In this document: piece by piece, positions 1 to 64,000 of the stretch | Layout: every line of letters starts with the position of its first letter | How positions within the stretch are numbered: the first letter of the stretch is position 1 | Assembly (NCBI RefSeq): GCF_964213995.1 | Contig: NW_027590121.1 | Span: 2,666,001 to 2,730,000, forward strand | DNA length: 64,000 bases | DNA from: Mustelus asterias | Taxonomy: Eukaryota | Direction: 5' to 3' | The notes under the pieces: generated by a model | Database searches by the model: none | Seen by the model: only the letters and a program-made list of their open reading frames with translations | What the model was told of the DNA's origin: nothing | Position numbers and translations under genes: made by a program

Positions 1-120
1 TTTCAAAATACATTTAGAAATATCAGCATATGTTTTCAAATTGTAATTGTTTAATCTTCTTACTGCATACACATATGTCTAGTCTATTCCCCTGTTAGCT
101 ATCAACTAGTTTCAAGAATC

Positions 121-480
121 ATTCTGAGGGGCTTGGATAGAGTGGACGTGGAGAGGATGTTTCCAAGAGTGGGAGAGACTAGAACTCGAGGGCACAATCT
201 CAGGGTTAAGGGACGCTCCTTTAAAACTGAGATGAGAAGGAATTTCTTCAGTCAGAGAGTGGTGAATCTGTGGAATTCATTGCCACATAGGGCTGTGGAG
301 GCCGGGTCATTGAGTGTCTTTAAGACAGAGATAGATAGGTTCTTGATCAATAAGGGGATCAAGGGTTACAGGGAGAAGGTAGGAGAATGGGGATGAGAAT
401 CATATCAGCCATGATTGAATGGTGGAGCAGACTCGATGGGGAAACGGCCTATTTCTGCTCCTATATCTTATGGTCTTATT
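121..480 (+). mobile_element. CR1/HER1-type LINE 3' fragment
   Basis: ORF 133-396 is a CR1 ORF2 C-terminus (TRGHNLR..RRNFFSQRVVNLWNSLP); ends in TCTTATGGTCTTAT tail. Confidence 0.9.
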
Positions 481-1227
481 TAACTCTTTATTACTATTCT
501 GTCTGAAAATCTTATGAGCTGGTCCGGAATCCCCCTCTACCCGCTCCCTGTGAGGAGGCCGGATGTGGATTATTACCAAAAGTCTGATTGTCGGTGGGGG
601 GTCTGGTGGGTGGAAGCAGAACCTGGAGTTGGGCAGTGGGTGTTACCGTACTGGTATTGAGGCTCCTGGGTGGTCACACTGTGTTCCCCTTCTCCATGGG
701 ATGCCACCTGTGTGGGTTCATGTTGGGCACTGGAAATTTCCAGTGTACAGTTTAGTGTGGGGTTACATCCCCCTCCCTACAGGGTGTGGGCGGACAACAT
801 TCCTCCCTTTCTCCCGACACTCCACAAACAAGATTCCCGGAGAGAGGGATCCACTCTGAGTTATAGTCAGTACATTTAATCAATGCAGTAGATTGTGTGG
901 ACATAAAAGATTCTCCAGCTCTCCATTCACCTGGATCCATCTTGTGGATAAATGTTATGAAGTATTATTTCTCCCGAGCCTTCAATTGTCCCAATCCAAA
1001 ATTCCTTTAAGCTTTAGTCCATCTTCATTGTCTTAAAGTCCGTTTGTCTCTGGAGTTTGTGTCAGTGCCTTGATCATTTCAAAATGTTTTCTTACTCTTC
1101 AGGCCATGTTAGCCATTGCACGCCGCATATTCTGAGGGAGTCTGCATCAGTGTCCTGTACACCCTGTCTGACTGGTAACTACTGTGAGGAGGCTGAGGGA
1201 CCACTCCCACCTCTTTCCTGTGCTATT

Positions 1228-1412
1228 TCTCATCTCAACCCAGTCTGATTCTTTGTGTTGCTCTTTCAGGCTAAGGACATCTCTCACTACTGTACTAATA
1301 TCATCCTTCATTAACAGAGCTACCCCACCTCCTTTTCCAAGCTTCCTATCTTTTGAAAGTGTCAAATACTCTGCAATATTTAGTTCCCAGCCTTAGTCAC
1401 TCTGTAACCATT
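1228..1412 (-). mobile_element. CR1 APE endonuclease fragment
   Basis: ORF 1147-1365 KDR..GKGGGVALL..ES.WVE.RN motif, homologous to ORF 8504-9883. Confidence 0.7.
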
Positions 1413-1707
1413 GTTAGGATACCAGGCCGGAACTCCAAGTTATATTAGGAAGCCAGACGAGACCTCAACATTTATCTTTTTGGGAAAAATGTGAGGAGAG
1501 GAGACTTTGCTCCAGGAGTGATGAGAAAATAGAGATTTTTAAAATATTAAAATAAACTTTATTCACAACTGTTTAAATACAACACTAACAACGTAAACAA
1601 TTAACCGCTGAACAATACTTAAAATGAAAGGAATCAATTTAATTTCTAACTTAGCAACATCCGTTCAGAGGTTCAAATCCCAATTTAAATACAGTTAACA
1701 AGCACAG

Positions 1708-2360
1708 ATCATAGAGTCATCAAGGTTTACAGCATGGAAACAGTGTCTTCAGCTCAACTTGTCCATGGCGCCCTTATCTTTTTAACCATCAAGCTAGTCC
1801 TAATTGCCCATGTTTGGCCCATATCTCTCTATACCCACCTTACACATGTAACTGTCTAAACGTTTTTTAAAAGTCAAAATTGTGCCTGCCTCTACTACTA
1901 CCTCTGGCAGCTTGTTCCAGACACTCATCACCTTCTGTGTGAAAAAATTGCCCCTCTGGACCCTTTTTATCTCCCCTCCCACCTTAAACCTATGCCCTCT
2001 AGTTTTAGACTCCCCTACCTTTGGGAAAAGATATTGACTATCGAGCTGATCTATGCCCCTCATTATTTTATAGACTTCCATAATATCACCCCAAAGCCTC
2101 CTACGCTCCAGAGAAAAATGTCCCAGTCTATCCAACCTCTCCTTATAACTCAAACCACCAAGTCCCGGTAGCATCCTAGTAAATCTTTTCTGCACTCTTT
2201 CGAGTTTAGTAATATCCTATCTCTAATAGGTTGATCTGAACTGTACACAGTATTCAAAGTGTGGTCTTACCAATGTCTTCGACAACTTCAGTAAGACGTC
2301 CCAACTCCTGTACTCAATGTTCTGACCAATGAAACCAAGCATGCCAAATACCTTCTACAT
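1708..2360 (-). mobile_element. CR1-type LINE 3' fragment
   Basis: ORF 1800-2195 (QKRFTRMLPG..RRL.GD..EVYKI..TRGHRFK). Confidence 0.9.
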
Positions 2361-2371
2361 GCAGACAATCA

Positions 2372-2713
2372 TAGATTCATAGAAACCCTACAGTACAGAA
2401 AGAGGCCATTTGGCCCATTGAGTCTGCACCGACCACAATCCCACCCAGGCCCTACCCCCATACCCCTGCATATTTTACCCACTAATCCCTCTAACCTACG
2501 CATCTCAGGACACTAAGGGCAATTTTAGCATAGCCAATCAACCTAACTCGCACATCTTTGGACTGTGGGAGGAAACCGGAGCACCCGGAGGAAACCCACA
2601 CAGACACGAGGAGAATGTGCAAACTCCACACAGACAGTGACCCAAGCCGGAAATCGAACCCTGGTCCCTGTAGCTGTGAAGCAGCAGTGCTAACCACTCT
2701 GCTACCGTGCCGC
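2372..2713 (-). mobile_element. HE1-type tRNA-derived V-SINE
   Basis: A/B-box head, V-domain CTGTGTGGAGTTTGCACATTCTC..GGTTTCCTCCGGGTGCTCCGGTTTCCTCCCA, CR1-like tail. Confidence 0.9.
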
Positions 2714-2809
2714 AACTAGGGATGGGTAATAAATGCTGGCCAGTCAGCGATGCCCATGTCCCACGAATGAATAAAATAAATCACAGAATTGTTTTGATTC
2801 AAAGTTGAG

Positions 2810-3776
2810 ACCTCATCCACACACACAACACGAGTAGAGTCTCTCCCGCTGTGAATGCTGTAATATTTTTTCAGGCTGTATAACTAGTTAAAGCTCTTTC
2901 CACAGTCAGTGCACTGGAACACTCTCATTCGAGTATGTGTGTGTCTCGGTGATTTGCCACTCACATTGATGTTTAAAACTTTCTGAAGCAGACGGTACAG
3001 AGAAACATTTCTTCTTCTGGATTCAAAGGCCGATGATAATCAGATCCTGATGAGTTGAGTGAGGACGGGACGTTTGGTTTGAGATTTCTGTCTGTAAATC
3101 CTCATCACCTGATATCCTGTAAAAGAAGTTTATAAAAGTCATCACTCAGTACAAGATAGAAATTCAGAACAGATAATTCTAGTTTCTACGGAACATTCTT
3201 TCCCCTCTCATTCCACAAAGGCTGTAAATCTCCATCCCACACACTCTCCCTCCATTCTCACTCTGCTGTATCTAATATTTATCCTTCCAATTTTGCTGAA
3301 GGTGCTGAATCAGGCTGATTGACATACCCATGCTCACTGCTTCCTGTCAATCTTTTCAGTAAAACAATTAAACTAAATCAAATGAACTGAGGGACAAATA
3401 AACATTCTGCTCATCTTTTTTGGCAAAACAATTAAACATGAAATAAATCGCTAACTATTCTGTTAATCTTTTTGGCAAAACAAGTAAACCAAATTAAATT
3501 AAATGAGGGATAGATCAAAAGGGCAGACCTCAAAAAGAAGGTAATCACCTGTCCTGGACACAGAGAACTGAAAATCTCCATGCAGGCTGCCAGACAGATA
3601 TATGTCTATCTGACTGGACTAAAAATGTGTGGAACATACCGACTGAATTCACTTCCTTTCCCTTCAGTTGCTGCAAGTCCCCAATTTCCCCCAGAATGAG
3701 AAAAGAAATGGAAAGGGGGAAACATTGATTTCCTCCCAGATGTTGTCCAGAGGAGGGAGTTTCACTCTGAAGCTCA
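2810..3776 (-). pseudogene. Truncated ZNF cassette (exon 1, exon 2, acceptor and fossil leader only; coding array missing)
   Basis: Reverse-complement match to the cassette upstream of all ZNF ORFs; breaks off before the MEKPW start; exon-1 donor mutated (ATCTGGGAGG). Confidence 0.8.
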
Positions 3777-4245
3777 TTGGACAACTTCCGCATTGTGACG
3801 CCACGATAGAGCCGAGCCTGAATCAGCCAATAGACATCGGCCTGCTCCGCCACGACGTCCTGGGGTTCCAGTCCGCAGGCCCGGGCGAGCGGACGCGGGA
3901 ACCCCGCCCCCACCCATTGTTCCCCTCCCCCTGCACCTCCTCGAGCCAAGGTTTCCAAGGCAACTGGCTGGCGGCTCCGGCCAGAGCGAGAAGCCGCTCG
4001 GTGATCTCCCCCTCCCCCCGGCCCAGGACTGCGCATGTCCAAGGGAGAGGGGCAGCTGCGCATGTGCGGAGGGTTGCCCGCCCCTTCCCACCAGCTCGCA
4101 GAGGTATTGACCAATGGGAAGAGTTGGAGGACCGGAAGTACCTTTCTCCTGCAGCCAACCAGAGCCCCCCCATTGTCTGAATGCGGAAACCAGACAATGA
4201 GCTTGTTCACCCGGAAAGCTGCTGCTGCTGTTCTCGCCGAATGAA
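3777..4245. promoter_or_regulatory. CpG-island bidirectional promoter (pair 1)
   Basis: CpG-rich; CCAAT boxes, NRF1-like GCGCATGTGCG, ETS CCGGAAGT 4132-4139, CRE-like TGACG; flanked by inverted exon-1/intron-1 modules. Confidence 0.75.
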
Positions 4246-4919
4246 GATTGAGCTTCAGACAGACTCAAACTTCCTTCTGTCTCCCACATCTGTGAGTAAA
4301 ACACTTTCTTTTATCCCCCTTTCCATTTCTTTTCTCATTCTGGGGGAAATTGGGGACTTGCAGCAACTGAAGGGAAAGGAAGTGAATCCAGGGAGGCTGC
4401 AGACTCTGGAAAGGTTGGCCCAGGTCTCTCTCTCTCTCTCTTAAAGACATTGACATCCTTTGCTCCCTCAGCTTGACACATTGATTTGTCTGGTTAAAAG
4501 GATGGTCCCTTTCCTAATGTTCACAATTAAAGGGCTGGTTTCCCCAGGGGATGGCTGACATTTAATAGAACAATAAATTAATATAGGACAGAGATATGCT
4601 TAGTGTTGTTATATTATAGATTTGGTATATTATTTATGGTTCTGTAACAAAGTACATTTATTATTATTTCTCATCTTGTAATGTAGCACTGAAGCTATGT
4701 TATATATTTCCACTCATCGAGTCATTACAGCGCAGAAGGAGTCCATTCAGTAACTCGAGTCCATCCCGACTCTTTGTAGAACAATCCAGTCAGTCCCATT
4801 CCCTTTCTATATTCCCTTTCCCCTGCAACTTTATTTCCTTCATGTGCCCATCTAATTTCTGATATATATATTAAAGGGGACAGTAAACTAATATAGGACA
4901 GAGAAATGTCTGATGTTGT

Positions 4920-5222
4920 TTTTTTTTTATTCATCCTTGGGACACGGGCATTGCCGGCTGGGCCAGCATTTATTGCCCATCCCTAATTGCCCTTGAACTG
5001 AATGGCTCGCTGGCCCATTTCGGAGGATGGTTGAGAGTCAACCACATTACTGTGGCTCTGGAGTCACATGTAGGCCAGACTGGGTAAGGACGGCAGATTT
5101 CCTTCCCTTAAATTCAAATTCCACCATCTGCCGTGGCAGGATTCGAACCTGAGTCCCCAGAGCATTAGCTAAGTTTCTGGATTAATAGTCTAGCGATAAT
5201 ACCACAAGGCTATCAGCTCCCC
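4920..5222 (-). mobile_element. tRNA-derived SINE, second family
   Basis: Reverse complement of the element at 11543-11925 (B box GGTTCGAATCC, tail GGGCAATAAATGCTGGCC). Confidence 0.8.
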
Positions 5223-6517
5223 TGTTGTTATATGGTACAGATTAGATATATTATTTATAGCTCTGTAATAAAATACACTTATTATATCTGGCTGTGTAAT
5301 TTTGGACTGCAGCTATATTATATATTTCCAACAATCTCTTCCCTCAGAGAATTGTTAGTATCTAGATTTCTCTTCCATAGGGGAGGGATTGAATATATTC
5401 AAGGATGAGTTAGACAGTTTTCGAATGACAAGGGAGTCAATAATTATTGGGAACAGGCTGGAAAATGGAGAGAAAGCTCAGATGAGGAAGGATTTCTTCA
5501 CTCAAGGATGTGGTGATGTTTTGGATTCTCTACCCCAGAGGACTATAGAGCCTCAGTCATCAAGATTTTTCAAGAGAGGGATTGATAGGTTTCAAGATAT
5601 TGAAGATATCGATGGATATGGGGGACAGTGTGGGGAAAATAATGCAGAGGTAGATCAACCAATAATCTGAATGAATGGTTGAGCAGACTCGATGGGCCGA
5701 ATGCTGACTGCAGCTCCTATTTGTTCTGATTTCTGTGCTGGACAGGAAGCAGTGAGCATGGATCTGTCAATCAGCCTGAATCAGCACCTTCAGGAGAATT
5801 GGGAGGGTGAATATTAGATACAGCAGAGTGAGAATGGAGGGAGAGTGTGTGGGATGGAGATTTACAGCTTTTGGGGAATGGGAGAGGAAAGAATGTTCAT
5901 TAGAATCATTGAATTGCTCCATCTTATCAACCGTCCCTGAGCTTTCACAATGAATCCCACTCCTGAGGACACCCTTATCTCTGACTTGTCTGTACTGCCG
6001 GCAGTCTCACAAAACAGCTGCCTGTGTGCTGATACGGGAGGCCCTGCTGGGCAGGTTTAATACTCCATGACTGTGTCTTTAATGAATGCTCCATAGAAAC
6101 TAGAAATGTAGATTTGAATTTCGATCGTATTCTGAATTGCGATGTTTTTTTCTAAATTGACTTGCAGGATATGAGACAAGGAGAAATCAGACAGAAATCT
6201 CCAACATCACATCGAGATCTGACAGAGTGACTCGACTTCTTGAGACCTGAATATCATCGGCCTTTGAATCGAACAGGAGAAATGTTTGTTTGGCCTCTTG
6301 GCTTCAAAAGATTGTAAACATCGCTGTGATTAGAAATGCACTGAGATACACACACCCGAGTGAGAGTGTTCCAGTGCACTGAGTGTGGAAAGAGCTTTAA
6401 CCAGTTACACAGCCTGAAAATACATCGCAGCATTCACAGCGGGGAGAGACTGTACCCGTGTTCTGTGTGAGATTTAACTGATTGTTTAACCTGGAGAGTC
6501 ACAAGGACACCCGCACC

Positions 6518-7950
6518 ATGGAGAAACCGTGGAAATGTGGGGACTGTGGGAAGAGATACAGAGCCCCATCTGAGCTGGAAATTCATCAACGCAGTCACAC
6601 TGGGGAGAGACCATTCACCTGCTCTGTGTGTGGGAAGGGATTCATTCATTTAGGCAGCCTGCAGAAACACAAGGTCACTCATACCCAGGAGAGACCTTTT
6701 AAATGTTCTGACTGTGGGAGCAGATTCAAACGCTCTCAGGGACTGGTGTCCCACCAGCGCATTCACAGTGAGGAGAGACCGTTCAGCTGCTCTCACTGCT
6801 CAAAGAGGTTTAGAACATCATACCACCTGCGGAGACACCAGCGAGTTCACACTGGGGAAAGGCCGTTCCCCTGCTCTGTGTGTGGGAAGGGATTCACTCA
6901 GTCATCCACCCCTGAAGACACACCGAGTCACTCATACCAATGAGAGACCGTTTAAATGCTCTGACTGTGGGAGCGGATTCAAAAGCTCTCAGGATCTCGT
7001 GTCCCACCAGCGCATTCACACTGAGGAGAGACCGTTCAGCTGCTCTCACTGCTCAAAGAGGTTTAGAACATCATACCACCTGCGGAGACACCAGCGAGTT
7101 CACACTGGGGAAAGGCCATTCCCCTGCTCTGTGTGTGGGAAGGGATTCACTCAGTCATCCACCCTGAAGACACACCGAGTCACTCATACCAATGAGAGAC
7201 CGTTTAAATGCTCTGACTGTGGGAGCGGATTCAAAAGCTCTCAGGATCTCGTGTCCCACCAGCGCATTCACACTGAGGAGAGACCGTTCAGCTGCTCTCA
7301 CTGCACAGAGGTTTAGAACATCATACAACCTGCAGACACACCAGCGAGTTCACACCGGGGAGAGACCGTTCACCTGCTCTGTGTGTGGGAAGGGATTCAC
7401 TCAATTATCCACCCTGCTGAAACACAATCTCACTCACACCCAGGAGAGATCCTTTAAATGCTCTGACTGTGGGGGAGGTTTCAAAAGCTCTGGAGAACTG
7501 GTGTCCCACCAGCGCACTCACACTGAGGAGAGACCGTTCAGCTGCTCTCACTGCTCAAAGAGGTTTAGAACATCATACCACCTGCGGATACACCAGCGAG
7601 TTCACACCGGGGAGAGGCCGTTCACCTGCTCTGTGTGTGGGAAGGGATTCACTCAGTCATTCCACCTGCGCACACACAATCTCACTCACACCAATGAGAG
7701 ACCCTTTAAATGCTCTGACTGTGGGAGCGGATTCAGAAGCTCTCAGGATCTGGTGTCCCACCAGCGCATTCACACTGAGGAGAGACCGTTCAGCTGCTCT
7801 CACTGCTCAAAGAGGTTTAAAACGTCATCCCACCTGCGGATACATCAGCGAGTTCACACCGGGGAGAGACCATTCACCTGCTCTGTGTGTGGGAAGGGAT
7901 TCACTGCTTCATCCAGCCTGCTGAGACACAAAGACACTCACTCCAAGGAG
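6518..7950 (+). pseudogene. C2H2 zinc-finger array, 17 fingers, two frameshifts (~6910, ~7308), 3' end fused to an inverted CR1 tail
   Basis: ORFs 6482-6943, 6714-7316 and 7192-8031 join into CxxC-12-HxxxH fingers with TGERP linkers; the frameshifts could be assembly errors. Confidence 0.85.
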
Positions 7951-7952
7951 AG

Positions 7953-8190
7953 CCATAAGACCATAAGACATAGGAGCGGAAGTAAGGCCATTCGGCCCAT
8001 CGAGTCCACTCCACCATTCAATCATGGTTGATTTCAACTCCATCCGCTCTCTCCCCATAGCCCTTAATTCCTCGAGAAATCAAGAATTTATCAATTTCTG
8101 TCTTGAAGACGCTCAACGTCTCGGCCTCCACAGCCCTCTGTGGCAATGAATTCCACAGACCCACCACCCTCTGGCTGAAGAAATTTCTCC
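7953..8190 (-). mobile_element. CR1 3'-end fragment inverted against the adjacent long CR1
   Basis: Near-identical reverse complement of 11215-11456, including the TCTTATGG tail. Confidence 0.95.
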
Positions 8191-11100
8191 AAGTTAACAC
8201 GTGGCTGAAAGAGTGGTGTGGGAAAGAGGGGTTCTTTTTCATGGGACACTGGCATCAGTTTTGGGGCAGGGGGGACCTATACCGTTGGGATGGTCTCCAC
8301 CTGGACCGAGCTGGGGTCAGTGTTCTGGCGAAGAGAGTAAATGGGGTGGTCAATAGGACTTTAAACTAGAGATTGGGGGGGAAGGGAATGTCAGGGAACC
8401 AAGAGGTGAAGGAATCAGTGGGAAGCGTAGCTGCTTAGGATTACAAAAAATCACGAAAAGACAGCGCTCAGGAGAGGTTACGATAGTCCCCATCTCACAA
8501 AATATGACACAGTGTCTGGAAAGGCTCAGTAGACCAAGGTCCACCACACTACGAAAACAAAAAGGGACGGTCAATAGGGAATTAAAGGTGCTATATTTAA
8601 ATGCCCGCAGTGTCCGGAACAAGGTAGATGAGCTTGTGGCCCAGATTGTGACTGGCAGGTATGATGTGGTAGGCATCACAGAGACGTGGTTGCAGGGGGT
8701 TCAGGACTGGCAGTTAAACATCCAGGGATTCACAACCTATCGAAAAGACAGAGAGGTGGGTAGAGGGGGCGGGGTTGCCATGTTAATTAGAAATGAAATT
8801 AAATCAATAGCACTAAACGACATAGGGTCAGACGATGTGGAGTCTGTGTGGGTAGAGTTGAGGAACCACAAAGGCAAAAAAACCATAATGGGAGTTATGT
8901 ACAGGCCTCCTGACAGTGGTCAGGACCAGGGGCACAAAATGCACCACGAAATAGAAAGGGCATGTCAGAAAGGCAAGGTCACAGTGATCATGGGGGATTT
9001 CAATATGCAGGTGGACTGGGTAAATAATGTTGCCAGTGGACCCAAAGAAAGGGAATTCATTGAATGTTTACAGGATGGCTTTTTGGAACAGCTTGTGATG
9101 GAGCCCACGAGGGAACAGGCTATTCTGGACTTAGTGTTATGTAATGAGCCAGATGTGATAAAAGATCTTAAAGTAAGGGAACACTTAGGAAGCAGTGATC
9201 ATAATATGGTAGAATTCAGTCTGCAATTTGAAAGAAGGAAGGCAGAATCAGATGTGAAGGTTCTACAGTTAAATAAAGGTAATTACAGGCGCATGAGGGA
9301 GGAACTGACAAAAATCGACTGGAAGCAGAGCCTAGTGGGAAAGACAGTAGAACAGCAATGGCAGGAGTTTCTGGGAGTAATTGAGGACACAGTGCAGAGG
9401 TTCATCCCAAACAAAAGAAAGGTTATCAGAGGGGGGATTAGGCAGCCATGGCTGACAAAGGAAGTCAGGGAATGCATCAAGGCAAAAGAGAGAGCCTATA
9501 ATGTGGCAAAGAGTAGTGGGAAGTCAGAAGATTGGGAAGGCTATAAAAACAAACAGAGGATAACAAAGAGAGAAATAATGAAGGAGAGGATCAAATATGA
9601 AGGTAGGCTAGCCAGTAACATTAGGAATGATAGTAAAAGTTTCTTTAAATACATTAAAAACAAACGGGAGGCAAAAGTAGACATTGGGCTCCAAAATGAC
9701 GCTGGTAATCTAGTGATGGGAGACAAGGAAATAGCTGAGGAACTTAATAAGTACTTTGCGTCAGTCTTCACGGTAGAAGACATGAGTAATATCCCAACAA
9801 TTCAGGAAAGTCGGGGCAGAGTTGAATATGGTTGCCATCACAAAGGAGAAAGTGCTAGAGAAACTAAAAGGTCTGAAAATTGATAAATCTCCGGGCCCAG
9901 ATGGGCTACATCCTAGAGTTCTAAAGGAGATAGCTGAAGAAATAGTGGAGGCGTTAGTTATGATCTTTCAAAAGTCACTGGAGTCAGGGAAAGTCCCAGA
10001 GGATTGGAAAATCGCTGTTGTAACCCCACTGTTCAAGAAGGGAACAAGAAAAAAGATGGAAAATTATAGGCCAATTAGCCTAACCTCAGTTGTTGGCAAA
10101 ATTCTAGAATCCATCGTTAAGGATGAGATTTCTAAATTCTTGGAAGTGCAGGGTCGGATTAGGACAAGTCAGCATGGATTTAGTAAGGGGAGGTCGTGCC
10201 TGACAAACCTGTTAGAGTTCTTTGAAGAGATAATAAATAGGTTAGACCAAGGAGAGCCAATGGATGTTATCTATCTTGACTTCCAAAAGGCCTTTGACAA
10301 GGTGCCTCACGGGAGACTGCTGAGTAAAATAAGGGCCCATGGTATTCGAGGCAAGGTACTAACATGGATTGATGATTGGCTGTCAGACAGAAGGCAGAGA
10401 GTTGGGATAAAAGGTTCTTTCTCAGAATGGCAACCGGTGACAAGTGGTGTCCCGCAGGGTTCAGTGTTGGGGCCACAGCTGTTCTCTTTATATATTAACG
10501 ATCTAGATGACGGGACTGGGGGCATTCTGGCCAAGTTTGCCGATGATACAAAGATAGGTGGAGGGGCAGGTAGTATTGAGGAGGTGGGGAGGCTGTAGAA
10601 AGATTTAGACAGTTTAGGAGAGTGGTCCAAGAAGTGGCTGATGAAATTCAACGTGGGCAAGTGCGAGGTCTTGCACTTTGGAAAAAAGAATAGAGGCATG
10701 GACTATTTTCTAAACGGTGACAAAATTCATAATGCTAAAGTGCAAAGGGACTTGGGAGTCCAAGTCCAGGATTCTCTAAAGGTAAACTTGCAGGTTGAGT
10801 CTGTAATTAAGAAAGCAAATGTAATGTTGTCATTTATCTCAAGAGGCTTGGAATACAAAAGCAGGGATGTACTTCTGAGGCTTTATAAAGCACTGGTTAG
10901 GCCCCATTTGGAGTACTGTGAACAATTTTGGGCCCCACACCTCAGGAAGGACATACTGGCACTGGAGCGGGTCCAGCGGAGATTCACACGGATGATCCCA
11001 GGAATGGTAGGCCTGACATACGATGAACGTCTGAGGATCGTGGGATTATATTCATTGGAGTTTAGGAGGTTGAGGGGAGATCTAATAGAAACTTACAAGA

Positions 11101-11460
11101 TAATGAACGGCTTAGATAGGATGGACGTAGGGAAGTTGTTTCCATTAGCAGGGGAGACTAGGACGCGGGGGCACAGCCTTAGAATAAAAGGGAGTCACTT
11201 TAGAACAGAGATGAGGAGAAATTTCTTCAGCCAGAGAGTGGTAGGTCTGTGGAATTCATTGCCACAGAGGGCTGTGGAGGCCGAGACGTTGAGCGTCTTC
11301 AAGACAGAAATTGATAAATTCTTGATTTCTCGAGGAATTAAGGGCTATGGGGAGAGAGCGGGTAAATGGAGTTGAAATCAACCATGATTGAATGGTGGAG
11401 TGGACTCGATGGGCCGAATGGCCTTACTTCCGCTCCTATGTCTTATGGTCTTATGGTCTT
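8191..11460 (+). mobile_element. Young 5'-truncated CR1 LINE: ORF1 esterase C-terminus plus nearly intact ORF2 (APE + RT)
   Basis: ORF1 end (WDGLHL) to 8369; ORF2 8504-11375 with APE motifs (GITETW, MGDFN, SDHN) and RT motifs ([23 protein letters not shown]); one frameshift ~9810, one stop 10596-10598; (TCTTATGG)n tail. Confidence 0.97.
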
Positions 11461-11542
11461 AATATTGAATTAGATTGTTAAAATTACAGACCAATACACC
11501 ATTACAGGCTCGGAGATGCATATAAATTTCATATAAAAGGCA

Positions 11543-11925
11543 GGCAGTGGCGTAGTGATATTGTCGCTGGACTAGTAATCAAGAGTCCCAGGTAATACTT
11601 CAGGGACCAGGGTTCGAATCCCACCACGGCAGGTGGTGAAATCTGAATTCAATAAAAATCTGGAGTTAAAAGTCTGATGACCAGGAAACTGTTGTCGATT
11701 GTTGTAAAAAAAACCCATCTGGTTCACGAATGTGTTTAGGGAAGGAAATCTGCCGTCCTTACCTGGTCTGGCACATCTTTGACTCCAGATCCACAGCAAT
11801 GTGGTTGACTCTTAAATGCCCTCTGCAATGGCCGAGCAATCCGCTCAGTTCAAGGGTAATTAGGGTGGGTACTAAATGCTGGCCAAGCCAGTGACATCCA
11901 CATCACATGAATGAATTTTTAAAAA
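11543..11925 (+). mobile_element. tRNA-derived SINE, second family
   Basis: A box TGGCGTAGTG, B box GGTTCGAATCC; tail resembles the old LINE end at ~30050-30120. Confidence 0.8.
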
Positions 11926-12611
11926 GTACTTCACTGAGTACTGGAACCATGTGAGGAATTACTCTGTCTGTATTATTGCAGCGCTGTTAATAAAGTCAGT
12001 AAAAGGCAATCTGTTGTTGGGAGCTTGATTATCAGCGGCTGAAACCACAAGGTTCAATATTTAGAGTCAATAAGATGAACAAAGGAACACATCAGAGCCC
12101 AATACTCCAGCTGGATATTCACAGGAGAAAGTCTGGTATCTAATACCTTGAGTGGAGAGAACAGAGAAAGATCCCAACTGTAAAAAAGCCTCAAATTATT
12201 TATAGTTTTCTAATGTTGACAGATTTCAAGTCAGTTTCTATCACTGAAGTCAATGGAAGGTGAGAGATGGCCAGAGGTTCCAGATAGAAATGTAACTTGA
12301 TGTTATCATTACCTTACATTGGTAGATTCAGGATTTTCACACAAACATTTTCAATCTTCGTACTATTTTCAGACGGTAAAGTTAAACCTGCCGTTTTACT
12401 TTGTCAGGAACAGATCCCAGTTTTACACCAATCTCTGATTTGACATCATGTTTCCAGCATTCTTCCTGACTCTAAACATAGTTGTAAAGGAGGTTCTGTT
12501 CCATATCTAGGAGCTCTAAACCATGGAAGAGAGTGGCTTTCTTACACACATCAGGATTAACCCACACATTCAGTCTTCAATATGATTAAAAGCAGAATCT
12601 AATTCTTGCAG

Positions 12612-13943
12612 TCATTTGTGAACTCGCTGGTGTGTCACAAGGTGTGATGACTGAGTGAATCCCTTCCCACACTCAGAGCAGGTGAATGGCCTCTCCCCAG
12701 TGTGAACTCGCTGGTGTTTCAGGAGTTGGGAAGACTGAGAGAATCTTTTCCCACATACAGAGCAGGTGAATAGCCTCTCCTTAGTATGAACTCGTTGGTG
12801 CACCAGACTGTCTGATGACTGAATGAATCCCTTAGCACACATGGAGCAGGTGAATGGCCTCTCTCCAATGTGAATTCGCTGGTGCAACAGAAGCTGGTAT
12901 GACTGAATGAATCCCTTCACACTCTCAGAGGATGAATGGTCTGTTCCCAGTGTGAACCTGCTGGTGTGTCACAAGGTGGGATGTCTGAGTGAATCCCTTC
13001 CCACACACACAGCAAATAAATGGCCTCTCCTCAGTGTGAACTCGCTGGTGTGGTTGAGTGAATCCCTTTTCACACACACAGCAAGTGAATGGCCTCACCC
13101 CAGTGTGACGTCACTGGTGAATTAGCAAGTCAAATGACTGAACAAATCTCTTCCCACTCACACACAAGATGAACAGTTTCTCCCCAGTGTGAAGTCGCTG
13201 GTGTATTTGCAGATACTTCTTGCTTTTAAAGCTCTTCTCACAGTCAGAACATTTAAAAAGTCTCTGATCACTGTGTACATGTTGATGTTCAGTGAGCTGG
13301 GATGACTGAGTGAATTCGTTGCCACACACAGGCCTGGTGAATGCGCTCTCCTCAGTGTGAACTTGCTCATGAGCCAGGAGGTCACATGAGTCAGCAAATT
13401 CCTTCCCACATGTGGAACATCTGAACAGCCTCTCCTGGGTATGAACTGGCTGGTGTGTCGACAGACTGGATAACTGAGTAAATCCATCTCCACACATGGA
13501 GAAGGTGAAAGGTCCCTGCATTGATCATGTCCCAGTTCAAAAGGGAAAATTAATCCCATCCCACAGTCACCATATGTCCACGCTTTCTCCGCGATTCAAT
13601 TATTCATTTGTCTCTGCAGGTTGGATGATCAGTTGGAGCCTCACACAGAACACATGTACATTTCTCCACACTGAATGGTATGATGTTTTTTCAGGCTGTT
13701 TAATGGTTAAAGTTCTTTCCACAGTCAGTTCACTGGAACACTCTCACTCGGGTGTATGTGTGTCTCGGTGCTTTTTCAGTTACACTGATGTTTAAAATCT
13801 TTCCCCACAGACAGAACAGACAAACATTTCTCCCACATTCAGAGGTTGATGATATTCAGGTCCTGATGAATCAAGTGACTGTCAGATTTTGATATGATGT
13901 TTGTTCTGACTTTCCCATCTGGAACTTCTCTCCCTCGAACTCC
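12612..13943 (-). pseudogene. Degenerate C2H2 ZNF pseudogene
   Basis: ORFs 12612-12920 and 13111-13521 with broken fingers, stops and frameshifts; the start position reads GCG GAG AAA instead of ATG; acceptor at 13944-13946; no promoter module upstream. Confidence 0.85.
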
Positions 13944-14203
13944 CTGCAAAAGGAGTTTACAGAAGTTATCAGTGTAAGTACAGGACAGAAATTCAGAGCA
14001 AACAATTCTGTGCCCCACACACACTTCTCCCTCTCTGCTCATTGCTCGATTCAGTTTCTAGTCTTCTCTCTAGGTTCTCTCCCCTCCTGTCCTCAAACTG
14101 GTGACACTGGCTGTGGATCAATCCCACTCCGTCACTCTCATTCTCACAAATAATGCAGCTCACAACAACAATTTAACGAAGGGTCATCTGGACTCGAAAC
14201 GTT

Positions 14204-14306
14204 CTAAATGTTAGCGACGCCAAGATCACAGACACCGCCACCTATTTCTGTGCAGTGAAGATCAATATCGGTCGTATAAAAACCGGCAGAAGAACAGTCC
14301 TGGCAT
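14204..14306 (+). pseudogene. 3' part of an Ig V-set (joined V-J-type) exon
   Basis: Hand translation LNVSDAKITDTATYFCAVKINIGRIKTGRRTVLA: DxAxYxC F-strand motif, degenerate GxGTxL, phase-1 GT at 14307. Confidence 0.65.
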
Positions 14307-14427
14307 GTTTGTAGCCTGTGCTTCATCAGAGAACTGGGCATTTATATAAAGCTGTCCCTGGAAAACTTTCTCCAGTCTCCCAGTAAGTGAAATATATTCC
14401 TGATCTGCATTCCTTATTTAACTTCAG

Positions 14428-14454
14428 GCGAGAAGGAACAACATACTGTTAGAT
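14428..14454 (+). other. Putative 27-nt phase 1-1 mini-exon (stalk) of the Ig gene
   Basis: TTAACTTCAG acceptor, GTGAGT donor; open in the phase left by the V exon (xEKEQHTVR). Confidence 0.4.
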
Positions 14455-15335
14455 GTGAGTTATTGCCTGTCCGAATCTACACCAGGCACAGTTGCTGTCC
14501 AAGGACCTTTCTGATGTCCTGGTTGTGCTGTTCGGTGATTTGCTTTCTAAAGGACAATTTTTCACTTCATTGGTTAAATTCAATCCCAGACTTTTATACA
14601 TTTTGTTTTTGATATAGAACCCAGTGACACAGACTCACTGCCTTGGGATCCTTTTCAGTTAACTGGCAGGATGAACAGCCCATAATGAGCGGCATTACTG
14701 CACGCCTGTCGGCATTCTCCACCTCGGCCGGCACACTATGTTCCAAGTTATTTACTGAGCTGATATCACTTGGGGTACAGTTATGAATTCTGATTTCCCA
14801 GACAGGCTCCCCATTGATTTCAACAAGGGCAGGGACAGCAATCCAAACGTTTGATATAAAAACCTGACTCTGTAAAGCTAGAAAGAAACTAATGTCTCAG
14901 GTAAAGGCCCCAAAAACATTTGACTGAATGCGCTGAGGTTTATGTGCTTTTCCTGACGCTGTGCCTCACAGCATAGTAATCGGCCGTTCCATCCTCCGCG
15001 CTCATGCCGCCTATACTGAGGAACCAGACTCGTCAACAGCCATCACAAATGTTCCTGAGATTTTCCCTTTCCCAGTGCTAATTTTTTTTAGTGCTAATTA
15101 CCCATCCTGGGTGCTCTGCCTATTTCTGCTGATGCAATTGCATAGTTGGTCTGATTATTCACAATCGAACTGCGCTAAACCTTCTTCTTGCACAGTTAAC
15201 GGCACCAGAGACTGAGTTACTGCACATATTCCGCCTGTAAAAGTAGATAAATAAGAGTCCAAGGTTAAAGAGGAACGATATATCTGTATGTGTGCGTAAG
15301 TTTCCATTTTACAACCTGTCCATATATATATACAT

Positions 15336-15683
15336 GGGCGGCACGGTCGCACAGTGGTTAGCACTGCTGCTTCACAGCTCCAGGGACCTGGGTTCGATTC
15401 CCGGCTTGGGTCACTGTCTGTGTGGAGTTTGCACATTCTCCTCGTGTCTGCGTGGGTTTCCTCCGGGTGCTCCGGTTTCCTCCCACTGTCCAATGATGTG
15501 CGGGTTAGGTTGATTGGCCATGCTAAAATTGCCCCTTAGTGTCCTGGGATGCATAGGTTAGAGGGATTAGCGGGTAAATATGTAGGGATATGGGGGTAGG
15601 GCCTGGGTGGGATTGTGGTCGGTGCAGACTCGATGGGCCGAATGGCCTCTTTCTGTACTGTAGGGTTTCTATGATTTCTATGA
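15336..15683 (+). mobile_element. HE1-type V-SINE, full length, in a (TA)n tract
   Basis: GGGCGGCACGG head, GGTTCGATTCC B box, V-domain, TTTCTATGA tail repeats. Confidence 0.92.
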
Positions 15684-16040
15684 TATATATATTATATACA
15701 TATATACCGTGAACTATATTAAATCAGATTACAATCTATTGTCGTCAATCTGCTAAACTGTGTTAATGAACATAATTCTTCACTTACTGTCACATAGCGC
15801 CGCCAGTCTGTCTGACTGAGTATCTCAGTGAATGGGAATGGGATGATTGAGACACAATGCAGGGACCAGCCCCATTGTGACCTCACTCAGGAACTCATCC
15901 CTTTTGGCTTCGGTGTTGGACCCACGTGACCTTCTAATGAGTATGCAGGGATTTGGTGCCCTCTGCTGGCAGATTCTGTTCACAGTAAGAAGTCTCACAA
16001 CACCAGGTTAAAGTCCAACAGGTTTATTTGGTAGCAAACA

Positions 16041-16077
16041 CCATAAGCTTTCGGAGCGCTGCTCCTTCGTCAGATGG
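16041..16077 (-). ncRNA. Minimal type I hammerhead ribozyme motif
   Basis: CCAT-CTGACGA-A-GGAGC(AGC)GCTCC-GAAA-GC-TT-ATGG: core, stem II, palindromic stem III, stem I. Confidence 0.8.
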
Positions 16078-16373
16078 AGTGGAAATGTGCTCTCAAACAG
16101 TGCACAGAGACACAAAATCAAGTTACAGAATACTGATTAGAATGCGAATCCCTACAGCCAACCAGGTCTTAAAGATGGAGACAATGTGGGTGGAGGGACT
16201 TGTCTGCTAATTTTTTTTTACTGCTAATTACCCATCCTGGGGGCTCTGCCTATTTCTGCATCTGCATTGTCTGCATCTTTAAGACCTGGCTGGCTGTAGG
16301 GATTCGCATTCTAATCAGTATTCTGTAACTTGATGTTGTGTCTGTTTGCAGTGTTTGAGAGCACATTTCCACT

Positions 16374-16410
16374 CCATCTGACGAAGGAGCAGGTCTCCGA
16401 AAGCTTATGG
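16374..16410 (+). ncRNA. Minimal type I hammerhead ribozyme motif
   Basis: CCAT-CTGACGA-A-GGAG(CAGGT)CTCC-GAAA-GC-TT-ATGG. Confidence 0.78.
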
Positions 16411-16782
16411 TGTTTGCTACCAAATAAACCTGTTGGACTTTAACCTGGTGTTGTGAGACTTCTTACTTTGTTCACCCCAGTCCAACGCCGGTATCTCCAC
16501 ATCAGATTCTGTTCAATCAGGTTTGGAATGGGGTCATTGAGAACATTTTGGGGCTTGTTGATTTACATACCTCACCAAATATCTTCTTCCGAGAATTCTG
16601 AATTGGAATTGGTGAGACTGAATTTTATTATTTGAAGCCAATTGGATGTCATATGATGAGGTTGGCGGCAATGAACCAATCAATAGGGGCCCGGATATGA
16701 CTCAACTTCTTCCCAACTCTTGACGAAAACAATTTCAGCTTCAACCCGTTCTGGTCACATCCACTGCGAGCTCTCGGCAAAC

Positions 16783-16834
16783 ATGTCTCCCGTTACCCTA
16801 TATTTATTCCTCACAGCAGCAGCTCTTTTAACTG
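16783..16834 (+). CDS. Orphan signal-peptide (leader) exon MSPVTLYLFLTAAALLT(G)
   Basis: AAACATGT start, hydrophobic 17 codons, perfect phase-1 G|GTAAGT donor; CCAAT and TGACTCA motifs within 150 nt upstream; no downstream exon found. Confidence 0.6.
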
Positions 16835-17862
16835 GTAAGTTCACAAGTTGCTCAACACTGTGTTTCACATGTTTCCCTCACACTATATTATGTCGGGCAG
16901 TTCGTTCAGTGGAAGGGGGTGAGGGGAGGTGATCGGAGGATTGGCTTGATCTCAACTTCGAATAGTCATTCGGATCTCGCTGATTTCAACACTGAACACT
17001 GTTTGATGGCAGTCGACACATTTTCGAAGTTAGGCCGAGATTCAAACTTCTCTGATAACAAAAAATGATTTGACAATCACTAGACTTTCAAACATACAGA
17101 CACTGAGCAATTTCCCGTTCCAGTCACAGGGAATGAAGGCGAGGAACTAATCTCGTTAGAAAGTACAGAATGTTTATGTTGGAAGTTAGAAAGATAAAAA
17201 AACAGAGTGTTGATTAACAGTGAATAGAGAAAGTTTAACATTAACAATTGAACAGACTTCTCTCCATCCCTCTCAGACCAGGACATGAAATGACCGCTCC
17301 AAAAACATGGATAACTTGTAAAACCAACAGCTCTCAACACCGCTCTGTAAACATCTCTCCCTCCACCTTTCTCAACCAAATTGCCTTCTCAAGACCACTT
17401 TTTTATACTTTAAAAATGTTAAAAAGACCATCTTAGCCCATTCCCATAAATCTTCAATTATAAACTAAAATAGACACGAGTTTCCGGGCGATTTAAAAAC
17501 AAATTAACTGTCTGCTGAAAGAGTTAACTTTTCTACAGAACCTAAAGGGGTGGGGAGTGAGCAGCAAAAACTTGGCACACAATTACATCACTTTACACAA
17601 GTTTAAAACAAAACAAATCATTTTAAATTTCATCCATTAATTTTTTTGTTCTATTCCTCAACCTACTTAATTTGATCAGATTTTGATAGGGATGGTAACT
17701 TTTGTTCTTTATAAACTGATTCACTCATTCTGTTTACTCTACATCAGCTCGAGAATCAGAACCCAGACTTTATCATCCTTATCCTTTTTCTCCTTTTGCC
17801 ACCACTCCCTCTGTTTTGCGGGAGGGTCGTGGGGATTCCAATCAGAACTAATCATTTTATCA

Positions 17863-18040
17863 TAAAAGTGAAATACTGCGGATACTGGAATCTGAAAGAA
17901 AACAGAAAATGCTGGAAAATCTCCGCAGGTCTGACAGTATCTGTGGAGAGAGAATAGAGTCAATGTTTCAAGTCTGGATGTCCCTTTATAAGAGCTCTTA
18001 TGAAGTGTCATCCAGACTCGAAAGATTGGCTCTATTCTCT
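17863..18040. mobile_element. Palindromic Penelope-type repeat, second family, with decayed hammerhead cores
   Basis: AGAGCT-CTTATGA-A-GTGTC(ATCCA)GACTC-GAAA-GA-TT-GGCTCT; relatives at 33050-33235, 43430-43605, 61275-61460 and a fragment at 14174-14203. Confidence 0.65.
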
Positions 18041-18406
18041 AATCAGTTTAATCGATAAGTTTCTTGTTCTTAGTTTCCAAATGGCAGGAAGAGACCTGTC
18101 CGGTCCCCACTTGAGCTCTGATTTTTCGCTGGCCATGCTTGGGTAGGATTATAACCATTAGAATCTACTCTCAGAGGTCTGCTTTTCAGTCCAGTGCTAC
18201 TTGGAGTATACCGTCACTTCACTGACTAATGGGTCACAAGTCCCTCACAGTTCTTATCACAAATTTATGATAAAATAATTTAAACATGCCTGAAAACGCT
18301 TCTTCACCTCTTAGTCAGCTTCCTACCCCCGTTTGTTCATTAGTCAGACCCCTTTTTCACAGATTCCAGGATCTCAGCTGCTGAACACCAGTCGGTCCTG
18401 CAATAA

Positions 18407-18730
18407 TCTCATAGAATCTCTACAGTGCAGTAGGAGGCCATTCGGCCCATCAAGTATGCACCAACCACAATCCCACCGACCCTATCCCCATTACCCCATG
18501 CATTTACCCCAGCTAGTCCCCCTGACACGAAGGGGCAATTTAGCATGGCCAATCCACCTAACCTGCACTTCTTTGGAGTGTGGAAGGAAACCGGAGCACC
18601 CGGAGGAAACCTACACAGACATGGGGAGAATGTGCAAACTCCACACAGGCAGTGGCCCAAGCTGGGAATTGAACTCGGGTCCCTGGCGCTGTGAGGCAGC
18701 AGTGCTAACCACTGTGCCACATGCCGCCCC
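18407..18730 (-). mobile_element. HE1-type V-SINE
   Basis: V-domain and tRNA head; empty site in the paralogue at ~43940. Confidence 0.9.
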
Positions 18731-19947
18731 AGTTTAATTCTAAGTCATTCTGAGTAAATATTCTCACCAGCTCCTCTGTTGGGGCCCTACTAAGCAGCTT
18801 TAATGGTCTGTGATTGCAGAAACTGAGCAGTCACAGGAATGTGGTCAAGATAGTCCAGTCCCAGAATGCCTCACATTCAATCTGCTGTCCTTCAATTATA
18901 ACAGAATATGTGGCTGTATGTAGCTGCCTCGGCCATGGTCAACCCCAACACTGCCTTCTTGAACTGTTATAATGCCTGAGGTGTAGGTACACCCACAGTG
19001 CTGTTAGGGAGGGATTTCCAGCTACACATTCCAGACTTTCACTGGACTGTAGGTGGATACCAGATTGACATATTCCATTCAACCACACCCAAGGTGAGTT
19101 ATTCCAATTCCTTTATTGTCCAGGACAAGATATTCACAATATCTTTAAAACAGGAATTAAACATTCCCATTTGGTTTCAGGTCTTAACATATTCTGTTAG
19201 TTTGTTCTTTATTGTTAATGTCAGGCTGGGGTTGGTCCTCTTGGAGCAAAGGAGGTTGAGGGGAGATTTGATAGAGGTGGACAAGATTCTGACAGGTTTA
19301 GATAAGGTGGACAAAGAACAGCTGTTCCCATTAGCTGATGGGACATGGACGAGGGGGACACAGATTTAAAGTTTCAGGTCAGAGATGTAGGGAGGGATGT
19401 GAGGAAGAATATTTTGATGCAGCGAATGGTAATGACCTGGAACTCGCTGCCTCGGAGGATGGAGGAAATGGAGACAATAAACAATTACAAAGGAAATTGG
19501 ATGGGCATCTGGGGGAGTTTCAAACAGAAATGCTGACTAAATATCTCTGAACTTCCTCACACCCGGTCACTCTGTGATCCGTGTGAAATCTGAAACCAGG
19601 TATTCGCAACAAGACTCAAAGAACATCAGCTCACTGGAGGCAAAGTTGTGAGACCGACCAGTCCAGCAGAAAGAAACCCTCCGACCCTCCCCATTGACTA
19701 ACTGTGAGAATGAACAAAATGCAGTCCTGGATGTAATTGAGAGCAGAAACAATAACAGCAGAATCCAACCCCTGTGCACTTGTTGGTGCCTCAGCAGCCG
19801 TGATGAAATTCTGAACCCTTTTTATACACTGAGCAGGTGGACAGTTTCTCCCCAGTGTAACTTCACTGATGTCTCTCAACAGGTGGGATAACTGAGTGAA
19901 TTCCGTCCCACACTCAGAGCAGGTGAATGGTCTCTCCCCATGTGAAT

Positions 19948-20778
19948 TCACTGGTGTCTCTGCAGGTTGGATAACTGACTGAAACCCTTCCCACACTGAG
20001 AGCAAGTAAATGGCCTCTCCCCAGTATGAACTCGCTGGTGTCTCCGCAGGTGGGATGACTGAGTGAATCTCTTCCCACACTGAGAGCAGGTGAACGGCCT
20101 CTCTCCAGTGTGAACTCGCTGGTGTTTCTGCTGGGTGGATAACTGACTGAAACCCTTCCCACACTGAGAGCAAGTAAATGGCCTCTCCCCAGTGTGAACT
20201 CGCTGGTGTGTCCGCAGCTCGGATGACCGAGTGAATCTCTTCCCACACTGAGAGTAGGTGAATGGCCTCTCCCCAGTGTGAACTCGCTGGTGTGTCTGCA
20301 GGTTGGATGACCGAGTTAATCCCTTCCCACACTGAGAGCAGGTGAATGGCCTCTCCCCGGTGTGAACTCGCTGATGTGTCCGCAGGTCGGATGACCGAGT
20401 GAATCTCTTCCCACAACGAGAGCAGATGAATGGCCTCTCCCCAGTATGAATTCGCATGTGTGTCCATAGATTGGATAACTGGTTGAATCCCTTCCTCCAC
20501 CGAGAGCAGGTGAACGGTCTCTCCCCAGTGTGAATTCGCTGGTGTCTCTGCAAAGTGGATAACACAGTGAATCCCTTTCCACACTGAGAGCAGGTGAACG
20601 GTCTCTCTCCGGTGTGAACTCGCTTGTGTGACTGCAGGCTGGGCAACAGAGCGAATCCCTCCCCACACTGAGAGCAGATGAATGGCCTCTCCCCAGTGTG
20701 GCTGCGCCGATGAGCATCCAGCAGAGAGGGAGCTCTGTATCTCTTCCCACAGTCCGCACATTTCCATGGTTTCTCCAT
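19948..20778 (-). CDS. C2H2 zinc-finger protein, finger-only, ~10 fingers (some degenerate; premature stop, decayed fingers continue to ~19780)
   Basis: GCACCATGG start, MEKPWKC; fingers 4 and 7 each lack a Cys; finger 10 is cut by TGA. Confidence 0.75.
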   Translation of the reverse strand: MEKPWKCADCGKRYRAPSLLDAHRRSHTGERPFICSQCGEGFALLPSLQSHKRVHTGERPFTCSQCGKGFTVLSTLQRHQRIHTGERPFTCSRWRKGFNQLSNLWTHMRIHTGERPFICSRCGKRFTRSSDLRTHQRVHTGERPFTCSQCGKGLTRSSNLQTHQRVHTGERPFTYSQCGKRFTRSSELRTHQRVHTGERPFTCSQCGKGFSQLSTQQKHQRVHTGERPFTCSQCGKRFTQSSHLRRHQRVHTGERPFTCSQCGKGFSQLSNLQRHQ

Positions 20779-21009
20779 GGTGCAGGTGTCCTTGCCTCTC
20801 TCTTGGGTGGCCAATCAGTTGAAGCCTTGTCCACACACAGAACACGGGTACAGTCTCTCCCTGCTGTGAATGGTGTGATATTTATTCAGGCTGTGTAACT
20901 GGTTAAAGCTCTTTAGTCAGTGCACTGGAACACTCTCACTCGGGTGTGGCAGGGTGTTGCTGCTTTTCCACTCACTGATGGCCGAAGTCTTTTCAAATCC
21001 AAGTGGAAG

Positions 21010-21327
21010 CTTTAATCTGAAGCTCAGTGGACAACTTCCGCATTGAGACGTCACAATGGAGCGCTGCCTGAATCAGCCAATAGGAATTACTCGGTTCCGC
21101 AGTGACGTGTCGGGGTTCCATGGCGCAGGCCCGGCTCGCGGACCCGGGAGTCCCGCCCTCACCCATTGTTCCTCCTCCCCCGACACCTCCTCCAGCCACG
21201 GTTTCCAGGCAACCGGCTGGCGGCTCCGGCCAGAGCGAGAAGCCGCACGGTGATCTCCCCCTCCCCCCTCCCTGCGGCGGCTGCTGCTTCAAAAAGAGAT
21301 CGAGAGCGACCGCTGGCGGCAGCCGCA
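21010..21327. promoter_or_regulatory. CpG-island bidirectional promoter (pair 2)
   Basis: Paralogous to 3765-4020; CAGCCAATAG, TGACGT, ACTTCCGC motifs. Confidence 0.7.
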
Positions 21328-21601
21328 CTGCGCCTGCTCCGGACAGCTCGGCTCAGCAGCGCTCTCTGCGCCTGCTCCGGACAGCTGGGCTCAGCAGCGC
21401 TCTCTGCGCCTGCTCCGGACAGCTCGGCTCAGCAGCGCTCTCTGCGCCTGCTCCGGACAGCTGGGCTCAGCAGCGCTCTCTGCGCCTGCTCCGGACAGCT
21501 CGGCTCAGCAGCGCTCTCTGCGCCTGCTCCGGCAGCTCGGCTCAGCAGCGCTCTCTGCGCCTGCTCCGGACAGCTCGGCTCAGCAGCACTCTCTGCGCCT
21601 G
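21328..21601. repeat. 38-bp GC-rich minisatellite, ~7 copies
   Basis: Unit CTGCGCCTGCTCCGGACAGCTCGGCTCAGCAGCGCTCT starting at 21328, 21366, 21404 and onward. Confidence 0.97.
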
Positions 21602-21714
21602 CGTGCTGGGCTGCCAGCTGAGGGAGTGGGGGAGGGGACTTTGGAAAATCTCTTCCCATCATTTTCTTCCAAGTCCCGCAGTTTGATTTGAAACAGAACA
21701 GCTTCTGTTTGTAG

Positions 21715-22140
21715 CTTCACCACAGACTCAAACTTCACACACAGACTCAAACTTCACCACAGACTCAAACTTCACCACAGACTCCAACTTCACACACAGA
21801 CTCAAACTTCACCACAGACTCAAACTTCACCACAGACTCAAACTTCACCACAGACTCAAACTTCACACACAGACTCAAACTTCACCACAGACTCAAACTT
21901 CACCACAGACTCAAACTTCACCACAGACTCCAACTTCACACACACACTCAAACTTCACACACAGACTCAAACTTCACCACAGACTCAAACTTCACCGCAG
22001 ACTCAAACTTCACCACAGACTCAAACTTCACACACAGACTCAAACTTCACACACAGACTCAAACTTCACCACAGACTCAAACTTCACCGCAGACTCAAAC
22101 TTCACCACAGACTCAAACTTCACACACAGACTCAAACTTC
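21715..22140. repeat. 18/19-bp minisatellite, ~23 copies
   Basis: Units CACAGACTCAAACTTCAC / ACACAGACTCAAACTTCAC. Confidence 0.97.
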
Positions 22141-22157
22141 ATCCTCTGGACAACATC

Positions 22158-22297
22158 GTATTTCTCATTTTATGTTTTTAAGTTTCCTTTGTACTTTGAT
22201 TTCTGTTCGGGCTGTTCCCCCTCCTTTTTGGGGAGCTGCCCCTTTTACTTTGTCCTGATTTAATCTGAGTTTGTTTACTTGGTTTGACCGAAAAAGA
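22158..22297 (+). mobile_element. Tx1-type LINE 3' UTR fragment with 10-bp TSD
   Basis: Matches 38365-38500; GGACAACATC at 22148-22157 and 22298-22307. Confidence 0.8.
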
Positions 22298-22658
22298 GGA
22301 CAACATCTGTGAGGAAAACACTTTCTTTCCCCCCCTCGGAAATACAGAGACAGAGAAATTCTCTGGAACTGGAATTAGAGCCAAATATACTGAGGGGGAA
22401 ATGTTTGTGATTTTGTGGAACCTGTTTTTATTGTCTGAGCTTTTTAAAGTGTAATTTATCTTGTCTATTCAAATACTGTTTCTTAATGAATGATTCAGTG
22501 ATGTTAATTTTAGATTAATTTTGAAAGTAAAAATGTTTAAAAATGAAACATTGTCTTTTAGTTTATTCCATTGGGATTTGTGGGAATTTGTTTATTATAA
22601 GGTGACCATGAAGATCGTAACAACATTGATATGTCTGGTGTTGTTATATGGTGCATAT

Positions 22659-22858
22659 GATGTGGAGATGCCAGTGTTGGACTGGGGTGGGCACAGTAAG
22701 AAGTCTCACAACACCTGGTTAAAGTCCGACAGGTTTATTTGGAATCACGAGCTTTCAGAGCGCTGCTCCTTCTCACCTGATGAAGGGGCAGCGCTCTGAA
22801 AGCTCGTGATTCCAAATAAACCTGTTGGACTTTAACCTGGTGTTGTGAGACTTCTTAC
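22659..22858. mobile_element. Penelope-derived fold-back insertion
   Basis: Inverted arms, one with the extra ~35-nt tail; 14-bp TSD TATATGGTGCATAT (22645-22658, 22859-22872). Confidence 0.9.
22773..22809 (+). ncRNA. Minimal type I hammerhead ribozyme motif
   Basis: TCAC-CTGATGA-A-GGGGC(AGC)GCTCT-GAAA-GC-TC-GTGA. Confidence 0.75.
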
Positions 22859-23547
22859 TATATGGTGCATATTAGGTACGTTATTTATGGATTTGTATTA
22901 GTTGATTTTGTTTAATTCCAGAATAGTATTGTAACCACACTGTATATTTTCCAGTCAAAGAGTCAGCAGAGCACAAGATAAATCAATTCAGCAGCTTGAG
23001 TCCATGCCAAGTCTCTGTCGGGGAATCCACTCAGTGCCATTTTTCCTCGATATTCCTGTTCCCCAGTACGTTTAATTCCTTCAAGTGCCCGACCAATTTT
23101 ATTTTGAAATCACTGGTCGTCTCCACTTCCACCACTCTCATCGTCAGTGAGTTCCAGAACATGATTGCTTGCTCCCTAAGTCAAGTTCTTCCGCACCCAT
23201 CTGTATCTCTAATCATGTAATAGAGTTCTGAATATTGCATACATTTTTAGTCCACTAAATATGCTAATTTTTTATATGCTGAGACACGAGCCTGTGTGAA
23301 GATTTCAGGAATATGTGTCCTGTACATGAAACAGTCAGCACGGATCTGTCGATTAGGACGAATCAGCACTCTCAGGACAATGTCTATTTCAGGTCCAGCA
23401 AAGTGAGAATGGAGGGAGAGTGTTTGGGATGGAGATTTACAAATTTTCAAGAATGAGAGGAAAGAATGTTCCACAGAAACTAGAATTGTCTGTTCTGAGT
23501 TTTTATCCTGTACTGACAGCAATGATTTTTGTGAATTTCTTTCACAG

Positions 23548-24830
23548 GCTATTAGAAGGGGAGAATTTACAGACACAAATCTCAACAAACATGACGTTAG
23601 GATCTGACAGAGTCACACAATTATTCAGGATCTGAATACCATCGGCATTTGAAACTGGAATGGGAAATGTTTGTCTGTTCCTTCAAACTGTTTAAACATC
23701 AGTGTGACTGGAAAATCACTGAGACACATTCACTCGAGTGAGAGTATTCCAGTGAACTGACTGTGGAAAGAGCTTTAACCAGTTACACAGCCTGGAAAAG
23801 ATTGAAGGATTCACAGTGAGGAGAGAGACCATGTATGTGTTATCTATGGGATCAAACCTTCATCTGAACCTGCAAATGTACAAAGACACGCAGACCATGG
23901 AAATGTAGGGACTGTGGGAAGGGATTCAATTGTCCCTCGAAGCTGGAAACCCTTCGATGCAGCCACACTGTGGAGACACTGTTCACCTGCTCTGAGTTTG
24001 GAAGGGGATTTCGTGATTCATCCACCCTGAGGAATCACCAGCGACTTCACATCAGGGAGAGGCCATTCACCTGCTCTGAGTGTGGGAAGAAATTCAGCGA
24101 TCCGTCTGCCCTGCTGACACACCAGCGGGTTCACAATGGGGAGAGACCATTCACCTGTTGTGTGTGTGGAAAGGGATTCACTCAGTCATCTACCCTGCAG
24201 AACCACCAGCGATTTCACACGGGTGAGGGACTGTCCCCCTGCTCAGAGCGTGGGAAGGGATTCACTCACTCATCCCTCCCGCTGACAAACCAACGCATTC
24301 AAACTGGGCCGAGGCCATTCATCTGCTCCGAGTGTGGGAAGGGATTCACTCAATTATCTAGTCTGCTGAGACACAAACGATTACACACTGGGAAAAGGCC
24401 ATTCATCTGATGTGTGTGTGGGAAGTGACTCAGTCAATCATCCAGTCTGCTGGAATACTGAGGCACCTCCCCCAATAAGAAACCTGTTCAATGCTCTGAC
24501 TGTGGGAGCTGCTTTAAAACCTGAGCCTACCTGAGGGTCGACCAGCGCATTCACACTGAGGAGACCCCGTTCAGGCGCTCTCACTGTGTAAAGAGGTTTA
24601 GAACATCATCTGACCTACTGAAACATCAGGGAATTCACACTGGGGAGAGACCCTGATCATTCCCATTCACTTTCAGCGATTTCTCATAAAACCTACCAAA
24701 TTGGAAGCTTCTGCCTGAAATTTTATTTTCCCTTCATTTCCAAACTGAGACCATTCACCTGTTCAGTGTGTGGGAAAGGATTCACTTGTTCAACCAAGCT
24801 GCTGAGACACCATGGCAGTCACACCGATTA
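23548..24830 (+). pseudogene. Degenerate C2H2 ZNF pseudogene
   Basis: Acceptor TTTCACAG, fossil leader, deletion at the start (ACCATGGAAATGTAG), ORF 23970-24410 with ~5 fingers, further broken fingers. Confidence 0.85.
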
Positions 24831-24858
24831 GTGATCTTTTGGATTCTCTGCCTGTGGG

Positions 24859-25340
24859 TGTTAACTATATCAATAGAGGTTAAATTTATTCAAATGGAGG
24901 GCATTGATTAGACAGTTATAATGAGCAGGTACAAAGTGGGACTCACTAATATAACTTGGAGTCAGAGTTGAACCTGTAATGTTTGATTCTGTGAATAAAT
25001 CTAGACCAAATAAAGATTGACTCCGCCCCAAGGCTGTCAGGATTATAACATGGTAACAGAAAATGCTTGTCTCATGGTGAAGGTTGGAAACTAAAAGAAA
25101 GTATATTTCAGACAGAAACTTCCAATCCCAGCAGCTTTTGTGAGAAATGACTGAAAGGCAGTGGGAATTGTCAGGGTCTGATTACCTGCTGATGCTCTCG
25201 GAGTCTGAACCTTACAACCAGTGGAAGAATGAAATGGCGATGTGGACACGGGTTACATCCCGATCAAGGAGGAAACAAGATCTGGCCTTGGCATCGTCAC
25301 TTCCTAACACAAGGATAATCAGCAACAAAGCATTTTCTGA
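24859..25340 (+). mobile_element. LTR retrotransposon 5' remnant (192-bp LTR, PBS, gag start; Copia/GalEa-like)
   Basis: TGTTA...TAACA (24859-25050) with AATAAA, followed at once by TGGTAACAGA; ORF 25147 YNQWKNEMAMWTRVT..KQDLALASSLP is gag-like. Confidence 0.6.
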
Positions 25341-28300
25341 TCAGCCAAACTGCAAGTTGATACCTGCACTGGCACGGATGATTCATGTAAAGAATTCACT
25401 TCAGGTGGTTGGAGGGTAGAATCCCTGTCAATTGGTCTATGGGAGAAATCCCTAATTCCCCTCTGTGCCGGGCGATCGCCCTCCTGCTTTAAAGGGATAC
25501 AATTAGTTCCATTTTCAGTCATCAATTATCTGATTGTTCCATGAAAAGAATTGCTCGAAGCAACAAATTATTGGAGATACCAGAAGAGGGTTTCTTCATG
25601 TGTAACGTTTGGACTGAAGAAGAAAAACCATCTTTTTCTTCGATTTGTTTTGCAACACTGTGTGAATTTTTGCGATCCCGGTCAGGACTGTTAACGTTTG
25701 CAGAGAAATTCGAACACCCGGTGATTAACTGAAAGAATTACATCACAAGATTCCACATTGTTAAACAAAAACAAACTTTACTGTATGTTTAAATAAAATT
25801 TAAAAAGACAACACCACAAATTGAATACAATAAAGATTTATGATATAAACCTAGTTCTGTTTTTTTACCTCACCCCAAGAGTTTCTTTATACTTAATATC
25901 TTGAAGTTTCATTCACTTCTGTTCCTCGGACCATCCCAAAGGTATGTCAAAGCTCTCAATTCACTTTAATTCTCCCCAGTACTTCAGATCTTCTCCAAGC
26001 TCCAAGAGTTTATGGGAGTCCATCCATTATCTTTTCATTAAACAAGCCTCCAATTTTCCTTTAAGCTCTCAAACTGTGGACTCCTCAGTCCAAACATGAG
26101 CTTCACTGCATTCTTGCTGAGGGATTTAAATGTTGGAAACACCCCTGGTTTCTAATGGTCCTCTCAGCTTCTAGTCCCACAGCTGGTTCACAGCTCCTGA
26201 TCCCACAACTGGTGGCTTCCAAGCTAACTGCAGACTGTCCGCTGTCTATCTGTGGAACCAGGTCATTGATTGGAAAGGACTCAAAAGGTTACGGGGAAAA
26301 GGCAGGAGAATGGGATTGAGATTTATCAGCCATGATCGAATGGCACAGCAGATTCGATGGGCCGAATAGCCTAATTCTGCTCCTATATCTTATGGTCTAA
26401 TTCTAACCAAGGCTCCACCCTGAATCACATATCCCCATGGTAACAGAGACCAGGTGGAATGTCCGACAGATATTTTGCTTCAAAACTAAACCCTTTTTCC
26501 CTGAGCTCTGCATGAAGAATTCACCGAACAAAAACAGTACAATAATTGTCAGACCCAATGTCTCCAGCTAAAAGATCCAGCTGACCTTTTACAGTTCTTA
26601 CCTCTCGAGTTTTGACTTCTTAAACCAACATGGGCCATGCTTTGTGACTGCGAATTCCCTGAGGGTGTTTTTGTCAGATTCTCAATCCAGGTTTTCCATT
26701 TTTTAAAAGCAATTCTTGCAACTAATTCATATTTCTAAAACATAGGAATTATAAAATTAGATTTCTGTAACAAAAACAGGAAAAAATGAAAATGTATCAC
26801 CTTCATAATATCCCATTTAGAATATTACAATATACAACATGCTGTATATCTTAACAACAGCCATGATCTTATTGAATGGCGGAGCAGGCTCGAAGGGCCA
26901 AATGGCCAACTCCTGTTCCTAAATCCACTGTTTTCCTATGTTGATCTATCTTATAACCTGCAACAGACATAATAATCCCTCCATTGTCCACTTCACATTC
27001 ACAAGTCCAGCTTGGTAACAGCACACTGCTGGGTTCCATGTCCAGGAATTCAGTCCACTGAAGATGGAAATTACTGCTTGCAGTCTTTTCTGACGGTTTT
27101 CTTCTTACAATAATTATAATCCAAAGTTCCTCCTGCAAAAGGAGAGTCTTCATTGCTGTTCAGTTGTGAATTTTCAAGTTCTATTTTGAAAACAGTCTGT
27201 ACAGAGTTCACATTTTGAAATTCATTTTCTTCCATGTTTGTAGTTCCTCCATTGTTTAAATCCAGAGACAATATTCCAGTCAATTCCACATTGAAACCGA
27301 CTTCTTCTTGCTCAGTTATAGCTGATTCCTTTATTGTCCAGGACAATATATTCACAATCTCTTTAAAACAGGAATTAAACATTCCCATTTGATTCCAGAC
27401 AGTAACATATTCTGTTGGTTTGTTCTTTATTGTCAATGTCAGGCTGGGGTTCTCCTTGGAGCAAAGGAGGTTGAGGGGAGATTTGATAGAGGTGGACAAG
27501 ATTCTGAAAGGTTTAGATAAGGTGGACAAAGAAAAGCTGTTCCCATTAGCTGAAGGGACAAGGACGAGGGGGACACAGATTTCTTGTTTTGGGTCAGAGA
27601 TGCAAGCGGGGAGGGGAGATGTGAGGAAGAATATTCTGATGCAGCGAATGGTAATGACCTGAAACTCGCTGCCTACGAGGGTGGAGGAAGTGGAGACAAT
27701 AAACAATTACAAAGGAAATTGGATGAGCATTTGGGATGTTCCAAACAGAACGAAGAACAAAGAAAATTTTGTTTTCTCAAAGAAAACAAAAAAAACAAAA
27801 AAAAAACAAAGAAAATCCATCAAGACATCATTTGACTGAGTTTGGCAGAAAGGGACCGACACAGGGTTGGAGTCGGTGGGATTTGGCGGGGGGGAACTCT
27901 CCACCGGTTGGGGATATACCAGGTACAGACGAGGATGGCTGTGGTTGTTGGAGGTCAGTCATCACTGCAAGGGTCACTGCAGGGTTCATCTAAAACTCTG
28001 CTGGCCAGGTTTAAACTCACATTAAGTGTTATTCCACTATCACCCTCGTGCACGATGATCCACCCAGTAAAGCAACAACTTAATATTAAAATTCTCATCC
28101 TTGGTTTCAAATCACTCCATGACCTTGCCTGTCCCAATATCTATAATCTCCGATAAGCCCCACAAACCTCAATATATGACACTGCTCTAATTCTGGTCTT
28201 TAGTTTGTCCCTGACCTTGCTTCACCATTGCAAGCTCTACCTTCAGTTGCTTAGGCTCCAACCTCTGGAATATCATCCCGACACGTCTCCAACTCTCCAC

Positions 28301-28489
28301 CTCGCTTTACTCCTTTAACACACCACTTAAAATCGACCACTTTGATCAAACTTTTGGTCATCTAACCTAATATCTTCTTTGTGGCTCAATATCATACTTT
28401 ATTTTACAATGCTCCCTGGATATTTTATTATTTCAAGGCGCTATATAAATATATTTTGTTGTTCCTCATGTCTCCTGGGCCTAATCATT

Positions 28490-30125
28490 TTCAGCGGCTT
28501 CATTAATTACCGTCTCCCCACCGTAGGGTGGGAAACAGGGATGTTCACTGATGATTGCAGTGTATATTACCATTCACAACTCTGAATACTGATGCTGCCC
28601 GCATGCAGCGCAGGACCAGGACAACATTCAGGTTGGAGCTGATTGTCAATTCATATTGATACCACATAATTATCAGGAAATATCTACTTCCAGCAAGAAA
28701 ATCTAACCATCTTCCCTTAATATTCAATGGCATTACCATCAGTGAATGTCCCACCAGCAATAACTTTGGGGTTACCATTGACCAGTCATTTAAATACTGA
28801 GGTTACAAGAGCAGATCAGAGGTTGGGAGTTTTGTGGCAGGTTACTCACTTAATGACTCCCCAAAGGCTTGCCATGATTCACAAGGTATAAACCAGGAGT
28901 ACGGTGGAATATTCCCTACCTGGATGAGTGTATCTGCAACAATTTTGTAGATCCTGTCCAGGACAAAGTAGCTCGCCTGATCAGCATCTCAAATACCACC
29001 TTAAACATTCACTCTCCACCATTAGCCCACAATGGTGGCAGTGTATCCCACATATTAGATGCACTGCAAGAAATCACCAAGGCTGTTTTCACAGCATTTT
29101 TGAAGTCGGAAAATATACCTCTATAGGCTGGTATGAGTCAAAATACAGTCATGCTTTATTCTCATAAGCTTATGGGAGAACTTGACCCCTTGAAAGCGGA
29201 AGCCAAAGTTCTCTCTGAACACAAGAAGCGTGGATATTTATACATCAGGGTTCCCAATACAAGTCATGAAGCAAAGTCCAGTTAACAGTCCTTGATCATA
29301 AATTATAGTTGCTTTAACAGCTTCTGATAGTCTCTGGATCATGGTTAGAGACCATCTGGTATCCTTGGGTCATAAAGCACAATTCTCCTGGTAGTCGAAG
29401 CCAAGGTGTCACCTCTGGTCCCCTGCTCTTCCCGCAGCGTTTCCTTTGAAGTGACTGAGTGCAACTGTTCCAGTGGGAGTCCTCCTTCAAACGGCCATTC
29501 TCGCACTCTACCATTTGCTTCCTTTGTTTAAATCATACACAAGCCTATGAGAAAGAAAGACTTATCCCCTAACATCTATATTTAACTGTCTGTTTTATCA
29601 GAATGATATAAACAAGCGAGGGAACCATGAACAAATGGCTTATACTAAAAGTAAAAGATGAAAGACATGAACAAATGGCTTATATTACTACCAGGAGCAA
29701 TATAAACAAAAAGGAGGCGAGCCACAAGGAAGGGCTATGTTTGTGATACATTCCAGGTACAAAGTTCAACCTTTTAGGCACAAAATACATTGAGTACAAT
29801 AAACATTAACCCTTTCCCTTCTTCAATGTTCCAAACCCTAACTTCTACCACTTGAAAAACAAGTGCAGCCAGCGTATGGGAATGCCACCATCTGCAAATT
29901 GTACTCCACATCACACACCATTCTGACTTGAAAATCAATCACCATTCCTTCTCTGTCACTGCATCAAATTCCTGGAACTCCCTAACAGCGTTGTGGGTAT
30001 ACCTACACCAAATGGATTGCAGCGATTCAAGAAAGTGGCTCACTTTCTTCACAAGGGCAATCAGTGATGCACAATGAATGTTGGCCTTGCCAGCCACATT
30101 CACATCCCCTGAAAGAATTTTAAAA
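28490..30125 (+). mobile_element. Old degenerate LINE (CR1/L2 group), interrupted
   Basis: FINY-..-GMFTDDC RT remnant ~28500-28560; WNSL-type 3' region and tail shared with the second SINE family at ~29960-30120. Confidence 0.45.
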
Positions 30126-30227
30126 AATCCTCATCCCTGGTATCATTCTCAGCCATGAGGACTGCAGTTATCAATGAACAGCTCCGCTTTTGACTTTATG
30201 ATGGGGGGAGGGTCATTGGTGGAGCAA

Positions 30228-31480
30228 TGTCAAGACACATCTTAAAGTCACTATCGTATCTGCTTCCACTACCTTCCCCGGCAACGAGTTCCAGGCACCC
30301 ACAACCCTCAGTGTAAAAAACCTGCCTCGTACATCGGCACGGTAGCACAGTGGTTAGCACTGCTGCTTCACAGCTCCAGGGTCCTGGGTTCGATTCCCAT
30401 CTCGGGTCACTGTCTGTGTGGAGTTTGCACATTCTCCTCGTGTCTGCGTGGGTTTCCTCCGGGTGCTCCGGTTTCCTCCCACATCCAAAGATGTGCAGGT
30501 TAGGTTGATTGGCCAGGTTAAAAATTGCCCCTTAGAATCCTGGGATGTGTACATTAGTGGGTAAATATGTGGGGGTAGGGCCTGGGTGGGATTGTGGTCG
30601 GTGCAGACTCGATGGGCCGAATGGCCTCCTTCTGCACTGTAGGGTTTCTATGATTTCTATGATTTAAACCTTGCCCCTCACACCTTAAACCTATGCCCCT
30701 GGTAATTGACTCTTCCACCCTGGGAAAAAGCTTCTGATTATCCACTCTGTCCATGCCCCTCATAATCTTGTAGACTTCTATCAGGTTGCCCTCCTCAACC
30801 TCCGTTGTTCCAGTGAGAACAAACCACGTTTCTCCAACTTCTCCTCATAGCTAATGCCCTCCACACCAGGCAACATCCTGGTAAATATTTTCCGTACCCT
30901 CTCCAAAGCCCCCACATCCTTCTGGTAGTGTGGTGACCAGAATTGAACACTAGATTCCAAGTGCGGTTTAACTCAGGTTCTATAAAGCTGCAACATGACT
31001 TGCCAATTTTTAAACTCAATGCCCCGGCCGATGAAGGCAAGCATGCCGTATGCCTTCTTGACTATCTTCCCCACCTGCATTGCCACTTTCAATGACCTGT
31101 GTACCTGTACACCCAGATCCCTCTGCCTATCAATACTCTGAAGGGGTCTGCCATTTACTGTATATTTCCCATCTGTATTAGACCTTCCAAAATGCATTAC
31201 CTCACATTTATCCAGATTAAACTTCATCTGCCATCTCTTCGCCCAAGTCTCCAACTGATCTATATCCTGCTGTATCCTCTGCCGGTCCCCATCGCTATCC
31301 GCAATTCCACCAACCTTTGTGCCGTCCACAAACTTACCAATCAAACCAGTTACATTTTCCTCCAAATCATTTATATATATTACAAACATCAAAAGTCCCA
31401 GCACTGATCGCTGAGGAATGTCACTTGTCACAGCCCTCCATTCAGAAATGTACCTTTGCACTGCCAACCTCTGTTTTCTT
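30228..31480 (-). mobile_element. CR1 LINE 3' part (RT), with nested HE1 SINE at 30336-30664 (+)
   Basis: ORFs 30973-31518 and 30554-30763; paralogous to 62865-63930, which lacks the SINE. Confidence 0.9.
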
Positions 31481-31718
31481 CTGACTAAATATCTCGAAAC
31501 TTCCTCACACCCTGTCACTCTGTGATCCTTGTGACATTTGAAACCAGGTATTCACAAAAAGACTCAAAGAGCATCAGCCCACTGGAGGCTGAGACCGGCC
31601 AGTCCAGCACAAAGAAACCCTCTGACCCTTCCCATTGACCAACTGTGAGAATGAACAAAATACAGTCCTGGATGCAACTGAGAGCAGAAACAATAACAGC
31701 AGAATCCTACCCCGGGAA

Positions 31719-32561
31719 TCACTCGTGAACTTGTTGATGTCTCAGCAGCTGGGATGAAACTCTGAATCCCTTCCCACACAGAGAGCAGGTGAACGGCCTC
31801 TCCCCAGTGTGAACTCGCTGGTGTATCCTCAGGTGGGATGACCGAATGAATCCCTTCCCACACTGAGAGCAGGTGAACGGTCTCTCCCCAGTGTGAACTC
31901 GCTGGTGTCTCTGCAGGTGGGATGATCGAGTGAATCCCTCCCCACATTGAGAGCAGGTAAATGGTCTCTCCCCAGTGTGAACTCGCTGGTGTGACTGCAG
32001 GTTGGATGACCAAGTGAATCCCTCCCCACACTGAGAGCAGGTGAATGGCCTCTCCCCAGTGTGAACTCGCTGGTGTGTCTGCAGGCTGGATAACTGAGTG
32101 AATCCCTTCCCACACTGAGAGCAGGTGAACGGCCTCTCCCCAGTGTGAACTCGCTGGTGTCTCTGCAGGCTGGATAACTCAATGAATCCCTTCCCACACT
32201 GAGAGCAGGTGAACGGCCTCTCCCCAGTGTGAACTCGCTGGTGTGTCTGCAGACTGGATAACTGAGTGAATCCCTTCCCACACTGAGAGCAGGTGAATGG
32301 CCTCTCCCCAGTGTGAACTCGCTGGTGTCTCAGCAGGTGGGATAACCGAGTAAATCCCTTCCCACACTGAGAGCAGGTGAATGGCCTCTCCCCAGTGTGA
32401 ACTCGCTGGTGTGTCCGTAAGCTGGATAACTGATTAAATCCCTTCTCACACTGAGAGCAGGTGAATGGCCTCTCCCCAGTGTGGCTGCGCCGATGAACTT
32501 CCAGCTCTGATGGGGCTCTGTATCCCTTCCCACAGTCCACACATTTCCATGGTTTCTCCAT
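31719..32561 (-). CDS. C2H2 zinc-finger protein, finger-only, 10 intact fingers (280 aa)
   Basis: GCACCATGG start, MEKPWKC, uninterrupted 28-aa repeats with HTGERP linkers. Confidence 0.9.
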
Positions 32562-33235
32562 GGTGCAGGTGACCTTGCCTCTTTCTTGGGTGGACAATTA
32601 GTTGAAACTTCGTCCACACACAGAACAAGATTACAGTCTCGACCCACTGTGAATGGTGTGATATTTATTCAGACTGTGTAACTGGTTAAAGCTCTTTAGT
32701 CAGTGCATTGGAACACACTCACTCAAGTGTGGCAGAGTGTTGATGCTTTTTCACTCACACTGACATTTCAAATCTTTTCAAATCGACAGACTGGACAATC
32801 ATTTCTCCTCCTGGATTCAAAGTTCGATGATATTGAGGTCCCAAGGGATATGACTCTGTCACGTCTAGACGTGATGTTTGAGATTTCAGCCTGTGATTCC
32901 TCTTTCAAGATCCTGTAAAATGAGTTTCCAAAAGTCATCAGTGTCAGTGCAGGATAGAAATTCAGAACAGACAATTTCTATGGAACATTCTTTCCTCTCT
33001 CATTCCCCAAAAGCTGTAAATCTCCATCCCACACACTCTCTCCCCATTCTCAGCAGGTCTGGCAGCATCTGTATGGAGAGAAAAGAACTGATGTTTCAGA
33101 GCTTTGACAAAGGGTCATCTAGACAAGAAACATCAGCTCTTTTCTCTCCTTACAGATGCTGCCAGACCTGCTGAGATTTTCCAGCATTTTCCCTCCTGGT
33201 TTCAGATTCCAGCATCCGCAGTAATTTGCTTTTAT

Positions 33236-33960
33236 AAGGCTGCAGATACCTCTGCCCAAGTAACATGCGTGTGCCCAAGACATCACCACTTGTTTCCCTT
33301 ATTTCTTTAGCACCCATGGTGCTCTCCGCAGTAAACACAGAGGAGAAGTATTCATTAAAAATCTCACCCATCTCCTGTGGCTCCACACACAGATGGCCAT
33401 ACTGATTTTTAAGGGGATCTATTCTCTCTCTAGCCACCCTTTTACTCTTAATATAGCTCTCAAACCTCTTGGAATTTTCTTTAATCTTACCTGCCAGATC
33501 CATATCAGACCCTCTTTTTGTCCTCCTGATCTCCCTCTTCAGTATTTTCTTACACTTTTTATAGTCAGAGTGATTCATTTGTCCCCGATTGTCTAAACCC
33601 AATGTATGCTTCCTTCTTTTACCTGACCAGAGCCTCAATGTCCCTTGTCTGCCAGAGATCCCTAAATTTAGCATTCTTTCCCTGCATCGTAACAGGAATA
33701 TACTGCCCCTGGACTATTGATGTCACACTTTTAAAACCTCCCATTTGCCAGTCATTCCTTTCCCTTCAAACAAACTCACCTAATCGACATCTGCTCGATC
33801 CTGCCTAATGCCCACAAAAGTGACCCTGCTCCAGTTTAGGGCCTTGACCTGTGGACCTGTCCTATCTTTTTCCAGAACGATTTTGAAACTATTGGTGCTC
33901 CCAATAGTGCTCCCTGACTGACACTTCAGTCACTTGCTCCACCTCATTTCTTAACTGTCT
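33236..33960 (-). mobile_element. CR1 ORF2 internal fragment
   Basis: ORF 33150-33674 (IKENSKRF..YIKSK..NEYFSSVFT); duplicate at 60735-61275. Confidence 0.8.
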
Positions 33961-34264
33961 AATAGAAAGTGAGTCCAGGAATTGATAATGAAAAATAAGG
34001 AGCTGGGAGATGAATTGAACAAGTATTTTGCCTCGGTGTTCACAATAGAGATACAGTTAAAACTCAGAAACAGCTGGAAATCAGAAAACAGAAGTGTGGG
34101 ATGAACTCTGAAAAAGCACAATTCCCAGGGAAGTGGTCCTCAGCAAACTGTTGGAGCTGTGGGCTGATGAGTCCTCGGGTCCTGCTGGGCTTCATTCTCG
34201 GGTCCTGCTGGGCTTCATTCCCGGGTCTTAACAGAGGGAGATAGTTGATGATGTTCAATTTTCT

Positions 34265-34384
34265 AAACCGTCCGTCGCCATTACCCGCACTGCGCATGCT
34301 TCAGGTCCCGCCCCTCATTCACTCCGATTGGTTGGAGGACCAGCCGCTCCCGCTCGGTCCTCCAGCCCCGCCCCATCTTCCTAC
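34265..34384. promoter_or_regulatory. Promoter remnant (pair 3), cut by an HE1 SINE at 34385-34590 (-)
   Basis: TGCGCATGC, CCCGCCCC, GATTGG; reverse complement of 60504-60715. Confidence 0.65.
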
Positions 34385-35557
34385 TCATCCCAGGACACTA
34401 AGGGGCAATTTAGCATAGCCAATGCACCTAACTGGCATATCTTTGGACGATGGGAGGAAACCGGAGCATCTGGAGAAAACCCACGCAGACATGGGGAGAA
34501 CGGGCAGACTCCACACAGACAGTGACCCAAGTTGGGAATCGAACCCAGGTCCCTGGAGCTGTGAGGCAGCAGTGCGAACCACTGTGCTGCCTACATTGCT
34601 GATGAGAATTTTAATTTACTGACTTAGGAATTAATTCTCGGGAATAGTCATTCTGAAAATGACCATTAAAATGTGTTTAATTTACCCCACTTTGCCAGAT
34701 TTCAGTTTGCATTTCAAAATTGAATTGAGAATGTCTGGGAGCAAATGGTAAAATGAGGTTTGAGACACCAGCTGCAATTATTTTCTGTGACTGATGATAC
34801 CTTTGTGCCTGTGCAGGAGGTAATTCCGCTGTTGTTGTGGCACAAATGAAATGGAGCTTTTCCAAGGAACAGGCCCATGTTAATGGTCATCGTGGTGTTT
34901 CATTGGTGAGCAGAGCACGTGTGCCCATTGTGGTAACAACAGAGTCAGTGGGGCTGCACGTCCCCTGACTTGGAAGGAAAATAATTGACTCCTTGATTGT
35001 ACTCTCAATCTGCACATGGCCTGCAGGACTGAATCCAGCTGGAGGGAGAGGGAGCTGAGCTCAAAGTGGAGTTGGGGCAATGAGTTTGATTTCAGCTCAG
35101 GGACAAGAGAGAGTGTGTGGGATGGGGATTACAGCTCAAGATAAATGAGACAGAGAAATGTTTCGTGGAAACTGAAATTGTCTGTTCTGAAGCAGTTTTT
35201 AAAAACTCTTTGTGCAGGGAACTAGAAGATGAAGATTCACAGACAGGAAACTCAAACTAAACTTCACATCAAAGTCTGACAGAGCCATTCGATTCAGCAT
35301 GACCTAAATATGATTGCTTTTGACAGTGGAGGGATAAATCGTTCCCTGTTTTGTCAGTGGAAGAAAATTTCAAAATTCAATGTGACAGAAAAAGAACTGA
35401 GACACACACATACACCCAAGTGAGAGTGCTCCAGTGAACTGACTGTGGATAGAGCTTTAACCAGTTACATAGCCTGAAAAACATCACACCATGGTCTGTA
35501 GGTGGATGAGGCTTCAACTAATCAACCAACCTGGAGAGACAGAAGGACACCAGCACC

Positions 35558-35995
35558 ATGGACAAACCGTGGAAATGTGAGGATTGTGGTAAAGGATTCA
35601 ATTATCCATCCCGGTTGGAAACCCATCGACACGGTCACATTGGGGCTGGGAAAATGGAGAAACCATGGAAATGTGATGATTGTGATAAAGGATTCAATTA
35701 TCCGTACTTGCTGGAAAACCATAGATACAGTCACACTGGAGAGAGGCCATTCATCTGTTCTGTGTTTGGGAAAGGATTCACTATCTCATCCCACCTGCTG
35801 TTACACCAGCAAATTCACACTGAGGAGAGGCCGTTCAGCTGCTCCACCTGTGGAAAGGGGTTCTCATGTTCATCCAACCTCAGTGCACATCAGCGAGTTC
35901 ACACTGGGGAGAGATTGTTCACCTGCTCCTTGTGTGGGAAGGATTTTGCTGGGCCATCCAGTCTTTGGACACAACAGCGAATTCACACAGGATAT
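35558..35995 (+). pseudogene. C2H2 ZNF gene, 5 fingers, truncated by CR1
   Basis: MDKPWKC..MEKPWKC duplicated first finger; array runs into CR1 RT sequence. Confidence 0.8.
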
Positions 35996-36960
35996 ATCTA
36001 ATATATATAAATGATTTGGAGGAAAATGTAACTGGATTGATAGGTAAGTTTGCGGACGACACAAAGGTTGGTGGATTTGCGGATAGCGATGAGGACCATC
36101 AGAGGATACAGCAGGATATAGACCAGTTGGAGACTTGGGTGGAGAGATGGCAGATGGAGTTTAATCCGGACAAATGTGAGGTAATGCAGTTTGGAAGGTC
36201 TAATACAGATAGGAAATATACAGTAAATGGCAGAACCTTTAACAATATTAATAGGCAAAGGGACCTGGGTGTACAGGTACACAGATTACTGAAAGTGGCA
36301 ATGCAGATGGAGAAGGTCGTCAAGAAGGCATACGGCATGCTTACCTTCATCGGCTGGGGCATTGAGTTTAAAAATTGGCAAGTCATGTTGCAGCTTTATA
36401 GAACCTTAGTTAGGCCGCACTTGGAATATAGTGTTCAATTCTGGTCGCCACACTACCAGAAGGAAGGCTTTGGAGAGGGTCCAGAAAAGACTTACCAGGA
36501 TGTTGCCTGGTATGGAGGGCATTAGCTATGAGGAGAGGTTGGAGAAACTTGGTTTGTTCTCACTTGAGCGATGGAGGTTGAGGGGAGACCTGATAGAAGT
36601 CTACAAGATTATGAGAGGCATGGAAAGAGTGGATAGTCAGAAGCTTTTTCCCAGGGTGGAAGAGTCAATTACTGTGGGGAATAGGTTTAAGGTGCGAGGG
36701 GTAAAATTTAAAAGAGATGAACGAGGCAGATGTTTTACAGAGAGAGTGGTGGGTGCCTGGTATTCATTGCCGGGGGAGGTAGTGGAAGCAGATACGGTCT
36801 TGACATTTAAGCGGCGTCTTGACAAGTACATGAATGAGATGGGAATAGAGGGATATGGTCCCTGGAAGGGTAGTGGGTTTTAGTTAAGTTGGGCAGTATG
36901 GTCGGTGCAGGCTTGGAGGGCCGAAGGGCCTGTATCTGTGCTGCAATTTTCTTTGTTCTT
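35996..36960 (+). mobile_element. CR1 LINE 3' part
   Basis: YINDL..KFADDTK in ORF 35866-36525; ORF 36431-36883; TTTGTTCTT tail. Confidence 0.92.
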
Positions 36961-37504
36961 AGTACACAAGCCAATTTATCTTTCTAGGGGTGAGTGTGTC
37001 TGAGAGGTATGCAACTGGAAAACATTTTCCATTCACCTCCTGCATTGCTGCAGTATAAATAGATGTTGTTCTCACTCTGCCAGCAGGGCTGTGGGATTAA
37101 TTGGACAGATCTTAAAGACAGCCCGACTGGGCAGGATGTGCCAAGTGGTTTCCATCTGTGATGTATCATTCCATAAAACAGAATAGTCAGCATCAGGAGA
37201 AAGAAAGTGAAAGAAATCAGTCTCTGTGGGATTTACCCAACCAGTATGAGCACCTTCAGGAGAGCAGAGAGAGAGGAAACCAGTGGGAAAAGTTTTAAAA
37301 ATTCGGGGTATTCCCACAGGAGAGCACTGGTTTAAATTAATTTTAGAAATAGAGAATGGCAGCGCACAAATTCCGAGGAATGCATTTTTAAATATTAATT
37401 GATCTTCATTGCACAAGATAATTTTCTATTATTGTCTTTGATTGACAATGACGCCATTAATTCCCAGGTGCCCCTGCGGGTGTGAAAGTGTCCCATTCAT
37501 TCCA

Positions 37505-37870
37505 AAGGAGCCTATTGCGCAGGCGCGGTGCTATATCTGGAGCGTGCGCAGTGTCACTTAGCCCGGAGCCCTATGAGTGCGGGAGATGCTTTTTTCAACG
37601 GGTGAGTCGGTGGGGCTGCGGGAGAAATGGAGCCGGGAGTCGGGGTAGGGAGGTAGCTATGGCTTCACAAACACCCGCTGTCGGCCGCACGGCCCGAATA
37701 GACCCTGCAGGTCCCGGGTTTACAGCTCCCAGGTTTTTATCCCGGGAACAGGCCCCGGTTATCGGCCGCCATCTTGTTTCAGCGGGGAAGGAGAGCGCAT
37801 GCGCTGCTGTCGGTGGCGGGTCACAATGGGCGGAGTTTCAGGGGCTGGTTCAGAACCTCTGTCTTCAGAG
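37505..37870 (+). promoter_or_regulatory. CpG-island promoter / first exon upstream of the 39310 gene
   Basis: TGCGCAGGCGC, GCGCATGCGC (NRF1), GCCGCCATCTTG (YY1), donor CGG|GTGAGT ~37601. Confidence 0.6.
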
Positions 37871-37876
37871 GGACAA

Positions 37877-38108
37877 TAGAATCATAGAAACCCTACAGCA
37901 CAGAAAGAGGCCATTCGGCCCATCGAGTCTGCACCGACCACAATCCCACCCAGGCCCTACCCCCATATCCCTACATATTTTACCCGCTAATCCCTCTAAT
38001 CTACGCATCCCAGGACACTAAGGGGCAATTTCTTTAGCATAGCCAATCAACCTAACCCGCACATCTTTGGACTGTGGGAGGAAACTGGAGCACCCAGAGG
38101 AAACCCTC
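37877..38108 (-). mobile_element. HE1-type SINE, 3' part
   Basis: Tail and part of the V-domain; abuts the Tx1 fragment. Confidence 0.88.
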
Positions 38109-38112
38109 GCAG

Positions 38113-38500
38113 AGAGGGGCGTGTCGGGATGGTGACCTCCTTGTGAACTTGCTCCTGGGCCTGGCAAAGCGCGCCATTTATCGGTCCAGGCAGCAGGCGA
38201 TCGAGGGGGCCATCCACCCTGACTGTCTGCCCCTCTACCGTGGCTACGTTCGCGGCCAGGTGTCCCTGGAGAGGGAACATGCGATGTCCATGGGTGCGCT
38301 TGACGCCTTCCGCCCCCATTGGGCACCGCAGGGGTTGGGGTGTGTTATCGACCCTAATAATCACATTGTGATTTGATGTTTTTAAGTTTCCTTTCTACTT
38401 TGATTTTTGTTCGGGCTGCTCCCCCTCCTTTTGGGGAGCTGCCCCTTTTACTTTGTCCTGATTTAACTTGAGTTTGTTTATTTGGTTTGACCTTAAAAAA
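38113..38500 (+). mobile_element. Tx1-clade LINE ORF2 C-terminus plus 3' UTR
   Basis: DLLVNLLLGLAKRAIYRSRQQ..F..W.PQG..* (to 38376) resembles Tx1/L1 ORF2 ends; T-rich UTR ending GACCTTAAAAAA. Confidence 0.7.
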
Positions 38501-39100
38501 GGCCAACATCTGTGAGTGAAACACTTTTTCTTTTCTCCCCCTTTCCATTTCTTTTCTCATTCCGGGGGAAATTGGGGACTTGCAGCAACTGAAGGGAAAG
38601 GAAGTGAATCCAGTCTGTATATTCCATACATTGTTAGTCCAGTCAGATAGACATATATCTGTCTGGCAGCCTGCATGGAGATTTCCAGCTCTCTCTGTCC
38701 AGGACAGGAAGCAGTGAGCATGGATCTACCAATCAGCCTCAATCAGAGGGTGAATATTAGATACAGCAGAGTGAGAATGGAGGGAGAGTGTGTGGGATGG
38801 AGATTTACAGCTCTTGGGGAATGAGAGAGGAAAGAATGTTCCATAGAAACTAGAATCGTCTGTTCTCAATTTCTATCCTGTACTGACAGTGATAACCTTT
38901 GTAAACTCCTTTTACAGGATATCAGAAGTTGAGGATTTTACAGACAGAAATCTCAAACCAAACATCACATCAACATCTGACAGAGTCACTCAATTCATCG
39001 GGACCTGAATATCTTCGGTCTTTGAATCCAGAAGGAGAAATGTTTCTCTGTTCTGTCTGCTTTAGCAGTCTTTAAACATCAGTGTGACTGGAACAGGACT

Positions 39101-39102
<2 letters not shown>

Positions 39103-39150
<48 letters not shown>
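39103..39150. repeat. (AC)n microsatellite inside the fossil leader
   Basis: Expansion of the GACACACAC (D-T-H-T) codons seen in paralogues. Confidence 0.95.
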
Positions 39151-39154
<4 letters not shown>

Positions 39155-39309
39155 CAACTGAGATTTTCCCATGCAGTGACTGTGGAAAGAGCCTCCCAGT
39201 TACACAGCCTGAAAAAATATTGCACCATCACAGCAGGGCACTATAATCTTGTTCTGTGTGAGACTTCAACTGATGGTCAAACCTGGAGCAACACAAGGAT
39301 ACCTGCACC

Positions 39310-40152
39310 ATGGAGAAACCGTGGAAATGTGGGGACTGTGGGAAGGGTTGCAAAACCCCCTCTGAGCTGCAAATTCATCGACGTATTCACACCGGAGAGA
39401 AGCCATACACCTGTTCTGTGTGTGGGAAGAGGTTCACTCGGTTATATCATCTGCAGCGACATCGGTTGGTTCACACTGGAGAAAGAGCATTCATCTGCTT
39501 TGAGTGTGGGAACGGATTCGCTCATTTACCCGATTTGCAGAGACACCAGCGCGTTCACACTGGAGAGAGACCATTCATCTGCTTGGTGTGTGGGAAAGGA
39601 TTTATGCAGTTATCCAATCTGTCAAAACACAAAGTCACTCACAGCAATGAGAAACCCTTTAAATGCTCTGACTGTGGAAATGGTTTCAAAAGCTCTCGGG
39701 AACTGACGATCCACCAGCGCATTCACACTGGGGAGAGACCGTTCAGCTGCTCTCACTGCACAAAGACATTTAGAACATCATCCCACCTGCGGGAGCACCA
39801 GCGAATTCACACCAGGGAGAGACCGTTCACCTGCTCTGTGTGTGGGAAGGGATTCACTCATTCATCCAGCCTGCTGAGTCACAATCTCACTCACACCCAG
39901 GAGAGACCCTTTAAATGCTCTGACTGTGGCAGTGGTTTCAAAAGTTCTCGGGATCTGGTTATCCACCAGCGCACTCACACTGAGGAGAGACCGTTCAGCT
40001 GCTCTCACTGCACAAAGAGATTTAGAACATCATCCAGCCTGCGGGAGCACCAGCGAGTTCACACTGGGGAGAGACCGTTCACCTGCTGTTTGTGTGGGAA
40101 GGGATTCACTCAGTCATCCAGCCTGCGGAGACACCAACGAGTTCACGAATGA
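39310..40152 (+). CDS. C2H2 zinc-finger protein, finger-only, 10 intact fingers (280 aa)
   Basis: GCACCATGG start; MEKPWKC; exon 1 donor 38512, exon 2 ~38703, acceptor ~38917. Confidence 0.92.
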   Translation: MEKPWKCGDCGKGCKTPSELQIHRRIHTGEKPYTCSVCGKRFTRLYHLQRHRLVHTGERAFICFECGNGFAHLPDLQRHQRVHTGERPFICLVCGKGFMQLSNLSKHKVTHSNEKPFKCSDCGNGFKSSRELTIHQRIHTGERPFSCSHCTKTFRTSSHLREHQRIHTRERPFTCSVCGKGFTHSSSLLSHNLTHTQERPFKCSDCGSGFKSSRDLVIHQRTHTEERPFSCSHCTKRFRTSSSLREHQRVHTGERPFTCCLCGKGFTQSSSLRRHQRVHE

Positions 40153-40527
40153 TGACAGTGGTTGGATGCTGCTATTAATCACATCCAGGACTGAACCATG
40201 TTCATTCTGACAGTTGAAGTGGGAGGGTCGGAGGGTTTCTTTCTGCTGGACTGGCCGGTCTCACAACTTTGCTTCTCTGAGCCTGGGAGAGCACATTTCC
40301 ACTGAAATGATCCACAAAAGCTGATGAAGGACATTTATTTATCCTGGATAATAAATATTTTTCCTACCGCTACAGGTAGATCTGAAATAAATACAGAAAG
40401 GACTGGAAAAATGCATTAGGTCTGGCAACATTTATGGAGAGAGAAACAGTGTTAATATTTCACACTACTGGATTGGGAATCAATCTGGTAAACCTCCTCT
40501 GAACTGCTTCCATGGTATTTATAAAAT

Positions 40528-40845
40528 GGGACAGCATGGCAGCACAGTGATTAGCACTGCTGCATCATAACACCAGGGACCCAGGTTCAATTCCAGCCCG
40601 GGTCACTGTCTGTGTGGAGTTTGCACATTCTCTGCGTGGGTTTCCTCCGGGTGCTCCGGTTTCCTCCCACAGTCCAAAGATGTGTGGGTTAGGTTGATTG
40701 GCCATGATAAATTGACCTTTAGTGTCAGGCGGACTGGCTGGAGTAAATGCATGTGGTTATGGGAATAGGGCCTGGATGGGATGGTGTTTGGTACAGACTC
40801 GATGGACAGAACGGCCTCTGTCTGTACTGTAGGGATTCTACGATC
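40528..40845 (+). mobile_element. HE1-type V-SINE (older); further copies at 41295-41535 (+), 41875-42168 (-), 46540-46800 (+), 46995-47350 (+)
   Basis: tRNA head and V-domain in each. Confidence 0.85.
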
Positions 40846-40976
40846 CTTTGTTTAATAGGAGACAAAAACTGCAGCCACTATTCAAGATGCAGTTTCAGCA
40901 ACACCCTGTATAACTGAAGCAGAACATCTTTACTTCAATGTTCAATTTCTCTCAGAATAAAGGATTGCATTCCATA

Positions 40977-42990
40977 TGTAAGAATTTTGAATTGTTTGAA
41001 CTCAGATTTATGGGGTTCACTTGTTTACAACAACCTCCCTAATCATAACTCACCCAGGTTCCAGTGACTTAACCATATGGCAAGAAAGAACACTTTAAAT
41101 GGTGAATTCAGAAAGTTTATTCACCATTAAAAATGTAACAAGTCAGAAAGATAAAAAATCAAAGTATCGATCAACAGTAAAGGAGAAAGCTTAACTTTAA
41201 CTTCCCTCCATCCCTCTCAGACCAGGACATGAAGTGGTGGCTCTGAAAACACGGATAACTTGTAAAATCAACAGCTCCCAACACATTTCTGTAGGACACA
41301 GTGGTTCGCACTGCTGCCTCACAGCACCAGAGACCCGGGTTTGAGTTCCACCTTGGGTCACTGTCTGTACAGAGTCTGCACATTCCCCCTCTGTGGGTTT
41401 TCTCCCACAGACCGAAGGACTTGCTGGTTATACATAGAGCATGCTAAATTCTCCCTCAGTTTACCCGAACAGGCGCCAGAGTGTGGCGACTGGGGGATTT
41501 TCAGAGTAACTTCATTGCAGTGTGAATGTGTGACACTAATAAATAAACTTTAAAAAACCTTGAACTTTTAAAAACTTTTGCCAAATTGGTTTCTCGAATC
41601 CCCTTTTTTATACTTTCAAAATGTAGAAAGCCCAGCTCAGCCAATTGTTGGGAATTAGCCAATTGGTCTATGACTTGTCAATAATGAAACTGGTTTGGTT
41701 TTTTAGCTAGTTACACACATTGTCTGAATTTTAAGACAATTCTTTCTCTCAAACGATATCTCTTAGTTTGGGGTTGCCTGAGTGTTGACCAATAATTGGT
41801 TAACATCAGTCATTCAATGTTGAGACATCTTGATCAGGAGCTGATTCATTCCCTCCAGTCAAGGTTAACAAAGTATTAAAGTTTATTTATTAGTGTCACA
41901 AGTAGGCTGACATTAACACTGCAATGAAGTTCCTGTGAAAATCCCTTAGTTGCCACACTCTGGCGTCTGATCGGATACACTGATTGAGAATTTAACATGG
42001 CTAACCCACACGTCTTTTGGAGTGTGGGAACAAACAGGAGCACCTGGAGGAAACCCACGCAGACACGGGGAGAACGTGCAGACTCCGCATAGTCAGCCAA
42101 GCCAGGAATCGAACCCAGGTCCCTGGCACTGTGAGGCAGCAGTGCTCACCACTGTGGCACCGCGCCACGCTAACAAGTCTTGTTATCTGTTTTTTTCTAT
42201 TCTGTTATCCTCCGAAGGGAACATTTTATTATCCCCACAACATTTTAACCGTTCTTAATGTTTATAATTCTGAAAGTTATAAACTTTTGTGTTCAAATTT
42301 ACATTTCCAGCCTTTCTAACATCTGTATTAATTAATCATTTATTCTTTAATTGTCTCTCAATTCAGGCTGTCCATTTAACTAATCTCCTGCTTTACAATT
42401 GTGGGAACTTCAGTCCACAGATAAGGTAGTCAAACGTGTTGTTAAAAGCACGATGTTCTTCATATAAATAAATAACAAAGTTTAAAAATCATTGGCAAAC
42501 TAAAGGAAACAGGAGCATTGGAACCAGCCTGGACTTGCAGACTGAAACCCCGCCCAAAGGCCGCACGTGCTCAGAAGGGAGAAAGGTTGAGAAGAACACT
42601 CTGTAACACTTCTCCTCCCCTTAAATTTCAATCCTCCATCAGGACAGAAATACAACAAAGTAATGTCTTTAACAATACGGAAGTCTGTCAGGAGCTTTGT
42701 GGTTGCATTGCAACCTGTACAATACCACTGGTAAATCTTGTAATGGTGTTTCTGGAATGGGAGGTGAAGAGGTAGTTTGAGAATCTGTACATGAACATTC
42801 CTCTTCCACTCCCACAGCAGAGTCAACTGGCAAAGCTGGAACCATTTCCTGGTGAACATCCACAGCAGCATGACCCTCTGCCATGTTCTCAGTAATGGTT
42901 GCTGATTCTGAAACTGTTCCTGACTCGGGGTCACACCGCAAGTGAATATGGTCTTGGTGGCTATGCTTAAAATTTCCACATTTAACTGGT
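40977..42990 (-). mobile_element. Gypsy-like LTR element 3' remnant (integrase tail, PPT, LTR with nested SINEs)
   Basis: ORF 42669-43127 ends ..KAPDRL; polypurine tract AAGGGGAGGAGAAG directly before TGTTACAG at 42608; putative LTR end ..CTTACA at 40977. Confidence 0.5.
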
Positions 42991-44913
42991 TCCCATGAAT
43001 CCTCAATTATAAAGCAAAATAGACATAAGTTTCTGGGCGATTTAAAAACAAATGAACTGTCTGCTGAAAGGGTTAACTTTTCTACAGAACCTAAAGGGGT
43101 GGGGAGTGAGCAGAAAAAACATGGCACACAATTACGTCACTTTACATAATTTTTAAAATCTTCTCGAACAACAAAACAAACTTAATTTTAAACTTCATCG
43201 ATTATTCTTTTTGTTTTCTTCCTCAACCGAATAATTTTAATTTGATCAGTTTTTGTTTGGGATGGGTCACTTCTGTTCTTTATAAACTGATTCACTCGTT
43301 TTGTTCGTTCGACATGAGAATCAGAACCCAGCCTTTATCATCCTTATCCTTTTTCTCCTTCTGCCACCACTCCCTCTGTTTTGCGGGAGGGTCGTGGGGA
43401 TTCCAATCAGAACTAATCATTTTATCATAAAAGTAAAATACTGCGGATTCTGGAATCTGAAACAAAAATAGAAAATGCTGGAAAGTCTCAGCAGATCCGA
43501 CAGCTTCTGTGGAGAGAGAATAGAGCCAATGTTTCCAGTCTGGGTGACCCTTCATAAGAGCTCTTCTGAAGTGTAATCCAGACTCAAAACATTGGCTCTA
43601 TTCTCTTATCATTGTATCGATAAGTTTCTTACTGTTAGTTTCCAAATGGCAGGTAAGAGACCCATCAGGTCCCCACTCGAGCTCTGATTTTTCACTGGCC
43701 ATGCTTGGATAGGATTATAAACATTAGAATCTACTCTCAGAGGTCCGCTTTTCAATCCAGTGCTACTTGGAGTATACCGTCACTTCACCGACTATCAGGT
43801 CATAAATGTATAATAAAATAATTCAAATAATGCCTGGGAACGCTTTGAACCAACTACCTATCATCGTTCGTTGATTGGTCAGACCCCCTTTTTACAGATT
43901 CAAGTATCTCAGCCGCTGAACACCAGCCGATCCTGGAATAAGTTTAATTCTAATTCATTCTGAGTAAATATTCTCACCAGGTCCTCTGTCGGGGCCCTGC
44001 TAAGCAGCTTTAATGGTTCGTGATTGCAGAAACTGAGCAGTCACAGGAATGTGGTCAAGATAGTCCAGTCCCATAATGCCTCACATTCAATCAGCAGTCC
44101 TTCAATTATAACAGAATATGTGGCTGTATGTAGCTGCCTCGGCCACGATCAGCGCCAACACTGCCTTCCTGAACTGTTACAATGCCTGAGGTGTAAGTAC
44201 ACCCACAGTGCTGTTAGGGAGGGATTTCCAGCTACACATTCCAGACTTTCACTAACTGTAGGTGGATACCAGATTGATACATTTCATTCAACTGCACCCA
44301 AGCTGAGTTATTTCTTTATTGTCCAGGAAAGTATATTCACAATATCTTTAAAACAGAAATTAAACATTCCCATTTAATTTCAGGTATTAACATATTCTGT
44401 GAGTTTGTTCTTTAATGTCGATGTCAGGCTGGGGTTGTTTCCCTTGGAGCAAAGGAGGTTGAGGGGAGATTTGATGGAGGTGAACAAGATTCTGACAGGT
44501 TTAGATAAGGTGGACAAAGAAAAGCTGTTCCCATTAGCTGAAGGGACAAGGATGAGGGGGACACAGATTTATGGTTTTGTGTCAGAGAGGAAGGGGGGAT
44601 GTGAGGAAGAATATTCTGATGCAGCGAATGGTAATGACCTGGAACTCGCTGCCTACGAGGGTGGAGGAAGTGGAGACAATAAACAATTACAAAGGAAATT
44701 GGATGAACATTTGGGGGGTTTCAAACAGAAATGCTGACTAAATATCTCTTAACCTCCGAGCACCAGCCACTGGAGGCAAAGTCGTGAGACCTGCCAGTCC
44801 AGCAGAAAGAAACCCTCTGACCCTCCCCATTGACCAACTGTGAGAATGAACAAAATGCAGTCCTGGATGTAATTGAGAGCAGAAACAATAACAGCAGAAT
44901 CCAACCCCTGGAA

Positions 44914-45420
44914 TCACTCGTGAGTTTGTTGGTGTCTCAGCAGGTGGGGTGAGACTCTGAATCCCTCCCCACACTGAGAGCAGGTGAACGGCCTCTCCCC
45001 AGTGTGAACTCGCTGGTGTTTCTGCAGCCTGGAAGAGTTTGTGAATCCCTTCCCACGCTGAGAGCAGGTGAACGGCCTCTCTCCATTGTGAACTCGCTGG
45101 TGTTTCTGCAGGGTGGTTGAACGAGTGAATCCCTTCCCACACTGAGAGCAGGTGAACCGCCTCTCCCCAGTGTGAACTCGCTGGTGTCTCTGCTGGTTGG
45201 ATAACTGACTGAATCTCTTCCCACACACAGAGTAGGTGAAGGGCCTCTCCCCAGTGTGAATTAGTTGGTGTGTCCGCAGTTCGGATGACTGAGTGAATCC
45301 CTTTCCACACACACAGCAGCTGAAGGGCCTCTCCCCAGTGTGACTGCGTCGATGAATTTCCAGCCGAGATGGGCACATGTATCCCTTCCCATAGTCCCCA
45401 CATTTCCACGGTTTCTCCAT
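44914..45420 (-). CDS. C2H2 zinc-finger protein, 6 fingers, three with a lost Cys (decaying)
   Basis: GCACCATGG start; CGDY, FTYSVC, CSQR substitutions. Confidence 0.7.
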   Translation of the reverse strand: MEKPWKCGDYGKGYMCPSRLEIHRRSHTGERPFSCCVCGKGFTQSSELRTHQLIHTGERPFTYSVCGKRFSQLSNQQRHQRVHTGERRFTCSQCGKGFTRSTTLQKHQRVHNGERPFTCSQRGKGFTNSSRLQKHQRVHTGERPFTCSQCGEGFRVSPHLLRHQQTHE

Positions 45421-46128
45421 GGTGCGGGTGTCCTTGTGACTCTGTAGTTTAAACAATCAGTTAAATCTCACACAGAACACGGGTACAATCTCTCCCCGCT
45501 GTGAATGCTGCGATGTATTTTCAAGCTGTGTAACTGGTTAAAGCTCTTTCCACTGTGCACTGGAGCACTCTGACTCAGGTGTGTGTGTGTGTGTCTTGCG
45601 GATTTTCCAGTCACACAGATGCTTAAAATCTTCAGAAGCAGACAGAACAGAGAAACATTTCCCCTTCTAGATTCAAAGGTCAGTGATATTCAGGTCCCGA
45701 TGAATTGAGCGATCCTGTCAGATGTTGATGTGACATTTGGTTTGAGATTTCTGTCTGTAAGTTCTCACCTTCTGATATTCTGTAAAAGGAATTTACAAAA
45801 GTCATCAGTGTCAGTACAGGATAGAAATTCAGAACAGACAATTCCAGTTTCTATGAAACATTCTTTTCTCTCTCATTCCCCAAAAGCTGTAAATCTCCAT
45901 CCCACACACTCTCCCTCCATTCTCACTCTGCTGTATCTAATATTCACCCTCCCAATTCTCCTGAAGGTGCTGATTGAGGCAGATTGACAGATCCATGCTC
46001 ACTGCTTCCTGTCCTGGACACAGAGAGCTGGAAATCTCCATGCAGGCTGCCAGACAGATATATGTCTATCTGACTGGACTAACAATGTGTGGAATGTACC
46101 GACTGGACTCACTTCCTTTCCCTTCAGT

Positions 46129-48028
46129 GGCTAAGGATGGACAAGTCACCAGGACCCAATGAACTGCACGCTAGCTTTTTAATGGAGGTTGCTGAAGGGA
46201 TAGTGGAGAATTCTGTTGAAATTTTTCGTAACTTGCTAGATTCCGGGAAAGTATCGGAAGATTGGCAATCAGCCAATGTGACTACCTTGGTCAAAAAAGG
46301 AGAAAGGCAGAAGGCAGGGAACTATAGGCCAGTTAATTTAACATCTATTATTGGCAAGACGCTGGAGTCAATAATCAAAGAGCAAATAGCCAATCATTTA
46401 GGAAAGCTGAATATAATCAAACCTCGTCAACATGGTTCTATGAAAGATAAATCATGTTTGACAAATTTGCTTGAATTGTTTGAGGTTGTAAGAAGGAGGG
46501 TAGATCGAGAGAAATCTGTGCTTGTAGTTTATTTAAAAAGGGCGCCACAGCAGCACAGTGGTTAGCACTGCTGCTTCACAGTGCCAGGGACCCGGGTTCA
46601 ATCCCGGCCTTGGGTGACAGTCTGTGTGGCGTATGCGCATTCTCTCCATGTCTGTGTGGATTTCTGAGTTCTCCAGGTTCTTCCCACAGTCCAAAGATGT
46701 GCGGGTTAGATTGAATGACCATGCTAAATTGCCCCTTTGTGTCCCAATAGATGTGGATTAGTGGGGTAAAAATGTAGGGCTACAGGAATAGGGCCTGGGA
46801 AAGATGAGTCGAGCGTTGGGGAAGATGCAATAAAGTCACCCCTCTGTCTTCAAAACCTGGCAAATGGAGTTTAAAGTGGGGAAGTGTGAGGTCATGTATT
46901 TCAGTAGGAGGAATCAACAGGAAGATTATCTAAATGGGGAGAGGCTGCCGGTGAGTGAAGTACAGAGGGACCTTGGTGTTCTTGTGCATGAATCGGGCGG
47001 CACGGTAGCACAGACGGGCGACACGGTAGCACAGTGGTTAGCACTGCTGCTTCACAGCTCCAGGGTCCCGGGTTCGATTCCCGGCTCGGGTCACTGTCTG
47101 TGTGGAGTTTGCACATTCTCCTCGTGTCTGCGTGGGTTTCCTCCGGGTGCTCCGGTTTCCTCCCACAGTCCAAAGATGTGTGGGTTAGGTTGATTGGCCA
47201 GGTTAAAAATTGCCTCACAGTCCTGGGATGCGTAGGTTAGAGGGATTAGCAGGTAAATATGTGGGGGTAGGGCCTGGGTGGGATTGTGGTCGGTGCAGAC
47301 TCGATGGGCCAAATGGCCTCCTTCTGCACTGTAGGGTTTCTATGATTTCTAGGTCACATTCAGTCTGTTTCTCTCTATGAATCACAAAAAGCGAGCAGGC
47401 AGGTCCCACACGAGTTAAGAAGGAAAATGGCATTTTGGCTTTTATTGCAAAGGGGTTGGAGTTTAAAAACAGGGAGGTTTTGTTGCAACTGTACAGTGTG
47501 TTGGTGATGCCTCACCTGGAATAATGCATACAGTTTTGATCCCCTTATCTAAACAAGGATATAGTAATATTGGACATAGTCCAAAGGAAATTCACCAGGC
47601 TAATTCCTGGGATAGGAGGGTTGTCCTATCACGAGGGAGTAAATTGTCAAGGTCTGTGTTCCTTGAAGTTTTGAAGACAAAGGAGTTATTGAAACATTTC
47701 AGATCCTGAGGGGGCTTGACAGGGTAGATGGTGAGATATTTTCAAACAAAATAAAGGGTCAGTCATTTAAAACTGAGGTGTGCAGGAATTTCTTCTCACA
47801 GAGGATGATGAAGCTCTGGAATTCCCCGCCCCAAAGGGTGGTGGAGGCTGGATCGTTAGAAGTATTTAAAGTGGAGGTGGATACATATTTGATAGATCGG
47901 GGAATAGAGGGCTATGGGGAAATGGCACAGTAAAGGAGTTGAAACCAGCATCAGTCAGCTATGGTCGGATTGAATGGCGGGACAGGCTTCAAGGGCCTGG
48001 TGGCCGCTCCTGCTTCTATTTCTCGTGA
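46129..48028 (+). mobile_element. Degenerate CR1 LINE with nested SINEs in intron 1 of the 45420 gene
   Basis: DKSPGP..NYRPV in ORF 46089-46565; splits CCCTTCAGTTGCTGC (intact at 3660) with TCAGT on both sides. Confidence 0.85.
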
Positions 48029-48159
48029 TCAGTTGCTGCAAGTCAACAATTTCTCCCAGAATGAGAAACAAAATGGAAAGGGGGAGAAAAGAAACTGTTT
48101 TACTCACAGATGTTGAAGACAGAAGGAAGTTTGAGCCTGTCTGAAGCTCAATCTTCATT

Positions 48160-48600
48160 CAGAGAGAAGCAGCAGCAGCTTTGCTGGGCAGGAGTGAGCA
48201 GCTGAACAAGCTCATTGTGCAACTTCCGCATTCAGACAATGGGGGAGCTCTGATTGGCTGGAGGACCCGAGTACTGCCGGTCCTCCAGAGTTCCCATTGG
48301 TCAATCCCACGCAGACAGACAATGAGGGGCGGAGCCCCACGTGGGGGTGGGCGGGACTTTGTCCTCCAGCCACGCTGAGCTGTTGTCCAATGGGAAAGGC
48401 TGGAAGACCCGGACAGACAATGGTCAGTGCGCCGGCTGTGTCCCGGGCCCCGCCCCACACCCGCACATGCGCATTCCCCCAAAACCCGCACATGCGCACT
48501 TCTGATTCACTTCCGCTCACCAGCTCTGGCCAATAGGAAGACTTGGAGGACCGGAAAGACCGTGGTCCTCCAGCCAATCAGAGCGCAGGCTTTGTGTGAA
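48160..48600. promoter_or_regulatory. CpG-island bidirectional promoter (pair 4)
   Basis: Inverted GGTCCTCCAGCCAATCAGAG units (~48248, ~48565), CGCACATGCGCA x2, GGGGCGGAG, ACTTCCGC; inverted exon-1 modules on both sides. Confidence 0.78.
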
Positions 48601-48799
48601 TGAAGATTGAGCTTCAGACAGACTCAAACTTCCTTCAGTCTCAACCTAAAAGAGGCCAACATCTGTGAGTAAAACACTTTCTTTTCTCATTCTGGGGGTA
48701 ATTGGAGAATTGCAACAACTGAAGGGAAAGGAAGTGAATCCAGGGAGGGTGCAGACTCAGGAAAGGTTGGCCCAGGTCCCTCTCTCTCTTAAAGAAATT

Positions 48800-49325
48800 T
48801 AAGAGAAACATAGAAGATAGGAGCAGGAGGAAGCCATTTGGCCCTTCGAGCCTGCTCTGCCATTCATTAAGATCATGGATGATCAAGCAACTCAATAGTC
48901 TAATCCTGCTTTCTCCCCATAACCTGTGATCCCATTTGCCCCAAGTGCAAAGGATATTTACCAGGCTGATTCAGGGAATGGCGGGACTGATGTATGAGGC
49001 GCTTTTGAATACATTCAATGTTTTGGCATCAATTCCTTCCTGTGGTCATGAATTCCACAGGCTCACCACTCTTTGGGTGAAAAAATGTCTCCTCACCTCC
49101 GTCCTAAATGGTCTACCCTGAATCCTCAGACTGTGACCCTTGGTTCTGGACTCCCCCACCATCAGAAACATCCTCCCTGCATCTATCCTGTCTCGACCTG
49201 TTAGAATTTTATAAGTCTCTGTGAGATCCCCCCTCATTCATCTGAACTCCAACGAAAACCATCCTAACCTCGTCAGTCTCTCCTCATACATCAGTCCCGC
49301 CATTCCCTGAATCAGCCTGGTAAAT
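48800..49325 (-). mobile_element. CR1 3' fragment with internal inverted 54-bp copy
   Basis: ORF 49046-49237; absent from the paralogous intron at ~4450. Confidence 0.8.
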
Positions 49326-50408
49326 ATCCTTTGATCCCTCAGCTTGACACATTTATTTGTCTGTCTAAAAGGATGGTCTTTTTTCTAATGTTCACAATTA
49401 AAGGGAAGCTTTCCCCAGGAGATGGCTGACATTTACGTTAATATAGGACAGAGATCTGTCTGGTGTTGTTATCTGGTACCCAGATTAGATATATTATTTA
49501 TGTTTCTGTAATAAAATACTTTTATTATTATTTCTTGCATTGTAATATAATGCTGGAGCGATGTTATACATTTCCAGTCATAAAGCCCATTACAGCACAG
49601 AAGAAATCCATTCGGTAACTCGAGTCCATGCTGACTCTCTGTATAACATTCCAGTCCCATTCCCACTCTCTATCCCCATTCTCCTGAAAGTTTATTTCCT
49701 TCAAGTGCCCATCCACTTTCATTTTTAACTAGAATCCATAGATATGGATGGAGATTTACAACTTTTTGGGAATGAAATAGGAAAGAATGTTCCATAGAAA
49801 CTAGAATTGTCTGTTCTGAATTTCTATCCTATACTGACTGTGATGACTTTTGTAAACTCATTTCACAGGATTTTGAATGAGGAATCACAGGCAAAAATCT
49901 CAACCGTCACATCTAGAAAGAGTCATATTCCTTGGGATCTGAATATCTTGTAATATGGAACTGTAGCTACGTTATATATTTCCAGACAACTCTTCCCTCA
50001 GAGGGTTGTTAGTCTTTTGGATTTCTCTTCCACAGGAACCAGTTGAGGATGAGGATCATTGAATATATTCCAGTTAGACAGATTTTTGACTGACAAGGGT
50101 GTCAAGGGTTATGGGGAACAGACAAGAGGATGGAGCAAAAGCTAATATGTGGGGGGATTTCTTCACTCAAGGATGTGGTAAAGCTTTGGAATTCTCAACC
50201 CCTGAGGACAGTGAAACCTCAGTCATTAACTATTTTCAAGAGAGAGATTGATTGGTTTCTAGATATTGAAGATATCAAGGGATATGGGTTTAGTGTGGGG
50301 AGAATGATGCTGAGGTAGATGAACAAATTATCTCATTGAATAGTTTAAAAGGCTCGATGGGCCAAATGGCCGACTGCAACTCCTATTTGTTATGGTCTCT
50401 GTGTCCAG

Positions 50409-50474
50409 GACAGGAAGCAGTGAGCATGGATCTGTCAATCAGCCTCAATCAGCACCTTCAGGAGAATTGGGAGG
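50409..50474 (+). other. 66-nt exon 2 of the ZNF cassette (non-coding or uORF-bearing)
   Basis: TGTCCAG|GACAGG..GGGAGG|GTGAAT; copies at ~5741, ~38703, ~46015 (-), ~3345 (-). Confidence 0.65.
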
Positions 50475-50992
50475 GTGAATATTAGATACAGCAGAGTGAG
50501 AATGGAGGGAGAATGTGTGGGATGGAGATTCACAGCTTTTTGGGACTGAAATAGGAAAGAATGTTCCATAGAAACTAGAATTGCCTGTTCTGAATTTCTA
50601 TCCTGTACTGACACTGATGACTTTTGTAAACTTGTTTCACAGGATATTGAAAGAGGAATCACAGGCCGAAATCTCAAACGTCACGTCTCGATCTGACAGA
50701 GTCATATTCCATGGGAGCTGAATATCATCGGACTTTGAATCTCGAAGGAGAAATTATTGTCCAGTTTGTCGATTTGAAAAGAGTTCGACCATCAGTGTGA
50801 CTGGAAAAGCACAACACACTGCCACACTCGAGTGAGAGTCTTCCAGTGCACTGACTAAAGAGCTTTAACCAGTTACACAGCCTGAATAAATATCACACCA
50901 TTCACAGCAGGGAGAGACTGTACCCGTGTTCTGTGTGTGGACAAGGCTTCAACTGATTGTCCACCCAAGAGAGAGGTCAGGACACCTGCACC

Positions 50993-51667
50993 ATGGAGAA
51001 ACCATGGAAATGTGTGGACTGTGGGAAGAGATACAGATCCCATTCTCAGCTGGAAACTCATTGGTGCAGCCACACTGGGGAGAGACCATTCACCTGCTCT
51101 CAGTGTGGGGAGGGATTCAGTCATTTATCCAGCCTGCAGTCACACCAGCGAGTTCACACTGGGGAGAGGCCGTTCACCTGCTCTCATTGTGGGAAGGGAT
51201 TCACTTGTTCATCCCACCTGCGGAGGCACCAGCGAGTTCACACGGAGGAGAGACCATTTACATGTTCTCAGTGTGGGAAGGGATTCACTTGTTCATCCCA
51301 CCTGCAGACACACCAGCGAGTTCACACTGGGGAGAGGCCATTCAGCTGCTCTCATTGTGGGAAGGGATTCACTCAGTTATCCAACCTGCGGAAACACCAG
51401 CGAGTTCACACTGGGGAGACGCCATTCAGCTGCTCTCATTGTGGGGAGGGATTCACTTGTTCATCCAGCCTGCGGAGACACCAGCGAGTTCACACTGGGG
51501 AGAGACCATTCACCTGCTCTGATTGTGGCAAGGGATTCAGTCAATCATCCAACCTGGTAAAGCACCAGCGAATTCACACTGGGGACAGGCCATTCACCTG
51601 CTCCGTGTGTGGGAAGGGATTCACTCAGTCACCTCACCTGCTGAAACACCAACATGTTCACGAGTGA
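50993..51667 (+). CDS. C2H2 zinc-finger protein, finger-only, 8 intact fingers (224 aa)
   Basis: GCACCATGG start; complete cassette upstream (donor 48665, exon 2, acceptor 50642). Confidence 0.9.
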
Positions 51668-53559
51668 CTGCAAGGACTGAATTTTGCTGTTAATCACATC
51701 GAGGTCCGAACCATTTTCATTGGTGTCTGTTTCTGCTGATGTTAATAAACCCTGGCCCAGTTGTAAGATTTGTATTGTGGGTTGTCTTGTCTGAGTCCTG
51801 AACTCGTAAATAAAAACAAGAAGTGCTGCAAAAACTCAGCAGGTCTGACTCTCTGGAGAGAGAAACAGAGCTAATCTTTTGACACTGAAGAAGAGTCACA
51901 TTCAACTGGAAACATTAACTGTTCCTGTCTTTACAGATTCTGTCAGACGTACTGAGATTTTGCAGCAACTTCTGTTTTTAGAATGACGGTGAATGCTGGA
52001 TACATGAATCAGAGATTGGTGTAAAACTGGGATCTGCTCCTAAATCAAAGTGAAACAGCAGGTTAAAGTTTCCAGTCTGAAAAGTACTCTGGTTATTATA
52101 CTATATCTACCATTTTAAGGCTGGTTTTAACTCATTTAAAATAAACCTATTTAAAATATATTTGTTAAAGTCAGTATTAAAATACGAGTTGGATGAGTTC
52201 ACAGGAGCCTGTTAACCACTGGGACAATTATTCAACAAACATTGTCTGTCCAGACAGAGAAGAAGCTGCAGTTTGTTTGCAGGAATTCCCTGTTTTATTG
52301 ATGTGTGTGTGTTAGACATCAGGACAACTAAAACTACACAAACCTGGACATCAATGGTGATCTGATTGACAGTTACTCTGGGAATCACTCCCACTGTGAA
52401 ACTTCAGCACTGACACTGCTGAATGTTGTCGGCTCAGGGAGTGGGACCTCCAGGAGTGGACTGTAAAAAAGCTGGGTTTCAGTATCCTGACTAATATATG
52501 GTGAGGAACCAGAAAAATCCTTACTGAGGAACTGTCTGGGGTTTTACCAGTGTAGGTTCAGGGGCGAATGATTCCTGACTCCCTGAAATGTCTGATATTG
52601 AACCCAGTTTGGAACAAGATTCATTCAGTTTCCAGGAGAATAGAGACAAATATCACCCACAACTGAGAGAGAGAAAAACAGCCACCTTGATCAATGACTT
52701 GGATGAAGCCAGAATTGATGATACAAAGAGAGGTAGAAAAGCAAGTTGTGAGGTTATTACAAAAAATCTATAAGGGACACAGATAAGTTACCTGAATGGA
52801 CAGAAAAATGGCAGATGGAGTATAGTGCAGGAAAGTGGGAGCTTTTCCACTTTGGCAGGAAGAATAGAGAAGCAAAAAATTGTTTAAATGTACAGAAACT
52901 GAAGAATACTGCCGTAGAGAGGAATCTGGGTGACCTTGTACATGAATCGTGAAAAAATAGGATGAAGGTACAGCAAGTAAAGAAGGCGGCAAATGGAGTG
53001 TTGGACTTTACTGCAAGGGGGTGGAGTTTGAAAAAGGGAACTTGCTGCACCTACACAGGACATTGCTGACATAGCAGCTGGAATACTGTGTACGGTTCTG
53101 GTCTCCCGACTGATGGAATGACATGTTTTCATTGGAATGAGTTCAGAGAACGTTCACCAGGCCCATTCCTAAGATGAAGGTGTTGACTTTTGAGGAAAGG
53201 TTGTGAAGGTGTAGGGGAGAATTCTCCCATCCCACCCACCACAGGAATCGTAGCAGGCCGGGGGGTGGACCACACAAAGGTCCTTTGACCTCGGGGCAAG
53301 TGATGCCGCAGAATCCAACTCGTCTTTTGGGGAAGGGTTGCACCAATACTCATTGGGTTTGGAAGAATGAGCAGTGAACATTCTGAAACATATAAGATTC
53401 TCATGGACAGTTGACAGGCGAGAGGCCAAGAGGATGATTCATGAAGGAGTCTTGAACTTGGTGCCACAGATCTACAAGGAAGCCAAGTGTATTCTTTTAG
53501 CCCTTACAGACACCAATACTTTATCCTCCGTTTTAGTCAGGTTAGTCAGAGGTTTAGTC

Positions 53560-53652
53560 AGGTGTGGTGAAAGCTTCAACCAATCATCTGGCCTTTTGGA
53601 ACATAATTTGCAGTCACAGGGAGATGCCATGGAAATGTGGGGATTGTGGGAA
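53560..53652 (+). pseudogene. ZNF remnant cut by CR1
   Basis: [26 protein letters not shown] then CR1 tail. Confidence 0.6.
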
Positions 53653-54360
53653 GAACATAAGAACTAGGAGCAGGAGTAGGCCATCGGGCCCCTCGAGCCT
53701 CATGGCTGATCTTTTTGTGGACTCAGCACCACTTACACGCCCGCTCACCATAGCCCTTAATTCCTTTACTGTTCAATAATTTATCTATTCTTGCCTTAAA
53801 AACATTCAATGAGGTAGCCCCAACTGCTTCACTGGGCAGGGAATTCCACAGATTCACAACCCTTTGTGTGAAGAAGTTCCTCCTCAACTCAGTCCTAAAT
53901 CTGCTTCCCCTTATTTTGAGGCTATGCCCCCAAGTTCTAGTTTCACCTGCCAGTGGAAACAACTTCCCTGCTTCTATCTTATCTATTCCCTTCATAATCT
54001 TATATGTTTCTATAAGATCTCCCCTCATTCTTCTGAATTCCAATGAGCATAGCCCCAATTTACTCAGTCTCTCCTCATAAGCCAACCCTCTCAACTCCAG
54101 AATCAACCTCGTGAATCTCCTCTGCACCCCCTCCAGTGCCAGTATATCCTTTCTCAAGTAAGGAGACCAAAACTGTACACAGTACTCCAGGTGTGGCCTC
54201 ACCAGCACCTTATACAGCTGCAACATAATCTCGCTGTTTTTAAACTCCATCCCTCTCGCAATGAAGGACAAAATTCCATTTGCCTTCTTAATTACCTGTT
54301 GCACCTGCAAACCAACTCTTTGAGATTCCTGCACAAGGACACCCCTGTCCCTCTGCACAG

Positions 54361-55071
54361 CGTAAGAAGTCTCACAACACCAGGTTAAAGTCCAACAGGT
54401 TTATTTGGTAGCAAATATCATAAGCTTTCGGAGCACTGCTCCTTCGTCAGATGGAGTGGAAATGTGCTCTCAAACAGTGCAAACAGACAAAATCAAGTTG
54501 CAGAATACTGATTAGAATGCGAATCTTCCAGCCAGCCAGGTCTTAAAGGTACAGACAACATGGGTGGAGGGAAAATTAAACACAGGTTAAAGAAATGTGT
54601 ATTGTCTCCAGACAGAACAGCTAGTGAGATTCTACAAGCCCAGGAGGCAAGCTGTGGGGGTTACTGATAATGTGACATAAATCCAACATCCCGGTTTAGG
54701 CCGTCCTCATGTGTGCGGAACTTGGCTATCAGTTTCTGCTCAGCGACTCTGCGCTGTCGTGTGTCGTGAAGGCCGCCTTGGAGAACGCTTACCTGAAGAT
54801 CCAAGGCTGAATGCCCGTGACTGCTGAAGTGCTGCCCCACAGGAAGAGAACAGTCTTGCCTGGTGATTGTTGAGTGGTGTTCATTCATCCGTTGTTGTAG
54901 CGCCTGTATGGTTTCCCCAATGTACCATGCCTCGGGACATCCTTTCCTGCAGCGTATCAGGGAGACAATGTTGGCCGAGTTGCAAGAGTAGGTACCGTGT
55001 ACCTGGTAGATGGTGTTCTCACGTGAGACGATGGCATCCGTGTCAATGATCCGGCACGTCTTGCAGAGGTT
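54361..55071 (-). mobile_element. Penelope-like element 3' part with GIY-YIG endonuclease
   Basis: Hand translation CKTC..SCNSANIVSLIRC..WYIGET..RMNEH..HF..E.KLI.KF.T...GLNRD* (to 54661); the whole insert 54361-55215 is flanked by CCTCTGCACAG. Confidence 0.9.
54418..54454 (-). ncRNA. Minimal type I hammerhead ribozyme motif
   Basis: CCAT-CTGACGA-A-GGAGC(AGT)GCTCC-GAAA-GC-TT-ATGA. Confidence 0.75.
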
Positions 55072-55138
55072 TGTTTGAGGTCATTAGGTTACATTGAAAC
55101 TTCATATGTTTCATATGAAGCAATTTTTAAAAGCAGTA

Positions 55139-55175
55139 TCTCGGCCTTTTGGCTAAGATGCAAATGAGATCAAGT
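55139..55175 (+). other. U2 snRNA 5' fragment (not a gene)
   Basis: TCTCGGCCTTTTGGCTAAGAT equals U2 nt 7-27; AGATCAAGT (U2 24-32) follows at 55167-55175. Confidence 0.8.
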
Positions 55176-56654
55176 CTTGGAGGAGGAATTGCTTTCCCTC
55201 CTCCAATCAGCTTGGCCTCTGCACAGTAGCACGCTGCAATTTTTTCCCATTTAAATAATAGTCAATTTTGCTGTTATTCCTACCAAAATGGATGACCTCA
55301 CATTTACCAACATTGTACTCCATCTGCCAGACCCTCGCCCACTCACTTAGATTATCTATGTCCCTTTGCAGACTTTCAGCGTCCTCTGCACACTTTGCTC
55401 TTAGTGTCATCTGCAAATTTTGACACACTACACTTGGTCCCCAACTCCAAATCATCGATGTAAATCGTAAACAATTGCGGTCCCAACACTGATCCCTGAG
55501 GCACACCACGAGTCACTGATCGCCAACCAGAAAAACACCCATTTACCCCCACTCTTTGCTTTCTGTTAGTTAACCAATCCTCTATCCATGCTAATACATT
55601 ACCCGTAACACTGTGCACCTTTATCTTATGCAGCAGTCTTTGGTGCGGCACCTTGTCATATGCCTTCTGGAAATCCAGATACACCACATCCACAGGTTCC
55701 CCATTGTCCACTGCACATGTAATGTTCTCAAAGAATTCCACCAAATTAGTCAAACATGACCTGCCCTTCATGAACCCATGCTGCGTCTTACCCATGGGAC
55801 AATTTATATCCAGATGTCTCGCTATTTTTTCCCTGATGATAGATTCAAGCATTTTCCCTCCTACAGAAGTTAAGCGAACCAGCCTATAGTTACCTGCCTT
55901 TTGTCTACCTCCTTTTTTAAATGTTTGTGATTTTGTGGAACCTGTTTTTGTTGTCTGAGCTGACTGGAATTAGAGCCAGAGCAGGAGTAATCCAGGAGAA
56001 TGATTTGGAGGTAAAGCAAAATCCAGCAGATGCTGGAGTTCTGAAAAGAACCGACCTGCTGAGTTTATCCAGCATTTTCTCTATTTATTGTCATGATTTT
56101 GGGACCTGGCTTTGAATCCCACCACGTTTCAATAAAAATATTGATGAGCATGAATTAATTGTTGTAAAAACACATCTGGTTCTCTAATTCCCTTCAAGGA
56201 AGGAAATCTGCCGCCCTGATCCAGTCGAACCGACATGTGACTGGATTCACAAACAATTCAAGGGCTGACTGGGTAAACAGGGAATGTCACCATCAGAAAA
56301 ACAGAGCCCCCTGGAGGGCAGAAGGGTTAGGACAGGTTATGGAGGTTAAAACTGTCACCATTGAGAACAACCCAGACTTTAACGGAACAACTGGTCCCAA
56401 ACACAATCTCTTGTAGTTAGTGTGGCAGGGTGTGGTGAATCAGGTTTAAAAAGAGTCAAATTATATCTGTTTTCTAGTTTGGACAACCACATTTAAATCT
56501 GGGACACGGATGAGGATATGAATTGGTGTTTGGTGGTAAGATCTAAATCTGTGTATTACGCCAGGAAGCCTTAAACCCAGAGTGAGAATATTTCAATCCA
56601 GGGTTCAAAGTGAACAGCTGTGGATGGTGAATTCACTCTCAAAAGAAAACAAAG

Positions 56655-57110
56655 TTAATTACAGCACAGGAACACCCCCTTTAGCCCTCCAAGCCTGCAC
56701 CAACCACGCTGCCTAACTGAACTGAAACCCCCTACCCTTCTGGGGACTATATCCCTCCATTCCCATCCTATTCATGTATTTGTCAAGACGCCCCTTAAAA
56801 GTCACTATTGTATCTGCTTCCACTATCTCCCCCGGCAGCGAGTTCCAGGCACCCACCACCCTCTGTGTAAAAAAACTATCAGGTCTCCCCTCAACCTGCG
56901 TCGTTCCAGTGAGAACAAACCAAGTTTCTCCAACCTCTCCTCATAGCTAATGCCCTCCATGCCAGGCAACATCCTGGTAGATCTTTTCTGTACCCTCTCC
57001 ACCCTCTCTAAAGCCTCCACATCTTTCTGGTAGTGTGGCGACCAGAATTGAACACTGTATTCCAAGTGCGGCCTAACTGAGGTTCTATAAAGCTGCAACA
57101 TGACTTGCCA
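56655..57110 (-). mobile_element. CR1 3' fragment, internally deleted
   Basis: ORF 56823-57101 (RPHLEYSVQFWSP..RRLRGDLI). Confidence 0.88.
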
Positions 57111-58379
57111 AAAGGCCCGCAGAAATTATGTCTTGGGAGGAACTACTGGAAGAAAATAAATCATCCTGTACATGGGAGAGACAGAAACTGTGAGGACCAT
57201 CTCCTCCAATCACAGATTCTGTCTCTCCCGATGTTGCTACATCTGCAGAGACAGAGTCTCAAATTGGAGGAACAGCTTTGCCACCTATTTTGAGAAAAAA
57301 AGTTCACTGACTCAGCAGCCTATCGGTGATGTGTGGAGGAGTTGTGTCTTCCTGCTACAGAACTAGTTTCATAGCAGTGTGAGCCTCAAAAGGAATGATC
57401 CAACCATCGGCAGACCTTTCCTCATTCTGCTGAACAAGTCTCGATTATTTTTATATATCTCAGGAGGTGGGGTTTACAGCTCAGGAATTTGAGTAAACAG
57501 ATATTGTGAACGTACTTACAATCACTTGGGTCGTCACATTAGAAATTGAGATACATTCATCCAGGTTCATATTCTAAACTGCTTTTATTTGCAGTTTAAC
57601 ATTCACAGACAACATACAGAATCCCCGGTCAGAGCTGATCTCAGCTGGTGGAGTGAGGTTATTGATGGGTTATCAATGTAAATCCACACACAATGAAGAT
57701 CAGAATCGGGAGAGATTTTTCCTGCTCCACCGTCTGAACCAGTAAACATCTGATTCAGTTACCTTGTGTCAAATAGTTAGAATTCTCATTTTGGAAAGAG
57801 AGTATGGGAGTATTTTTAAAATAAGTTAACAAAAAATATCATTCATAGATTCCAATTTAAAAGATTTAATATATACACAGTCTTCAGTATTTGTGCTATC
57901 TTATTCAAAGAAGTAAACTAACAGAAACACAAAAGGTAATGTTACTACGTGACTACATCACTAATAAAGGAGTGACTGAGAATGGAAAACGATGCCCTGG
58001 AAACCAAAAAATAGCCCTTAAAAATCAAAGAGTAGCTTTCCAGAAAATCTCAATACAAGCATTGAAAATAAATACTTTGTGCCCTGCAGATGGATCTTTC
58101 AGAGAATGAATTGGAGATTTTGCCCAAAGATCAAATTAGAATTGAAGCAAAAGTTCTTAACTTTATTCTAAACAGGTTCCTGTTGAGAGTTCTTCAATTA
58201 AGGGGGAAGATCACTGGTGGTGCTTTTAAAAAGTGGCATTGCAGCCCTGAAAATCAGTGACACTACCAGAATATTAAATTCCAGCTAGTTATAGGGTTTG
58301 TTAACATCAGCAGAAATAAAATATTGTCAGACTGTCAATACTGAACAGCAGCAAAAACAGCAAAATCCAACCCCTGCAG

Positions 58380-59303
58380 TCACTTGTGAACTTGTTGATG
58401 TCTCAGGAGCCATTGTGACTGAGTGAATTCCTTCCCACACACAGAGCAGTTGAATGGCCTCTCAGTGTGAGTGCGTTGGTGAGCCAGCAGGTTGAAAGAC
58501 TTTGCGAATCCCTTCCCACACACGGAGCAAGTGAATGGCCTCTCCCCTGTGTGAACTCGCTGGTGAGCAGAGAGGTTGGATGGCCGACTGAATCCCTTCC
58601 CACACACGGAGCATGTGAATGGTCTTTCTGCAGTGTGAGTGCGTCGGTGAGCAGTGAGGTTGGATGACTGCCTGAAATTCTTTCCACAGTCAGTGCAGCT
58701 GAATGGCTTCTCTTCAGTGTGAATTTTCTGGTGTCTCAGCAGGGTGGGTAAAACTGTGAATCCCTTTCCACACAAAAAGCAAGTAAACGGTCTCTCCCCA
58801 GTGTGAATTCGCTGGTGTGCAATGAGGGAGGATGCCTGTCTGAAACTCCGTCCACAGTCAGTGCAGCTGAATGGCTTCTCCTCAATGTGAACTCGCTGGT
58901 GTGACAGTAAGTGGGATGACCCAGTGAATCCCTTCCCACAGTCGGAGCAGGTGAACGGCCTCTCCCCAGTATGAACTCGCTGGTGTGACAGCAGGTGGAA
59001 TGACTGAGTGAATCCCTTCCCACACACGGAGCAGATGAATGGTCTCTCCCCGGTGTGAGTGCGTTGGTGCACAGTGAGTGCTGAAGAATGCCTGAACCTC
59101 TTCCCACAGGAGGTGCAGGTGAATGGCTTTTCCTCAGTGTGAATTCTCTGGTGAGACCAAAGGCCAGATGACTGAATGAATCCCTCCCCACAGACAGAAC
59201 AGGTGAACGGTCTCTCACCAGTGTGACTGCGCCGATGGTTTTCCAGCAGAGAAGGGTAACTGAATCCTTTCCCACAGTCCCCACATTTCCACGGTTTCTC
59301 CAT
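58380..59303 (-). CDS. C2H2 zinc-finger protein, finger-only, 11 intact fingers (307 aa)
   Basis: GCACCATGG start, [10 protein letters not shown], diverse recognition helices. Confidence 0.92.
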   Translation of the reverse strand: MEKPWKCGDCGKGFSYPSLLENHRRSHTGERPFTCSVCGEGFIQSSGLWSHQRIHTEEKPFTCTSCGKRFRHSSALTVHQRTHTGERPFICSVCGKGFTQSFHLLSHQRVHTGERPFTCSDCGKGFTGSSHLLSHQRVHIEEKPFSCTDCGRSFRQASSLIAHQRIHTGERPFTCFLCGKGFTVLPTLLRHQKIHTEEKPFSCTDCGKNFRQSSNLTAHRRTHTAERPFTCSVCGKGFSRPSNLSAHQRVHTGERPFTCSVCGKGFAKSFNLLAHQRTHTERPFNCSVCGKEFTQSQWLLRHQQVHK

Positions 59304-59861
59304 GGTGCTGGTGTCCTTATGTTTCTCCAGGTTAAACGATCAGTTGAAGCCTCATCCACACACAGAACACGTGTACAGTTTCTCCTTGCTGTGAATGGTG
59401 TGATGTTTTTTAAGGCTGCGTAACTGGATAAAGCTCTTTCCACAGTCAACTCACTGAAACACTCTCACTCAGGTGTGCGTGTATCTTGGTGCTTTTTCAG
59501 TCACACTGATGTTTGAAATCTTCTCCTCCAGACAGAAGACAAACATTTCTCCTTCCACGTTCAAAGTCTGAGGATATTTAAGTCCAAGTGAATCGAGACT
59601 CTGTCTGATTTTGATGTGATGTTTCTTCACCTCACCTGTAAAAGGAGTTTACAAAATTAATCACTGTCAGTCCAGGATAGAAATTTTGAACAGGCAATTC
59701 TAATTCTCTGGAACATTTCTTCCTCTCTTGTTCCCCAAATCAATAAATTCCTGTCCCACACACTCTCCCTCCTCCCTGGTTTGAAATCCAAACCCATCTC
59801 ACCATTTCTTTCCTCCACTCCCAGTTTGCTCCCTCCCTCTCCTCTGTCTGGGTTCAGTTCT

Positions 59862-60024
59862 GATGTGGAGATGCCGGCGTTGGACTGGGGTGAACATAGT
59901 AAGAGTTTTAACACCAGGTTAAAGTCCAACAGGTTTATTTGGTAGCAAACACCTAATGGTAGCTAATGGTGTTTGCTACCAAATAAACCTGTTGGACTTT
60001 AACCTGGTGTTGTTAAAACTCTTA
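59862..60024. mobile_element. Short Penelope-derived fold-back insertion lacking the ribozyme core
   Basis: Inverted arms; TSD CTGGGTTCAGTTCT (59848-59861, 60025-60038). Confidence 0.88.
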
Positions 60025-60379
60025 CTGGGTTCAGTTCTCCAGCTGCTGTCTGCAGACTGACAATAAAACCAATGGGTCTTATTGGGGGTGTTGGGGCCTC
60101 CAGAGGGTGTTTGTGAATCCTCCCCGCCCACCTCCCAGGGTTTCCTTCCTTCCCAGAGATCAGAGTCCTCATTGATTTGAGGCCAAAGTGTAACCTCTTA
60201 TTTATTGTCCCTCTCCCCCATCCTCTGATGTGAACCATCCTCCAGTGGCTGAGCCAGGATGGGGCCGTTAACCTGGGCCTGTTCCCGGGAGGGAGGGAGG
60301 GAGAAGCCCCGCAGCTGCAAACCAGGGAGCTGACAATGATTCTGAAGGGTTTGCGGATCCACAAAGTGTTTCCAAATCC

Positions 60380-60720
60380 TCCCAGCCACCGCCTAACGCT
60401 GACTCCGCTTCTCCGGGACAAACAAGCGCCAAGGACAGCAATGACACTGCGCATGCTCCACATCACAATGCCCGGGGACTGATTGACGGCAGCTCCGGAC
60501 CAATAGGAAGAGGGGGCGGGGCTGGAGGACCGAGCGGGAGCGGCTGGTCCTCCAACCAATCGGAATGAATGAGGGGCGGGACCTGAAGCATGCGCAGTGC
60601 GGGTGAACCAAATAACCCTGTTGGACTTTAACCTGGTGTTGTTTGACTTCTTACTGTGTTTACCCGAGTCCAACGCCGGCATTTCCACATCAGTGCGGGT
60701 AATGGCAGACGGCCGGTTTT
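60380..60720. promoter_or_regulatory. CpG-island bidirectional promoter (pair 5), with a Penelope tail insert at 60605-60690
   Basis: TGCGCATGC x2, CCAAT x2, GGGGCGGG x2; insert flanked by CAGTGCGGGT (60595-60604, 60691-60700), empty site at ~34285. Confidence 0.75.
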
Positions 60721-61946
60721 AGTTTGGAAGCGAGATCAATGAAGGGAAAGAAATGACTGGCAATTGGGAGGTTTTAAAAGTGTGATATCAAGAGTCCAGG
60801 GGCAGTATATTCCTGTTAAGATGCAGGGAAAGAATGGTAAATTTAGGGTTCCCTGGCAGACAAGGGACATTGAGGCTCTGGTCAGGTAAAACAAGGAAGC
60901 ATACATTGGGTTTAGGCAATCAGGGACAAGTGAATCACTCTGACTATAAAAAGTGTAAGAAAATACTGAAGAGGGAAATCAGGAGGACAAAAAGAGGGTC
61001 TGATATGGATCTGGCAGGTAAGATTAAAGAAAATTCCAAGAGGTTCTATAGCTATATTACGAGTAAAAGGGTGGCTAGAGAGAGAATAGATCCCCTTAAA
61101 AATCAGTATGGCCATCTGTGTGTGGAGCCACAGGAGATGGGTGAGATTTTTAATGAATACTTCTCCTCTGTGTTTACTGCGGAGAGCACCATGGGTGCGA
61201 AAGAAATAAGGGAAACAAGTGGTGATGTCTTGGGCGCACGCATGTTACTTGGGAGGAGGTATCTGCAGCCTTATAAAAGCAAATTACTGCGGATGCTGGA
61301 ATCTGAAACCAAGAGAGAAAATGCTGGAAAATCTCAGCAGGTCTGGCAGCATCTGTAAGGAGAGAAAAGAGCTGATGTTTCTTGTCTGGATGACCCTTTG
61401 TCAAAGCTCTGAAACATCAGTTCTTTTCTCTCCATACAGATGCTGCCAGACCTGCTGAGAATGGGGAGAGAGTGTGTGGGATGGAGATTTACAGCTTTTG
61501 GGGAATGAGAGAGGAAAGAATGTTCCATAGAAATTGTCTGTTCTGAATTTCTATCCTGTACTGACACTGATGACTTTTGTAAACTCATTTTACAGGATAT
61601 TGAAAGAGGAATCACAGGCTGAAATCTCAAACGTCACGTCTCGATCTGACAGAGTCTTATTCCTTGGGACCTCAATATCATCGGACTTTGAATCTAGAAG
61701 GAGAAATGATTGTCCAGTCTGTCGATTTGAAAAGATTTGAAATGTCAGTGTGAGTGAAAAAGCATCAACACACTACCACACTTGAGAGAGAGTGTTCCAA
61801 TACACTGACTAAAGAGCTTTAACCAGTTACACAGTCTGAATAAATATCACACCATTCACAGCGGGTAGAAACTGTAATCTTGTTCTGTGTGTGGACGAAG
61901 TTTCAACTAATTGTCCACCCAAGAGAGAGGTAAGAACACCCGCACC

Positions 61947-62621
61947 ATGGAGAAACCGTGGAAATGTGCAGACTGTGGGAAGAGATACAGAGCCCCATCT
62001 CTGCTGGCAGCTCATCGGCGCAGCCACACTGGGGAGAGACCATTCACCTGCTCACAGTGTGAGAAGGGATTCATTCAGTTATCCAGCCTGCGGACACACG
62101 AGCGAGTTCACACTGGGGAGAGGCCATTCACCTGCTCGGAATGTGGGAAGGGATTCACGCAGTCATCCCACCTGCAGACACACCAGCGAGTTCACACTGG
62201 GGAGAGGCCATTCACTTGCTCTCAGTGTGGGAAGGGATTCATTCAGTTATCCAGCCTGCAGAGACACCAGCGAGTTCACACTGGAGAGAGGCCGTTCACC
62301 TGCTCTCAGTGTGGGAAGGGATTCACTCAGTTATCCAGCCTGCGGACACACCAGCGAGTTCACACTGGGGAGAGGCTGTTCACCTGCTCTCATTGTGGGG
62401 AGGGATTCACTTGTTCATCTAACCTGCGGACACACCAGCGGGTTCACACTGGGGAGAGGCCATTCACCTGCTCTCAGTGTGGGAAGGGATTCACTCAGTT
62501 ATCCAGCCTGCAGAGACACCAGCGAGTTCACACTGGCGAGAGGCCGTTTACCTGCTCTCAGTGTGGGAAGGGTTTCAGCGTTTCATCCCGGCTGCTGAGA
62601 CACCAGCAAGTTCACGAGTGA
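61947..62621 (+). CDS. C2H2 zinc-finger protein, finger-only, 8 intact fingers (224 aa)
   Basis: GCACCATGG start; inverted paralogue of the 32561 gene. Confidence 0.9.
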
Positions 62622-62864
62622 TTCCAGGGGTTGGATTCTGCTGTTATTGTTTCTGCTCTCAGTTGCATCCAGGACTGCATTTTGTTCATTCTCACAGTTC
62701 GTCAATGGGAAGGGTCAGAGGGTTTCTTTGTGCTGGACTGGCCGGTCTCAGTCTCCAGTGGGCTGATATTCTTTGAGTCTTTTTGCAAATACCTGGTTTC
62801 AAATGTCACAAGGATCACAGAGTGACAGGGTGTTAGGAAGTTTAGAGATATTTTGTCAGAAGAA

Positions 62865-63930
62865 AACAGAGGTTGGCAGTGCAAAGGTACATTTCTGAAT
62901 GGAGGGCTGTGACAAGTGACATTCCTCAGCGATCAGTGCTGGGACTTTTGCTGTTTGTAATATATATAAATGGTTTGGAGGAAAATGTTACTGGTTTGAT
63001 TGGTAAGTTTGTGGACGACACAAAGGTTGGTGGAATTGCGGATAGTGATGGGGACCGGCAGAGGATACAGCAGGATATAGATCAGTTGGAGACTTGGGCG
63101 GAGAGATGGCCGATGAAGTTTAATCCGGACAAATGTGAGGTAATGCATTTTGGAAGGTCTAATACAGATGGGAAATATACAGTTATTGGCAGAACCCTTA
63201 AGAGTATTGATAGGCAGAAGGATCTGGGTGTACAGGTACACAGGTCATTGAAAGTGGCAATGCAGGTGGAGAAGGTCGTCAAGAAGGCATACGGCATGCT
63301 TGCCTTCATCGGCCGGGGCATTGAGTTTAAAAATTGGTAAGTCATGTTGCAGCTTTATAGAACCTTAGTTTGACCGCACTTGGAATCTAGTGTTCAATTC
63401 TGGTCACCACACTACCAGAAGGATGTGGAGGCTTTGGAGAGGGTACGGAAAATATTTATCAGGATGTTGTCTGGTGTGGAGGGCATTAGCTATGAGGAGA
63501 GGTTGGAGAAACTTGGTTTGTTCTCACTGGAACGACAGAGGTTGAGGGGGGCGACCTGATAGAAGTCTACAAGATTATGAGGGACATGGACAGAGTGGAT
63601 AATCTGAAGCTTTTTCCCAGGTTGGAAGAGTCAATTACTAGGGGGCATAGGTTTAAGGTGCGAGGGGCAAGGTTTAAAGGAGATGTACCAGGCAGGTTTT
63701 TTACACAGAGGGTGGTGGGTGCCTGGAACTCGTTGCCGGGGAAGGTAGTGGAAGCAGATACGATAGTGACTTTTAAGATGTGTCTTGACAAATATATGAA
63801 ATGCATAGGAATAGAGGGATATGGTCCCCGTAAAGGTAGGGGGTTTTAGTTCAGACGGGCAGCATGGTTGCTACAGGCTTGGAGGGCCAAAGGGCTTGTT
63901 TCTGTGCTGTAATTTTCTTTGTTCTTCGTT
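62865..63930 (+). mobile_element. CR1 LINE 3' part
   Basis: ORFs 62873-63340 and 63577-63849; TTTGTTCTT tail. Confidence 0.92.
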
Positions 63931-64000
63931 CTGTTTGGAACATCCCCAAATGCCCATCCAATTTCCTTTTTAATTGTTTATTGTCTCCACTTCCTCCACC

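Follow-up and report, generated by a model that had tools for sequence, protein, structure and literature searches.

A Tx1-clade LINE with a preference for exon 1 of clustered zinc-finger genes in the shark Mustelus asterias

We consider it fairly probable that the three LINE pieces in the window (the whole 64,000-nucleotide stretch of Mustelus asterias DNA analysed here) each arose by a separate insertion of a young Tx1-clade LINE, whose niche is the presumably non-coding exon 1 of clustered zinc-finger (ZNF) genes and for which host transcription, pairing of read-through RNA with the target and splicing-out of the element are likely to be of importance. The first-pass annotation had proposed a site-specific retrotransposon. 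A strong hot spot in ZNF exon 1 was indeed found, but most 3' ends lie elsewhere, and the element is better described as target-preferring than as strictly site-specific.

Window insertions and identity of the element

The three Tx1 LINE 3' ends and the three empty sites proposed earlier were all found at the positions claimed for them, and a search of the window returned these three copies and no fourth. The insertions, their targets and the neighbouring ZNF exons are as follows.

3739..3748, minus strand: empty target, type A, with no GT directly after it
4281..4297, plus strand: empty target, CCACATC variant (n=75 genome-wide), with a putative donor
22148..22157, plus strand: left copy of the target-site duplication, a perfect 10-bp direct repeat with 22298-22307; empty allele at L183
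22158..22297, plus strand: 5'-truncated Tx1 LINE 3' end in ZNF exon 1, with approximately 123 bp of 3' UTR and a few non-matching 5' bases
22298..22313, plus strand: right copy of the duplication, then the putative exon-1 donor GTGAG
23868..24410, plus strand: C2H2 zinc-finger coding exon downstream of the 22148 insertion
37877..38112, minus strand: 5'-truncated SINE, presumably of the tRNA type, antisense and fused to the 5' end of the 38113 copy; its left flank ends GGACAA
38113..38502, plus strand: Tx1 LINE 3' end with the last 87 ORF2 codons and the 3' UTR
38503..38517, plus strand: target and putative donor 3' of the 38113 copy
39274..40152, plus strand: C2H2 zinc-finger coding exon downstream of the 38113 insertion
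48102..48118, minus strand: empty target, type B, with a putative donor
48148..48170, minus strand: unoccupied example of the upstream exon-1 site (TCTCTCTGAATG) into which the youngest subfamily inserts; such sites are occupied in 127 genomic places
48646..48655, plus strand: 10-bp stub of the Tx1 LINE 3' terminus, with the 4-bp repeat CAAC on its left
50957..51667, plus strand: C2H2 zinc-finger coding exon downstream of the 48646 stub

The 140-bp insert at 22158 had been credited with a perfect 10-bp target-site duplication. The repeat is perfect, but the genome-wide terminus of the Tx1 LINE is ...AAAAGAGG, so that the two leading G may belong to the element and the true duplication is 8-10 bp. 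Over 129 bp, this insert matches the 38113 copy with 92% identity; it is present in 11 near-identical paralogues (L061-L071), that is, at least 11 duplicates, and an empty allele of the same paralogue type was found at L183:1160-1190. Stubs of 8-19 bp comparable to that at 48646 occur at other paralogues (e.g. L193, L202, L213 and L222). As for the empty sites, all are present as claimed, but that at 3739-3748 lacks a GT after the target and is therefore not a donor there, and that at 4281 is the CCACATC variant. Type-A genes have no GT at the target.

The ORF2 C-terminus of the 38113 copy is that of the intact ORF2 P0001, and the 87-aa fragment itself gave no Pfam match. All 30 of the 30 best genomic matches to this copy share the endpoint beside the SINE; judged from these sequences, its many paralogues are one event amplified by segmental duplication, with at least 30 duplicates. 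Best-match DNA searches (30/30) were rejected as a proof of specificity, since they mostly return duplicates of single insertions. An asymmetry between left and right duplications was likewise rejected as a sign of RNA-templated junctions, since the loci had been chosen by their right-hand match.

Membership in the Tx1 clade, as first proposed, is agreed upon by the Pfam domains, the similarity to Tx1L and the reverse transcriptase (RT) tree. ORF2 P0001 has Exo_endo_phos (7e-13) followed by RVT_1 (8e-37), and its identity to Xenopus laevis Tx1L (YTX2_XENLA, P0006) is 48% over 99% of its length. The RT is 63% identical to that of Tx1L, with an E value of 0 to Tx1L vs 4e-80 to human L1 ORF2, and in a tree of 15 rows, which had no L1 outgroups, it and Xenopus Tx1L fall into a starred clade of 5 rows (100/99). 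A full-length copy, which the first-pass annotation had sought, was recovered: it is approximately 7 kb long and contains an ORF1 of 699 aa and an APE-RT ORF2 of 1,297 aa. The 699-aa ORF1 was read in L347, where zf-CCHC (E 0.0045) is under the Pfam cut-off, and the ORF1 of L259 had no Pfam match. The insertions exhibit 5' truncations and target duplications of up to approximately 16 bp, as in target-primed reverse transcription.

Independent insertion and target preference across the genome

That the element has inserted repeatedly and independently at a single nucleotide of ZNF exon 1 was borne out by both junction classes and tree tests. Among 89 distinct junction strings, a hand count gave at least 28 independent junction classes in which the upstream half of the exon was attached, with inserts of 8-7,213 bp, compared with approximately 0.01 expected for 1,271 target sites and any S-C-A trimer. 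On a host tree with one representative per junction class (23 filled and 41 empty of 119 sites), 18 filled/empty changes were needed, at least 8 of them forced by starred branches, and the AU test rejected a single filled clade (p=3e-83). The origin of the three window copies from one ancestral insertion was also rejected (AU p=1.1e-5), and for the 22148 locus the empty allele exists.

In the absence of any targeting, one or a few ancestral insertions must have been spread by segmental duplication, gene conversion and deletion in the ZNF clusters. Duplication is real, with at least 30 duplicates of the 38113 copy and at least 11 of the 22148 copy, and conversion could also give the scattered filled and empty labels on the host tree. 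However, truncation points and duplication lengths differ from insert to insert at the same spot, where tRNA chimeras, three subfamilies, two target positions and a second family were also found; in 20 different flanks the host sequence continues from the very first base after the element, and the AU tests reject a single clade. This explanation is largely refuted and hardly credible. It is equally far-fetched that insertion is random and that long copies are purged elsewhere and persist only in the ZNF clusters. Off-target copies are mostly short and ORF1-bearing matches concentrate on ZNF-cluster contigs, as such survivorship would have it, but the exact nucleotide and the enriched 8-50 bp stubs at the same position are left unexplained.

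The first-pass annotation had named a majority of copies with unrelated 3' flanks as evidence against its proposal, and such a majority was found for 3' ends: on C1-C2, the two largest chromosomes, the flanks of 29 out of 30 unbiased copies are unrelated. Genome-wide, approximately 1/6 (17%) of 3' ends are in ZNF exon 1 and approximately 5/6 are off-target, figures obtained from exact patterns, which miss mutated flanks and include duplicates. By the Kojima rule, as worded in a passage of PMC4494074, a target-specific family has more than 20% of its copies with one flank type; the on-target share is approximately 17% for 3' ends and 23/26 for young full-length copies. The target survey used pattern searches in genome order, not best-match searches, and the rows C103:1265030 and C104:1434833 were left out of the 3'-end survey. 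Many loci are on unplaced contigs, so that some of the copies counted may be haplotype duplicates.

Two fixed positions in exon 1 are used, the older subfamilies being inserted directly before C/GCAACATC and the youngest approximately 45 bp upstream, directly before TCTCTG. The target lies in clustered promoter/exon-1 units, with sense ZNF motifs at 9 of the 11 sites for which 4 kb of sequence follows; C1-C11 contributed none of the first 100 target matches. Element or partner sequence is held by 11 of the first 30 target sites. The CCACATC sites were filled in 3/30 cases at the old site and 9/30 upstream, and the canonical sites in 10/30 and 0/30, respectively; that CCACATC sites are 'escape' sites is suggestive only, as the two sets were sampled in different regions and the 3 filled sites seem to go back to one event. 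Dispersed truncated copies sit at sites that match only the first 3-4 bases of the parent's flank, and a duplication of at least 8 bp was found in 9/30 off-target copies by a simple search.

The per-site rate was approximately 2% at ZNF sites (28 of approximately 1,350), and 7 independent insertions were found in 27,340 CR1 sites with the same 9-mer, an approximately 80-fold higher per-site use of the ZNF sites. This ratio would be in line with tethering to promoters or open chromatin, in which germline-active CpG promoters with a 3-4 bp motif are preferred and the ZNF genes are simply the most numerous, and promoter-like sequence surrounds several of the youngest off-target copies (L074, L078 and L088; motifs read by eye). 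Nevertheless, two exact nucleotides are hit, almost always in sense, despite the many S-C-A/TCTC words per promoter, and CR1 and satellite sites are also used above the trimer expectation (7 vs 0.2). As the whole explanation, tethering is improbable; it probably contributes but does not suffice.

Young copies, read-through and site choice

Full-length copies were found to be nearly confined to the exon-1 niche, in keeping with the safe harbour that had been proposed. All 26 young copies have at least one junction in exon 1, and 23 of the 26 young full-length copies with a visible 3' end terminate there in sense, mostly approximately 45 bp upstream of the window's site (L369 was left out of the set, its motif being out of range). 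Any two of them are 98.6-99.7% identical, and 20 different host flanks were found among 22. ORF2 is intact in most of these copies, and a stop-free ORF2 is present at 20 of 39 ORF1 loci. A few ORF1-bearing copies are off-target, namely L225, L261 (with an intact ORF2) and L266; L360 is antisense.

The flank type varied with age, CCA being the oldest, GCA the middle and TC the youngest. In the unbiased set, the flank begins with C in 7/7 copies of the TT subfamily and in 6/23 of the TA subfamily (p=8e-4). Subfamily-specific flanks could also stem from protein changes outside the endonuclease. Since the off-target flanks match the parent flank of the subfamily and the endonuclease has barely changed, read-through RNA likely helps site choice.

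Alternatively, the endonuclease, together with the ORF2 domains, may read the exon-1 sequence as in Tx1L, and amino-acid changes may have shifted the site. Tx1L is the nearest named relative (48%), and passages of PMC4494074 hold that the endonuclease mainly sets target choice in such elements; moreover, old and young copies differ at several endonuclease positions, some of them near the beta-hairpin, and the importance of loops is pointed out in a part of PMC1950540. However, L365, whose endonuclease is 236/238 identical to those of the youngest, TCTC-site copies, sits at the old GCAAC site, and the off-target consensus comprises only 3-4 bases and tracks the parent's flank. Specificity encoded in the protein is rather unlikely in our view. 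L365 could be a recombinant.

The heads of full-length copies contain a tRNA-Val-like sequence and splice-donor motifs, to which the youngest copies add a captured exon-1 piece. GTGAGT or G|GTGAG was found in 44 of 45 distinct heads, and G|GTGAG in 41. L091 (C1) has carried along approximately 160 bp of ZNF flank (3' transduction), and L273 (C3) the next element's head with poly(A) and duplication, the poly(A) starting exactly at the G|GTGAG donor. As read from genomic copies, the Tx1 LINE transcripts can run past the 3' end. The captured exon-1 piece at young 5' ends and the 3' transductions fit host co-transcription. In related species, RNA depth was as high just past GTGAG as before it, and no RNA joint of exon 1 to the coding exon from either donor was seen among the matches listed, which are affected by the use of related species, an empty gene and swamping by an intronic repeat and therefore speak neither for nor against splicing. 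A non-autonomous partner family of 1.25-1.9 kb shares the target site; tblastn gave no significant similarity of this family to the Tx1 ORF2 (best E 0.06), and Rfam yielded no match of the family's own.

In the preferred reading, with pairing of read-through RNA, the endonuclease would nick loosely in open promoter DNA, and the 3' flank on the RNA would pair with the nicked target and select the primer. Long matches, as in ZNF exon 1, would win per site, and short matches would yield the dispersed, mostly truncated copies. Pairing between primer and template helps L1 to prime according to sections of PMC3649969, and co-transcription with the target is discussed for R2 in a portion of PMC4494074. 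The exon-1 copies would gain a host promoter and found the next generation, while splicing from the donor within the element would link exon 1 with the ZNF coding exon, so that the element would be spliced out and the gene spared. More tentatively, and as a possibility that we would not yet back, this may be an active vertebrate LINE with an address written in RNA, whose target has moved three times within ZNF exon 1 with almost no change in the endonuclease. It may then be a spliced-out passenger on the promoters of ZNF genes that may repress transposons, delivering tRNA genes and a partner to the same nucleotide.

Comparison with known elements and significance

Xenopus Tx1L has in common with the shark Tx1 LINE the APE-RT ORF2 kinship and the repeated use of one multicopy target. 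According to passages of PMC4494074 and PMC6719617, Tx1L targets the piggyBac-type DNA transposon Tx1D, whereas the target here is exon 1 of clustered ZNF genes; the insertion into Tx1D that defines Tx1L proper is not seen in the shark element, and most of its 3' ends lie outside the target. Keno, Kibi, Koshi, Tx1-Mar and other target-preferring Tx1 families belong to the same clade and have multicopy targets. The part of PMC4494074 that lists Tx1-family targets gives U2, U5, 5S, microsatellites, satellites and other transposons and no protein-coding gene family, nor does it list for Keno, Kibi, Koshi or Tx1-Mar a tRNA-like head with donor motifs as found here. Tx1-Mar appears to mobilise the non-autonomous SINEU to its target, and the 1.25-1.9 kb partner appears to be mobilised likewise.

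R2 of the 28S rDNA has an endonuclease of a class other than the APE type. It shares with the Tx1 LINE the likely transcription from a host promoter and the target sequence on the RNA (sections of PMC4494074), but its target is a Pol I RNA gene and it primes without complementarity, as stated in a part of PMC3649969, whereas an APE-type element in a Pol II protein-coding gene is found here. In the snap-velcro model of L1, likewise from sections of PMC3649969, priming is favoured when the last 4-10 bases of the target pair with the 3' end of the RNA. In L1 these bases pair with poly(A), whereas here they would pair with the transcribed host flank, and the preference would be inherited from the parent's site. 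The mPing-type elements upstream of protein-coding genes have a similar promoter-proximal, open-chromatin niche (an excerpt of PMC6719617), but theirs is a regional preference over many genes, in contrast to a fixed nucleotide in one gene family.

The known targets of sequence-preferring non-LTR elements, as given in portions of PMC8869645 and PMC4494074, are RNA genes, spliced-leader exons, microsatellites, telomeric repeats and transposons. Beside these, a family of protein-coding genes transcribed by Pol II would stand as a safe harbour of a new class, and we found none described for non-LTR elements. With three dated subfamilies, differing flanks, near-identical endonucleases and many intact copies, the contributions of the enzyme and of RNA-DNA pairing to LINE site choice have become testable, and if RNA pairing dominates, the Tx1 LINE is a candidate RNA-addressable gene-insertion tool. 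ZNF genes of this kind have been linked to transposon control in other animals (passages of PMC10547256). Since approximately 1/3 of the first 30 ZNF sites are filled, the Tx1 LINE may have a hand in how a family of more than 1,300 genes evolves and is expressed.

Insertions in the window and identity of the element

The window (G000:C89:2666001-2730000; assembly, 3.68 Gb) holds a tandem cluster of C2H2 zinc-finger (ZNF) genes, often arranged head to head, whose upstream exons are short. The three insertions and three empty sites proposed in the first-pass annotation were all found where it had placed them. The insert at 22148 is bounded by a perfect 10-bp repeat, and the paralogue type concerned also has an empty allele, in L183. 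At 38113, the copy includes the C-terminus of ORF2 and is abutted at its 5' end by an antisense sequence, which we take to be a SINE; the 48646 stub matches the element terminus. Since the element ends in ...AAAAGAGG, the target proper starts at C/G/A-CAACATC. At one of the empty sites, 3739-3748, the target is not followed by GT. Other features were observed in the window as follows.

Further features of the window
21713-22140: 18-19 bp tandem repeat derived from the exon-1 motif, just 5' of the 22148 insertion; shorter in the empty allele L183
8357-11375: near full-length, frameshifted LINE ORF2 with APE and RT, presumably CR1/L2-type; further fragments are spread across the window
54661-55080: ORF that we take to resemble the end of a Penelope-type GIY-YIG endonuclease; similar ORFs occur in L253

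Intact copies were recovered, among them L347, which encodes an ORF1 of 699 aa and an ORF2 of 1,297 aa. The element ORF2 contains both APE and RT domains and is 48% identical to that of Xenopus Tx1L across 99% of its length, and the two elements group together with support of 100/99. The nearest protein relatives by RT identity were found in Hemitrygon (77%) and Heterodontus (64%), in keeping with a shark or ray host. An ORF1 21-mer had 159 matches in the genome, and those on large chromosomes outside the clusters were mostly sister families, approximately 75-83% identical, with a few off-target copies. Forty of the later listed matches were fetched and 39 were usable, of which 20 had a stop-free ORF2 and 30 belonged to the young subfamily. 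Among the 26 young copies with a visible 3' end, 22 finished at the upstream exon-1 site, one stopped approximately 10 bp short of the old site on its upstream side, one lay in antisense within the exon 1 of a neighbour, and two had only the 5' junction at the ZNF promoter. The 22 upstream-site copies were 98.6-99.7% identical, yet had 20 different host flanks.

Tandem arrays of the element were common. In L289-L302 (G000:C89:2431509-2433788), a 132-bp array consists of the element 3' end and the upstream target, and similar arrays of 244-281 bp occur in L160, L184, and L186. The sister Tx1 families in L262, L263, and L264 (75-83% identical) are not located in ZNF clusters. The copies in L264 are arranged in tandem and separated by an LTR-like piece, which carries CCAAT, TATA-like, and AATAAA motifs.

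ZNF exon 1 as an insertion hot spot

ZNF exon 1 is an insertion hot spot for the element. The genome contains 1,271 clustered matches to the target pattern, none of the first 100 of which is on C1-C11, with 75 variants in addition. Of the first 30 target sites, 10 were occupied by the element or a stub and two by a second family, with one of these sites holding both. Among the 89 distinct junction strings were at least 28 classes in which the upstream exon half was directly joined; their inserts measured 8-7,213 bp, and the target was either duplicated over 4-14 bp or had lost a few bases. This compares with 0.01 expected from a trimer-only model. CR1 elements carry the same 9-mer at 27,340 sites; seven independent insertions were found there among the classified GGNCAACATC-flanked ends, approximately 80-fold fewer per site than at ZNF sites. 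The host-flank tree required 18 changes between filled and empty sites, and monophyly of the filled sites was rejected (p=3e-83). The view that the three copies in the window do not descend from one ancestral insertion was likewise upheld (monophyly rejected, p=1.1e-5).

Best-hit searches gave an appearance of perfect specificity, which was misleading because the 38113 insertion has been duplicated at least 30 times. An exact 24-mer of the element matched 1,169 copies, and every large chromosome carried some of them. When the first 30 were taken in genome order, 29 flanks were unrelated and one was ZNF, the latter being a 3' transduction. Hence the site-specificity claimed in the first-pass annotation holds as a preference, but not in its strict form. 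The terminal 21-mer marked 1,587 ends, of which 221 were followed by GGNCAACATC. Among the first 100 of these, counted by hand, 80 had the same 21-mer spacer and 78 of them were classified; 62 of the 78 were either of ZNF type or the target copy internal to the element itself, which extrapolates to approximately 140 of the 221. The upstream site followed another 127 ends, 15 of them from one 132-bp tandem array. Together, the two exon-1 sites account for approximately 17% of element ends, and therefore most ends are off-target. This share, from exact patterns that miss mutated flanks and count duplicates, falls just below the 20% rule for a target-specific family in PMC4494074.

Long copies in L261 and L266 (also L241, L242, L250, and L251) lie within an ATCCA-type satellite, one with an intact ORF2; the piece preceding the L266 copy is presumably 5S-rRNA-like. 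For three young off-target copies, L074, L078, and L088, the surrounding sequence belongs to other genes and resembles a promoter or 5' UTR, as judged from motifs by eye. In 75 ZNF genes (L382-L411; window 4281-4297), the old target is altered to CCACATC, and the newer upstream site was occupied in nine of the first 30 such genes. Host escape followed by retargeting is a possible reading of this change and occupancy.

Target choice, partner family, and 5' ends

Off-target flanks start with S-C-A (C at position 2 in 29/30, A at position 3 in 28/30) and are near random beyond position 4 (n=30). The first flank base varied with subfamily, being C in 7/7 TT copies vs 6/23 TA copies (p=8e-4). By subfamily age, the flank words were CCA in the oldest, next GCA, and then TC, and off-target words equalled the exon-1 flanks of the same subfamily's full-length copies. 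The simplest reading is that the endonuclease would nick loosely in open promoter DNA, and a 3' extension of the element RNA would select the primer by pairing with the nicked target. Pairing-aided priming is known for L1 (PMC3649969); for this element it is proposed. The main rival is that the protein, through its endonuclease, encodes target specificity (PMC4494074 and PMC1950540). The endonuclease of L365 is two residues from the youngest, but this copy is located at the old site. As for the RNA extension that pairing would need, L091 and L273 are 3' transductions, and transcripts can thus pass the element 3' end. In L273:1513-1700 (reverse strand), the transduction poly(A) begins precisely at the position where the G|GTGAG donor of the element would be cut, as though a 5' exon, once cleaved, had acquired a poly(A) tail and then been retrotransposed. 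The element would probably use the ZNF promoter and be spliced out of the host message.

The partner family is a non-autonomous retroposon of 1.25-1.9 kb in which no ORF was recognised, with 218 matches to its end. Its insertions fall on the same ZNF nucleotide and duplicate 14 bp of target, so that GTGAGT is recreated at the 5' junction. The family also forms tandem arrays and has dispersed copies, some of them at another repeated site, LTR-like (promoter) in character, that resembles the one used by a sister Tx1 family. The pair resembles SINEU and Tx1-Mar (PMC4494074).

Partner family copies
L253:7754-9009
L333; L334; L337; L340

Older full-length copies open with a tRNA-Val-like head, identified by ARAGORN in L121, L134, L137, and L167 and matched to tRNA by Rfam in L137, where the target and donor sequence recurs after the head. 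Young copies open with a diverged exon-1 piece of approximately 60 nt, then a decayed head. GTGAGT or G|GTGAG was present in 44/45 distinct heads. At the same target, stubs or truncated copies are joined to other tRNAs, including Cys (L125, ARAGORN) and a tRNA in L333, suggesting template jumping onto a pre-tRNA as the origin of the head.

tRNA genes, with trailer, that adjoin stubs or truncated copies at their 5' end (ARAGORN identified Cys and Arg; several of the fusions lie precisely at the ZNF target)
L125:5779-5850
L130:2061-2154
L333:2462-2534
L210; L397; L168; L046

Some of the listed fusions presumably involve Gly and Thr tRNAs and a U2 piece. An array of several tRNA-Val-like sequences resembling the head was observed in L150, L174, L185, and L187, near a truncated element copy in a CR1 piece.

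In the main text of openly available papers, a literature search found no description of this shark family, or of any non-LTR element with exon 1 of protein-coding genes in one family as its target; flanks of further Tx1 families are listed in the supplements of PMC4494074. The insertions are real, and the element is of the target-preferring Tx1 kind, not strictly specific. ZNF exon 1 would be a new class of target for such elements, and the proposed RNA-pairing mechanism of target choice is testable.
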